NCBI GenBank assembly: GCA_973895155.1
Contig: OZ316898.1
Location: 5,257,079-5,321,078, forward strand
Direction of reading: 5' to 3'
Source: Marsupella aquatica
Taxonomy: Eukaryota; Plantae; Marchantiophyta
DNA: 64,000 nt
Part shown: positions 1 through 64,000 of the stretch, piece by piece
Layout: the number at the start of each line of letters is the position of its first letter
How positions within the stretch are numbered: position 1 is the first letter of the stretch
Notes under the pieces: model-generated
Told to the model about the DNA's origin: nothing
The model's database searches: none
What the model saw: the letters and a program-made list of their open reading frames with translations, nothing else
Program-made: the position numbers and the translations under genes

Positions 1-1020
1 AGGGAGAATGCTCCCAAGTCGAGTCAGGAGGAAGTTACTAAAACTAGACCTTCAGAACTCTCAAAACTGGAAAGTGAAATTCAGCCTGAGACACACAGCT
101 GAAGGCCACATGGATAACTATATGGCCACGCTGTCCCTCATTCAAGTCCAAAGTCCTCTTCAGATTGTCTGAACTCCTATCTAAACTCCTGAACTGGATG
201 AAGTCCTGTCTGAATGTGAAGTTCAGATTGGCAATCTCAAATGGCAAGTTCTGAACTCTTGTCTGAACTTCATCCACCCTTCTAAACTGGGATTTGTGCT
301 ACGTGTATAGACTCCACATTGTTGCTTCTCCCTTTCGGGCCAACCCTCCTTGTGAAACGTAGGAGCACGATCATGGCACTTACACATAGTCTGACATTCA
401 AAAAATGCTACTTCTCAGAAGCATGTTTCGAGTAGTTTGCCTGTGTGTTGAGCCCGGGGTTGAGCCTAATTATTTGTTTATTGCTTTAGTAACATGCATG
501 GCCAATTGGTTTCTCTTCATGTAAAGGCAAGTTTTTGAAACTTACTACTTGAATTAGTGGTTTGAATTTAGTTAAGTGTTGAGAAATTAGCATTCACACT
601 AACTATTTTTCTTTTGTGATTGAGTTCTCTTTGCTATTGAATGTATTGAATAATTATTTCATCACAGAAATTTTCAGAACAAACACGGAAGCACCAGGGG
701 GCTGAGGATTGGATATTGAGGCTGAAGACATTGAGGTAATAAACTGGGTGTGGTTCGGGTGACAATGTTAGCAACTGATGCTTCTTCAGGGGAACTTCCC
801 ATGTGCAGTTTATCCACACATGATTGACTTTGGTTCTCGCTGTTTTTCTTTTGGTGTACTCTTGAGTTTGGTGTCACTCTATCCTTTCCTGTAGCCTCAA
901 AATAGGAACACACGTGCTTTGTGGTCCCCAATTGCCCAATGATTTATAATGACTGTGTCTAGGCAATGTATGCATTGCGTGTTCATTCCAGAAGAATGAA
1001 TATGTACACTTTGCACAAAC

Positions 1021-1308
1021 AGGAGGTTGAATCTTGCGGTACGTCAAGGGGAACTTGATCTTTGAATCATGGAACTGCTTGGTACTTTCTCGCTTGCACA
1101 GAGAGACAGGGACTGTCGTAGTCTTGATGATCTGGATGCAAGGGAACCGAACTCTATGACAAGAAGCCATCTCATCATACATCTGCTCTACAGCGATGTT
1201 CAATGTGGTATCACAATATTTCTTGTACATGTTGGGATAACCTGTACGACTCTGATACCCCACCTAGATACCAAAGTTCTTAATTGTGGTGGGCTTCTTT
1301 TCGAAGAT
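1021..1308 (-). pseudogene. RPL18A: 60S ribosomal protein L18a (eL20) exon fragment
   Basis: Reads [62 protein letters not shown]...[12 protein letters not shown]. It follows a ctaccag acceptor and has an in-frame TAG at a conserved Trp. Confidence 0.9.
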
Positions 1309-2461
1309 CTGGTAGACACATTATTCAGCATTTGCTAACTTTGAAACTAGAAGGGTAACACATTAAACAACAGAGAAACTCACAACATCCTCCTTTGGTC
1401 CTTCAGAGTCTGTACTTTGATTATGAAGTTTGACTGAGTTTCTGTTTACTGAAAGAATGTGACTGTGTAAGAGTTCCGTTTGGCAGTGGATTTTACTGAG
1501 TTTCTGTTTTGCCTTCAAGTAGGACATGGATGAATTGAGCTTGGAGGCAACAAAATGGCAAGGCCGAATCTGAATGGTTCCAGAAGTATGTGTGCTGCAT
1601 TTTGATCTGGAGAACCAATTGTAGAGTTGACTCTTTTTGAATGTTGTAGTCTATTTTGCCTTGAACTGGGCCATGGATGAATTGAGCTTGGAGGCAGTTT
1701 TTTTCATTCCCATCTTCCTGAAGCCTTGTCTGCTTTTTGCCACCCCCTTGTGGTGGGGACTTTTCTTGAAAGATCCTTATTGTGAACAGAGTTTGTACTT
1801 TGATTATGAAGTTTGACTGAGTTTCTGTTTACTGAAAGAACGTGACTGTGTAAGAGTTCCAGTTGGCAGTGGATTGGTTGAAGCACTTCCTGCTAGTGTG
1901 TTGTCCACAGCTCTTCAACCAGCTTTTGTATTCCTTGTCTTTCACCACTTACGGTGACATCAATTCAGCTAAGACCATAGAAGGTTCCAAAGCATCTAAC
2001 TTGTAAAATTGCATTCTGTTACATCAAGGACTAAGGTGTTGGGTGCCAAAGGAGACAGCACAGCAAACGTGCTGAAAAGACTTCAGGACTGGGTTCAACA
2101 AGGTAGTGAAGGTGCTTAGAGCCATAGTAAGTATGCATTCTGTATCCTTTCTCTGTTGATGTGAGCTTGTGCATAGTAGGAGAACTTGTAGTTGGCAAGA
2201 GTTCCATAAGGCCAAATATGAATAGTTCCAAAAGTATTTGTATGAACCAAGTGTAGAGTTGACTCTTTCTAAATATTGTAGTCTCTTTTGCCTTCAACTG
2301 GGCCATCGAGTACTGCTAGTGTATTCACCCCAATGAGCAATGCTTCTCCATTCAATCAGGTGAACGTACAGTTTGGTAGGGCCAATGCCATGTGATCATG
2401 TACTTGCTCTATAAAATTCTGAAGATATAAGCATTTTCTGTTAGACCAGGCAACTTGGGAG

Positions 2462-2848
2462 TTGCTAAGTGTCACCTATGAGGGCTCTGTTGATGAGGGC
2501 TCTGTTGATGCTGCAGCAAATGTTAGGAAATGTTCAGACCGTTTTTGTGTGAGATTTTTCTGTTTTGAGTGTTTGCCTGCTCATGCCACAGCTTGCCCAC
2601 TTCATAGGTGCAAGGCATGTGGTGAGCATGATGATGACTACTGGATTGACATAGTCCACTGTGCTAGGTGTCCCACTATGTGGCACTATCATTGCCTGAA
2701 AGATCGTCAAGTAGAGGGTTATGCTTGTGACAGAGAAATCTATGATCACTCTGCACATGGTGTTGATCGATGGATATTTTATTGTCATCGCCATGCCATT
2801 GATCCTACCTCGCGCACTCCTGTGAGAGATCACATATCTTGGTTGTGA
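2462..2848 (+). CDS. EDM2/NSD-type PHD-finger module (probable transposon cargo, partial)
   Basis: CPLHRCKAC...HCARCPTMWHYHCL...IFYCHRHAID...TPVRDH resembles, from memory, the EDM2 PHD region (CPLHKC..C...CRRCPKSYHRKCL...LIYCQEHEID...TPVRDH). The true start/exon boundary is uncertain. Confidence 0.7.
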   Translation: MLSVTYEGSVDEGSVDAAANVRKCSDRFCVRFFCFECLPAHATACPLHRCKACGEHDDDYWIDIVHCARCPTMWHYHCLKDRQVEGYACDREIYDHSAHGVDRWIFYCHRHAIDPTSRTPVRDHISWL

Positions 2849-3438
2849 AGCTGAACATTGTACATGCACAGTGCACCTGATGTGGATGTACTATTTTTTG
2901 AGATTGCAGAGATTCCAATTTTGAAAAGGAGTTGGGTAGGCGAGTTTATATAGGCAGCACTTATCTTGTGCTCTGGCGTCAATGGCTGGGTACATGCCTA
3001 TACAAACTTATCCTTACAAGCCTTCTTGGAAGTATTTAGGCTGAGTGGTCATTTTCATAAACACTTTCATCAGACTGCTAAATTAAAACAGGACTTCTAA
3101 GTTGTAAGCGTATAAATTATCAGGCATGCAATTAATCAAATTGCCCTATAAGTTTGTCATTGAATGTATCCTCCTTTACAACAAAATATGTATGTGCCAT
3201 GACAAGTTGGTTGCACTTCATTTCACCGCGGATATGGATTTTGTAGTATATATTCAAACAATGTCCTGCATCCGTGCAGGTGCCTAGTACGTATTGTTCA
3301 CATATCCCTTGTACCTATCAAAATCGAACCTGAGCACCAGTGGGCCAGATCAACTCAAAAAGCAAGAATTTTGTTGTCCTTGTATTGTCAGGTGAACCCA
3401 TTCTTCCAAAATTCACTGTCATCACGTAGGGTGTGTAC

Positions 3439-4314
3439 ATGGAGCCTGGGAAACGTAGAAAGTGTGACCACCCAGCAGTGTTTACAGCCCAGGTCAGAGC
3501 GATTTTGGTCCATGGCCAGCATGGGTTGACCAAAGTGCATTGGCCAACTGTACATAAATGATTCTCTGAGCTCCATGGCACTGTAGTTCAGGACATCACT
3601 CCAGAGACTACACATGTTGTTGCAGGGACATGGCTATCAGTGATAAAGAAGTGGTCATGGTCCTACATGAATTCTGCAATTACTAAGCAAGGCCTAAAAG
3701 TAGTTGAGGCCTCTTGGATCACAGATTCCATAGCACATAAGATTGTACAGGATACTGAGCAATATGAGTTGTGGGAGGATGAAGAAGCTACTGCATCAGC
3801 TTGGGCTGAACAAGAAGTCTGGGAAGCAAAGGCACGGCTTGCTGATCTCCAATATGGACCTGTACTCAACAAAGGACAGAGCTCTACAAGGCTGAAGAGT
3901 ATGTTGGCTGAGGAGACGAAGCAACCAACCCCCATTCTGAAAGGGCTGAGCATGGTATTTGTGGAGGCGGGAATTGGAGAGGTTAAGTGCAAAGTGTACA
4001 AGTCCACAGTGCTTGACCTAGGTGGGACAGTGGAGGAGAATATAACAGAGGACACCACTCATGTCATTACTAAGTCATATCCCAAAGCCTGCCGCAAGTT
4101 TGGGAAGGGAGACATTCGCTTTTATGTCATGTCCCATAATGTGTTTGTGGTTTCATACGCTTGGCTTGTGGAATCAGTAGCAGCTGGGAAGCGTCAAAAC
4201 CCAATGGACTATGATCTTTTTGAGGCCTGGCCACGGAAGGGTCAGGATCCTTACAGAGAGGACTATGAGACAACAAGTGAGGAATGGGTCATTAGCGATT
4301 CTGAATCAGAGTGA
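3439..4314 (+). pseudogene. Tandem BRCT-domain protein with one premature stop
   Basis: ATG at 3439 is in frame with ORF 3640. Two repeats: HGTVVQDITPETTHVV...VVEASWITDSI and LGGTVEENITEDTTHVI...VVSYAWLVESV. Single TGA at 3559-3561. Confidence 0.75.
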
Positions 4315-4744
4315 GGAGTAGTAGCATCAGTTTGGACACAAGTTTTTTTGTATAAATCAGATCATTGAAATAAATGTGATCTTTGAACTAATGTACCTTG
4401 TTATGGTTGGTGGCAGTTGGGCTTATTTTACTGTTGGCGGATTGTTGTTTCCTGCTGCCTGGGGGTGTCACTGTAAACGTACATGCAGAGGCGGTACATT
4501 TGAGGACAGCGAAGGAGGTGGTGACACCCTCCAACATTTAGGAATTTTGTGTCATTCACTTGACAATAGGTACACTACTTGCGAACCTGTTTTTTTTTGG
4601 GGTGGTTTAGGGTTTGTGAGAATTTAGTACACGTTATGTTAACTCTTTTGGCAGATACAGACAAGGATATATGGAACACAAATACCACCATTAGGCATCC
4701 TTGTTCACTGCTGTCCATGACTGCAGAGCTCCCAGCCTGTTACA

Positions 4745-7700
4745 ATGCACCCTGGTCACCACCCTCCCCAGACCCAGCCCAGGGCACAGGCACTGCCTTT
4801 GCATCATCCCACAAGGATATCACGCCATGATAATAAGCTTTGGCAGCGTGAAAGGTTACGAACCAGACTTTCAGGAGCCAGTAGGATGAGATGTCCTTGT
4901 GCAATCTGCCAAGGATCCCGTACCAGGGGTCTAAATGAGGTTTGGTGGCATATCGCGGTTCATGGAAGAGATCCACGACATCGAGTTTGGAATGATCCTA
5001 CAGAGGAAGATTCTTCCGATGAGGAGTGGAGGTTAGAATTTGATGCTGCCAATGCTGCAAGACAGGCAAGTGAGGTTCTGCCTGGTGCATTTGAAAATGT
5101 TGTAGCTGGTCTCTATGGGTTGTCAGCTCTCCAACGGGATGGTGCTCAGGCAGCACCACGTGACGAAGGAATTCATGTGGAAGAGATGGTGAGAGACATC
5201 TTCCAAGACTTGGATGCATTTCATGATGGGCTGGACAACGAAGAGGATACGGCTGCAGATGCAAGTGTGCCCCCTGTCGAAGAGCCTGTTGATGAGTTTG
5301 AGATAGGGCAGGAAACCCCTGGGCATGATGGGATGTTTGGCTCTCCCCTGCAAATACAGGAAGGCAGGAAGTCTTTGTACCCCGGTAGCAAATGTTCTAA
5401 ACTGGGATTTGTCATCATGTTCCTGAACATTTGCGGCAACCACAATGTCCCCAACGTTTTGGTTTCTGAGTTGTTGGCATTCTTGCGAACAACTGTGCTA
5501 CCAGATGGTAATATTTTGCCCAAGAACATGTACGAGGCAAAAAGATGCATATCTAATCTTGGATTGAACTATGATTCGATCCATGCCTGTCCTGATGGGC
5601 ATGTTCTTTTCAGAAAGGAGTATAAAGAATCGTTGACATGCCCTAAGTGTGGGAAGCACAGGTATCGGAACTCAAGAAAGTCTATGGTTCCCGCCAAGGT
5701 ACTTCGTCATTTTCCACTCATTCCCAGACTTCAACGGATTTTCAGAAGCCGTGCCATCTCGGAGATGATGACTTGGGCAATTGACAAGTGATGATGGGCT
5801 ACAACGACATGCTGCAGATTCAAGGCAATGTCCGAAACTCATAGATGAGATGTATCCCGAATTTGCTGCTGAGCCGAGGAATGTCAGACTTGGGCTGTCA
5901 TTGGATGGGGTAAACCCATTTGGAGACAAGAACAACAAATTTTTGTGCTGGCCTGTAACTATTTTGAATTATAACCTTCCTCCTTGGATGACTACAAAGC
6001 AATTTTTTGTTCTGATGGTCCTACTGATACTAGGGCCAGATAGTGCTGTATCTGCCAACATAGATGTGTTTCTGGCTCCCCTAGTGGAGGAATTGAGAAA
6101 GCTTTGGGAGGAAGGAGTTCTCACATATGATGTCCTACAGAGGCTTGGGAGGTTAAACCCATTCATCCTTAGAGCCATTGTCATTCTGACTATAGCTGAC
6201 TACCCAGCCCATGGGATGATATCAGGCCAAACAACAAAAGGATATTGTGCTTGTACTATCTGTGGGCGCAATGTCACCAATGAGTACTCCAGAGCCCTGC
6301 AGAAAGTGATATACATGGGCCATCGTCGTTTTCTGAAGGCAGATCACCCTTATAGAGAAAGACAGGCACTGATTGCACACTTTGGCAATGAGATTGAGCA
6401 ACGTGGACCCCCGGCACGAGTGACCAAAGAGGAGATCAGGTAGTGGGGAGCACTGAGGGATGACTATATCAAACGAGGGGGCAAGGAAGATGGAGTGAGT
6501 GATCCAATAAAGCGATATGGTGTAAAAAGACTGAGCATATTGGACTTGGAGCTCAAGTACTGGAGGGTAAGCCTCTTGGAGTTGATGCTAATTGGGATAC
6601 ATGTTTTGGTTCAGAGCATGTGCATTCATTTCGAAGAGAGAGACTAAACTTGAGGCATTTCTTGACACTTTTGCATTGCAACGATGCAAGAGTTTGAGCC
6701 AAGCAAACATAACATTGATGTTATGCACATTGAAAAGAATATTTGTGAGAGTCTACTCAGATTCTTGTGTGGAGAGAAAGACACTGGTTCAGTGAGATTG
6801 GATCTTGAACAGAGGGGAATGAAACCCCATCTTTGGTTGAGGCCACATGCCCATAGAGCTGATGTGCTCTTGAAGTACCAAGCGCCCTATGTTCTGACAG
6901 ACACAGAGTGGGAACTATTTGTGCAGAGGTTGAGTTCTTTGAAGGTTCCTTCAAACTATGGCAGTGCTTTCAAGAAGCATATCATGACTAGAAAGCTTGG
7001 TAGTATGAAAAGCCATGACTACCATATGTTGATGCAACAGGTGTTGCCTTTATGCCTGAGGGGCCTGTTGCAGAAGCCTGTTTGTACTGTGATCATGCGA
7101 CTCAGTGATGTGTTTCGTCGTATTTGTGTGAAGGTTTGGGATGAAACACACTTCCCACAACTGACAGAAGATGTCGCTCAGGTGCTGTGTGACCTGGAGA
7201 TTTATTTTCCTCCCGCATTTTTTGATGTCATGACCCACCTACTTGTCCATGTTGTGGAAGAGCTACACCAATTTGGGCCTGTGAGTGCTCGTTGGTTGTA
7301 CCCTTTGGAATGGTACATGAAGCTACTCAAAGGTCACGTGAGAACATATTACAAACCTGAAGCAAGCATGGCTAAAGGTTACATCAAGGATAAGACTCTG
7401 GGATTTCTGACCGAATACATAGCACAATATGAGCATGTGAAGACCACTGGAGTGTGGAATTCTGATGAGGAGGAAGGGGTGATAGGTGAAGTACTGGAAG
7501 GGGCTGCAACCACAAAGAACCTGACCATATCTATGAGAGACTTGGCACATGACTTTGTATTGCACAACACTGTGGTGATGGAACCCTGGATACAGTGAGT
7601 GCATACATGTGCTATAATCCAGTTCATGAGCTTAAATGTTGTGTTCGTGTGGTTTTCTCCTTCAGCCTGTTCATGTTTACCCAAGCTAATGCTGTGTGGT

Positions 7701-8477
7701 TGTTCGTTCAGGGAGTATGAGTCATTGAAGGCGGCCCATCCCACTGCAGGAACAACTTTTCCAGGTTTCATGGAGTGGATCAGAGTGGCAATTAGAGAGC
7801 ATCACGAGACCCACCCAGACATGGATGCAGATGTTTACCTACTGTCTAATGCCCCTAGCCTGAAAGTGAAGACTTACAAACGGATGAGAGCATATGGGAA
7901 TCACTTTCGAGTGAAGGATGGTGACAGTGCCTACAGGGTGACGAATGACTGCGGGCTCATCACTGTATTTGAGCAACAGAGCCACAATCACGACAGGGCC
8001 TGGATGGAGATGGGATATGTGGGAGAATTAGTTGACATATGGGCTCTGGACTATGGGGCGGTGTCCAGTCCTGTGATTCTTATGAAAGGTTCATGGGTGC
8101 GGCAGGATTGGCTTGGTAACAGGGCTACCATGAAGAGAGACAACGACGGTTTCTTGCTGGCCAATTTCAGAGGGAAATTGCCCAAATGGTCTGAGCCATT
8201 TGTGTTTCCTAGTCAGGTGGAGCAAGCTTTCTTCCTGGATGTGGAAGACTCCCCAGGTTGGCGTGTAGTGTGTCATAAACAGGCCAGGCAACGTCGGATG
8301 GAAGGATCAAACCTTGAGTTTCATTTACACTCTCATAGTGCCTTTGATCGTCGGCGTTCAGACCAAGTGCCTGTAGTTCATGATAGCGGGGACTTCATTC
8401 CTGTGACAAGGGTAGATGCATTTGCTGAAGGAGGCGAATTCAGAGATGCAGATGCCAACAGTGTGCCTGTGCCATGA
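4745..8477 (+). pseudogene. CACTA TnpD transposase (Transposase_21, DUF4218, DUF4216 type), disrupted
   Basis: Motifs RCPCAIC, SIHACPDGHVLFR, RNVRLGLSLDGVNPF, IDVMHIEKNICE, MKSHDYH, PPAFFDVMTHL and EPFVFPSQV. Frameshift near 5785, in-frame TAG at 6441, introns near 6567 and 7596. Confidence 0.92.
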
Positions 8478-8633
8478 ATAATGTGAATTATTTGCATGGA
8501 CATTAGTGAGGGGAAGGATGTGTAATAAAGTAATTCTGAAGCAACACAGATGTATGGATGGATGCCTGGTGATTGTGGTTGCATTGTGTTATACGGGGTG
8601 ACCATAGATGACATGTTTTTGTGGTCCAGTAGG

Positions 8634-11600
8634 ATGGAACAGAGTGACACAGAGATGTGTGAGTATGAAAGGAAAGCTATGGAACAACGAGCATACGTGA
8701 AAGCCAAAATCGCAGAACTGGATCTGGAAAAGGATGTGGCTGAATTGTAAGGGAACGATTCTCAACTACACCCCTCCGCTGAGTTTGTGTGACATGAATA
8801 GTTCAATGTGGCACTGAAATTGTGACTATATTCTCATATTGGAATGTCGCAGAGCCACAGCATTTTCAAAGAAACAAAAGGAGTACGCAAGAAGGGTGAC
8901 CAGCACTATCTCTGGGCATGTGCGTCGGAGTGACAGGTTGAGCAAGAAGGTCGTACCTACAATGGCAGAATGTGGAGATGACATTGATGTTGCACAGGTG
9001 GGTGCAGACACTAGACAAGAAGATGCAGATGATGAGTATTTTCCAGAGGAAATGGATGAGGATGGGGGTTATGAAGATGAATACATTGCAGAGCAGCCCC
9101 AAAAGAAACAGGTAAGTAGTTTTCCCAACAAGGTTTTGAGTTAAAAACTCTTGTTTAGAGGTTTCATATGTTCAATACTACACATATGTACCTTGCTTAG
9201 TTCTTGACATTGTAGTTGGTGATGTGATGCAGCGTCCTGCCAGTTCTGTTTTGCCTTCGAAGCCTGTGCATGCACCATACCAGCAGGGGGGCTGACCTCT
9301 GATCAAGGTTGGCGAGGTGGTAGTAGTGGTAGATCCCAGGCTGGTGCCCAATACTATGGCAGGGGGCAAGCTCTAGGTTATGCCCGTGGTAGAGGCAGAG
9401 CAGGTCCAAACCCACAATCTCGTGGGTATGGACGTCCACCTCAACCATGGGGATGTGAGTATATATCTATATGCCAGTTCTTTGTGAAGGCATGGCACTC
9501 CTGAATTTCAGACTGCATATCAATTTTTGACATTGTTTGGGATGTATTGGATTCAAACAACATGAAATTCTGTCCACCTGCCATTGCATGCAGATTCTGC
9601 CCAACCTGATTGGGCAAATCCTAGTAATGATCAGTTCCAATGTCCACAAGGACAGACATGGGTTGAACCAAGTTGGGAGGATGGTGGTGGGTCGTGGAAT
9701 GAACAAGGTTGGGAAGGTGGTGAAGGTAATTGGTAGGGATATCAAAATACAGTACCTACAAACGCTGGAAGAGGGGCAGGTAATGTCTGATCTTGTCAGC
9801 AATGGAAGAACTCATTATATCTGGAGTCCATTCACGTGGGGGGATTCTGCACATGTATAATGATAGAAAATGTATGTGTGTGTGATGCCTAGCCAGGAAT
9901 CACTCGGCCAGTTAAGGGGGTAAAGCAGGAATGCACCTTGGAAACACCTTAGTATAGGGACAAAACAAGAAAAATATAAACAATTAGGGGCGACTATGGA
10001 ACCCGGGCCGAGGCCGGAGGTAAGAACGTTGGGGGTGAAAACTCGATTAGGGTTAGGGTGTGCTAAGCGTCGGCGGCTAGGAAGGATCAACGGGAGGAAG
10101 GACCGGAGGAGGAGAGGGGTAAGGAGCGCTTGCAGGAGACGGTGGCTCATTTGCGAGCAGGAACTAGGCAGACGACTACGGGAGGCCAACTACTGTCAGC
10201 TGCTTAGGCAAGCACTCGGGGAGGGAGTAGATACCAACGATCGACCTAAGGAGGGTATGAGCAACGTCAATCAAGCGGCACATTTCTGGGGATGCCTGTT
10301 CGAACGGGCAACTGAGTACATCAAGACTTACGAGGACGAAGAATCAGAAAGAGCAGCTCGAGAACGACAGGAGCTCGCTAGATTGTGGGAGCTGTAGAAA
10401 ACGGCTTTCTTAGGAGGCGAACTCATCAAGGCCGAGTTCTTGTGGACTCCTACTTCCAATCAGCTTGACGATCTTCTGTTCTGCAAAGACAGCATCATCG
10501 GCATTCAAGAGGCCATCAAGAACTGCAATGACATACACTGGGAATTGAAGGGTAGCACAGAAAGGTGGACCCAGGCAACAGTGCTAGGAGAAACCTCCAC
10601 GGCAGCTGAGATGAAGAGGAAGGGAGTCGTCAACGATGAAACCACCCCGGCAAAAAGAACGAGGTCGGCGGCACCAAAGAAACCAGCCGAACAGCAGAGC
10701 AGGAGGCAGAGCGAAGCCGAGGAGGAGGAAAGCGACCCCATCAACGCCATTCCAACCAGGGATGACACCTGGAAGGGCTGGGCGGCAACTCTACCAATGG
10801 AGGTGCAACTACATTTTGCACGGGAGGAGGATGCATGCTTTATGGCCATGCAGACCAAGAAGTACCAAGGCTTCATGGCCGGATCCGGCTTGGAAGCCTT
10901 TGTAAGATTACCATGGCTGAAGCCGGAGGTGCCGGATTCAGACCTATTAGAATTCGTAGGGTCATGGGAACCCGAGACCAATTGCACGAGGATATATGGG
11001 AAGGATTTCTATCTTACTCCCAAGGTAGTTGCCGAAGTATTTGGCTTGCCGATAGGCAATAAGACCAAGGTTGCTACCAGGAAGACCTTGCCTGACAAAG
11101 AGTTCCGGTCGTTCCCCGGACCATCAACGAAGAATGGCTTCTTCCGGAGCACCTGTACCAACCCGCACATTGGAGAGATGATCGACTTCTTGCGGGTAAC
11201 CATGCATTGTAACTTGCCGAGGGCAGAGATCGGCAAGGCACAGGTCTATCTGGCAGAGAGACCAGACCCAAGCCGGGACTACAACGGGTACCTCCTCAAC
11301 CAATTGAAGAAAATCTTGAAGGAGGAGCAGCAGGTAATCGGCATGGGGAGCGTATCGCGGCTTGGCTATCACATGCCGCTGTTGTGTCGGTATGCCAGAG
11401 GTCAGACCTTTGCCCCGGTACTTCCCCTACAGGCAAGGGCACCAGTTCCGGAACAGAGACAGGCAACGGAGAAACCCAAACTGCCCGACAATCCTACAAT
11501 CGACCAGGTGTTTAGACCAAGAACGGAGGACTTGCCGATGCAGCAACCAGGCATGCAGAGTCTGCTGAAGCTGCTGGAGAAAGAAAAGAGATCGGCATCG

Positions 11601-14600
11601 GCAACGACAATGGCAGTGGCAACAATGCACGACACTGTTCCAGAGGTAGGCCTAAACCGGCTTACAAAGGAGAACCCCTTTACTGGAGTCAAGGAGAGAC
11701 GGAGGCCGGAACACAAGCCGGGAGTCCGGATGTATGTAGGAGCCTCTAGTCCCGAAGCCGAGGAGAAGCAGGCCATAACTCCCGACCACAGCAAGGAGAG
11801 CAGGAGATCAACACGGAGACCGGAGGAGGAACCAAGACCGGCAGGAGGTGAAGCCGTGTTCACACCAAAACCAGGAGACGAGCGGGAGAAGCTGGTAGTC
11901 CAAGCCGAGGAGGAGGCGGTGGAGGACTACAGCAATGATAACTCCGGCTATGGGTTGGATCATCATGTTCCAGAAGTAAGGACCTGTGGTCGCTTCATCC
12001 CCACGCTCCCAAGAGTAGTCCGAGGGGACCCGAGCCAGCAGAGCAGCCCCGAGTCTCCCCCGCCAGATGTCGCTCCCCCAAGCTTTGACGGCATAAAACA
12101 GACGGTGCAAGAATTTCAGGAGCGAATCAGGGAGGAAGAGGAGGCAGCCCTGGCTAGAGAAAAGGATTTACCAGGAGGGGAATGGCCAGAGAACATTAGG
12201 CGGCTAGCCGAAAAAGGAAGCAAACCTCTAGCCACGATTGAAGAGATCCGCAAGACGGCTTGGGAGCAGAGGCCGCGATGGGGGATGCCGATCACTTCTA
12301 CCTACTCCACCTACGCTAAGAATAGAGCAAAGGAGTATGGTGAGATGTGTGGGGAACTTGCGCTCGGCATCTTTGGGGAGGAATTGGAGGTAGGACCCTT
12401 TTTCCATAGGGAGCAGTTGGAGAAGCGCCAATTGGAAGAAGCGGTGGCCTTGGAAAGAAGCAAGAAGGACGAGGTCATCCGTCGGCTTAGGGAAAGGGAA
12501 GCCGAAATCAAGGACCTGAGGGCGGCCAAGAAAGCCCAAGATGAGCTGCGGATTAAGCGGCATGAGCTAAATATCATGCAGGGCCAGTTGGATACCGCAC
12601 AATCTGATAACCGGATGATCGAGAATCTACTGACGCGGACCCAAGGAGAGTTGGCCGATGCGATCAAAGAGAGGGAGAAGTGGAAGCGAGAGCTGAGGAA
12701 TGCAGAGGAGGCCCACATAACAGCTAACAACCGGGCCATGGCGGAGACCCAAAGAAAGGAACGGGCGTTGAAAGGGGAGCTCAAGAAAAGCCGCGGAGCC
12801 CTTGAACAGAAGGAGGTCGAGTTAGGGAAATCCTATCAAGAGATTATGGCACTACAGCAGGAGCTTGCGTCCCTAACGGCCAGCTTCAAGGCCGACCTAA
12901 GGGAGAAGGACGTGATGCTCGATCAGACTTATGCCAAGATGAACCAGATGGAGTCTATCATCATTGCAGAGCTCGACAAGGAGCTAAGAGCAACCCGGGA
13001 GGAGAGGGCTACCTTGAAGAAGGAATTGGAGGAAGCCCACAGGGAGCAGGAGGAGGCCAAAAACGAGCTGGAGGGGGCACGTAAGGACCTGGATGAGACC
13101 CAAGAGGAGTTGGAGGAAATCACGAGGAAGATGGAGAACCTACAGCGGCGGGCCGACAACCAAACAAAGCGGCTGAAGAAACAAGCCGCAGTATTTAAAT
13201 GCTTAGCTGCAGCAGGTCCATCTCCCGTTGGGGCAAACCAGTTACCAGGGGTGGTAATTGCCGAAGGACAAGCCGCGCCACCTGCACCAGTGCCGGAAGT
13301 AAGTGGGAAGGGGAAGGGACCAGCTGCCAAGCCAGCGACGAAGAAGAAGCGGAAACCTTCAGGGTCAAGGAGTAATACGACTCCACGGGCCGAGGTGACC
13401 GAGGAGGTAGACCCGGCAACGACCCCAGACAAGATCAAGGCAGAGGATCCAACTACCCTAGGGGAAGGGGAGGCCGAAGCCGTGAGTGAGGATGAGGCCA
13501 AAGCCGGGGGTGATGTCGAGGCCGGTGTCGGGGCCGAAGCCGAAGGTGGACCCAGTCAGGCCGATGGAGAGTTGACTCAGTCAAGGGCAGGTAATCTGTC
13601 AGTAGACGGGCCAACGGCAGTGGCTGAGGAGGAAGCGTTGGGGGCGTCCACTGAGGGATAGACACCGCTGCCATGACGGTGGTGGAGGGCCGCTCCTTTC
13701 AAGGAGGGCGGACGTGGAGGGAGGAGGCGTGAGTGGGCAGGGCGGGCTCGGATCTCTAAGTTAGGATTAGGATCAGGACCAGGAAGCGGCCCTGACACTT
13801 AGCTTAGTGGGATTGCGGTTCCACTAGTAAGAGCAACACTTGTGCTCCTGCCTTGCTGTACATAGGTAGATTCGGGCAGGTAGATTATTGTCAGGTAGAT
13901 TAGGCTTACGCTGCAAAGAATTAGGCGGATCCACTACCAGGATAAGTACCTGGGCAGCGGGGAGCTCAGGGCCTCTTCTTTAGCAAGTTTTTAGTTTGCA
14001 CCAGCCGGGCTGGGATCAGGTAGTAAGAGAAGCTCTCGGTTAGTCATACTGTGACCTTGTGTATATTCATGTTTCCTCATGCCTAAGAGCTGAATAGAGT
14101 TGGCCTCACGGCTTAGTTCGCAGAGCTTGTGTATGAGATGTACTGTTTGTATGGCAAGTGTATGGTATGACTTAGTCAGAAGGAGTCATTTTGCTATTTG
14201 TGTGTCGCATTAACTTGTGTGAAGAGTGCCCACATCAACCAGAAGGAAGGAAAGTAAGCAAGGGAGTGAGTGTTGAATGTGTCGAGCTGAGAGAGGTCTT
14301 AGCGGCTTAACCAAGCCTATTGGGGATCATTCTGGCGGCGAAATCCAAACATACCTAACCAGAAGGAGAGGAAGACAAGGGAAGGCCTAGAGTAGGTCGG
14401 CTTCATATCTCATGACCCGATGAAGGATCTGTCCAGTATATGTGTGTAAATTGTTAATAGATGTAGAGGAGATTAGCAGCGTCCCATGCCTCTAAGCCGC
14501 GGAAACGGCCCCGCCAAGCGCGAAACCTGCTAGAATCGGCTTGAGCTGGGGGGTTTCTTGGGTTTAGGGAGCCATGGGACGCACCACAGTGTGCAGGTTG

Positions 14601-17403
14601 GATAGTCGAACCATCGACTCAAGTATTCACTAATGCCCCTATGCAGATGCAGCACGGAAGGGGGACAGGTATGTTGGTGAATGTTCAGTTGTTTTCCTAC
14701 AGTTTGTACTTAGTTTTCAGTACATATGTTTGCATCAATCTATTCATTAAAAGTGAATTATTATTCAATTTGTGAACATTTGGGCAATAGAAAGTGTACA
14801 TTTGGCTTTCAAAAAGTGTACATTTGGGCAAGAAATAAAAGTGATGACCATCAGACATACCACCATGTTCATCTTTTATAAATGAACTAGGATGAGACTC
14901 CTTCTAGTAAAGATCATTTTTTCTCCCTCAAGTTTACAATTGACTATTTAGGTGTAGACTATTGTACTATAGTATACCTTTTGGGGTTAAAAAGTGTACA
15001 TTTAGAGACCAAAAAGTGTACATTTCAAGGCCTAAAAGTGAACAAAATAAAATACACTTTTAATGAATAGGGCACAATTTGCACACACATACCTAGAAAG
15101 TGACATCATCCGGCCCCTGTACTAGGTTGGACAGGTGGTCCAGGGTCGCAACAATTTCAGAGTGCAGTCCCTGCACAGGCATCTACAGGCAGAGCTACAG
15201 GTATGTATGTTTGAAGAATTTTTCTTGAAGTGAAGCATTGAATGTTGCCGTCATCCATTCTGCTATATGTAGTTCTTAAGCATGAATGGCATTGTATTTT
15301 CCCAGGTGGCTTCAGAACCCCAGGTAGGGTGAATGAAGGGGTGGCCAATACAACGCCCAGTACTACCGAGAGCAGTGCACGAGGGGAGGTGACAAAGAAA
15401 GGGAACGTAAAGTTGAATGAGAGACAATGGGTGGATGCTGAGTGTCCTCGCAAGAACCGATGGCATGCTGATTTGAAAGCTGAAGTATTGCGTTGGTTAG
15501 ATGTGAGTGTTATTAATTTTAAAACACAGTATCCAAAAGATTGGAAGACTGTATGTGAAAATGTTGCTGCCAAATGGAATTATGTGGGCAGTGATGATGG
15601 CGTGGACATAGGTTGCCTAGAGAGTACAACAGGTAAAATCATCAAGCAAGAGAGGTGGAGAATGCATAAGGCTTGGAAGGAAGGTGGGGAGAAGCCAGAT
15701 ATGCCTCCACCAGCCAGTTGTGATGATAAAGTGTGGGAAAGGTTAGTAGCTTATTTTGTAACAGATGCTTCAAAAAAGAAGAGTTCACAGATGACCGAGG
15801 CCAGGTTGAGTGTTCAGAACCCTAATCTGACAGGAAGGACTGGCACTGCACCGACAGCTAAACGTTTGGTAAGAATGAATGGCCTAGCTATGTAATTTAT
15901 GCTACACTATGTACTGTTTTTTAGTGTAAACCCATACATGTAAACTTTGTTTTTTAGTGTACGTTCCCTGAATATTGATCGATAACTTGTGTTTGCCATG
16001 CATGTGCAGAAAGCCCAATTGGGGCAAAGCCCTTCAAAAGAAGAGTTGAGGGCTGAAATTGTGAACACCCGGGCTCAAGAGGGTGCATCTGAATCCTCCA
16101 AGCATGTAAGTTATATGAGTTCTGATTGGTAATTGAATGACCTGCGTTGAATTTCAGGTGTACACTGTATATAACATTGATTGTGCATATATTGCCCAAC
16201 ATTTCATATGGAGTGATTGAACCTATACCCCTGTGTCATGTAGGGAGGTGGATCTTCACTTACAAAGATAAGTGGTCGTTTGAAGGCTGTCGAAACATGT
16301 GACCTTCCAGAGATCAATGAACGTTTGAATTCATTGACTGACTTGTTCCATGTGAACTTCAAGACATTAATGGAAGTTGTTGTGTCGGTGAGAGATAAAA
16401 TTGATTCCAATTTTGCAGGAGTTCCACCATCACCACTTGAGGTGGCAAAGTCGATGCACTCTTCTGGCATGCCAACGACATGTAGGCTTGAAGGTAAGGC
16501 CTTTACAACTGTGTGGGATATGATTATTAAATGTATAGTTTGAATTGACATTGTTTGTTGAATGTGTTATTTTCAGTAACATATATTGTGGTTGTTGTGT
16601 CCATAGAGAATAAGACAGGTGCTACAGAGAAGAAGTATGAGAACCTGGCAAATACTCGCTATAATTTAGAGGCAACAAAGTTGCAGTCTGTACAAGCAAC
16701 TTGTTTGACAGAGGGCAGTCAACCATGTTTGGATGAGGATGACATTGGCAAGGGAGTGGATGATATCAATGTTGGGGCAAATGAGGATATCAGCAAGCAT
16801 GACAATGATACCATTGAGCCAGATTCATGCTATGTAGATCTTGACTCCATTGCAGAGATAAATGATTTGCAGAATGTATCATTCTCAATGACAGGTGTGC
16901 CTCTTGTTGAGATAAATCCAACCAAAGAGTTAGTTGGTATGACACTCCCAGGTGATGAACTTGCTACTGTGACAGTCCTAACAGAGGAACCTACTGAGCC
17001 TAGCTTCACTACTGTGAAGAGAGGAAGCATGCGCACACGAAGCAAGTCTGCTGGTGGGAGCAGAGCCACGTCAAAGGTTTCATACAAACCTCCAAGAACG
17101 GTGCTGGTAGAAAGATCTAAGGTGGAAGTGGGGAAAGCACCTAATGCTGAGGGACAAAGTGGCTTGTTAGCTGTTGATGAGAGTGGAACACGAGTAGGAT
17201 TTGGCAGAGTGCAGGTTGGTTCCACAACGTTCCATGGCAAGAGGATTCCCCCAGGTTATTCAGTAGTGTTAGTCACATTACTAGTGAAACCTAAAGCTGT
17301 CCTTCCCATTCCAAACACAAATGATGATCCTCCTCAAAAGACACTTGGAGATGCTGCAGGTTCTTTGGTATTATGGCCAAGCAAGTTCATAGAGGATCCA
17401 TAA
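8634..17403 (+). CDS. CACTA TnpA-like multi-exon gene (Transposase_24- and Transposase_23-like domains); exon structure approximate
   Basis: The exon at ~15305-15868 has WERLVAYF...KKKSSQMTEAR...TGRTG. The last exon has TTFHGKRIP...LPIPN.DDPPQKTLGDAAGSLVLWP. Short acidic and low-complexity upstream exons are present, and one intron holds the 9881-14588 insertion. Confidence 0.65.
9881..14588. mobile_element. 4.7-kb LTR-type insertion (solo-LTR-like) with 5-bp TSD GTGTG
   Basis: Starts TGTGATGC and ends GCACCACA (7/8 inverted match). GTGTG at 9876-9880 and 14589-14593. Abrupt shift to CpG-rich composition; removing the insert restores an intron ending gtgtgcag. Confidence 0.85.
9996..13661 (+). 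pseudogene. Large retroelement accessory ORF (plant-mobile-domain-like region plus long coiled coil), one in-frame stop
   Basis: ORFs 9996-10397 and 10440-13661 share a frame and are separated only by TAG 10395-10397. Motif GKDFYLTPKVVAEVFGLP and a ~300-aa E/K/R/L heptad region; no RT, RNase H or integrase motifs. Confidence 0.6.
14740..15070. repeat. MITE-like inverted-repeat element in TnpA intron
   Basis: Perfect 16-bp inverted repeat CTATTCATTAAAAGTG (14740-14755 / 15055-15070). AT-rich interior with repeated AAAGTGTACATTT. No clear TSD. Confidence 0.45.
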
Positions 17404-17899
17404 CAATGTCATGCCATTATTTGTTTGTAGTGTGAGTCATGTTATGTAGATTTTAGATGTCAAGAAGCAGTACAAGAATCATGTCCTCTTGGAGATTCAT
17501 AGTATCATGCATGTGCTTTCAGTTATCTCATCCTACAGTCATCAATTATGAGTTCCTGTTTTGTCTGAATTACATTGATCACATTGTAAACTATTCCATT
17601 GGAATTCAAATGATCTTCATTTTTTAGCAAGATTGTGATTGTGTTTAATTCTTATGAATGTTTTATGTAGGATCTGCTTATATGATGCTTTGCTTCATGT
17701 GGATGTCATTCATGCTAAGTTCATTTCTTGTATTCAATGTGTTATATTTCTAAAGTTAGAACATCAGGTTTCTATGTATTGTAATGTCGAGTGCTCTCTC
17801 TCCTTATGAACTGTCCCTCTGTGTTCATTAGTCATGGTTATAACTTGCATGTAAACCTTATTAGTTATAAACATGAGTATATAGAGTCCCAAATGGTTC

Positions 17900-18258
17900 T
17901 GTTGTGTGACGCGGGCCAGGGTCTCCATTGGTCTCTCCTGTGACACTAAATGGTCACACGCTAGTCGTTGTTGAATGCGGGTAAGTCATGTATGTGACTT
18001 ACGATGTGACTCGCTGAAGTCATATTGCAGTCACGTCGAAACAAGGCTAGACTCCACAATAAAGTCACAGATCAGTCACAAATGGGTATCAAGCAAGTTG
18101 CAAAGCCCAGTCTCAATAGTGACTTCCATTTTTTGGTCTCAACTTTTGCAACTCCAAGGGTCACAGCGTGGGTCAAGTCACGTTCAGTCACAATGAAGTC
18201 ACATGAGCCAAAATGAGTCACATATTGCGGTCTCAGTTCACCTCGGATTCTTCTAGTG
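17900..18258 (+). repeat. CACTA 3' subterminal repeats and TIR
   Basis: More than 12 GTCAC/GTGAC motifs in both orientations, ending in TAGTG at 18254-18258. The next 3 bp, TCT, are the predicted TSD. Confidence 0.85.
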
Positions 18259-18758
18259 TCTGCCACCCAATTTGAAATGCAATGTGCTTTATCTGTTATA
18301 CCTTGCATTTGTGATTGTTTATGAAGTGTTTTCATAGCCAATGTCGTAAGGAAACAGTATCATAAGAAAACAGTGTCTTATTGTACAACCTACTAGCAGG
18401 ATCCAATGGCAGGGTCTGAAGAGGACAATATTATGGACAATCTTCGGCCTTTCATAATTGACAAAAAACATTTACACATTGCTGAGACACTACACTCCAA
18501 AGGGATCACAGTTGATGTATTGTTATCATTGTCATAGAGCGAACTGGAGTGCCTTAGTTATCAGAAAGTGCTTTCAGTGGAATTGGTGGGCATGGAATTT
18601 GTACTCAAGGCTGCAATTTGATCTCAAAAGGAAAGCCAAAATGGTAGTTCCAACTGTATTTTTATTTTGCATAATAGATAAGCTATCTGTGCTGGCATCG
18701 TGCCATACAAGTAGGCACCTTACTATGGCTTGTGTGTGTGCAGAAGGAGCGCCACATC

Positions 18759-19006
18759 GAAAGAGGCTAAAATTGTTGGAAGAATGCAACAACTCCATGG
18801 CAGTAGTTCCCACTAGAGAAATGTATTTTGAGAAACTCTTGGAACCTCCTACTCACCTTCCCATAGAGCCAGATGAAATTGAAAGAGGCTAAATTGTTGG
18901 AAGAATGCAACAACTGAGCCATGGCAGTAGTTCCCACTAGAGAAATGTATTTTGAGAAACTCTTAGAACCTCCTAGTACTCACCTTCCCATAGAGCTAGA
19001 TGACAT
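18759..19006 (+). repeat. ~122-bp direct tandem duplication
   Basis: GAAAGAGGCTAAA...CCCATAGAGC.AGATGA occurs at 18759 and 18881. Confidence 0.9.
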
Positions 19007-19341
19007 CAAGGCATTTTGGACCAGATACCAATAAAGCTTCTAGTGGAAAAACTGCTTTTCGAGAGGCTACAAGACAATGGGCTTTTGACATCTGAAGGTC
19101 CTGAAGAGGCTAAAACCTTGGACTCATGCCTCCTATGATATTTGCTCAGGATGCACAATACTCATTCACCAAATGAGGATACCAACTTAGCTTACTTATT
19201 ACATTTCACTGGAAAATTGATCGCTTAATTAAATGATGAGGGTCCTCAAAGCAATTAACTACAAAATTTGTGTGCTACTAACAGTGGAGTCAGCCAATCT
19301 CCATTCAGATACTCAAACAACATTGCACCCACTAGAACAAT

Positions 19342-21168
19342 TGTTAAGACCCAATTTCCACCTGTTTATGAAATTGGGGGGGGGGGGGGGTACTATCAAA
19401 ATCTTTAAGAACCACGTGCGATCCCCGGTGCGATCCAAAATAGGTATTTTTGATATAAATTAAATAAATTTTTAAAAAGCATAGGAGGCAAAAGAAGGTA
19501 TTATAAACTCATATTTATAATAAAATATTTTATAATATATACCTTTTATAAAGTAAAATAGGTTAATAATATTGAACATAGAAAATATTCTTGGAATTAT
19601 ATTTTCTTTAGAAAATAGGTCTATTTATATTAGGTTGAGATAACATGTGGTACCCAAAATATACATTATTTTAGTTAATCCCCGAGTTTGTGAATGTTTT
19701 TATTCTCAGGAGTGGTGGACCTTGCCACCCAACGCCCTCACCAATCCCAGCACCCACGCCTAAGTGTCCTTGATGCCCAAACGCCTCCATGGAACTCCTT
19801 GAGCAAGCAACTTGATGCCCCTTGCATTGATCACAACCCCTCTCATACAAGGCCGCACTTGCTCCCTAACATAACCATTGCTCAATGGTCCTCACTGTCT
19901 GCACAAGTAACCAAGTACCTCGGTAACCAACCCGATAGGATCTAGATCTCCCCCAAGTTTAGCCTCCTAACTCAAGCTCAATAGACATTTGGTAAGTAGG
20001 TCAACGATAGGTGCTCCCGATACCATAAGCCGGAACCAGAGCCGATACCCACTATTTGTCCAGAACAGCCCCTCTTCGGGTGCAGCTCGGGTTCCCCCTT
20101 GTACCTATCCATCACCAACTGACCGTCATGCCTCCAGGCAATGTTCATGGCCCAAATAGCGTAGCATGTCCTAAAGCTTGTCCCAACACGTTGGGACCAG
20201 AATGGCCTTGACTCTAATAACCAACTCCCGGTTCTCACCCCACTAATGCTCTAGGGACCAAGTGCCCTTGGAATTCAACCTCCACGCCTAGCTACTTGGC
20301 CTTGCCTCCCCTACGCAAGCTCCCTTGGGCGAATGAATGCGACTTGACTGTTATTTCGGCAGAATTTGGCAAGCGGGTGAAATACCCCCCATAAACCCAA
20401 CACACCCAAGAAGTCATCCAACGGACTTCCCGTTGGGAAGTTATCGTCGTTTTCGTTTGACATTTTTCCTTAGTGTGGCGACCACTGCGGCTCACGACTT
20501 CGGCTTGCCTTTAGCCCCTAGGGAGACACCACTCCCCTCATATATGCTTCTAGAGACCTGCCACACCCAGATCTACTTTGGTCCTCCACTTGGACCCCAA
20601 CTTGCACGTAAGGGCTCGCCACCAACTGGTTACGCCCATGGATAACTTTCTAGTTAGGCGCCTGTAAGTGGAGTATCTTAGTCCGTTGTGATTGAGCCGA
20701 CCCAATGCGCATGTCTAGGCCCTCAGATCCCGTTGTCGCCCCAGGCCCCTGATCGGCCAAACCCAGATTGGGCCGTGAGTCGTGCCCCATGCATCCGTTG
20801 CCCATGGAGTAAACTCCATTTGCCTTGGGCCCAAGAGGAGCTTTCACTCAAGCCCTCAAAACTCAATTCTGTCTGGGGGTCCGAATGGTCGACCTTGAGC
20901 CCGGCCCTTTCCCTTTGACCCAACCAGCCCTCAGCTAGTCTAAGTCCTTAGTGTGTGTCACCAACTTAGCACCTTGCCTTTGCCATGCAGTGCCACGCCC
21001 CATTGCCCACAAGTCTCTCCATGCTAAGTCCTCCCCGGATGACCATTCCGGGTTTGGACCATAAGAGAACTCGTCATTGGAGTCATTGATGCCGGTTCTA
21101 AGTGTTAAGGTAGTCGAGTTCTGCAATTGAAATAGTCCATTCACGATGGAGTGGGTGAGAACGTGACA
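19342..21168. mobile_element. Degenerate solo-LTR-like insertion
   Basis: Starts TGTTAAGACCC and ends GAGAACGTGACA. Composition differs from the flanks and it interrupts a decayed coding region. TSD is imperfect. Confidence 0.4.
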
Positions 21169-21184
21169 AAATTGAGGGTCACCT

Positions 21185-22230
21185 GTGTATTACAGTGCGC
21201 TTTCTTATGTGATTGGTGGTCTCTATGTCGGAAACATTTTTCAATGGCTCAGGCTCGTTCCATGGGGCAAGGGGATCGTTTCCGAAGCCATATCAAGGAG
21301 GTATGACTTGAATTCATTGAAAGGTGTAGCGCACTTCCTTCATAGCAATATGCAAATGCATAGTCTCCTTCAAAAACTACAAGAGATGCTGATGGTTCCT
21401 GAGGTGGAGGTGTATACTAACATTACAAAAGGACTGCGTGGAAGTGTATATATCCGCAGCTTGTAAATAAGGAACTCTTAGGTGTTGACAAGGCAAGCTG
21501 GTCTCTGAGAAAGGCGCTTTATAAGTCAATTACGGGTTCCAGGTACCTTATCCATGGCGAACCCCAAAATTCGAGGAAGAGAAGAGTGTTGCACCTGGAA
21601 CCTGTGGGCAACCCGTATGCAAAGCCTCATAGTTTGAAGGATTTAGAAGACGCCAGCTCATGATATTTTATGTGGTCTCAAAGACTTGCACCAAGCAGGA
21701 TATACCCATAGGGATATATGTTGGGACAATTGTATCAAAGTGAATGTTAAGGGTAATTGGAAATGGATCTTGATAGACCTAGAATCTGCGGGTGTTGATG
21801 ACGAAGAATGGGCATTCAAAGTTTTCAACGGTTGGGACCAGAGGTATTTGCTTGATTGACCCCCAAAATGAAACTTGTTACTTGATCAACCCCCTGAGGT
21901 CTATCAACGGTTCAGATCTGAGATCTAAAGATCCATCAACTGTCCAGATTGGGGAAAAGCATGGAGGGGGTTGACTAAGCAAACTTTTTCAAGAAGGGGG
22001 TCTACTAAGCATATCTCTCGTTGGGACCATGATACTTTGGAGGCATCCGACATTTATCAACTAGGGAAACTCATATGTGAATGACTACATGAGCGATCTG
22101 GAAGGGATGAGAAAGGTTACAAAGTCATGAATTCCCGGGGAGAAAAGATGATGCGAGAACGTTTACCAGCAGTGGAGGTCAAAAAAGAATTCTCCCTGCA
22201 ACCTTGTAAAAGGTGTCTAATTTTTGGTGA
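21185..22230 (+). pseudogene. Protein kinase pseudogene (possibly Crinkler-like REase-kinase type)
   Basis: HDILCGLKDLHQAGYTHRDICWDNCIKV...WILIDLESAG, then after the MITE WDHDTLEASDIYQLGKL. Multiple stops and frameshifts. Confidence 0.7.
21841..22019. mobile_element. Mutator-like MITE (179 bp)
   Basis: 10-bp TSD GTTGGGACCA (21831-21840, 22020-22029). Imperfect ~60-bp TIRs GAG...TGCTT...GACCCCC. Confidence 0.9.
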
Positions 22231-22956
22231 GTCTCTCCTTGAATTCTTTCTTGGCCTACAGGGTGCCTTTAGGTTGATTTAAAATTTTATACAAAACTCC
22301 ATTGTCCTGGTGCTGTACAGAATTGCAATTTGAACCTAACAAGGTTTTTCTCTCAGGTTGTTGACAGGAAACAACAGTTTGGTGCTTGGATTTAGTATGC
22401 TTGCTCTACAAGGTAGTTGATGAATGCCCTGGAGCAGTGTCAGGCCTTTTGACCTTGTTGAATTTGTCACCCGTTGATTTGCTTTCTAGCACTAATTGCA
22501 TGGTAGTTACTCGCACCTTGTTGAAGTCATCAGATTGGCAGGGATGGGGAATTTACGGTTGTTAGATCTTTCCGCGTTTTAGTTGAAGTTGATGTAGTGT
22601 GGCTTTCATACATTTGCAGTGTGCATATGAGTAACTTGAAGTACTTTTGTGATATCATGGAATATGGAAATTTACGTTGGCCGTTGGGTTTTCGTTGCAG
22701 ATGGGAAGGACGACACGGGGCTTTTGTATGAAAGCTGCTTTGTTTGACTGCCGTGCCTTTTCGGTTGCGGTTGTCCTGACCATTCCGTGAATTGCTAAAA
22801 AGTCGCAGATTCTATTTGTCAGCTAGGCTCGTTTCTCTCTTCCTGGGAGAGATCGACATCCCGGAGCTTCTTTCAAGGATTTGTAGTGTTTCTGCAATTG
22901 ACTCACTCGGACGTAAGAGATACTTCCCGATCTTGTGAATTCTCGAGTAAAGCAAG

Positions 22957-23530
22957 ATGTCGGCCTTTCATAGTGGCTATGGCTCCTCTTCCGAGCCTCC
23001 ATTCGCATCCTGGTCTCAAAGTATTGTAGGTATACCCAGTTCAGACCACGAGATTGCAAATTATATGATATTGCCCTGAGTAGGCGCGGTAGACCTCCTG
23101 CAGTACAGTTCCCTTTAACGAGCAATCTTGACAAGAAGATTCGTATAAAATCACCATTATTTTCATGACTTTTGATATGCCTGTTAGACCACAGATTATT
23201 TCTGTGGATGTATAACTAAACGTACTGACGTTGGTCACTGGCTTTCTTAGGTGAATGATTCCGTCTATAAATTCGACAAGTCGTATGGCAGTCCTACTAT
23301 GCAAATTCTGTTCTTTTATGGACTCCAATTTGAGGATTCGTTGGAAACTCACTTCCGTAATTGTGAAAGTAGAGACGGGTCTGTCATTTGGTCTGAAAAT
23401 TGGTTGGTTGAAGATTTTCCTGCTGCCGAGATCCTGTCTGTCCAAGCTTTGGAAATGTGCTCGATTTTGAAGGAATGCATTTATATTGCATTCTTCATAG
23501 GAGCAACATTTTTTTAGAAAGCTGGAGAAT
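22957..23530 (+). pseudogene. Relic hydrolase-NLR 5' exons (older paralog, internally deleted)
   Basis: Exon-1 equivalent MSAFHSGYGSSS and exon 2 VNDSVYKFD...WLVEDFPAAEILS are homologous to 27238-27810, then the sequence jumps to a degenerate KG..Y..H.S.IF segment. Confidence 0.85.
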
Positions 23531-24297
23531 TAACAGTAATTTTTGTCTATTTGGTCATAAGCTGGCATTTCTCTCCACATAGCTCAAGCCTACAATAATG
23601 AACTTTAGTATTGTCCTATAAAGGTTACAGAATATAGAAAGAGAATTTCCCCAGTGGTTTAAGAAAAAACAGTGGCAGTGTTGAGTTTGAAAATTACAGG
23701 TTGCAGCGCTCTCCACATAGCTTGAGACACTCTGGTGCATGGAGCACCACATGTTCTTTTTCATACCACACATCTTTCCAGGAAGATTCATTGGATTCAT
23801 TGGCAGGAGGCTAGAATTTTACAAGAGGGAATAGTGTTTACAAATGTAGAAGGGTGCCTCCTCTTAGTATGAAGGTATGAAGGTGACCGATTCCGATTGC
23901 TATGGAGAGACCACCAGTCGCAGTGGTGACTATAAACCAAGGTTTGCAAAGTTTCCTCCAACATTGTGATTAACTGCAGTACCAGCTTTGCGAGACCAAC
24001 AGGTTGAAACAGATCCCCGCTTGAGTCTCTTTCATTGGGAGTGCTGCAATGACATTCAGGCTGCTTATGTTTGGCTCCAAATTTATCAAAAATTACAGTT
24101 GACTTTATGGAGCACGGGACTAGCTTTGTCGGGCGTCACTCTTCTAAATTTCCAGCCTGTAATTTACTCCAGCAGAGTCTCAGCCTTTAGGAAGTATCCA
24201 CCCCCAAAAATGCTCAAGCTCCGTTGTAGTACCCAAGTCCCACTTTCATAAGCCTTCCAAGCCTCAGATCAAAATTCTGATGGTGGAAACATGCTCT

Positions 24298-24922
24298 TCA
24301 TGGACAAATCTCAGTCTCGGGAACGAGGAGGAAAAGCACAGAGGCGTAGCTCAGCATTGCGTACTGAAACGAATTCAGAAATTGAGCATACTGTGCCAAA
24401 GTTGTTTCTCGATTCGGAACTTCATCAGATAGAAAATCGTACGGAGTAACTTTGCCGGTGTCAACTAGAGGAAACCACTTGTAACCAGGTCTTTCAGGGA
24501 GTGAAACCGTCACAGGCAAATGGAAGGAATTGAAGGCAACATAATGTTCCTTACTTTGAGAGTCAACCTGCGTGTAAAGACAGGGATGTTAGCTCAAGAA
24601 ACGATTTGAAATGAATTGCAGATAAACGAAACGCTACCCTACAGGTAAATAGGTTGTTTGCTTGGACACGCACTCAGCTGCAGATATGGACGACGGAGAC
24701 CTTCTCCTCTTTTGTGAGATTACAAAGCATTTAGTAACACCATTTACAAAATTCTGACAGATCCTAAACTTCAAATGAGCGAAATGTCATAGGGAGAGTA
24801 ATACCAGTGAAAAAGCTACAAATCTACTCATCTCCGACCAGTCAGGCATGTTTGGGGTCACGCCGTGCCACTGAAGCCGTTCCCCAGTCGGGAATTCTCC
24901 TAGCCTTAGTGCTTCACATTGA
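24298..24922 (-). pseudogene. ISA1: Isoamylase 1 last two exons plus intron, copy 1
   Basis: Exon 24922-24805 QCEALRLGEFPTGERLQWHGVTPNMPDWSEMSRFVAFSL. Exon 24567-24298 VDSQSKEHYVAFN...LPERPGYKWFPLVDT...MLSYASV. Splice sites intact; no upstream exons found. Confidence 0.88.
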
Positions 24923-27900
24923 CTGGAAAATCAGTCCGTCAGTACAGTTTTTTCATTGTGGACGGGACAGTAGTAAGAAGAAACAACATGAAAACTAGAC
25001 CAACCGTTTTGCATCTATCTCGTCGGCAGTTTTGTTTAAATTGCTTCTCATTATGAGAAGATAACATTCAGATTATATTCTAATTATAAGTGATTTGTGG
25101 CCAAAATTTGCTAGATTTCAGGTCTCTAAAAAGTAATTTTGCCACATGCTAAATTGCTAGATTTTCTAATCTTTCCATAGTCACTTTTCAGCCTAGCCAC
25201 CACCCGAAATATGTCGTCATCTTTAAATAGAGTCACAAATGTAGCTGAATTAGATAATGAATGTTCTTAGCGTGCTCTCGTTCACACAAGGGGACATTGG
25301 CCACACTCACGAAAAAGAAAAGACATCAAAAATTACGCTGGTCAGGTGGCTGTCATATATATTCAAGAAGAATTCAATCGAATTGAGTTGTTGTAATGGC
25401 CACTGATGTCCGGAGCATTGCTGATAATTTGTCGAATAGAACACAGCACGACACCAAACTTGACAAAGTGATCGAATGAAGAGAGCGTCGTTAATGGCTG
25501 CCCGAAGCTCAAGAATGGATGCCTATTGAAGAAGTGAGGACCTTCAAAATTTCTGAATAGTATTCACAGGAGCAAGAAGATCGGAAGTTTTTGTGAGCAC
25601 GCACATTATAACCGAATGGATTTAGGACAGTAGGCGAAGTGTAGATGTGTAGCATTTTGTGGTGACGGTAGCGAGCTGGGTGCCTTTAAGGCAATCGAGC
25701 GGTCCACCTCCAAAAACGTTGGTATGAGAAACGAGTCACAACGTGTTGGCAAAAGGTTCTTTAACAGTGTTTTCAGTATGGGGCCATGACTTTCTAAAGT
25801 GTGGGCCATTTCAGGGTGGCGTGACGAGTTACGAACGACCTGGGAGGTGCACAAAGCTCCGTTCGACCACGCGGCTTGCTTGCTTGCTACTTATTATACA
25901 ATGGTAAAAAACATTTCGAAGTACACTTTAGATGGTTCTCATCCAGCATTTCGTCGGACGGAGCATTGTGCACACTACTGTGTTGAATTTTAGTCTGTGC
26001 CCTCTGGTTATATGACTGTAGATGGTTCTTATCCAGGACTTCACTGTAGATGGTTCTTATCCAGGACTTCGTCGGACGGAGCCACTACAGTGTGTGATTT
26101 CAGTCTGTGCCCTTTGTTTGAATGAACCGAGCTATGCTTTGTGCATTGGTGTGAACTAGAGGAGTTCATGAATAGGGCGGGCGTCGTTGGTAGCCAGGGC
26201 TAATTTTTTACTTGCTCCACATTCCGACTCAGGTTCCTCGTCCTCGAGGAAGGAGAGCAGAGCAGAGCAGAGCAGAGCAGAAGAGAGCAGCTTGTTTTCT
26301 TTTGGGAACTTCTACAATGTTTCAGTCGTGCTTGGCAATCGGGGAGGAGTTGATTTCGTCATACAATGTATTTCAATTGCCCCTTGCTTCCGGGGTGGGA
26401 GGGATCTTTTGATCGATGAGCTGTTAATTCTCCATTCCATTAGTCACTAATTTCTGAATTGCTGTTTGAACTCCCTGCAGGTTGCAGTCCAAGTTTATTT
26501 GACTGCTGCTCAGACGCAGTCCAGCACCAAGGGCGGCCAAGGTGAATACACTAGAAACCCATGTGGGCGGATGTAGTTCACCTTGGTATCCCATAGACGG
26601 ATCCTGTAGCTGATGGCTCCGTCCTTCCCCAAAGGTATGTTGTTCAGGGGCTCCAACTTGAAGGAAAAGCAGAATTCTACATTGGTCGCTCATCTACAGA
26701 ATCTTCACAAGCACTAAGAGATTCAAAATAGACGGTTGTCATGTATTCCGTAGTTAAAGGGTTATCTCAAAGTAATCTTCATTTGACTGTACTGCTGGAC
26801 CTGCTTCCTGTTTGTTTTACTTTTAGGGACTCTTACGGCCTGTAGAGCATGTCGATAAATCTTTCAGGGCTCCCTCACGGTAAATGATCTAGGCACAGCG
26901 ACAGTCTACAGGGATTGGTTGGAATTGAAGTGCATAATGCTACTGGGATTCCTTCTGTGAACTTCTTCGTTGTGTGACTCCTGAGAACAAAGCCTTGTGC
27001 GTTGAAGAATGTCCGAAGCACTTGTTTGTTTGACTGCCGTGCCATTTTTGTTGCTGTTTTGCTGACCATTCCGTGAATTGTTAAAAAGTGGCAGGTTTTG
27101 TTAGTCGGCTAGACCCATTTCGCTCTTCCTGGGAGAGACCGACATCCCGGAGCTTCCTGCAAGGTTTTGTAGTGTTTCTGCCATTGTGACTCACTTGGAC
27201 CTAAGAGATACTTCACGATCTTCTGAAATCTCGAGCAATGTCGACCTTACATGTGGGTTCTGGCTCCTCTTCAGACGCTTCATTCGCATCTGGGTCTCGA
27301 AGTCCTCGTAAGGTAGTCCCCAGTCCAGACCACGAGATTGACAATTGTTGATATCGCCCGCTGTTGGCGTGGTAGACCACCTGCAGTAACGTTTCCGGCA
27401 ATGAGCAACCTTGGCCGCAAGATTTGTATAAAATCACTACTATTTTCATGACTTGTTGACACTAATTTTGCTGTTGGGATACAGATTATTTTGGTAAATA
27501 TATAACTGCACGTACTATTTTCATGACTTGTTGACAGTAATTTTGCTGTTGGGATACAGATCATTTTGGTGGATATATAACTGCACGTACTGATTTTGCT
27601 CTTTGCTTTTCTTAGGTGAATGAATCTGTCTACAAATTCGACAGGCCGCAAGAAACTCCTACTTTGCAAATTCTGTTTTTTCATGGACTCCAATTTGATG
27701 ATTCTTTGGAAACTCATTTCCGTAATTGGGAAAGTAGAGACAGGTCTGTCATTTGGCCTGAAAAGTGGTTGGTTGAAGATTTTCCCACTGCCGAGATCCT
27801 GTATATTTCCTATGATGGATCGGTGAAAAAAGGATCCCACATGAATGAAAGTCAGGGAATGTACATTATTGCCGAAAATTTGATGTCTGACCTAATTCAT

Positions 27901-29050
27901 GCGGGTGTTGGTCAAATTTGGAACTGTCCGGTTATAATGGTTGGGCATTGCTTTGGTGGTATGGTCATCAAAGAGCTATGTTTGCACGCTCATAAAGCGC
28001 GGAGCGATCCCACCAAACGCAAAACCTTTCTTGACAATGTCAAAGGCATTTTTAATTACAGTACTCCTCATCATGGGAGTGACATTTTCGAGAGAGTTGG
28101 AGATATGAAACACCCTTTGTGGTCATACTTTCGAGTTTTGAGCACAGAAGGAGCACGACTTAATGACGAGTTCGATCATTTGTGCAAATCACATGGATGG
28201 AAAATCCACGGTATTGGAGCTGGTCTCCGTGTTCCATCGGTACACACACGTTCATCCCCAGCTTTGTACGCTCACTGGCTACTTTTTATGTAGACGAGTA
28301 AAATGGTGTGAACGTCAACTTAATGAAGAGCATCTTGAAACTATGCTGACATAGTGTGTATTCCGTAAGTGGGCGGCAACGTGTATCCTCTTTAGTCTAA
28401 TGTGGGTTAGGCATCTAATCTTGTACAATAGAGTTGTGTGTAGTCATCGACCTTTTTCAAAGATAAGCAGAATTACCTGTTCCATTTATTTGCTTTTTCA
28501 TCTAGATTGTTACTATCTTGGCAAACTTTTTGTCAAGGATTTTATTCTGCAAGAAGCCATGTAACTTAGGGATATAATGGAGCGTACTCCTGGTGTGTAG
28601 GGCCGGTTCAAAGGTCTGCTTCTAGTCAAGGAGTCATCTGCAAGAGGAGGGGAGTCTTTCAGTGTGAGGGAAGCCGACCACTTTGCGATTTGCAAACCAG
28701 AAAGTAAAACTTCAAGTGGCTACTATGAGCTCAAGGAACTCCTTCGCAGCATTCACAGTAGCATTCCAAAGGTAATTTGTTTGTTCCTACTTAGAGGTAA
28801 CATGATCAGCCGGCTTTGGTTGGATCGTGTTCAATCGTTATTATAACTGTTTGTGCATGCATACTGTTACCAAGCTTTACAGGCGGTGTAGCCAAGCTCT
28901 GTCTAAACACGGCTACGTATCCATCGATTGCTCCGAGAACACTTATTGCGGATAGATCGTACTTGCGGTGTATATCCTACGTGAAGATTCACAGTGTCTG
29001 GTGTCCAATAAACCGTCGTTGCCTGAGTTTATCTCTGGATACCTCCCTAG

Positions 29051-29490
29051 TCTACAAGTATAATAAGTGGTCCCGTCTTTTTTCTTCCTTGGTCCCCTTA
29101 TGAAATTCAGAATTGGTGTGAATCAAAACTGACCATTAGATATTTTAGAGTATTTTTGTATCCATTTGATTAACACTTGCCCTCTCTGGTGAGACCTCCC
29201 ACTCCCCTTGGTGGGAATCAAAACTGACCATTAGATATTTTAGAGTATTTTTGTATCCATTTGATTAACACTTGCCCTCTCTGGTGAGGCCTCCCACACC
29301 CCTGCTTTCATTATGGACCCCCCTCGCAATATACATATAGAGGCATCAATGATTGAGATGCCTAGCTGGCCCTCATGATGCCTTGCCCTCCCCTCGGTCC
29401 CGATGCGCTCGCCCCTGCCTCTCAGCCCCCGGCCCGACTCCCTGTGGGCCAGCCCTCATTGTGCCGTGCAACGCACGGGCATAGGGCTTG
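29051..29490 (+). mobile_element. Non-autonomous Helitron A in NLR copy 1 intron 3
   Basis: Absent from copies 2 and 3. 5' TCTAC; 3' hairpin CCGTGC-AAC-GCACGG (29464-29478) followed by CTTG|T. Internal ~94-bp duplication. Confidence 0.75.
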
Positions 29491-29556
29491 TTTTGCATAA
29501 AAGACAACATACAGATAGGACACAGTCATTGCAATACCATTGCATATCATGTGAAA

Positions 29557-30829
29557 CTAGCTCAATACCCGTGCATTGCACATGTTGTGTCGGCCAAGAC
29601 GACATTGAGAAAAAAGATGTTGTGTCGGCCAAGATGTTGTTAAGAAAATAGATGTCCTATTGGCCAAGATGTTGTTGAGAAAATAGATGTCGTGTTGGCC
29701 AAGATGTCGTTAAGACAAAAGATGTCGTGTTGGCCAAGATGTCATTAAGAAATTAATAGAGGTCGTGTCCGGGGTCATGTTGCGAATGATGTTGTTATGT
29801 AAACGACGTCATTAAAAAAAGAAGTTACATCGCCAAAGAAGTCATTATGTAAACAATGTCATCAAGTAAAAAGATGTCATTAAAACAAAGAAGTTGTGTC
29901 ACCAAAGAAGTTATGTGAAAGATGTCGTTAAAAAGATCTCAAGTAAAAAGAGCCAGGCAAGGGAGAAGGGAAGAGGGAGGGAGTGGGGCAAGGCAGGGCC
30001 GGCCCAGGTAATTGGGGTGGGGAAGGAGGGTGGTGGGAGGTTTCACCGCAAGAGTGCGGAAGTTGACAGTCGCCCCACTCGTAGTAGAGGCTGGCCGCAA
30101 GACATTTTACTTGCCTCGGCTTGGTGCTGTCGCCGCAATCAAACGGCAGTTGTCCTCAGCAGCTGGTGTGAGGGCCATTTTTGGTCGCTATTGCTTTGGT
30201 TTTTTTTTTCCATATTGAATTTCTTTCACCCAAAATGGCCCTGTACATTCAAATGACGACCACGGCAAAAGAAAGACGCAATGCCTTATTATAGTTTTTG
30301 ATGTTGTCAAATGTGGTTGTCCCTTTATATATGTATCCCTAAACCCTGTCACCCTGGCCAAGAGTGGTTTGGCCCCCAACCCCATGTTATCTCATCCAAA
30401 TATATATTGAATTTTGCCAAGTATATTTGTTTTTATAAAATAATTTCATTCATATGAGTACCAAGGGGAATGGGTGTACACACTCTCCTTGGATTGGATG
30501 CACATGAGATGTACATTGGGGCATGGTCAATACAAACGATGGCCAGGGAGGGATTAAGTAAAGAGTGTATTTGTAAGCACAATGACTACATCAAAAGGAA
30601 GTATTGTACTTGCTAAGGTGATGAGGAATATCAAGAAGGATTCTGATCCCTTCATATTTTGCCCTGGCTTTATTTTTATTCTCTTAGCTTTGCATATTTG
30701 ATTTCTTTCATTTGGCACGGAAAAGCTGTAAATTTTAAAATGACGACTACTTTCATTTTGAATGCCTGCTTTCGGTTTTCAAGGCAAAAGAAAAAAGTGG
30801 TGCGACTGTGTATTATAGGAGTTAATAGA
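29557..30829 (-). mobile_element. Non-autonomous Helitron B in NLR copy 1 intron 3
   Basis: Absent from copies 2 and 3. Minus strand reads A|TCTATTAAC ... GTGCAATGCACGGGTATTGAGCTAG|T. Contains a GGCCAAGATGT minisatellite at ~29585-29760. Confidence 0.8.
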
Positions 30830-33442
30830 TACGACCATCAGCAATGACTTATGTCTCGAACGGTAAGACAATGAGACTGGACGTAGTAAGCATTCCCAGA
30901 TAGAACTCAGTCCGGTCGATTTGATAGAGGAGATAGGACCCTAGGATCATCCCTAGCGGTCGCAGACTGGAACCAAGCGACAAGAAACCTGTGTCACTCA
31001 ATGCACTCGCCGTCATTCCATCGACTGTGATGTAACTATGACTGATCAGCTTCAGTATCAAGTCTGCATGCACTGTCAATCGCTGGAAAAAACTGGGAAA
31101 CGACAGCGTCGATCTAAATTGGCAAATCAAATTGGGAGATGAGTGAGCCTAAGATAGTGCTAGAGTCGTTGAGCATGCCAGCCACTAGATTACAACGCGG
31201 CAAAGCTATTGCCATCCTCATAAATATCTCACAAATGTGGTCATTTTGGGAGAAGTTCCCTGCTGGTACTGGGATCGATGTGATCATTCGGACCCTTCTC
31301 TTCTTTAAATAAGCGACTGTGGAGATTAAATAAGTACTGGGATCGATGTGATCATTCGGAACCTTCTCTTCTTTAAATTAGCGACTGTGGGGATTAAATA
31401 AGTATCCTCACTTCAATTTTCCAGTGTCTGATGCTGATATATCGGTTTCATCTTGCAGGCAACGAGGCTTATTCATGGGCTCCCGACTTATCCTACCGAT
31501 TTGAAAAGGCGTTGGCACGAGGTTCTAGTAAAGCTAGCAGATGCGCCAGTAGTAGGCATTGTTGGCATGGGCGGAATCGGGAAAACAACTATTGCTAAGG
31601 AACTATACAACAACATCTCTAGAAATTTTGAATATGCTTGTTTTACTGAAACTGTCACAGGCATCCAGACGGACGGGCTAGAGAAGCGGATACTCGGAAA
31701 TTTTCATCGCCGTGGGACTAGGGTAGAGAGAAATCAGATTGAGTGGTCTGACCTAGAGAAGACCAAGACACTGATCGTCTTGGATGGTGTGGATCATAAA
31801 CAAATCCCACCTTTGCCCGATTTGGATTTCTTTGGGGAAGGTAGCCGTTTGATCATTACAAGTCGTGATCAAGGCGTTTTGGATGTTTTTGCAAACTCTG
31901 TCATTTACGACGTTGAGTTTCTCATCGACGACGAGGCAAAGAAGCTCTTCTGCCGGCATACATTTGGGGAAGACGGAATTCCAGACCATCTCTTACAGGA
32001 AAATCTTGACTTGAATGACAATGTGGAGGGAGTGGTAAAGAAATGCGGCGGGCTACCATTGACGTTGGAAGTAACGGGGTGCTATCTCAGACGTCACATG
32101 ACTAACGCTAGTGTGTGGAAGCAGACAGTAGAGAAGCTAGGAAAGGCGCAATCTGTTAATGGGCTTCGGGATGACAGAGTGTGGTCTTCCTTGAAAGTGA
32201 GCTATGATGGCCTTGATAGTGACCTACAAGGCATGTTTATCGAAGCCGGGACGTATTTCTTTGGGCAACGTGTACAGAAAGCCCTCGCAGCTTGGAGCAC
32301 TGCTTATGGAAATTCACATATAGCCTGGGCTAACTTGCTCAGTACATCCATGGTGAAGGAAATCGACAGGTTCGGTCCCGAGTTTGGGCCATGGGACGAC
32401 GGTAAGGAGATATGGATGCACGAGCACCTGCGTGATCTGGCCAATAATCTCTCGAAGGGGGCGACAGCGTCGATGGATCTTCTCAGACCGGGTTGCGCAG
32501 AAGTGGATCTTCTCAATGTTGTAAGTACAAACCAGAGACTTTGTGACACAATAGAGCTGGTTTTATTAATGAGCAATTGAAAGCAATGAATGTCAACATT
32601 TTGGAGAGTACACTCAGCTGCATTATATTTTCATCTCGACTATTGTTTCTTTAACGAGATTCAAGAACCTTTTGCGCTTTGGTAGTTTAGAACGGAAATT
32701 CAGTGGTTTTATCCGTGCTTACTTATGGCGCATGACAGTTACATGACAATTGATACACCTCCGTTTTCACTCAGTAGTTGTATTTTTCGGAAAACGCTTA
32801 TCTGTGATTTCACATGTCATCAGGTGAAATCCGAGACAAAACACTTGCGGATAATAGGATTTTGGAATGCGATGGAACCAACGAAGATTCAGTTAGAAAT
32901 GCTGGATAAGCTGGAAGAATTGAAATATTTGGAGCTGCATCGTGTTGCGCCTGAAGGGGAGAGCGCGAACTTTCCCAAGAAGCTTTCCTTACTGATATGG
33001 GAATACCCTTCTGAATTTTATTCCCCGGCGTTGCTGATCAGTCTGAAGGGAATGAACAATTTGGCTGTACTAGAACTCTCAGGGTGCACAATTTCGGAGG
33101 AATCTATTGACGCATTGGGAACATTAACCAACCTGCGGACTTTATCGCTTCAGCATATAAAAGGACTTTACCGTCTCCCAGAGAATTTGGATCATCTGTC
33201 CCAGTTGAATCGGTTGGAATTATCGGGACTGGACACATTGCCGCATTCGGTTGGTCACCTCCGGGCCCTGGAACATTTGGTGTTAGACTGTCGCAACTTC
33301 AAGGACTTGCCGGAGTCTTGTGGGAATCTGTCTTCCCTGGCAACATTATGGCTTAATCACTGTAAAAGGCTTACAAGTCTGCCCAAATCCTTTGGGCGCC
33401 TCACGTCTTTGAGGAGCTTCGAAATCGAAAAGTGCGAAGTGC

Positions 33443-34530
33443 TAGATACGGTGCCGGAAACGTTTGGAAACCTCAAGGCTCTTAAAAGATTAGTGATAGC
33501 GGAGGCTAAGCGCCTGAAGTCCCTACCCGAAAGCTTTGGCAACTTATCTGCTCTCACATATTTGTCTCTCGTAGGTTGTGAGATTCTTGAAAGTCTGCCT
33601 GCGAGCTTTGGTCTGCTCTCGTCTTTGGAACAACTTGAGCTGCGTGAGCTGGAGCGGCTAGATACGGTGCCGGAAACGTTCGGAGATCTCAAGGCTCTTA
33701 GAAGACTAGAGATAGCGAAGGCTAAGCGCCTGAAGGCCCTACCCGAAAGCATTGGCAACTTATCTGCTCTCACATATTTGCGTCTCGAAGGTTGTGAGAT
33801 TCTTGAAAGTCTGCCTGCGAGCTTTGGTCTGCTCTCGTCTTTAAAACAACTTGAGCTGCGTGAGCTGGAGCGAAGGTTGTGAGATTCTTGAAAGTCTGCC
33901 TGCGAGCTTTGGTCTGCTCTCGTCTTTAAAACAACTTGAGCTGCGTGAGCTGGAGCGGCTAGAAACGGTGCAGGAAACGTTCGGAGATCTCAAGGCTCTT
34001 AGAAGATTAGAGATAGCGAAGGCTAAGCGCCTGAAGGCCCTACCCGAAAGCATTGGCAACTTATCTGCTCTCACATATTTGCGTCTCGAAGGTTGTGAGA
34101 TTCTTGAAAGTCTGCCTGCGAGCTTTGGTATGCTCTCGTCTTTAAAACAACTTGAGGTGCGTGAGCTGGTGCGGCTAGAAACGGTGCCGGAAACGTTTGG
34201 AGATCTCAAGGCCCTTAGAAGTTTAGAGATAACGAAGGCTAAACGCCTGAAGGCCCTACCCGACAGCTTTGGCAACTTATCTGCTCTCAAATATTTGCAT
34301 CTGGAAGGTTGTGAGATTCTTGAAAGTCTGCCTGCGAGCTTTGGTCTGCTCTCGTCTTTGGAAGAACTTAAGTTGCGTTGGGTGGAGCGGCTAGAGACGG
34401 TGCCGGAAACGTTCGGAGATCTCAAGGCTGTTAGAAGACTAGAGATAGCGAAGGCTAAACGCCTGAAGGCCCTACCCGAAAGCTTTGGCAACTTATCTGC
34501 TCTCGCATACTTGCAACTCCATGGTTGTGA
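33443..34530 (+). repeat. LRR-coding array of 72-bp modules (216-bp triads), copy 1
   Basis: Recurrent CTACCCGAAAGCTTTGGCAACTTATCTGCTCTC / CTTGAAAGTCTGCCTGCGAGCTTTGG / ACGGTGCCGGAAACGTT blocks. Confidence 0.95.
33786..33955 (+). repeat. Exact 85-bp tandem duplication causing a frameshift
   Basis: CGAAGGTTGT...GAGCTGGAG at 33786-33870 and 33871-33955. Confidence 0.92.
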
Positions 34531-36491
34531 CAGTCTTAAAAGATTGCCGACGAGTTTCAGGAATCTCTCTTCGTTAGTAGAATTAAAGCTCGATTCCTGT
34601 GACCAGCTGCTGCTGGAGAATTTGGGCCATCTCAAGGCTCTGGACACATTAGTACTCTGGTGCAAATACCTGGAGGTGCTACCCGACAGTTTGGGGACCC
34701 TCTCTTCACTGACAACGTTTGAGATCAGGGGGGAAAGGTTGCAGACCCTCCCGAGAACCATAGGACTGCTTCACTCACTGACGACACTGAAGATTGTGGG
34801 GAGCAGCCTAAGCAGTATACCCGAAGAACTCGGTAACCTGTCATCTCTAGAAATTCTGTTGCTTCAATCTTGTCACAGGATAGAGACCCTTCCGGACGGC
34901 TTAGGGCGCATTTCCTCGCTGAGACGAGTAATACTTAATGATTGCCCGAAATTGAAGAATGTACCAGATAGTTGGGGAGATGACTTAGCGCCTCGTGAAG
35001 ACAGAAGTATCGAGACAAGGAGAGCAGAACGGGGGCGGTTCTCCCACAACGCTTCTGCGTACGCGGAGAGGATTCGGCTATTTGTGGTTGGCTGTCCATT
35101 CCTCACTGCTCCGGAACTGCGAAGATTGGGCTGGATTAAGTGTAATCCCGGAAGATCCGACCATCTTCTATCTCAAAATGGTCTTAACTTTTACACTGTT
35201 GAGTATTGGGGAACGTGGTGGTACCGGATATAGCAGCTTCAAAAATTAGATTTGGGTATTGGGGAACGTGGTGGTACAGGATATATAGCATGTTCATCCT
35301 ATTACATGCCTAGACTGGAGTCTATAGACCAAGGGGCTTGAATTGAGGATGCAGACCAAAAACAGTAATGGGGGCAAAGATGAAGATGAAATAACATGTA
35401 ATTCTTGTTTCTGTAAGGTGTTTTTCTCCTCATCTCTTTGGAACGGGTAATCAGGATAGTCAGTATAAGGAACAGATTGAAACTGGTCATGTGTGTTGGC
35501 TTAAACTAGCATGAACAAAGGTAGCTAAACACCACCGTTCCAGTTTGCAGTGCCTGCTGTTAATAGTACTGTAGGTCATTCCATGATGGGTGTTATGGTC
35601 ATCAAGCAATTATAGTTACAAGCTCCTGGGCAGCTAACCAAGAAAGCCAAGCTCGAAGTTTCTTTAATTCTGAAAGGAATGCTTTTATATAGATTTCTCA
35701 TGGGAGCACCATTTTCTAGAAAGCTGCAGAATTAGTAATAATTTGTTTCTAGTTGGTCATAAAATGGCATCACTCTCCCCATAGCTCAATGAACATTACT
35801 ATTGTCATATAAAGGTTACACAAACTAGAAAGAGAGTCTCCTCAGTGGTTTCACGACAAGCAATGGCAGTGTTGAGTTTGAAGATTACAGGTTGCAACGC
35901 TCTCCGCACAGCTTGAAAACACTCTCTCGTGCATAGAGCATCACAGATTCTTTTTCATACCACACATCTTGTAAGGAAGATTCATTGGCAGGATCAACAT
36001 ACAGCAAGAATTTTACAAGACAGAATAATGCCTACAAATGTAGAATGGTGCCTCCTCTCTATTATGAAGGTATGAAGGTGACGGACTCCAACTGCTGTGG
36101 AGAGACCACCAGTCGCAGTGGTGACTATGAACGGAGGTTTGCAAAGTTTCCTCCAGCATTGTGATTAACTGCAGTACCAGCTGTGCAAGACCAACGGGTT
36201 GAAACAGATCTCTGTTTGAGTCTATTTCCTTCGGGAGTGCTCGCATAACATTCAGGCTGCTTATGTTTGGCTCGAAATTTCTCAAAAATTGCCGTTGGCC
36301 TTATGGAGGATGGGACTAGCTTTGTCGGGCGTCACTATGCTAAATCTCCCAGCCTGTATTCTACTCCAGCAAAGTCTCAGCCTTTCAGAAGTATCCACCC
36401 CCAAAACAACTCAAGCTCCGTTCTAGTACCCAAGTCCCACTTTCATAAGCTTTAGCCTCAGATCAAAATTCTGATGGTGAAAACATGCTCC

Positions 36492-37111
36492 TCATGGACA
36501 AATCTCAGTCTCGGAAACGAGGAGGAAAAGCACAGGCGAGTAGCTCAGGATTGGATACTGAAATGCATTCAGAAAATGAGCATACTATGCCAAAGTAGTT
36601 TCTCGATTTGGAACTTCATTAGATAGAAAATCGGACGGAGTAACTTTGCCGGTGTCAACTAGAGGAAACCACTTGTAACCAGGTCTTTCAGGTAGTGAAA
36701 CCGTCACAGGCAAATAAAGGGAATTGAAGGCAACATAATGTTCCTTACTGTGAGAGTCAACCTGCGTGTCTAGACAGGGATGTTAGCTCGAGAAACGATT
36801 TGAAATGAATTGCAGATAAACGAAACGATACCAGTATAGGTCAATAGGTTATTTGTTTTGAACCTGCCAATATGGACGACTGTGGCCTTCTCCTCATTTG
36901 CAAGATTACAAAGCATTCAGTAACACCATTTACAAAAATTTTACAGATCCTAAACGTCAAATGAGCGAAATGTCATGGGGAGAGCAATACTGGTGAAACA
37001 GCTACAAATCTACCCTAAATCTCCGACCAGTGAGGCATGTTTGGTGTCACGCCGTGCCACTCTAGCCGTTCCGCAGTCGGGAATTCTCCTAGCCTTAGTG
37101 CTTCACATTGA
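36492..37111 (-). pseudogene. ISA1: ISA1 3' fragment, copy 2 (indels)
   Basis: Colinear with 24298-24922, with small frameshifting indels. Confidence 0.85.
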
Positions 37112-40100
37112 CTGGAAAATCATTCCGCCAGTACAGTTTTTTGATTGTGGACGGGACAGTAGTAAGAAGAAGAAACAACTTGAAAACTAGACCAACCTTT
37201 TTGCATCTATCTGGTCAGCAGTTTTGTTTAAATTGCTTCTCATTATGAGAAGATCACGTTCAAATTATATTCTAATTCTAAGTGATTTGTGGCCAAAATT
37301 TGCTAGATTCCACGTCTCTAAACGTAATTTTCCCACAGGCTAAAATTACTAGATTTTCTATCTTTCAATAGTCACTTTTCCGCCTAGCCACAGACCCCAC
37401 TAGCCAAAATATGTCGTCATCTTTAAATGTAGTCAGAAATGTAACTGAATTACATAATGCATGTTCTTAGCGTGCTCTCCTTCACACAAGGGGTCATTGG
37501 CCACACTCACGAAAAAAAAAAGACATTAAAAATTAGGCCGGTCAGGCGGCTGTCATATATATTCAAGAAGAATTCAATCGAATTGAGTTGTCGTAATGAC
37601 CACTGATGTCCAGAGCATTGCTGATAATTTGTCCAATAGAACACAGCACGACACCAAACTTGACAAAGTGATCGAATGACGTCGTTAATGGCTGCCAGAA
37701 GCTCAAGAATGGATAGACCGATCGCTTTGACGTCGAATTACAATTCCTACTGAAGAAGTGAGGACCTTCAAAATTTCTGAGCAGTATGCACAGAAGCAAG
37801 AAGATCGGAAGTTTTTGTGAGCACGCACATTATAGCCAAATGGATATTAGGACCGTAGGCGAAGTGTAGATGTGTAGCATTTTATGGTGACGGTAGCGAG
37901 CTGGGTGTTTTTTAAACCAATCGAGCAGTCCACCTCCAAGACATTTTCGTATGAGATACGAGTCGCAACGTGTTGGCAAAACGTTCTTTCACAGTGTTTT
38001 CAGTGTGGGGCCCTGACTTTTCTAAAGTGTGGGCCATTTCAGGGTGGCGTGACGAGTTACGAACGACCTGGGAGGTGCACAAAGCTCCGTTCGACCACGC
38101 GGAAGATGCCCAGAAGATTCTGGCTTGCTTGGTACTTATTATACAATGGAAAAAAACATTTCGAAGTACACTTTAGATGGTTCTCATCCAGCACTTCTTC
38201 GGACGGAGCTCTGTGCACACTACTGTGTTGAATTTCAGTCTGTGCCCTCTGGTTATATGACTGTAGATAGTTCTAATCCAGCACTTCGTCGGACGGAGCC
38301 ACTACAGTGTGTGATTTTAGTCTGTGCCCTTTGTTTGAATGAACCGAGCTGTGTTTTGTGCATTGGTGTGAAGTAGAGGAGTTCATGAATAGGGCGGGCG
38401 TCGTTGGTAGCCAGGGCTAATGTTTTACTTGCTCCACATTCCGACTCAAGTTCCTCGTCCCCGAGGAAGGAGAGCAGAGCAGAGCAGAAGAGAGCAGCTT
38501 GTTTTCTTTTGGGAACTTCTACAATGTTTCAGTCGTGCTTGGCAATCGGGGAGGAGGGATTTTGGCAGACGTGTTTTGCTTCAGTTGATTTCGTCATACA
38601 CGTACACGAACGGTGTGAAGCCTTCGGGACTGGGTGTCCAAGTTGCAAAGCATTTCGGTCGATTCTTCCTTTGAAGAGCTGGACTTGAGCCTGGTCTTCG
38701 GTCACTCTGGAACAGTTGGTGCTGCGGAAACTCGTTCTTGGAAAGGTCTTCCACTTTACCGGCTTCCTCGTGCACATCGTCGTGCATGCTATGTGAGTTT
38801 CGGGATTAAGGTTGACCCGCGCTTCAATGTTTACACATCTGCTGCCGATCTCACTTGGTGACTGACATGATATCTTGAATGGTCGATTTCCTTAAGCCAG
38901 GTAGGGTTAACTTGTTCCCCATATCCGCGCTCTTTTCTCTTGGTTGAGCAAGGTGAGCAGGAGAGGAGGAGAGGGAAGTCTAGCAACCATTGGTTAGATG
39001 AACGTTGCTCGAATGTATTTCAATTCCCCCTTGCTCCCGGGGTGGGAGGGATCTTTTGATCGATGAGCTCTTAATTCTCCATTCCATTAGTCACTAATTT
39101 CTGAATTGCTGTTTAAACCTGCTTCCTGTTTGTTTTACTTTTGGGGACTCTTACGGCCTGTAGAGCATGTCGATAAATCTTTCAGGGCTCCCTCACGGTT
39201 GATGATGTAGGCCCAGTGACAGTCTACAGGGATTGGTTGGAATTGAAGTGCACAATGCTACTGGGATTCCTTCTGTGAACCTCTTCTTTGTGTGACTCTT
39301 GAGAACAAAACCTTGTGCGTTGAAGAATGTCCGAAGCACTGGTTTGTTTGACTGCCGTGCCATTTTTGTTGCTGACCATTCCGTGGATTGTTAAAAAGTG
39401 GCAGGTTTTATTAGTCGGCTAGGTCCATTTCGGTCTTCCTGGGAGAGACCGACATCCCGGAGCTTCCTGCAAGGTTTTGGAGTGTTCCTGCCGTTGTGAC
39501 TCACTTGGACCTAAGAGATACTTCACGATCTTCTGAAATTTCGAGCAATGTCTACCGTACATGTCGGTTCTGGCTCCTCTTCAGACGCTCCATTCGCATC
39601 TGGGTCTCGAAGTCCTCGTCAGGTAGTCCTCAGTCCAGACCACGAGATTGACAATTGTGTGATACCGCCCGCTGTTGGCGTGGTAGACCACCTGCAGTAA
39701 CGTTTCCGGCAATGAGCAACCTTGGCCGCAAGATTTGTATAAAATCACAATTATTTTCATGACTTGTTGACAGTAATTTTGCTGTTGGGATACAGATTAT
39801 TTTGGTGGATATATAACTGCACGTACTGATGTTGCTCTTTGCTTTTCTTAGGTGAATGAATCTGTCTACAAATTCGACAGGCCGCAAGACACTCCTACTT
39901 TGCAAATTCTGTTTTTTCATGGACTCCAATTTGATGATTCTTTGGAAACGCATTTCCGTAATTGGGAAAGTGGAGACAGGTCTGTCATCTGGCCTGAAAA
40001 GTGGTTGGTTGAAGATTTTCCCACTGCCGAGATCCTGTATATTTCCTATGATGGATTGGTAAAAAAGGGATCCCACTTGAATGAAAGTCTGGGGATGTAC

Positions 40101-43100
40101 ATTATTGCCGAAAATTTGATGTCTGACCTAATTCAAGCGGGTGTTGGTCAAATTTGGAACTGTCCGGTCATAATGGTTGGGCATTGCTTTGGTGGTATGG
40201 TCATCAAAGAGCTATGTTTGCACGCTCATAAAGCGCGGAGCGATCCCACCAAACGCAAAATCTTTCTTGACAATGTGAGAGGAATATTTAATTACAGTAC
40301 TCCTCATCATGGGAGTGACATTTTCGAGAGAGTTGGAGATATGAAACACCCTTTGTGGTCATACTTTCGAGTTTTGAGCACAGAAGGAGCACGACTTAAT
40401 CACGAGTTCGATCATTTGTCCAAATTACATGGATGGAAAATCCGTGGTATTGGAGCCGGTCTCCGTGTTCCATCGGTACACATACTTTCATCCCCAGCTT
40501 TGTCTACGCTCACTGGCTATTTTTCTGTAGACTGAGTAAAATTGTGTGAACGTCAACTCAATGAAGACCATCTTGAAACTGTGCTGACATAGTGTAAATT
40601 CCGTAGGTGGGCGGCAACGTGAGTCGAAATGCTTATATCCTCTTTAGTCTAATGTGGGTTAGACATCTTGTACAATAGAGTTGTGTGTAGTCATCGACCT
40701 TTGTCAAAGATAAGCAGAATTACCTGTTCCATTTATTTGCTTTCGCATCTAGATTGTTACTATCTTGGCAAACTTTTTGTCAAGGATTTGATTTTGCAAG
40801 AAGCCATGTAACTTAGGGATATAATGGAGCGTACTCCTGGGTGTGCAGGGCCGCTTCAAAGGGCTGCTTCTAGTCAAGGAGTCATCTGCAAGAGGAGGGG
40901 AGTCTTTCACTGTGAGGGAAGCGGACCATTTTGCGATTTGCAAACCAGAAAGTAAGACTTCAAGTGGCTACTATGAGCTCAAGGAACTCCTTCGCAGCAT
41001 TGAGAGTAGCATTCCAAAGGTAATTTAGTTGTTCCTACTTTGACGTCACATGATCAGCCTGCTTTGGTTGGATCAGGTTCAATCGTTTTTATAACTGTTT
41101 GTGCATACTGTTATCAAAGCTTTACAGGCAGTGTAGCAAGCTCTGTCTAAACACGGCTATGTATCCATCGATTGCTGCGAGAGCACTTATTGCGGATGGA
41201 TCGTACTTGCGTTGTATTTCCTACGTGAAGATTCACAGTGTCTAGTGTCCAATAAACCCTCGTTGCCTGAGTTTATATGTGGAAACCTCCTAGTTTTGCA
41301 TAAAAGACAGCATACAGTTAGGACACAGTCATTGCGATGCCATTACATATCATGTGAAATAGGTACGACCATCAGCAATGACTTATGTCGCGAACGGTAA
41401 GACAACGAGTACTGGACGTCGTAAGCATTCCCAGATAGAACTCAGTCCGGTCGATTTGATTGATAGAGGAGATAGGACCCTAGGATCATCCCTAGCGGTC
41501 GCAGACAGGAACCAAGCGACAAGAAACCTGTGTCACTCAATGCACTCGGCGTCATTCCATCGACTGTGATGTATGCCTGATCAGCTTCAGTATAAAGTCT
41601 GCATACACTGTCAATCGCTGGACAATACTGGGAAACGACAGCATCGATCTAAATTGACAAATAAGATTGGGAGATGACTGAGCGGAGATAGTGCTAGAGT
41701 AGTTGAGCATGCCAGCGACTAGATTACAACCATGGAAACGCGGCAAAGCTATTACTATCCTGATAAATATCTCACAAATGTGGTCATTTTGGGAGCACTT
41801 CCCTGCTGGTGCTGGGATCGATGTGATCATTCAGACCCTTCTCTTCTTTAATTTAGCGACTGTGGAGATTAAATAAGTATCCTCACTTCAATTTTCCATT
41901 GTCTGATGTTGATATATCGGTTTCATCTTTGCAGGCAACGAGGCTTATTCATGGACTCCCGACTTATCCTACCGATTTGGAAAGGCGTTGGCACGAGGTT
42001 CAAGTAAAGCTAGCACAAGCGCCAGTAGTAGGCATCGTTGGCATGGGCGGAATCGGGAAAACAACTATTGCTAAGGAACTATTCAACAACATCTCTGGAA
42101 ATTTTGAATATGCTTGTTTTACTGAAACTGTCACGAGCATCCAGAAGCACGAGCTAGAGAAGCTGATACTCGGAAATTTTGATCGCCGTGGGACTAGGGT
42201 CGAGAGAAATCAGATTAGGTGGTCTGACCTGGAGAAGACAAAGACACTGATCGTCTTGGATGGTGTGGATCATAAACAAATCATACCTTTGCCCGATTTG
42301 GATTTCTTTGGGGAAGGTAGCCGTTTGATCATTACAAGTCGTGATCAAGGCGTTATGGATGTTTTTGCAAACCGTGTCATTTACGACGTTGAGTTTCTCA
42401 TCGACGACGTGGCAAAGAAGCTCTTCTGCCGGCATACATTTGGGGAAGACGGAATTCCAGACCATCGGTCACAGGAAAATCATCACTTGAATGAGAATGT
42501 GGATGGAGTGGTAAAGAAATGCGGCGGGCTACCATTGACGTTGGAAGTAACGGGGTGCTATCTCAGACGTCACATGACTAACGCTAGTGTGTGGAAGCAG
42601 ACAATAGAGAAGCTAGGAAAGGCGCAATCTGTTAATGGGCTTCGGGATGACAGAGTGTGGTCTTCCTTGAAAGTGAGCTATGATGGCCTTGAGGGTGACC
42701 TACAAGGCATGTTCATCGAAGCCGGGACGTATTTCTTTGGGCAACGTGTACAGCAAGCCCTCGCAGCTTGGAGCACTGCTTATGGAAATTCAGATGCAGC
42801 CTGGGCTAACTTGCTCAGTACATCCATGGTGAAGGAAGTAGACAGGAGGAAACTGTGGAATTGGCCCGATGGCAAGATTGAGCCATGGGACGACGGCAAG
42901 GAGATATGGGTGCACGAGCACCTGCGTGATCTGGCCAATAATCTCTCGATGGGGGCGTCAGTATCGATGTCCGTGGGAGGGGGTTGCGCAGAAGTGGATC
43001 TTCTCAATGTTGTAAGTACAAACCAGAGACTTTGTGACAAAATACAGCCGGTTTTATGAATGAGCAATTGAAAGCAATGAATGTCAACATTGTGGAGAGT

Positions 43101-44784
43101 ACACTCAGCTGCATTATATTTCATCTCGACAATTGTTTCTTTAACGAGATTCAAGCTAACCTTTTACGCTTCGGTAGTTTAGAACAGAAATTCAGTGGTT
43201 TTATCCATGCTTCTGGCGCAGAATCCAGTTGCATGACAATTTATACTCTCTTCTCCTCCGTTTTCACTCTCAATAGTTGTACTTGTCAGAAAACGCTTAT
43301 CTGTGATTCACATGTCATCAGGTTAAATCCGAGACAAAACACTTGCGGATACGAGGCGTTCGGGATGGGATGAAACCAACGAAGATTCAGTTAGAAATGC
43401 TGGATAAACTGGAAGAATTGAAATATTTGGAGCTGGATCGTGTTGTGCCTGAAGGGCTGAGCACGAACTTCCCAAAGAAGCTTTCCTTACTGAGATGGAA
43501 ATACCATTTTGAACGGGGTTCCACGGCGATGCCGATCAGTCTGAAGGGAATGAAGAATTTGGCTGTCCTAGAACTCTCACGGTGCACAATGCCGGAGGAA
43601 TCTATTGAGGCATTGGGAACGTTAACGAACCTGCGGACTTTATCGCTTCAGCATATAAGAGGACTTTACTGTCTCCCAGACAATTTGGATCATCTGTCCC
43701 AGTTGAATCGGTTGGAATTATCGGGATTGGAAACAATGGAAACATTGCCGCATTCGATTGGTCACCTCCGGGCCCTGGAACATTTGGTGTTAGACTGTAG
43801 CAACTTTAAGCATTTGCCGGATTCTTTTGGCAATCTGTCTTCTCTGGCAACATTACAGATGAATGACTGTAACCGGCTTAGAAGTCTGCCCGAATCCTTT
43901 GGGCGACTCACGTCTTTGACAAGCTTCGAAATCAAAAAGTGCGAAATGCTAGATACGGTGCCGGAAACGTTCGGAGATCTCAAGGCTCTAAAAAGATTAT
44001 GGATAACGAAGGCTAAGCGCCTGAAGTCCCTACCCGAAAGCTTTGGCAACTTATCTGCTCTCACAGATTTGCATCTCAAAGAATGTGAGATTCTTGAAAG
44101 TCTGCCTGCGAGCTTTGGTATGCTCTCGTCTTTGGAAATACTTGAGTTGAATTGGGTGGAGCGGCTAGATACGGTGCCAGAAACGTTGGGAGATCTCGAG
44201 GCTCTCAAAAGATTAGTGATAGAGGGGGCTAGGCGCCTGAAGTCCCTACCCAAAAGCTTTGGCAACTTATCTGCTCTCACATATTTGATGGTCTACGGTT
44301 GTGAGAATCTTGAAAGTCTGCCTGCGAGCTTTGGCAACTTATCTGCTCTCACATATTTGCATCTCGTAGGTTGTATGATTCTTGAAAGTCTGCGTGCGAG
44401 CTTTGGCAACTTATCTGCTCTCACAGAGTTGCATCTCGATCGTTGTAAGATTCTTGAAAGTCTGCCTGCGAGCTTTGGTATGCTCTCGTCTTTGAAAGAA
44501 CTTCAGTTGTGTCAGCTGGAGCGGCTAGAAACGGTGCCGGAAACGTTCGGAGATCTCAAGGCTCTTGGAATCTTAATGATAGTGGACGCTAGCCGCATGA
44601 AGGCCCTACCCGAAAGCTTTGGCAACTTATCTGCTCTCATAGATTTGCGTCTCGAACGTTGTGAGAGTCTTGAAAGTCTGCCTGCGAGCTTTGGCATGCT
44701 CTCGTCTTTGGAAGAACTTGTTTTGGGTGCGGTGGAGCGGCTAGATACGGTGCCGGAAACGTTTGGAGACCTCAAGGCACTTAA

Positions 44785-45046
44785 TGTTGATAAAACTATC
44801 TAGCATGACTAAGATACCGGAACAGCCAACGGGAAGCACATAAGTACTCGGGGAAAGGGCAAGGAGTGCAGGGGGCGACAAAGAGGCGCCGCATAGTAGA
44901 AGAGCCCAAGAGAAGGGGCGAAAGCATCAGATGGATGCAACCTAGATCTAAAGGTAAGCAGCAAGGGACAGAAGACGACAACGAACAGAAAGTGGGCCCG
45001 TATACTGAAGGGGAAAACAAGGTACTGAAGATCGTAGTTTCCAACA
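44785..45046 (-). repeat. Copia 3' LTR
   Basis: One mismatch (45000 G vs A) to the other LTR by eye. Confidence 0.97.
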
Positions 45047-45160
45047 CCCCCTCTCGATCTGAAGCCGCAGAAAACAAACGGGAGAGAGAGAGATGATGCA
45101 GGTCAGCGAGAGTACCACTGTAGGTATAGTGCGGGAGTGCAGTGTACACATATGATGAAC

Positions 45161-48100
45161 CTAGATGAGAAGAGAGGACCTAGACCGAATGCCAAGGAAA
45201 TCTCGATGCTTTTCAAAAATTTGCCGACAGACTTGTTTGGTGAAAATGTCAGCATGTTGGTCATCGGTGTTGATGTATTGTAAAGAGACTTCGCCTTCAA
45301 GAATCCTTTCACGTACAAAGTGGTGTTTGGCCTCAATGTGTTTGGTGCGAGCATGGAAGATCGGATTCAGAGCAAGTCGAATAGATCCTTGGTTATCGCA
45401 GTGTAAGTGTAGATCGTGAGAAGTAGGGATTGCAGCTTCGTGTAGGTCCTTGTGGATGGTGGCATTGTCGCATTGAACAGGAACGGTGACGTTGGAGGTA
45501 TGTTGGAGCTCGCGAAGTAATCGACGTAGGTACACAGCTTCCTTAGTAGCCTCAGAGAGGGCCTTGTACTCAGCTTCGGTGGTGCTGTCCGAAATTGTGG
45601 GTTGTCGTTTGCTAGCCCAGGAGATAGGCCCAGAAGCCAGGGTGAAGACATAGCCAGCAGTAGAGCGCCGAGTATCGAGGCATCCAAGGTAGTCCGCATC
45701 AGTATATCCTGTGAGAAGAAGCTGAGAGGAGCGTTTGTAGTGGATCCCATAGTCAAGTGTCTTCTTAACGTACCGAAGGATGTGCTTGGCAGCTTCCAAG
45801 TGCTGCAAGTGAGGTTGAGACATAAAACGAGCCACCATACCAACTGAGTAGGATAGATCCGGTCGAGTGGTCGTAAGGAAGAGTAGTTTACCCACAAGGG
45901 TGCAATACTCTGAGCGGTCAACGGGAGCCGTGTTAGAGTTAGATTGAGTGGCGAATCCTTCTGGTAGAGGCGTGTGGGCAGGCCTGCATTCAGTCATATT
46001 GTAATCACGAAGAATCTGTTCGGCATAGGTGTGCTGGTGAAGAAGCATACCGTTTGCAGTCTTGGTGAACTCCACACCGAGATATTTGCGGATTTCACCA
46101 AGATCCTTCATTTCGTACCGATTCTGAAGATTGAGCTTGATAGTGTCGATGAGTGCCAAATCATTGCCGGTAATAAGAAGGTCGTCCACGTAAAGGAGTA
46201 AGAGTACAATAGAGGACCCCTGAAATAAGTAATACAGGTTGGGGTCAGCATCGCTCCGAGTCCAACCTTGTTCGTGAAGGTACTTATCAATCTCTTGATA
46301 CCATTCACGGGGGGATTGCTTCAGTCCATAGATGGATTTGTTGAGCCGGCAAACAAGGTGCTCCAATCCTTTACGAGCAAAGCCAGGCGGTTGTTGCATG
46401 AAAAGGAGCTCTTTAAGAGTCCCGTTAAGGAATGCAGTAACAACGTCCATATGACTGATAGGCCAACCAGATGCAACAGCAAGAGCGATAACAGCACGAA
46501 GAGTTGACCAGCGAACGACGGGTGCAAAAGTGTCATTATAATCTATGCCAGGTTGCTGTTCAAGACCCCTAGCAACAAGACGAGCTTTAAGACGTGCGCG
46601 CGTTGGATTATCGGCGTCATGGATAGGTTTAGATTTGTACAGCCATTTTGATGAAATTGCACGTCTCCCCGGGGGTAACTCCACAAGGTCCCATGTCTCA
46701 TTTTTAATCAAGCTGTCATATTCTTCATGCATAGCACTGCACCAGCCAGGGTCTTGTATAGCATCACGGAAGGCAATAGTGTCACTAACAGGGTTAGCGG
46801 TTTCGATAATGCATAAGTCTACATCCTCCGGGATATGCATTTCATAGTCCCCACTACGAGCCCAGGCTGGAAGCTGCCTGGCCCTTGACCCGCGGCGTTT
46901 TGGTAGCGGATTAATCTGAACATTTGGAGCAAGGGTGGAGTTACAGGGCAGAGGAGGAGCCTCGTCGATGGTGGGGTCGACGTTGTGGACATGAGTCCCA
47001 CCGTGATTGCCAAGGTCAGCAACGTCCTTGATGGTGTTGTCATTGGGGAGCTGGGTCCCATCAAGATTGCTAGGGGCATCGTGAGCAGCATGGTCAAGAA
47101 CATGATGTTCGTCCCCTTCTGGCTCAGAAGGAGCCTCAGTTGCCGGGAGAAGGTCAAGAAAAATGTCTGACTGGGCAGGAGGAGCACGAAAATCTCCAGG
47201 GGAGTCTTCAATAAAGGTGACATTGGAGGAGATAAGGATCCGACGAGAGAGGGGGTCAAAACAGCGGTAGCCTTTGGTGTTGAGGTCATAACCAATGAAG
47301 ACAGAAGGGATAGCTCGCGAGCCAAATTTCCCATCGGACTTAGTAGGGAGGCGAACAAAAGCTGAGCAGCCAAGGACACGGAGGTGAGAGAGATCAGGCT
47401 TCATACCATAGAGAGCCTCAAAGGGCGTCGAGAGATGAAGGGCCCGAGTGGAACATCGATTGAGAACATAGGTGGCAGCTTTGACTGCCTCAGGCCAGAG
47501 GAAGCGAGGATATTTACCCTCAACATATATACTCCTGGCGGCCTCAAGTAAAGTGCGATTTTTGCGTTCAGCTACCCCATTTTGGTGGGGGGTACTAGGG
47601 GCAGTCAGTTGACGGCGAATCCCGTGGTGGCTGCAGAACTCAATAAATTCTTGGGACAAGTATTCGCCACCTCGATCAGAGCGTAAACAGGAGAGCTTGG
47701 TGCCAAATTGATTTTCGGCAGCAGTTTTGAACGTCTTGAAGCAGCGGAAAGTCTCATGTTTGTGAGAGAGATAATAGACCCACGTAAAACGGGTAAAATC
47801 GTCGATGAAGGTCAAGATGTACTTGACGGGGGAGCTGGAGTGGATGGGTCCGCAAAGATCAGAATGCACCAGATCCAAAACACGTGATGTGCGTCGAATG
47901 GAGTGCTTGGGGACATTGTCACGATGAGTTTTGCCGAGGATACATGACGTACATTGCTTTTTCTGAAAGGAGAGCAAGGGAACACCAGTAACGAGGTGTC
48001 GGGCAGTCATGTGATGTGCAGTTTGAAAGTTGAGATGAGCCAGACGCCGGTGCCATAAGTCGACAATGTCAGTCTCCACATTGGTGATGGTATTCGCTTC

Positions 48101-49483
48101 ATGTGTCAAACAAGGCGGAGGATAAGAGCCGGAGGACGACAGTTGATACAAACTGTTCCGCGGTGATCGAGATGCCTGGAGAAAGACGGATGATGGGTTG
48201 TCTTTGTCAAACACTAAGCAAGACTTAGAGTCAAACAAAATAAGATGACCAGCATCGGCAAGTTTGCCCACAGACATAAGATTTTTGTGAACACCAGGCA
48301 CGTAAAGAACATTGTTGATAGCTTTATTGTCAACATGAGCAGTGCCATTGCCAGCAATGGGCAAAGTGTTACCGCTAGCAGTGGTTACACCAGGACCAGA
48401 AGGGAAAGTCTCTAATGTTGAGCGATGTCCAGTGATGTGATTGCTAGCACCGGAGTCCATGTACCAATCTTGAGAGGTGTTTCTGAATTCGGTAAGGTTG
48501 GCAGCAATCTCTTCCTCGTGCATCTCTGGAAATGGATCAAAATCCTCAGGGTCTGGAGTGAACTCCGTGAGGTGTGCCTGGGGTTTGATTCGACGAAGGT
48601 TCCCTGCACGAATCATCAGCTGGGAGATTTGATCATCCAGCTTCTTCAGGTCGCACTCAACTTCCCAATGGCCAGATTTGCTGCAGTAGTTGCACGAGCC
48701 AGTCGTGCGACGTGGAACAGGAGCAGGCGGGTGACAGCGGTTGTCAGCAATGGATCCACGGTAGTCCCCTGGGCGAGAGGGTCGGTGAGAGACACGGCCT
48801 CTGACAGCAGGTCGAGAAAAGCGAGCGAGAAGGGCTTCTTCAGCAACTTCCTCTCGTTTCCCTTTCCTCCAGAAAGCCTCAGCCTGCATACGTTCCACAA
48901 GGGAGGAGAACTTGGGTGTATGGGTTCTAGATAAATCAGCGCCAAAGCTGGATACAAAGGGACCCCAGCTATGTGGTAACCCGCCTAGAACAATGTGAAT
49001 GAGACGGGAGTTGTCAACAGTGGCATTAATCGTGGAGAGTTGGGAAGTGATGCTTTCTACTTCCCTGAGGTAGTCTTCGATGTTACTGCCTTCAGTCATC
49101 TTGACTTTATGCAGCTTCTGTTCGAGGAGAAGTCTGCGTTGGAGAAGGTCACCTCGAAAGCGCTGCTTGAAGTGCTGCCAGCAGGCAACAGGATCGTTGC
49201 CATATGAAGCAACGACATGGAGGAACTTGGTCTTGACGGTGGCCATCAGAATGGACTTGGCCTTGATGATCTTCTTCTTGCGTTCCTTGGGAGTGAGGAC
49301 AATCTCATCCTCTACTGTAGCAACGTTGGTTGTGTCAGTGTTGTCGCTGTCTTCGTCAGCGAACTTCAGTTCATCCCATACCTCGTCTCGCTCGAGCAGG
49401 GTCTGGACTTGTAAGCTCCACGTGATGTGGTTGCTTTCTCCATCTAGCTTGTCAGCTTCACTGAATATTCTAGCTAGGTCCAT
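45161..49483 (-). CDS. Copia Gag-Pol polyprotein (1440 aa, intact)
   Basis: Zn knuckle CNYCSKSGHWEVEC; protease WYMDSGAS; GAG-pre-integrase LWHRRLAH; integrase VHSDLCGP, LRSDRGGEY, QNGVAER; RT LLYVDDLL; RNase H GYTDAD, TKHI. Confidence 0.98.
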   Translation of the reverse strand: MDLARIFSEADKLDGESNHITWSLQVQTLLERDEVWDELKFADEDSDNTDTTNVATVEDEIVLTPKERKKKIIKAKSILMATVKTKFLHVVASYGNDPVACWQHFKQRFRGDLLQRRLLLEQKLHKVKMTEGSNIEDYLREVESITSQLSTINATVDNSRLIHIVLGGLPHSWGPFVSSFGADLSRTHTPKFSSLVERMQAEAFWRKGKREEVAEEALLARFSRPAVRGRVSHRPSRPGDYRGSIADNRCHPPAPVPRRTTGSCNYCSKSGHWEVECDLKKLDDQISQLMIRAGNLRRIKPQAHLTEFTPDPEDFDPFPEMHEEEIAANLTEFRNTSQDWYMDSGASNHITGHRSTLETFPSGPGVTTASGNTLPIAGNGTAHVDNKAINNVLYVPGVHKNLMSVGKLADAGHLILFDSKSCLVFDKDNPSSVFLQASRSPRNSLYQLSSSGSYPPPCLTHEANTITNVETDIVDLWHRRLAHLNFQTAHHMTARHLVTGVPLLSFQKKQCTSCILGKTHRDNVPKHSIRRTSRVLDLVHSDLCGPIHSSSPVKYILTFIDDFTRFTWVYYLSHKHETFRCFKTFKTAAENQFGTKLSCLRSDRGGEYLSQEFIEFCSHHGIRRQLTAPSTPHQNGVAERKNRTLLEAARSIYVEGKYPRFLWPEAVKAATYVLNRCSTRALHLSTPFEALYGMKPDLSHLRVLGCSAFVRLPTKSDGKFGSRAIPSVFIGYDLNTKGYRCFDPLSRRILISSNVTFIEDSPGDFRAPPAQSDIFLDLLPATEAPSEPEGDEHHVLDHAAHDAPSNLDGTQLPNDNTIKDVADLGNHGGTHVHNVDPTIDEAPPLPCNSTLAPNVQINPLPKRRGSRARQLPAWARSGDYEMHIPEDVDLCIIETANPVSDTIAFRDAIQDPGWCSAMHEEYDSLIKNETWDLVELPPGRRAISSKWLYKSKPIHDADNPTRARLKARLVARGLEQQPGIDYNDTFAPVVRWSTLRAVIALAVASGWPISHMDVVTAFLNGTLKELLFMQQPPGFARKGLEHLVCRLNKSIYGLKQSPREWYQEIDKYLHEQGWTRSDADPNLYYLFQGSSIVLLLLYVDDLLITGNDLALIDTIKLNLQNRYEMKDLGEIRKYLGVEFTKTANGMLLHQHTYAEQILRDYNMTECRPAHTPLPEGFATQSNSNTAPVDRSEYCTLVGKLLFLTTTRPDLSYSVGMVARFMSQPHLQHLEAAKHILRYVKKTLDYGIHYKRSSQLLLTGYTDADYLGCLDTRRSTAGYVFTLASGPISWASKRQPTISDSTTEAEYKALSEATKEAVYLRRLLRELQHTSNVTVPVQCDNATIHKDLHEAAIPTSHDLHLHCDNQGSIRLALNPIFHARTKHIEAKHHFVRERILEGEVSLQYINTDDQHADIFTKQVCRQIFEKHRDFLGIRSRSSLLI

Positions 49484-49613
49484 GGCTAGATCACGTTGGG
49501 AACTCTCACCAACTGAAATAGACGGAGGGACAGGTCGCTCAAACTCAGAGAACTCTCATCTAAGTGTAGCGTTGGATCTTAGTCATGGGAGAGCTAACCT
49601 TGCTCTGATACCA

Positions 49614-49875
49614 TGTTGATAAAACTATCTAGCATGACTAAGATACCGGAACAGCCAACGGGAAGCACATAAGTACTCGGGGAAAGGGCAAGGAGTGCAG
49701 GGGGCGACAAAGAGGCGCCGCATAGTAGAAGAGCCCAAGAGAAGGGGCGAAAGCATCAGATGGATGCAACCTAGATCTAAAGGTAAGCAGCAAGGGACAG
49801 AAGACGACAACGAACAGAAAGTGGGCCCATATACTGAAGGGGAAAACAAGGTACTGAAGATCGTAGTTTCCAACA
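49614..49875 (-). repeat. Copia 5' LTR
   Basis: Adjacent to the PBS on the minus strand. Confidence 0.97.
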
Positions 49876-52121
49876 CTTAAAACATTAGTGATAACGGAGG
49901 CTAAGCGCCTGAAGGCCCTACCCGAAAGCTTTGGCAACTTATCTGCTCTCACGTATTTGCGTCTCGCAGGTTGTGAGATTCTTGAAAGTCTGCCTGCGAG
50001 CTTTGGTATGCTCTCGTCTTTGGAAGAACTTGAGCTGCGTGAGCTGGAGCGGCTAGATACGGTGCCGGAAACGTTTGGAGACCTCAAGGCACTTAAAAGA
50101 TTAGTGATAGCGGAGTCTAAGCGCCTGAAGGCCCTACCCGAAAGCTTTGGCAACTTATCTGCTCTCACACATTTTTCTCTCGAAGATTGTGAGATTCTTG
50201 AAAGTCTGCCTGCGAGCTTTGGTATGCTCTCGTCTTTGGAAGAACTTGAGCTGCGTGAGCTGGAGCGGCTAGATACGGTGCCGGAAACGTTTGGAGACCT
50301 CAAGGCACTTAAAAGATTAGTGATAATGGAGGCTAAGCACCTGAAGGCCCTACCCGAAAGCTTTGGCAACTTATCGGCTCTCACATATTTGCGTCTCGAA
50401 TGTTGTGAGAGTGTTGAAAGTCTGCCTGCGAGCTTTGGCAACTTATCTGCTCTCACAGATTTGCATCTCGAAGGTTGTGAGATTCTTGAAAGTCTGCCTG
50501 CGAGCTTTGGCATGCTCTCTTCTTTGGAAGAACTTGAGTTGCGTAAGCTGGAGCAGCTAGATACGGTGCCGAAAACGTTTGGAGACCTCAAGGCACTTAA
50601 AAGATTAGTGATAACGGAGGCTAAGCACCTGAAGGCCCTACCCGAAAGCTTTGGCAACTTATCGGCTCTCACATATTTGCGTCTCGAATGTTGTGAGAGT
50701 GTTGAAAGTCTGCCTGCGAGCTTTGGTATGCTCTCGTCTTTGGAAGTACTTCACCTCCGTGAGCTGGAGCGGCTAGATACGGTGCCGGAAACGTTCGGAC
50801 ATCTCATGCCTGTTATTAGATTGGATATAAGGGAGGCTAAGCGCCTGAAGGCCCTACCCGAAAGCTTTGGCTACTTACCTGCTCTCACATTTTTGTGTCT
50901 CGAAGGTCATGAGATTCGTGCAAGTCTGCCTGCCAGATTTGGTTTGCTCTCGGCTGTGCAAAAACATATATTGTGTCAGCTGGAGCTAGATACGGTGCCG
51001 AACTTGTTCGGAGATCTCAAGGCTCGTAGGTTAATGAGAGTGGAGGCTCACTTCTGAACGGGCAAGGCAGTTGGCACTCAAGGCTCTCTTTTGAACGGGT
51101 AATCAGGCTAGTCAGTCATGTGTGTTGGCTTAAACTAGCATGAACAAAGGTAGCTAAACACCACAGTTCCAGTGTTGTGCAGTGCCTGCTTTAATAGTAC
51201 TGTAGGTCACTCCATGGTGGGTATTATGGTCATCAAGAGAATTATAGTTACACGCTCCTAGGCAGCTAACCAAGAGAGCCCAGCTCAAAGTTTCTTCAAT
51301 TTTGAAACGAATGCGTTTATATAGCGTTCGTCATGGGAGCACCATTTTTTAGAAAGCTGCAGAATTAGTAATAATTTGTTTCTATTTGGTCATAAACTGG
51401 CATCTCTCTCCCCATCGCGCAATGAACATTACTATTGTCATATAAAGGTTACACAAACTCGAAAGAGAAAGTGTCCTCAGTGGTTTCAGGACAAGCAATG
51501 GCAGTGTTGAATTTGAAGATTACAGGTTGCAACGCTCTCCACACAGCTTGAAAACACTCTCTCGTGCATAAAGCATCACAGATTCTTTTTCATACCACAC
51601 ATAAGGAAGATTCATTGGCAGGGTGAACATACAGCAAGAATTTTACAAGACAGAATAATGCCTACAAATGTAGAATGGTGCCTCCTCTCTATTATGAAGG
51701 TATGAAGGTGACGGACTCCGACTGCTGTGGAGAGACCACCAGTCGCAGTGGGGACTATAAATGGAGGTCTGCAAAGTTTCCTCCAGCATTGTGATTAACT
51801 GCAGTACCAGCTGTGCGAGACCAACGGGTTGAAACATATCTCTGTTTGAGTCTCTTTCCTTTGCGAGTGCTGGAATAGCATTCAGGCTGCTTATGTTTGG
51901 CTCGAAATTTCTCAAAAATTGCCGTTGGCCTTATGGAGGATGGGACTAGCTTTATCGGGCGTCACTCTGCTAAATCTCCCAGCCTGTTTTCTACTCCAGC
52001 AAAGTCTCAGCCTTTCAGAAGTATCCACCCCAAAAGAACTCAAAGCTCCGTTCTAGTACCCAAGTCCCACTTTCATAAGCTTTAGCCTCAGTTAAAAATT
52101 CTGATGGTGGAAACATGCTCC

Positions 52122-52739
52122 TCATGGACAAATCTCAGTCTCGGAAACGAGGAGGAAAAGCACAGACGAGTAGCTCAGGATTGGATACTGAAATGCATTC
52201 AGAAAATGAGCATACTATGCCAAAGTAGTTTCTCGATTGGAACTTCATTAGATAGAAAATTGTACGGAGTAATTTGCCGGTGTCAACTAGAGGAAACCAC
52301 TTGTAACCAGGTCTTTCAGGTAGTGAAACCGTCACAGGCAAATAAAGGGAATTGAAGGCAACATAATGCTCCTTACTGTGAGAGTCAACCTGCGTGTCTA
52401 GACAGGGATGTTAGCTCGAGAAACGATTTGAAATGAATTGCAGATAAACGAAACGACACCCGTATAGGTCAATAGGTTATTTGTTTTGAACCTGCCAATA
52501 TGGACGACTGTGGCCTTCTCCTCATTTGCAAGATTACAAAGCATTCAGTAACACCATTTACCAAAATTTTACAGATCCTAAACGTCAAATGAGCGAAATG
52601 TCATAGGGAGAGCAATACTGGTGAAACAGCTACAAATCTACCCTAAATCTCCGACCAGTGAGTCATGTTTGGTGTCACGCCGTGCCACTCTAGCCGTTCC
52701 GCAGTCGGGAATTCTCCTAGCCTTAGTGCTTCACATTGA
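52122..52739 (-). pseudogene. ISA1: ISA1 3' fragment, copy 3 (indels)
   Basis: MPVTVSLPERPGYKWFPLVDTGK followed by a frameshift; colinear with the other copies. Confidence 0.85.
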
Positions 52740-53653
52740 CTGGAAAATCATTCCGCCAGTACAGTTTTTTCATTGTGGAGGGGACAGTAGTAAGCAGAAG
52801 AAACAACTTGAAAACTAGGCCAACCCTTTTGCATCTATCTTGTCAGCAGTTTTGTTTAAATTGCTTCTAATTATGAGAAGATCACGTTCAAATTATATTC
52901 TAAATCTAAGTGATTTGTGGCCAAAATTTGCTAGATTCCACGTCTCTAAAAAGTAATTTTGCCACAGGCTAAAATTGCTAGATTTTCTATCTTTCCATAG
53001 TCACTTTTCCGCCTAGCACAGACCCCACTAGCCAAAATATGTCGTCATCTTTAAATGTAGTCAGAAATGTAACAGAATTACATAATGAATGTTCTTAGCG
53101 TGCTCTCCTTCGCACAAGGGGACATTGGCCACACTCACGAAAAAGAAAAGACATTAAACATTAGGCTGGGCAGGTGGCTGTCATATATATTCAAGAAGAA
53201 TTCAATCGAATTGAGTTGTTGTGATGACCACTGATATCCAGAGCATTGCTGATAATTTGTCGAATAGAACACAGCATGACACCAAACTTGACAAAGTGAT
53301 CGAATGAAGAGAGCGTCGTTAATGGCAAGACTTTGTGGTATGAGAAACGAGTCGCAACATGTTGGCAAAAGGTTCTTTCACAGTGTTTTCAGTGTGGGGC
53401 GCTGACTTTTCTAAAGTTGGGCCATTTCAGGGTGGCTTGACAAGTTACGAACGACCTGGGAGGTGCACAAAGCTCCGTTATACCACGCGGAAGATGCCCA
53501 GAAGATTCTGGCTTGCTTGCTACTTATTATACAATGGAAAAAAATTTAGTTAGAATGTAGCTCACAATCTGAATGAAAAGGACTGAAAAGAGTGGGAGTG
53601 GCAGACGTTTTGATTGCTACCTCTGAAAATATAAGTTCATTTAAAACCAAAAT

Positions 53654-53724
53654 TTGCTTCAATTGGACGTTGTACGTTGCTTCAATTGGACGTTGCTTCA
53701 ATTGGACGTTGCTTCAATTGGACG
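53654..53724 (+). repeat. 16-bp tandem repeat TTGCTTCAATTGGACG x4
   Basis: Direct reading. Confidence 0.9.
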
Positions 53725-53770
53725 TACATGCATCTCCACAAGAAGACATAGAAAAGTAGAATGTCTGTGG

Positions 53771-54348
53771 GTCATGAGAGAATTTACAAGCATCTCCACG
53801 GTCGCATTCCTCCCGTTGGAAACCATAACAGGCACCCGTCTCTTCCCTCTTGTTTTGTTCTTCCATTCTGTTCTCTTCTAGTTTCTTCTTGTAACTGGCG
53901 ACACAATCATCACAAATTGTTCTGTTGACAACCCGGGCCCATTCAAGTTATCAGCCTAAACAAGACTTTCTCCGGCATCCCCGATGACAAGATTAGTCTC
54001 TTCAAAACTCGAAGCACAAAATGAGCTCGTCTACTGCCATATACAAAATCCGCATCTTTCTTTCATTCTAAGCTTGAACTTCTTAAAGTAGAAGAGACCG
54101 GAATTCTTTAGTAGACACTGCATAAGTCCCGATGTTAGAATTGGTTTCTGAACATTATTAATCCTGCCTGACTTAAATTGACTTTTGTTCTCTTTACATA
54201 CGCATATCTCCAGCTTAGATTAGTGTATAATTGGACTCTTACCGACTGCAAGGTACTTCGCTGATCGTCATAAGCCAAAAACGCGAACCCTCTTAAACTT
54301 TCAGGTGGCCTTGTCCCTAACCAGATTCACATCCACCACTTCACCATA
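53771..54348 (-). pseudogene. RBMX2/Snu17-like RRM + CCCH zinc-finger gene fragment (two exons)
   Basis: Manual translation gives YGEVVDVNLVRDKAT*K..GFAFLAYDDQRST, an intron, then DNLNG.RVVNRTI...YKKK...GACYGFQREECDRGDACKFSHD. Stops and frameshifts are present. Confidence 0.85.
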
Positions 54349-57280
54349 CGTACCAGTACGTCTTTTCAATGCAATCGATTCTAAGCCCTCCACTGTAGTT
54401 TCACAAGCATCCCATTCTATGCAATCTTCATAAATTTTATGAACAAAATTTCACGCTGGACGAGAGAGAGCGACATCGCCGTCATGTAAGAAAGGACTCA
54501 AAGCTCTTTTTCCGCCTGGTTGTGTGGACAGTAAGAAAATTCAGGCACGCAGGCAGTGAACTCTCGAGCAAATACAGCAAAACCCATCCAACTTTATGCA
54601 TTTTGAAATGTGAGCAAAACACTAAATGGATGGTCCCATAGGCTAGTTGCTGAAAGTCAATGTTTACACTGAGGTATTTATATTCGCTATTGTTTGTTAT
54701 TTATGAAGTCAAAAGAGGAGTTTGCTTAACTTGCACATATGCATCTAACTGACGCATACATACACAAGTTGTGCTTGTGATAAGTGAGATTAGTTAGTGA
54801 CCACTACAGTAGCTCAATCTGTCATATTTATTCCTTGTATTATTTTTTACTCATCCATTTCGAAGCATTCTTGTATACCATATTTTTCATACTTCGAATC
54901 TGACAGTTTCCAAAATAATGTCATGATTTGGAGTATAGCTTATCCAATTCTCTGTGGTTGATGAAGGTAAACAATACTTAGAATTCTAGTAAAAAAATCC
55001 GAGATTACCAAATTCCAAAATGACATGTTTCTTGCTGAGTAGACCTCAGCATTCTATCACATAAAAAAAAAGGTATAATGGTAGGAGAGAGCATGGTGAA
55101 AAACAAGATTTCAACAACTCGACCTATCATGATCCACAGAAACTTCTCAAACTAGGTATCCCCATTTGTGGTACGCTCACCCTACGTATCAAAACTGCAA
55201 ATCATATAGAATGCCTTTGAATATGTCTACAAGTTTTTGCATGTTTAGTAATACAAATACTTCAATGTTGTAGCTTTTGAGAAGAGTGATGGAGCAATTA
55301 CTTGCATTTGAATAGAATTCATAGAGCTCAATGAGAATCGCTAAATTGACTGTGAAGAAAAATCGATATTTAGGGGACTTGCAGTAGAAGGAGTTCATGA
55401 GGCAAACTGAAATCCAAAGCGGTATGCCTTGAAGGACAGTGATACCATTAGTACGTTCTTAGTCAGAGGACCACATGCCACTCGTAACTACTAATGCTAT
55501 CGAGGAAGAAAAGTCCAAACATTGTAAGTCACTTGGCTCCACATCTGCTTTGGCACAAGCAGGACTGCTGTTGAGGTTGAACGTGCGAAACCTGATAAAC
55601 TTCTCAAAAGAATAAATAGCAGACTCCTTGGGGTATCATGACGGTACTTTCCAACACCACTGAACTCAGGGAGCGAAGTCACCGCAACCAGTCTTAAAGA
55701 TTGAGAATGCTAACATGCAGCACGACCTAGAGCATGAAATCAAGGATGTGTTAGCTTCCTTAAAAATATGAAAGCATACATAACAAGGACGGGTCCACGA
55801 ACTATGCTGTGGAGAAACGCGTTCCAAGGTGTTGGCAGAAGGGTCCTTTGCTGTGTTTTCGGTACGAGGCCATGAGGGTGATGTGACGAGTTACGACGAC
55901 CTTTGGAGGTGCGCCGAGCTCTGTTCGTCCAAACGGAAGTTGCCCAGAAGACTCTGGCTGGCTTGCTAGTTATATTATACAAACAAAAAAAAAGTTTGCA
56001 AAGTACACGCTTGAGCTGGCTCTCATCCTGCACTTCATCGGACGGAGCTTTGTGCTCACTGAAGTGTCTGATATTAGTTTGTGCCCTGTAGTTATATAAG
56101 CAGACAGAGTTTGTCAATGGAGGGATGACGTCCATGGGTTTGAAGTTATATAAGCAGACAGAGTTTGTCAGTGGAGGGATGACGTCCATGGGTTTGAAGT
56201 AGAGGAGTTCGTTAGTGGCAGTGCGTCCTTGCTAGCGAGGGCTACTTTTACTTTCTCTGCATTCCTCGAGCGAGGTCAGAGGAGAGGATCGAGAGGAGAG
56301 GAGGACGCGGGGGAGGGATTATTGGCAAATGCGTTTTGCTTCAGGTGATTGTCATGCACGTACAGGAACGGTGTGAAGCTTTCGGGACTGGGTGTGCAAG
56401 TTCCACAGCATTTCGGCTAACTCTTGCTTTGAAGAGTGAACACCCAACGAGTCTTTGGACCCGAGCCTGGTCTTTGGTCACTCTGGCATAATTTGTGGTG
56501 CGGAAACTCGTCCTGGAAATGGTCTTCCACCGTGTCGGCTTTCTTCGAGCACATCGTTGTGGATGCTATGTGAGTTTAGGGATTACCATTGAGCCGCACA
56601 TCAATGTTTGCACATCTGCTGTCGAGCCTACATCGTGAATGACATGATTTCGTTAATGCACGATTGCCTTAAACCAGCTACATTTTACTTGGTCCCCATC
56701 ACAGCGCTGTTTTCTCTTAGTTCAGAGAAAGGTCACCAGGAGAGGAGGGGAGTGAAGTCTAGCAACAACTGGTTAGGTGATTGGTAGTCAAATGCATTTC
56801 AGTTGTCCCTTACTTCCAAGGGAGGACGGATCTGTTGGTCAATGAGTTTCTTCATTCTCCGCTCCCATTAGTCACCAAATATCTGAATTGGCGTTTAAAA
56901 AACCCTTCAGGTAACAGTTCGACTTTATTTGACTGCTGCACAGTCGCAATCAAGCACCAGGGGCGGCCGTGATGAATCAGTCTACTAAAGACCCAAGTGG
57001 CCGGATGCTTACGTTGACGTCGGTATCCGCTACTCGGATCCTCTAGCTGATGGCTCCGTCCTTCCCAAAAGGTATGTACTTCAGGGGCCTCCATCTTGAA
57101 GCAAAGCAGAATGCTGCACTGGTCGCTCATCTATAGAATCTTCTTAAGCACTACGGGATTCAAAATAGACGGTTCTCATGTATTCCGGAGTTGAAGGGTT
57201 AGGTCCAAGTCATACTCCATTTGAATGTCCTGCTGAGCCTGCTTCCTGTGTGTTTACTTTTGGTGACTCTTCCGGCCTGT

Positions 57281-57315
57281 CACTAGTAGAAAACGGGATC
57301 ATTTTAGACCCTATT
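57281..57315 (+). mobile_element. 35-bp orphan CACTA 5' terminus
   Basis: CACTAGTAGAAAACGGG... is inserted into GGCCTGT|AGAGCAT, which is uninterrupted in units 1 and 2. Confidence 0.7.
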
Positions 57316-57711
57316 AGAGCATATCAATCCAATCTTTCAGGGCTCCGTCACGGTTGATGATCTAGGATCAGTGACAGTCTACAAGGAGTGACTGGAATTG
57401 ACGAGCATAATGCTACTAGGATTACTTCTGTGAATTTCTTCGCTGTCGGACTCTTCAGAACAAAGCCTTGCGCGTTGAAGAATGTCCGAAGCACTGGTTT
57501 GTTTGACCTGCCGTGCCTTTTTTGTTGCTGTTTTGCTGACCATTCCGTGAATTGTTGAAAAGTGGCAGGTTCTAATAGTCGGCTAGGTCCATTTCCCTCT
57601 TCCTGAGAGAGACCGACATCCCGGAGCTTCCTGCAAGGTTTTGTAGTGTTTCTGCCATTGTGACTCACTTGGACCTAAGAGATACTTCACGATCTTCTGA
57701 AATCTCGAGCA

Positions 57712-60700
57712 ATGTCGACCTTACATGTCGGTTCTGGCTCCTCTTCAGACGCTCCATTCGCATCTGGGTCTCGAAGTCCTCGTCAGGTAGTCCCCAGTCC
57801 AGACCACGAGATTGACAATTGTTGATATCGCCCGCTGTTGGCGTGGTAGACCACCTACAGTAACGTTTCCGGCAATAAGCAACCTTGGCCGCAAGATTTG
57901 TGTAAAATCACTATTATTTTCATGACTTGTTGACAGTAATTTTGCTGTTGGGATACAGATTATTTTGGTGGATATATAACTGCACGTACTGATGTGCTCT
58001 TTGCTTTTCTTAGGTGAATGAATCTGTCTACAAATTCGACAGGCCGCAATACAATCCTACTTCGCAAATTCTGTTTTTTCATGGACTCCAATTTGATGAT
58101 TCTTTGGAAACGCATTTCCGTAATTGGGAAAGTAGAGACAGGTCTGTCATCTGGCCTGAAAAGTGGTTGGTTGAAGATTTTCCCACTGCCGAGATCCTGT
58201 ATATTTCCTATGATGGATTGGTAAAAAAGGGATCCCACGTGAATGAAAGTCTGGGGATGTACATTACTGCCGAAAATTTGATGTCTGACCTAATTCAGGC
58301 GGGTGTTGGTCAAATTTGGAACTGTCCGGTCATAATGGTTGGCCATTGCTTTGGTGGTATGGTCATCAAAGAGCTATGTTTGCAAGCTGATAAAGCGCGG
58401 AGCCATTCCACCAAACGCAAAAACTTTCTTGACAATGTGAAAGGACTATTTAATTACAGTACTCCTCATCATGGGAGTGACATTTTCGAGAGAGTTGGAG
58501 ATATGAAACACCCTTTGTGGTCATACTTTCGAGTTTTGAGCACAGAAGGAGCACGACTTAATCACGAGTTCGATCATTTGTGCAAATTACATGGATGGAA
58601 AATCCACGGTATTGGAGCTGGTCTCCGTGTGCCATCGGTACACATACTGTTATCCCCAGCTTTGTCTACGCTCACTGGCTATTTTTCTGTAGACTGAGTA
58701 AAATTGTGTGAACGTCAACTCAATAAAGACCATCTTGAAACTGTGCTGACATAGTGTGTATTCCGTAGGTGGGCGGCAACGTGAGTCAGAGTTTTTGGAA
58801 ATGCTTATATCCTCTTTAGTCTAATGTGGGTTAGACATCTAATCTTGTACAATAGAGTTGTGTGTAGTCATCGACCTTTTTCAAAGATAAGCAGAATTAC
58901 CTGTTCCATTTATTTGCTTTCTCATCTAGATTGTTACTATCTTGGCAAACTTTTTGTCAAGGATTTGATTTTGCAAGAAGCCTGTAGCTTAGGGATATAA
59001 TGGAGCGTACTCCTGGGTGTGCAGGGCCGCTTCAAAGGGCTGCTTGTAGTTCAGGAGTCATCTGCAAGAGGAGGGGAGTCTTTCACTGTGAGGGCAGCGG
59101 ACCATTTTGCGATTTGCAAACCAGAAAGTAAGACTTCAAGTGGCTACTATGAGCTCAAGGAACTCCTTCGCAGCATTGACAGTAGCATTCGAAAGGTAAT
59201 TTGTTTGTTCCTACTTTGAGGTCACTTGATCAGCCTGCTTTGGTTGGATCGTGTTCAATCGTTATTATAACTGTTTGTGGATACTGCTACCAAAGCTGTA
59301 CAGGCGGTGCAGCAAGCTCTGTCTAAACACAGCTACGTATCCATCGATTCCTGCGAGAGCACTTATTGCGGATGGATCGTACTTGCGTTGTATTTCCTAC
59401 GTGAAGATTCCCAGTGTCTAGTGTCCAATAAACCCTCGTTGCCTGAGTTTATCTGTGGAAACCTTCTAGTTTTGCATAAAAGACAGCATACAGTTAGGAC
59501 ACAGTCATTGCGATACCATTGCATATCATGTGAAATAGGTACGACCATCAGCAATGACTTATGTCTCGAACGGTAAGCCAACGAGTAGTGGACGTAGTAA
59601 GCATTCCCAGATAGAACTCTGTACGGTCGATTTAATTGATAGAGGAGATAGGACCCTAGGATCATCCCTAGCGGTCGCAGACAGGAACCAAGCGACAAGA
59701 AACCTGTGTCACTCAATGCACTCGGCGTCATTCCATCGACTGTGATGTATGCCTGATCAGCTTCAGTATAAAGTCTGCATACACTGTCAATCGCTGGAAA
59801 ATACTGGGAAACGACAGCATCGATCTAAATTGACAAATAAAATTGGGAGATGAGTGAGCGGAGATAGTGCTAGAGTAGTTGAGCATGCCAGCGACTAGAT
59901 TACAACCATGGAAACGCGGCAAAGCTATTACTATCCTGATAAATATCTCACAAATGTGGTCATTTTGGGAGCAGTTCGCTGCTGGGGCTGGGATCGATGT
60001 GATCATTCAGACCCTTCTCTTCTTTAATTTAGCGACTGTGGAGATTAAATAAGCATCATCACTTCAATTTCCCATTGTCTGATGTTGATATATCGGTTTC
60101 ATCTTTGCAGGCAACGAGGCTTATTCATGGACTCCCGACTTATCCTACCGATTTGGAAAGGCGTTGGCACGAGGTTCAAGTAAAGCTAGCACAAGCGCCA
60201 GTAGTAGGCATCGTTGGCATGGGCGGAATCGGGAAAACAACTATTGCTAAGGAACTATACAACAACATCTCTAGAAATTTTGAATATGCTTGTTTTACTG
60301 AAACTGTCACAGGCATCCAGAAGCACGAGCTAGAGAAGCGGATACTCGGAAATTTTGATTGCCGTGGGACTAGGTTCGAGAGAAATCAGATTAAGTGGTC
60401 TGACCTGGAGAAGACAAAGACACTGATCGTCTTGGATGGTGTGGATCATAAACAAATCATACCTTTGCCCGATTTGGATTTCTTTGGGGAAGGTAGCCGT
60501 TTGATCATTACAAGTCGTGATCAAGGCGTTTTGGATGTTTTTGCAAACCGGGTCATTTACGACGTTGAGTTTCTCATCGACGACGAGGCAAAGAAGCTCT
60601 TCTGCCGGCATACATTTGGGGAAGACGGAATTCCAGACCATCTCTTACAGAAAAATTATGACTTGAATGAAAATGTGGATGGAGTGGTAAAGAAATGCGG

Positions 60701-63700
60701 CGGGCTACCATTGACGTTGGAAGTAACGGGGTGCTATCTCAGAAATCACATGACTAACGCTAAGGTGTGGAAGGAGACACTAGAGAAGCTTGGAAAGGCG
60801 CAATCTGTTAATGGGCTTCGGGATGACAGAGTGTGGTCTTCCTTGAAAGTGAGCTATGATGGCCTTGATACTGACCTACAAGGCATGTTCATCGAAGCCG
60901 GGACGTATTTCTTTGGGCGAAGTGTACAGCAGGCCCTCGCAGCTTGGAGCACTGCTTATGGAAATTCAAATACAGGCTGGGCTAACTTGCTCAGTACATC
61001 CATGGTGAAGGAAATAGACAGGAGTAAAGTGTGGAATTGGTCCCATCGCCAGAGCCTGCTATGGGACGACGCCAAGGAGATATGGGTGCACGAGCACCTG
61101 CGTGATCTGGCCAATAATCTCTCGAAGGGGGCTACAGTATCGATGGATGTGGAAGAGGATGACACAGCAGTGGATCTTCTCAATGTTGTAAGTACAAACC
61201 AGAGACTTTGTGTGACAAAATAGAGCCGGTTTTATTAATGAGCAATTGAAAGCAATGAATGTCAACATTTTGGAGAGTACACTCAGCTGCATTATATTTT
61301 CATCTCGACTATGATTTCTTTAACGAGATTCAAGAACCTTTTGCGCTTTGGTAGTTTAGAACGGAAATTCAGTGGTTTTATCCATGCTTACTTATGGCGC
61401 AGAATCCAGTTACATGACAATTGATACTCCTCCGTTTGCACTCACTAGTTGTATTTTTCGGAAAACGCTTATTTGTGATTAACGGGTCATCAGGTGAAAT
61501 CCGAGACAAAACACTTGCGGATAGTAGGCCGTCCTCATGCGATGGAACCAACGAAGGTTCGATTAGAAATGCTGGATAAGCTGGAAGAATTGAAATATTT
61601 GGAGCTGCATTTTGTTCCGCTTGAAGGGCTGAGCACGAACTTTCCAAAGAAGCTTTCCTTACTGATATGGGAATATTATTCTGAAAGGAATTCCCCGGCG
61701 ATGCCGATCAGTCTGAAGGGAATGAAGAATTTGGCTGTCCTAGAACTCTCATGGTGCACAATGACGGAGGAATCTATTGACGCATTGGGAACGTTAACCA
61801 ACCTGTGGACTTTATCGCTTCAGCATATAAAAGGACTTTACCGTCTCCCAGAGAATTTGGATCATCTGTCCCAGTTGAATCGTTTGGAATTGTCGGGACT
61901 GGAAACAATGGAAACATTGCCCCATTCTATTGGTCACCTCCGGGCCCTCGAACATTTGGTGTTAGACTGTAGCAACTTTAACCATTTGCCGGATTCTTTT
62001 GGCAATCTGTCTTCTCTGGCAACATTACAGATGAATGACTGTAACCAGCTTAGAAGTCTGCCCGATTCCTTTGGGCGCCTCACGTCTTTGACGAGCTTCG
62101 TAATCGGAAGGTGCGAAATGCTAGATACGGTGCCGAAAACGTTCGGAGATCTCAAGGCTCTTACAAAATTAGTGATAACGAGGGCCAAACGCCTGAAGGC
62201 CCTACCCGAAAGCTTTGGCAACTTATCTGCTCTCACATATTTGCGTCTCGAAGGTTGTGAGATTCTTGGAAGTCTGCCTGCGAGCTTTGGCAACTTATCT
62301 GCTCTCACATATTTGCGTCTCGAAGGTTGTGAGATTCTTGGAAGTCTGCCTGCGAGCTTTGGTATGCTCTCGTCTTTGGAAGAACTTGGCTTGGTTTGGG
62401 TGAACCGGCTAGATACGGTGCCGGAAACGTTCGGAGATCTCAAGGCTCTTAGAATTTTAGAGATAACGGACGCTAAACGCCTGAACTCCCTACCCGAAAG
62501 CTTTGGCAACTTATCTGCTCTCACATATTTGCGTCTCGTTTGTTGTGAGATTCTTGAAAGTCTGCCTGCGAGCTTTGGTATGCTCTCGTCTTTGGAATCA
62601 CTTGAGTTGCATTGGGTGGAGCGGCTAGATACGGTGCCAGAAACGTTAGGAGATCTCAAGGCTCTTAAAAGATTAGTGATACAGGGGGCTAAGCGCCTGA
62701 AGTCCCTACCCGAAAGCTTTGGCAACTTATCTGCTCTCACACATTTTTCTCTCGAAGATTGTGAGATTCTTGAAAGTCTGCCTGCGAGCTTTGGTATGCT
62801 CTCGTCTTTGGAAGAACTTGAGCTGCGTGAGCTGGAGCGGCTAGATACGGTGCCAGAAACGTTGGGAGATCTCAAGGCTCTTAAAAGATTAGTGATAGAG
62901 GAGGCTAAGCGCCTGAAGTCCCTACCCGAAAGCTTTGGCAACTTATCTGCTCTCACATATTTGCGTGTCGACGGTTGTGAGAATCTTGATACGGTGCCGG
63001 AAACGTTCGGAGATCTCAAGGCTCTTAAAAATTTAGAGATAACGAAGGCTAAACGCCTGAAGTCCCTACCCGAAAGCTTTGGCAACTTATCTGCTCTCAC
63101 ATATTTGTGGCTCGAAGGTTGTAAGATTCTTGAAAGTCTGCCTGCGAGCTTTGGTCTGCTCTCGTCTTTGGAAGAACTTAAGTTGCATTGGGTGGAGCGG
63201 CTAGATACGGTGCCGGAATCGCTTGGAGATCTCAAGGCCCTTATAAGTTTAGAGATAACGGAGGCTAAGTGCCTGAAGGCCTTACCCGAAAGCTTTGGCA
63301 ACTTATCTGCTCTCACATACTTGCGTCTCCAAGGTTGTGACAGTCTTAAAATATTGCCGACGAGTTTCGGGAATCTCTCTTCGTTAGTAAGACTAGAACT
63401 CGATTCCTGGGACCAGGTGCTGCTGGAGAATTGGGGTCATCTCAAGGCTCTGAAAACATTCGTACTCTGGTGCGAATATCAGGAGGTGCTACCCGACAGT
63501 TTGGGGACCCTCTCTTCACTGACAACGTTTGAGATCAAGGGGGGAAGGTTGCGGACCCTCCCGAGAACCATAGGACAGCTTCACTCACTGACGACACTGA
63601 AGATTGTGGGGAGCAGCCTAAGCAGTATACCCGACGAACTCCGTAACCTGTCATCTCTAGAAATTCTGTTGCTTAAATCTTGTAACAGGATAGAGACCCT

Positions 63701-64000
63701 TCCGGACGGGTTATGGCGCATTTCCTCGTTGAGACTAGTAATACTTGATGATTGCCCAAAATTGAAGAATCTACCAGATAGTCAGGGAGATGACTCTGCA
63801 CCTCGTGAAGACAGAAGTATCGAGACAAGGAGAACAGAACGGGGGCGGTCCTCCCACAACGCTTCTGCGTACGCGGGGAGGATTTGCCTATTTGTGGCTG
63901 GCTGTCCATTCCTCAGTGATCGGGAACTGCGAAGATTGGGCTGGATTGAGTTTCAACGCGGAATAATTGATCATCTTATATTTAGAAAGGGTCTTGAGGT
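57712..64000 (+). CDS. Hyd-NLR copy 3, apparently intact; exons 57712-57786, 58014-58637, 59025-59195, 60111-61187, 61494->64000
   Basis: All splice sites are conserved. The last exon has no stop up to the window end, which is why it is missing from the ORF track. Motifs GHCFGG, P-loop, LDGV, GLPL, VHE, LRR array and C-terminal cap are present. Confidence 0.93.
62121..63340 (+). repeat. LRR-coding array of 72-bp modules, copy 3
   Basis: Same three module types as copies 1 and 2, in a different order and number. Confidence 0.95.

Follow-up and report, generated by a model that had tools for sequence, protein, structure and literature searches.

A tandem cluster of candidate hydrolase-NLR genes with modular leucine-rich repeat arrays in the liverwort Marsupella aquatica

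Three tandem paralogues, two of them broken

The 64-kb stretch of Marsupella aquatica DNA analysed here (the window) contains three tandem alpha/beta-hydrolase–NB-ARC–LRR paralogues, named g1, g2, and g3:

27616-35233, + strand: paralogue g1 (open reading frames; tblastn with Calypogeia Hyd-NLR P0001)
27616-28239 and 28619-28777, + strand: g1 hydrolase exons, with the NB-ARC open reading frame at 31453-32580 (open reading frames, tblastn)
32725-35233, + strand: g1 LRR exon, conserved C-terminal tail present (open reading frames)
33786-33957, + strand: perfect 85-nt tandem duplication in g1 (85 = 72 + 13; Tandem Repeats Finder, 2.0 copies, 100%)
39852-51057, + strand: paralogue g2, with hydrolase, NB-ARC (41899-43059), and an LRR exon interrupted by a Copia element
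44785-49875, − strand: Ty1/Copia LTR retrotransposon inside a g2 repeat module (type C, below)
58014-64000, + strand: paralogue g3, with hydrolase exons and NB-ARC (60075-61223) (open reading frames, tblastn)
61479 to the window end, + strand: g3 LRR exon, open and stop-free for 840 codons

The NB-ARC domain is recognised by Pfam (PF00931, E 1.8e-26, 93 bits vs a cutoff of 23.5), as are the LRRs (PF23598, PF25019, PF13855, and PF23286, all exceeding their own cutoffs, best E 1e-51). A Pfam search at E<=0.01 matched no hydrolase domain in the N-terminal exons; tblastn aligned two exons in each of the three copies with residues 31-305 of Calypogeia P0001 at 39-41% identity (E 1e-40 to 1e-42). 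This combination of hydrolase, NB-ARC, and LRR, in that order, points to membership in the Hyd-NLR (HNL) class, and the closest proteins are NLRs of Calypogeia, Marchantia, and Riccia. Unlike these relatives, which have Ser at the nucleophile position (GHSFGG), all three copies have Cys (GHCFGG), so the catalytic competence of the hydrolase domain is at best putative. Hyd-NLR or HNL is a bryophyte NLR class (Xue et al. 2012, PMC3352924; Chia et al. 2024, PMC11218826), characterised by phase-0 introns of its own, both inside the hydrolase domain and at the domain borders (Xue 2012, PMC3352924). In the window, reading frames and alignment segments are interrupted inside the hydrolase domain and at the two domain borders (hydrolase/NB-ARC and NB-ARC/LRR), these being breaks in frames and alignments and not defined splice sites or phases.

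Only one of the three copies, g3, is intact, with no visible lesion. The g1 LRR reading frame is shifted by the 85-nt duplication (an 87-nt exact repeat at offset 85; reading frame break at 33882/33851). The two 261-nt LTRs of the Copia element in g2 are 100% identical; the element has TG…CA ends, is flanked by a 5-nt target duplication (CTTAA), and encodes gag-pol in an intact 1440-residue reading frame (45161-49483). The 3′ modules of g2 degenerate up to a stop at 51057, and the gene lacks the conserved C-terminal tail. Copy g1 was lost by a frameshifting duplication, and g2 by the retrotransposon together with a 3′ deletion.

Module arrays and probable traces of recombination

The preliminary description of this DNA proposed that the LRR exons are strings of three types of 72-nt module, and in-frame tiling bears this out: we find 57 in-register modules of 24 residues each (19 A, 16 B, 18 C, and 4 B/A hybrids), including all the example faces given there. 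Module types are ordered C-A-B to form a 216-nt super-repeat, and the 53 pure modules carry 43 distinct 7-residue faces. The arrays and their irregularities are as follows, with hybrids written [BA]:

33442-34534, + strand: g1 array, CABCAB followed by BCABCABCA, 15 module starts
43949-44784, + strand: 5′ part of the g2 array, CABCA[BA][BA]BCAB and the initial 14 codons of a C module
44309-44452, + strand: two successive B/A hybrids in g2, with another at 50413-50484
49881-51057, + strand: 3′ part of the g2 array, the remainder of the split C module, ABCABCA[BA]BCABCA, and degenerate modules
62121-63344, + strand: g3 array, CA[BA]BCABCABCACABCA, 17 modules
62211-62362, + strand: perfect 72-nt tandem duplication making the g3 B/A hybrid at 62265 (Tandem Repeats Finder, 2.1 copies, 100%)
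62913-63056, + strand: A joined directly to C in g3 with B skipped (…GCEN to LDTVP…, junction 62913/62985)

Tandem Repeats Finder reports arrays of period 72, 216, 288, or 301 at 33441-34542, 44255-44478, 49874-51021, and 62124-63347, and a search of the whole window with the CAB consensus finds matches at 33442-34582, 43949-44784, 49876-51048, and 62121-63385, with no stray cassettes anywhere in the 64 kb outside these four in-frame exon segments. As also proposed, module number and order differ between copies: g1 has 14 modules (15 starts), g2 has 27, and g3 has 17, the full g2 order being CABCA[BA][BA]BCAB(C)ABCABCA[BA]BCABCA where (C) is the module split by Copia.

Whole modules cluster by type and have been gained, lost, and hybridised recurrently, in part very recently, as the following observations show: i) every one of the 57 modules has a nearest neighbour of its own type, while modules are not grouped by gene (P=0.086; same-gene distances equal different-gene distances), the clustering by type that the preliminary description had anticipated; ii) within types, nucleotide divergence is 0.056-0.094 in the scaffold and 0.28-0.32 in the face, compared with about 0.51 between types; iii) all four B/A hybrids switch from B to A inside the shared AGCTTTGG, at module nt 19-26 (one junction with 8-nt homology), and the g3 hybrid is independent because it derives from the perfect 72-nt duplication (hybrids joining at AGCTTTGG and a skip of B were both in the preliminary description); iv) a 139-nt tract identical at offset 216 joins the perfect 72-nt and 85-nt duplications as evidence of very recent module-scale events; and v) alignment of the g2 and g3 arrays requires at least six module-scale indels, whereas no gap exceeds 10 nt over 4.4 kb of the genes upstream of the arrays. 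These data do not demonstrate exchange between paralogues, since the 151-nt tract shared identically by g2 and g3 is no longer than the identical runs of 187 and 164 nt in their non-repeat flanks.

The module orders come from one assembly, and we regard it as quite improbable that part of the differences in number and order, together with the 85-nt duplication, are artefacts of assembling a repetitive region. Polishing or assembly could plausibly produce an exact 85-nt tandem duplication, and contigs from four public runs are only 135-370 nt long across the family, none bridging more than two modules; but the g3 frame is open over its 840 codons, g2 stays in frame over 27 modules if the Copia element and one copy of its target site are ignored, the faces are mostly unique (43/53) and so provide anchors for assemblers, the paralogues align collinearly at their first and last modules, and similar arrays occur in the independent reference genomes of Marchantia and Calypogeia.

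Diversification of the exposed strand residues

We defined as face codons the five solvent-exposed positions of xxLxLxx (15, 16, 18, 20, and 21) and as scaffold the remaining 19. Pooled over modules, pN is 0.341 and pS 0.114 in the face (pN/pS 3.0), and 0.059 and 0.099 in the scaffold, with the same outcome in the intact g3 alone. Parsimony counts on trees give 88 nonsynonymous to 9 synonymous changes in the face (omega 2.3, P=0.0057) and 52 to 26 in the scaffold (omega 0.69; face vs scaffold, Fisher P=1e-4), the significance of the face value being moderate because it has few synonymous sites (about 9); scaffold omega is 0.6-0.7 by both approaches. Per-codon diversity is highest at positions 15, 16, 18, 20, and 21, which in type C are exactly the top five of 24. 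The predicted excess of replacements in the face over the scaffold is therefore borne out, but the accompanying claim that the scaffold is almost invariant even at synonymous sites was overstated, since scaffold pS (about 0.10) equals face pS and is also comparable to the paralogue divergence of 5.6–9%. An AlphaFold2 model forms a regular predicted solenoid (pLDDT 87, pTM 0.84) with the strand at module positions 16-20, and its top structural match is the SHOC2 LRR horseshoe.

Could the same pattern arise as a neutral mosaic, in which only the scaffold is matched well enough to be homogenised by conversion or unequal exchange, and the face, mechanically excluded from conversion, drifts under relaxed constraint without positive selection? 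Homogenisation of the scaffold would lower its dS and inflate any ratio built on it; the omega of the scaffold is itself rather high; g1 and g2 are pseudogenes, and therefore some of the variation is post-functional; and in the 17 modules of 69 nt in the Marchantia polymorpha Hyd-NLR L001, the 16 scaffold codons have pS=0 and pN=0.02, and the 7 face codons have pN=0.36 and pS 0.27-0.31, so near to each other that positive selection is not shown in the Marchantia gene. Nonetheless we judge a neutral mosaic unlikely in Marsupella because pN is about three times pS within the face codons themselves, also in the intact g3 alone; face pS is not raised above scaffold pS (0.114 vs 0.099); nonsynonymous changes are in excess on the trees (P=0.0057); and the core codons L17 and L19, interleaved within the face window, remain conserved. 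Diversifying selection on the concave face, combined with unequal exchange or slippage, is well supported.

Origin of the arrays and relation to known receptor systems

The most likely explanation, to which we give considerable confidence, is a tandem Hyd-NLR/HNL cluster in which LRR modules have been duplicated, deleted, and hybridised while selection diversified the concave-face residues. Misaligned, out-of-register pairing, made easy because modules of the same type are about 90-95% identical in DNA, would add, remove, and hybridise whole modules in frame, whether through unequal exchange between sister chromatids or homologues, slippage during replication, or short conversion events, and would keep modules alike along the array and among paralogues (concerted, birth-and-death evolution). 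Selection conserves the residues that build the solenoid, and at the five exposed residues of the beta-strand motif xxLxLxx, on the concave and putatively ligand-binding face of what may be an immune receptor, replacements have built up at about three times the synonymous rate. The paralogues now have 14, 27, and 17 modules and bear at least 43 different faces, through germline processes, acting on evolutionary time, of a type long described for plant R genes.

The closest parallels for repeat number are the R65aa repeats of melon Vat/Pm-w, in which the number of LRR units varies by unequal crossing-over (PMC10807702), and, from the part of the source consulted, tomato Cf-2/Cf-5, with LRR copy-number variation and unequal crossing-over (Dixon 1998, cited in PMC10515242); the same sources, as far as searched, tie unit number to specificity in Vat (PMC10807702) and Cf-2/Cf-5 (PMC10515242). 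As in those systems, conserved tandem LRR units differ in number among clustered homologues, and unequal crossing-over would be a likely cause here also; unlike them, the host is a liverwort hydrolase-NLR, whose arrays of up to 27 modules consist of single 24-residue LRRs that follow one another in a phase of three types.

The highly internally conserved (HIC) WD40, ANK, and TPR repeats of fungal NLRs, such as Podospora nwd/het-e/het-d, are delimited by a threshold of 85% or more amino acid identity among repeats that span 100 residues or more (Dyrka et al. 2014, PMC4986451). The Marsupella genes likewise have a C-terminal sensor of near-identical tandem repeats, shuffled and varying in number within and between paralogues, with positive selection at a few sites in each repeat, located on the predicted interaction surface. 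Identity among 11 contiguous CAB units averages 79.5% (range 69-93%), below the fungal threshold, with 90% in the scaffold alone and 38.5% in the face. The repeat is moreover an LRR (the fungal NLRs lack LRRs), of three interleaved types, and no RIP-like process is involved.

The preliminary description went further, to a recombination-based diversification system, possibly somatic or unusually fast; the module-scale events and the selection on the face stand, but a dedicated system finds no support. Programmed or somatic shuffling of LRR cassettes within individuals or clonal lines is, in our view, very improbable. Very recent perfect 72-nt and 85-nt duplications would fit it, and since haploidy dominates in liverworts and they are clonal, changes arising in mitosis would be heritable. 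In lamprey VLRs, flanking donor cassettes are somatically assembled into an incomplete germline gene, and diversity likewise lies on concave-face residues of LRR modules with a conserved scaffold. Somatic recombination was also suggested for the 72-nt LRR exons of Ectocarpus LRR-ROCO and NB-ARC-TPR genes, whose cassettes are reshuffled within and between loci and in which positive selection has been placed at concave-face sites (Zambounis et al. 2012, PMC3341825). Here, however, the modules are contiguous in one exon, changing by tandem duplication, deletion, and hybrids, and not shuffled as one LRR per exon; the arrays are complete and in frame within ordinary exons, with no incomplete germline gene or flanking donor cassettes in the 64-kb window; two of three copies are broken; the 85-nt event is out of frame and gene-destroying, which fits undirected slippage; face synonymous sites are not hypermutated; and public data show no joints or variant orders, in contigs of 135-370 nt that are too short for module order.

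Nor is the design special to this locus or to hydrolase-NLRs: the same module pattern is found in NLRs of Calypogeia, Ceratodon, Pinus, Vitis, Macadamia, and Ulmus, the hosts being hydrolase-NLRs in Marchantia and Calypogeia and TIR-NLRs in moss, pine, grapevine, and elm, so that the architecture is widespread in ordinary plant NLRs. The locus is a clean example of a known route of receptor evolution, and not a new or somatic diversification system. There is a slim chance that mitotic unequal sister-chromatid exchange in clonal haploid liverworts yields heritable receptor variants among gemma lineages; if so, arrays differing in the number and order of their modules would arise within populations on ecological timescales, and plants would have an LRR-based, fungal-HIC-like, quasi-adaptive repertoire generator.

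A single locus leaves our understanding of R-gene evolution unchanged. It does show with unusual clarity how rigidity and evolvability can combine in an LRR sensor, an idealised three-module scaffold expanding, contracting, and recombining in frame while the concave-face residues diversify, and the design extends to the tractable model Marchantia polymorpha and to TIR-NLRs of several seed plants and a moss. The searched parts of PMC3352924 and PMC11218826 contain no passage on LRR module structure, and the portion of the literature covered by our search gave no module-level description of this design for liverwort NLRs; a systematic survey could therefore link the evolution of plant NLRs to the "highly internally conserved" repeats described in fungi, and could in addition yield candidate natural LRR scaffolds for the engineering of receptors.

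Architecture and state of the hydrolase-NLR copies

Three tandem paralogues of one gene (g1, g2, and g3), each a hydrolase–NB-ARC–LRR gene (Hyd-NLR), lie on the same strand of the window, and a retroelement sits within the second.

Principal features, in window coordinates; paralogue extents are taken from ORFs
27616-35233, + strand, paralogue g1
39852-51057, + strand, paralogue g2
44785-49875, minus strand, Ty1/Copia element inside a C module of g2, with an intact, uninterrupted 1440-aa gag-pol ORF
from 58014 and still open at the window end, + strand, paralogue g3

Protein and domain searches were run exon by exon, on single exons only. In each paralogue, two exons encode sequence similar to the alpha/beta-hydrolase domain found in hydrolase-NLRs of liverworts (P0001, the Hyd-NLR of Calypogeia fissa, matches at 39-41% identity, E about 1e-40); the hydrolase exon has no Pfam match at E<=0.01, so the domain call rests on homology to these relatives. 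Each paralogue also has an NB-ARC ORF (PF00931, E 1.8e-26) and a long LRR exon matching several LRR families above cutoffs; the g3 LRR exon matches proteins of Calypogeia, Marchantia, and Riccia best, at only 41-44% identity, and TIR-NLRs of mosses and seed plants rank next. The hydrolase-NLR class has been described before in bryophytes (PMC3352924; PMC11218826), and hydrolase domains from Marchantia are reported to cause cell death in Nicotiana benthamiana (PMC11218826). All three hydrolase domains (27616-28293, 39852-40535, 58014-58697) read GHCFGG at the nucleophile elbow; the corresponding motif in relatives from Calypogeia and Marchantia is GHSFGG or GHSYGG, and the catalytic Ser is thus a Cys in every copy. 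A diverged, isolated hydrolase-exon remnant (22957-23437), 80% identical to the 5′ region of g3, precedes the three full copies.

The reading frame is uninterrupted only in g3, where it runs for 840 codons up to the window end. The LRR exon of g1 is frameshifted by an 85-nt duplication. With the Copia insertion set aside, the 27 modules of the g2 array share one reading frame; its last modules are degenerate and end in a stop (50773-51114, compared with g1 34535-35485), and it lacks the segment matching g1 34535-35485, and with it the conserved C-terminal LRRs and tail present in both g1 and g3, homology to the g1 downstream region restarting at 51115 (95% identity to 35486-37679). The two LTRs of the Copia element (261 nt) are 100% identical; its ends read TGTTG…CAACA, and it is flanked by a perfect 5-nt target duplication (CTTAA); the insertion is very recent, and the family is possibly still active. 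Two damaged copies beside an open one are typical of birth-and-death evolution in an R-gene cluster.

Elsewhere in the window (4745-8477 and 10440-13661), transposon-like ORFs match DUF4218 (PF13960) and, weakly and below the cutoff (20.7 bits vs 27.7), the transposase-associated domain PF13963. They are followed by a 1073-aa ORF that is GC-rich (0.55), has a strong A-over-T skew, is rich in charged, coiled-coil-like sequence, and has no Pfam match.

Module arrays and their rearrangement

The LRR exons are built from 72-nt (24-residue) modules of three types, A, B, and C. Tandem Repeats Finder reports arrays with periods of 72, 216, 288, and 301, in exactly the positions given in a preliminary description made from the sequence alone; the consensus of the 216-nt C-A-B super-repeat has no match outside the arrays anywhere in the 64-kb window. 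In-frame tiling resolves 57 modules of 24 codons (19 A, 16 B, 18 C, and 4 hybrids, here [BA], whose first third comes from B and the rest from A), among which are all the binding-face sequences quoted in that description. All 4 hybrids switch from B to A within the shared AGCTTTGG, as it had proposed; the skipped B module that it reported is located at 62913/62985; and module order is, as claimed, unlike between copies:

g1, CABCAB|BCABCABCA
g2, CABCA[BA][BA]BCAB(C)ABCABCA[BA]BCABCA
g3, CA[BA]BCABCABCACABCA

These orders are known from one assembly; six sequencing runs were listed, with no RNA among them; four public runs hold parts of the window, and the Logan contigs covering 60000-64000 are 135-370 nt long, carry many paralogue-derived differences, and in no case bridge more than 2 modules. 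Long antisense ORFs of 306-460 aa run through the arrays on the minus strand (33841-34761, 49638-50672, and 61934-63316), encoding a repetitive "RADKLPKLSGRAFRRLA…" sequence; they are most likely a by-product of a repeated stop-free antisense frame rather than genes.

Modules group by type and not by gene, as had been predicted. Scaffold divergence is 0.056-0.094 within a type vs about 0.51 between types; distances are equal for same-gene and different-gene pairs; and the nearest neighbour is of the module's own type in 57 of 57 cases, with no enrichment for the same gene (19 observed vs 13.2 expected, P=0.086). Module-level alignment confines collinearity of the arrays to the vicinity of their two ends. 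At least 6 module-scale indels are required to align the arrays of g2 and g3, and across 4.4 kb of the two genes upstream of these arrays, identity is 94.4% and no gap exceeds 10 nt. Outside the repeats, the paralogues diverge by 5.6% (g2-g3) or 7-9% (g1 vs the others).

Exact repeats within the arrays expose several recent events. Specifically, i) a perfect 72-nt duplication produced the hybrid module of g3, which is therefore independent of the g2 hybrids, so that AGCTTTGG has served as a junction at least twice; ii) g2 has 139 identical nt at an offset of 216 and 111 nt at an offset of 288; iii) g1 carries a 301-nt duplication with 97% identity; and iv) g1 also carries the perfect 85-nt tandem duplication (33786-33957), which is out of register (72+13), shifts the frame, and has junction homology of only about 2 nt. 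Unless it is an error of assembly or polishing, this last duplication turned g1 into a pseudogene very recently; it is destructive and fits undirected slippage or repair, not a controlled process. We also considered an identical 151-nt tract in g2 (50132-50282) and g3 (62704-62854) as a product of gene conversion between paralogues, and rejected it as evidence, since the non-repeat g2/g3 flanks, which have the same divergence of 5.6%, hold identical runs as long as 187, 164, and 136 nt.

Selection on the predicted binding face

The face was defined in advance by the x residues in the canonical LxxLxLxx motif (module codons 15, 16, 18, 20, and 21). Non-synonymous diversity per codon is highest at these positions in all three module types, and in type C the five most variable of the 24 codons are precisely these. 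Pooled Nei-Gojobori estimates give pN 0.341 and pS 0.114 for the face, and pN 0.059 and pS 0.099 for the scaffold, the other 19 codons; the intact copy, g3, shows the same contrast by itself. Parsimony counts on per-type neighbour-joining trees, which remove the non-independence of pairs, yield 88 non-synonymous and 9 synonymous changes on the face (omega 2.3, binomial P=0.0057) and 52 non-synonymous and 26 synonymous changes on the scaffold (omega 0.69; face vs scaffold, Fisher P=1e-4). With omega at 2.3 and pN above pS, dN/dS on the face exceeds 1; the preliminary description had named a value of 1 or less as counting against its proposal.

Its further claim that the scaffold is "frozen" even at synonymous sites does not hold. 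Synonymous diversity in the scaffold is about 0.10, the same as in the face codons and as paralogue divergence outside the repeats, so that modules of one type appear similar in age to the gene duplications, or else exchange keeps them at that level. The same comparison led us to reject targeted hypermutation of the face: synonymous diversity there (0.114) equals that of the scaffold (0.099), and without elevated synonymous sites we see no sign of targeted mutation.

An AlphaFold2 model of the g3 residues encoded by 61905-63488 (mean pLDDT 87, pTM 0.84) forms a regular solenoid with a 24-residue repeat, in which module positions 16-20 make up a five-residue strand and positions 6-10 a short helix, and Foldseek groups it with LRR horseshoes such as SHOC2. 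The concave surface of LRR proteins, through which ligands are usually bound, is made up of alternate strand residues and their neighbours; given the position of the strand, the hypervariable residues fall where expected.

Comparable arrays in other receptors

The hydrolase-NLR P0009 of Marchantia polymorpha (L001 5814-6986, AP031354.1) has 17 consecutive 69-nt modules in which 16 scaffold codons are identical at all synonymous sites (pS 0, pN 0.02) and seven face codons reach pN 0.36, with face pS also about 0.3; Calypogeia P0001 has a 48-residue super-repeat of two modules. Counted as runs of 20-residue windows with at least 80% identity, repeats are also present, among other hits, in an elm NLR (P0018, 24 × 24 aa) and in one TIR-NLR each of pine (P0023, 24 aa × 17), grapevine (P0075, 71 aa × 8), the moss Ceratodon (P0012, 47 aa × 12), and Macadamia (P0042, 47 aa × 11), all with variation concentrated around xxLxLxx. 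Near-perfect tandem LRR modules that vary only around this motif seem widespread. A repeat-rich query biases matches towards repetitive proteins, so that the list shows occurrence, not frequency.

Four published systems come close to the g1-g3 arrays: fungal NLRs, whose highly internally conserved WD/ANK/TPR repeats are shuffled and show positive selection at surface positions (PMC4986451); melon Vat/Pm-w homologues, with unequal numbers of a conserved 65-residue LRR unit, ascribed to unequal crossover (PMC10807702); tomato Cf-2/Cf-5, with LRR copy-number variation (Dixon 1998, as cited in PMC10515242); and Ectocarpus, with shuffled LRR exons, a positively selected concave face, and hypothesised somatic recombination (PMC3341825). 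In the literature searched we found no earlier account of concerted evolution at the module level in the LRRs of liverwort NLRs, which does not prove that none exists.

The preliminary description had read the arrays as a recombination-based diversification system, possibly fast or somatic. The hybrids, the duplications, and the omega of 2.3 support module recombination with diversifying selection on the predicted binding face; the idea of a "system" that is special, fast, or somatic finds no support. We conclude that the locus adds a clear new case to a known and apparently widespread way in which LRR receptors evolve.
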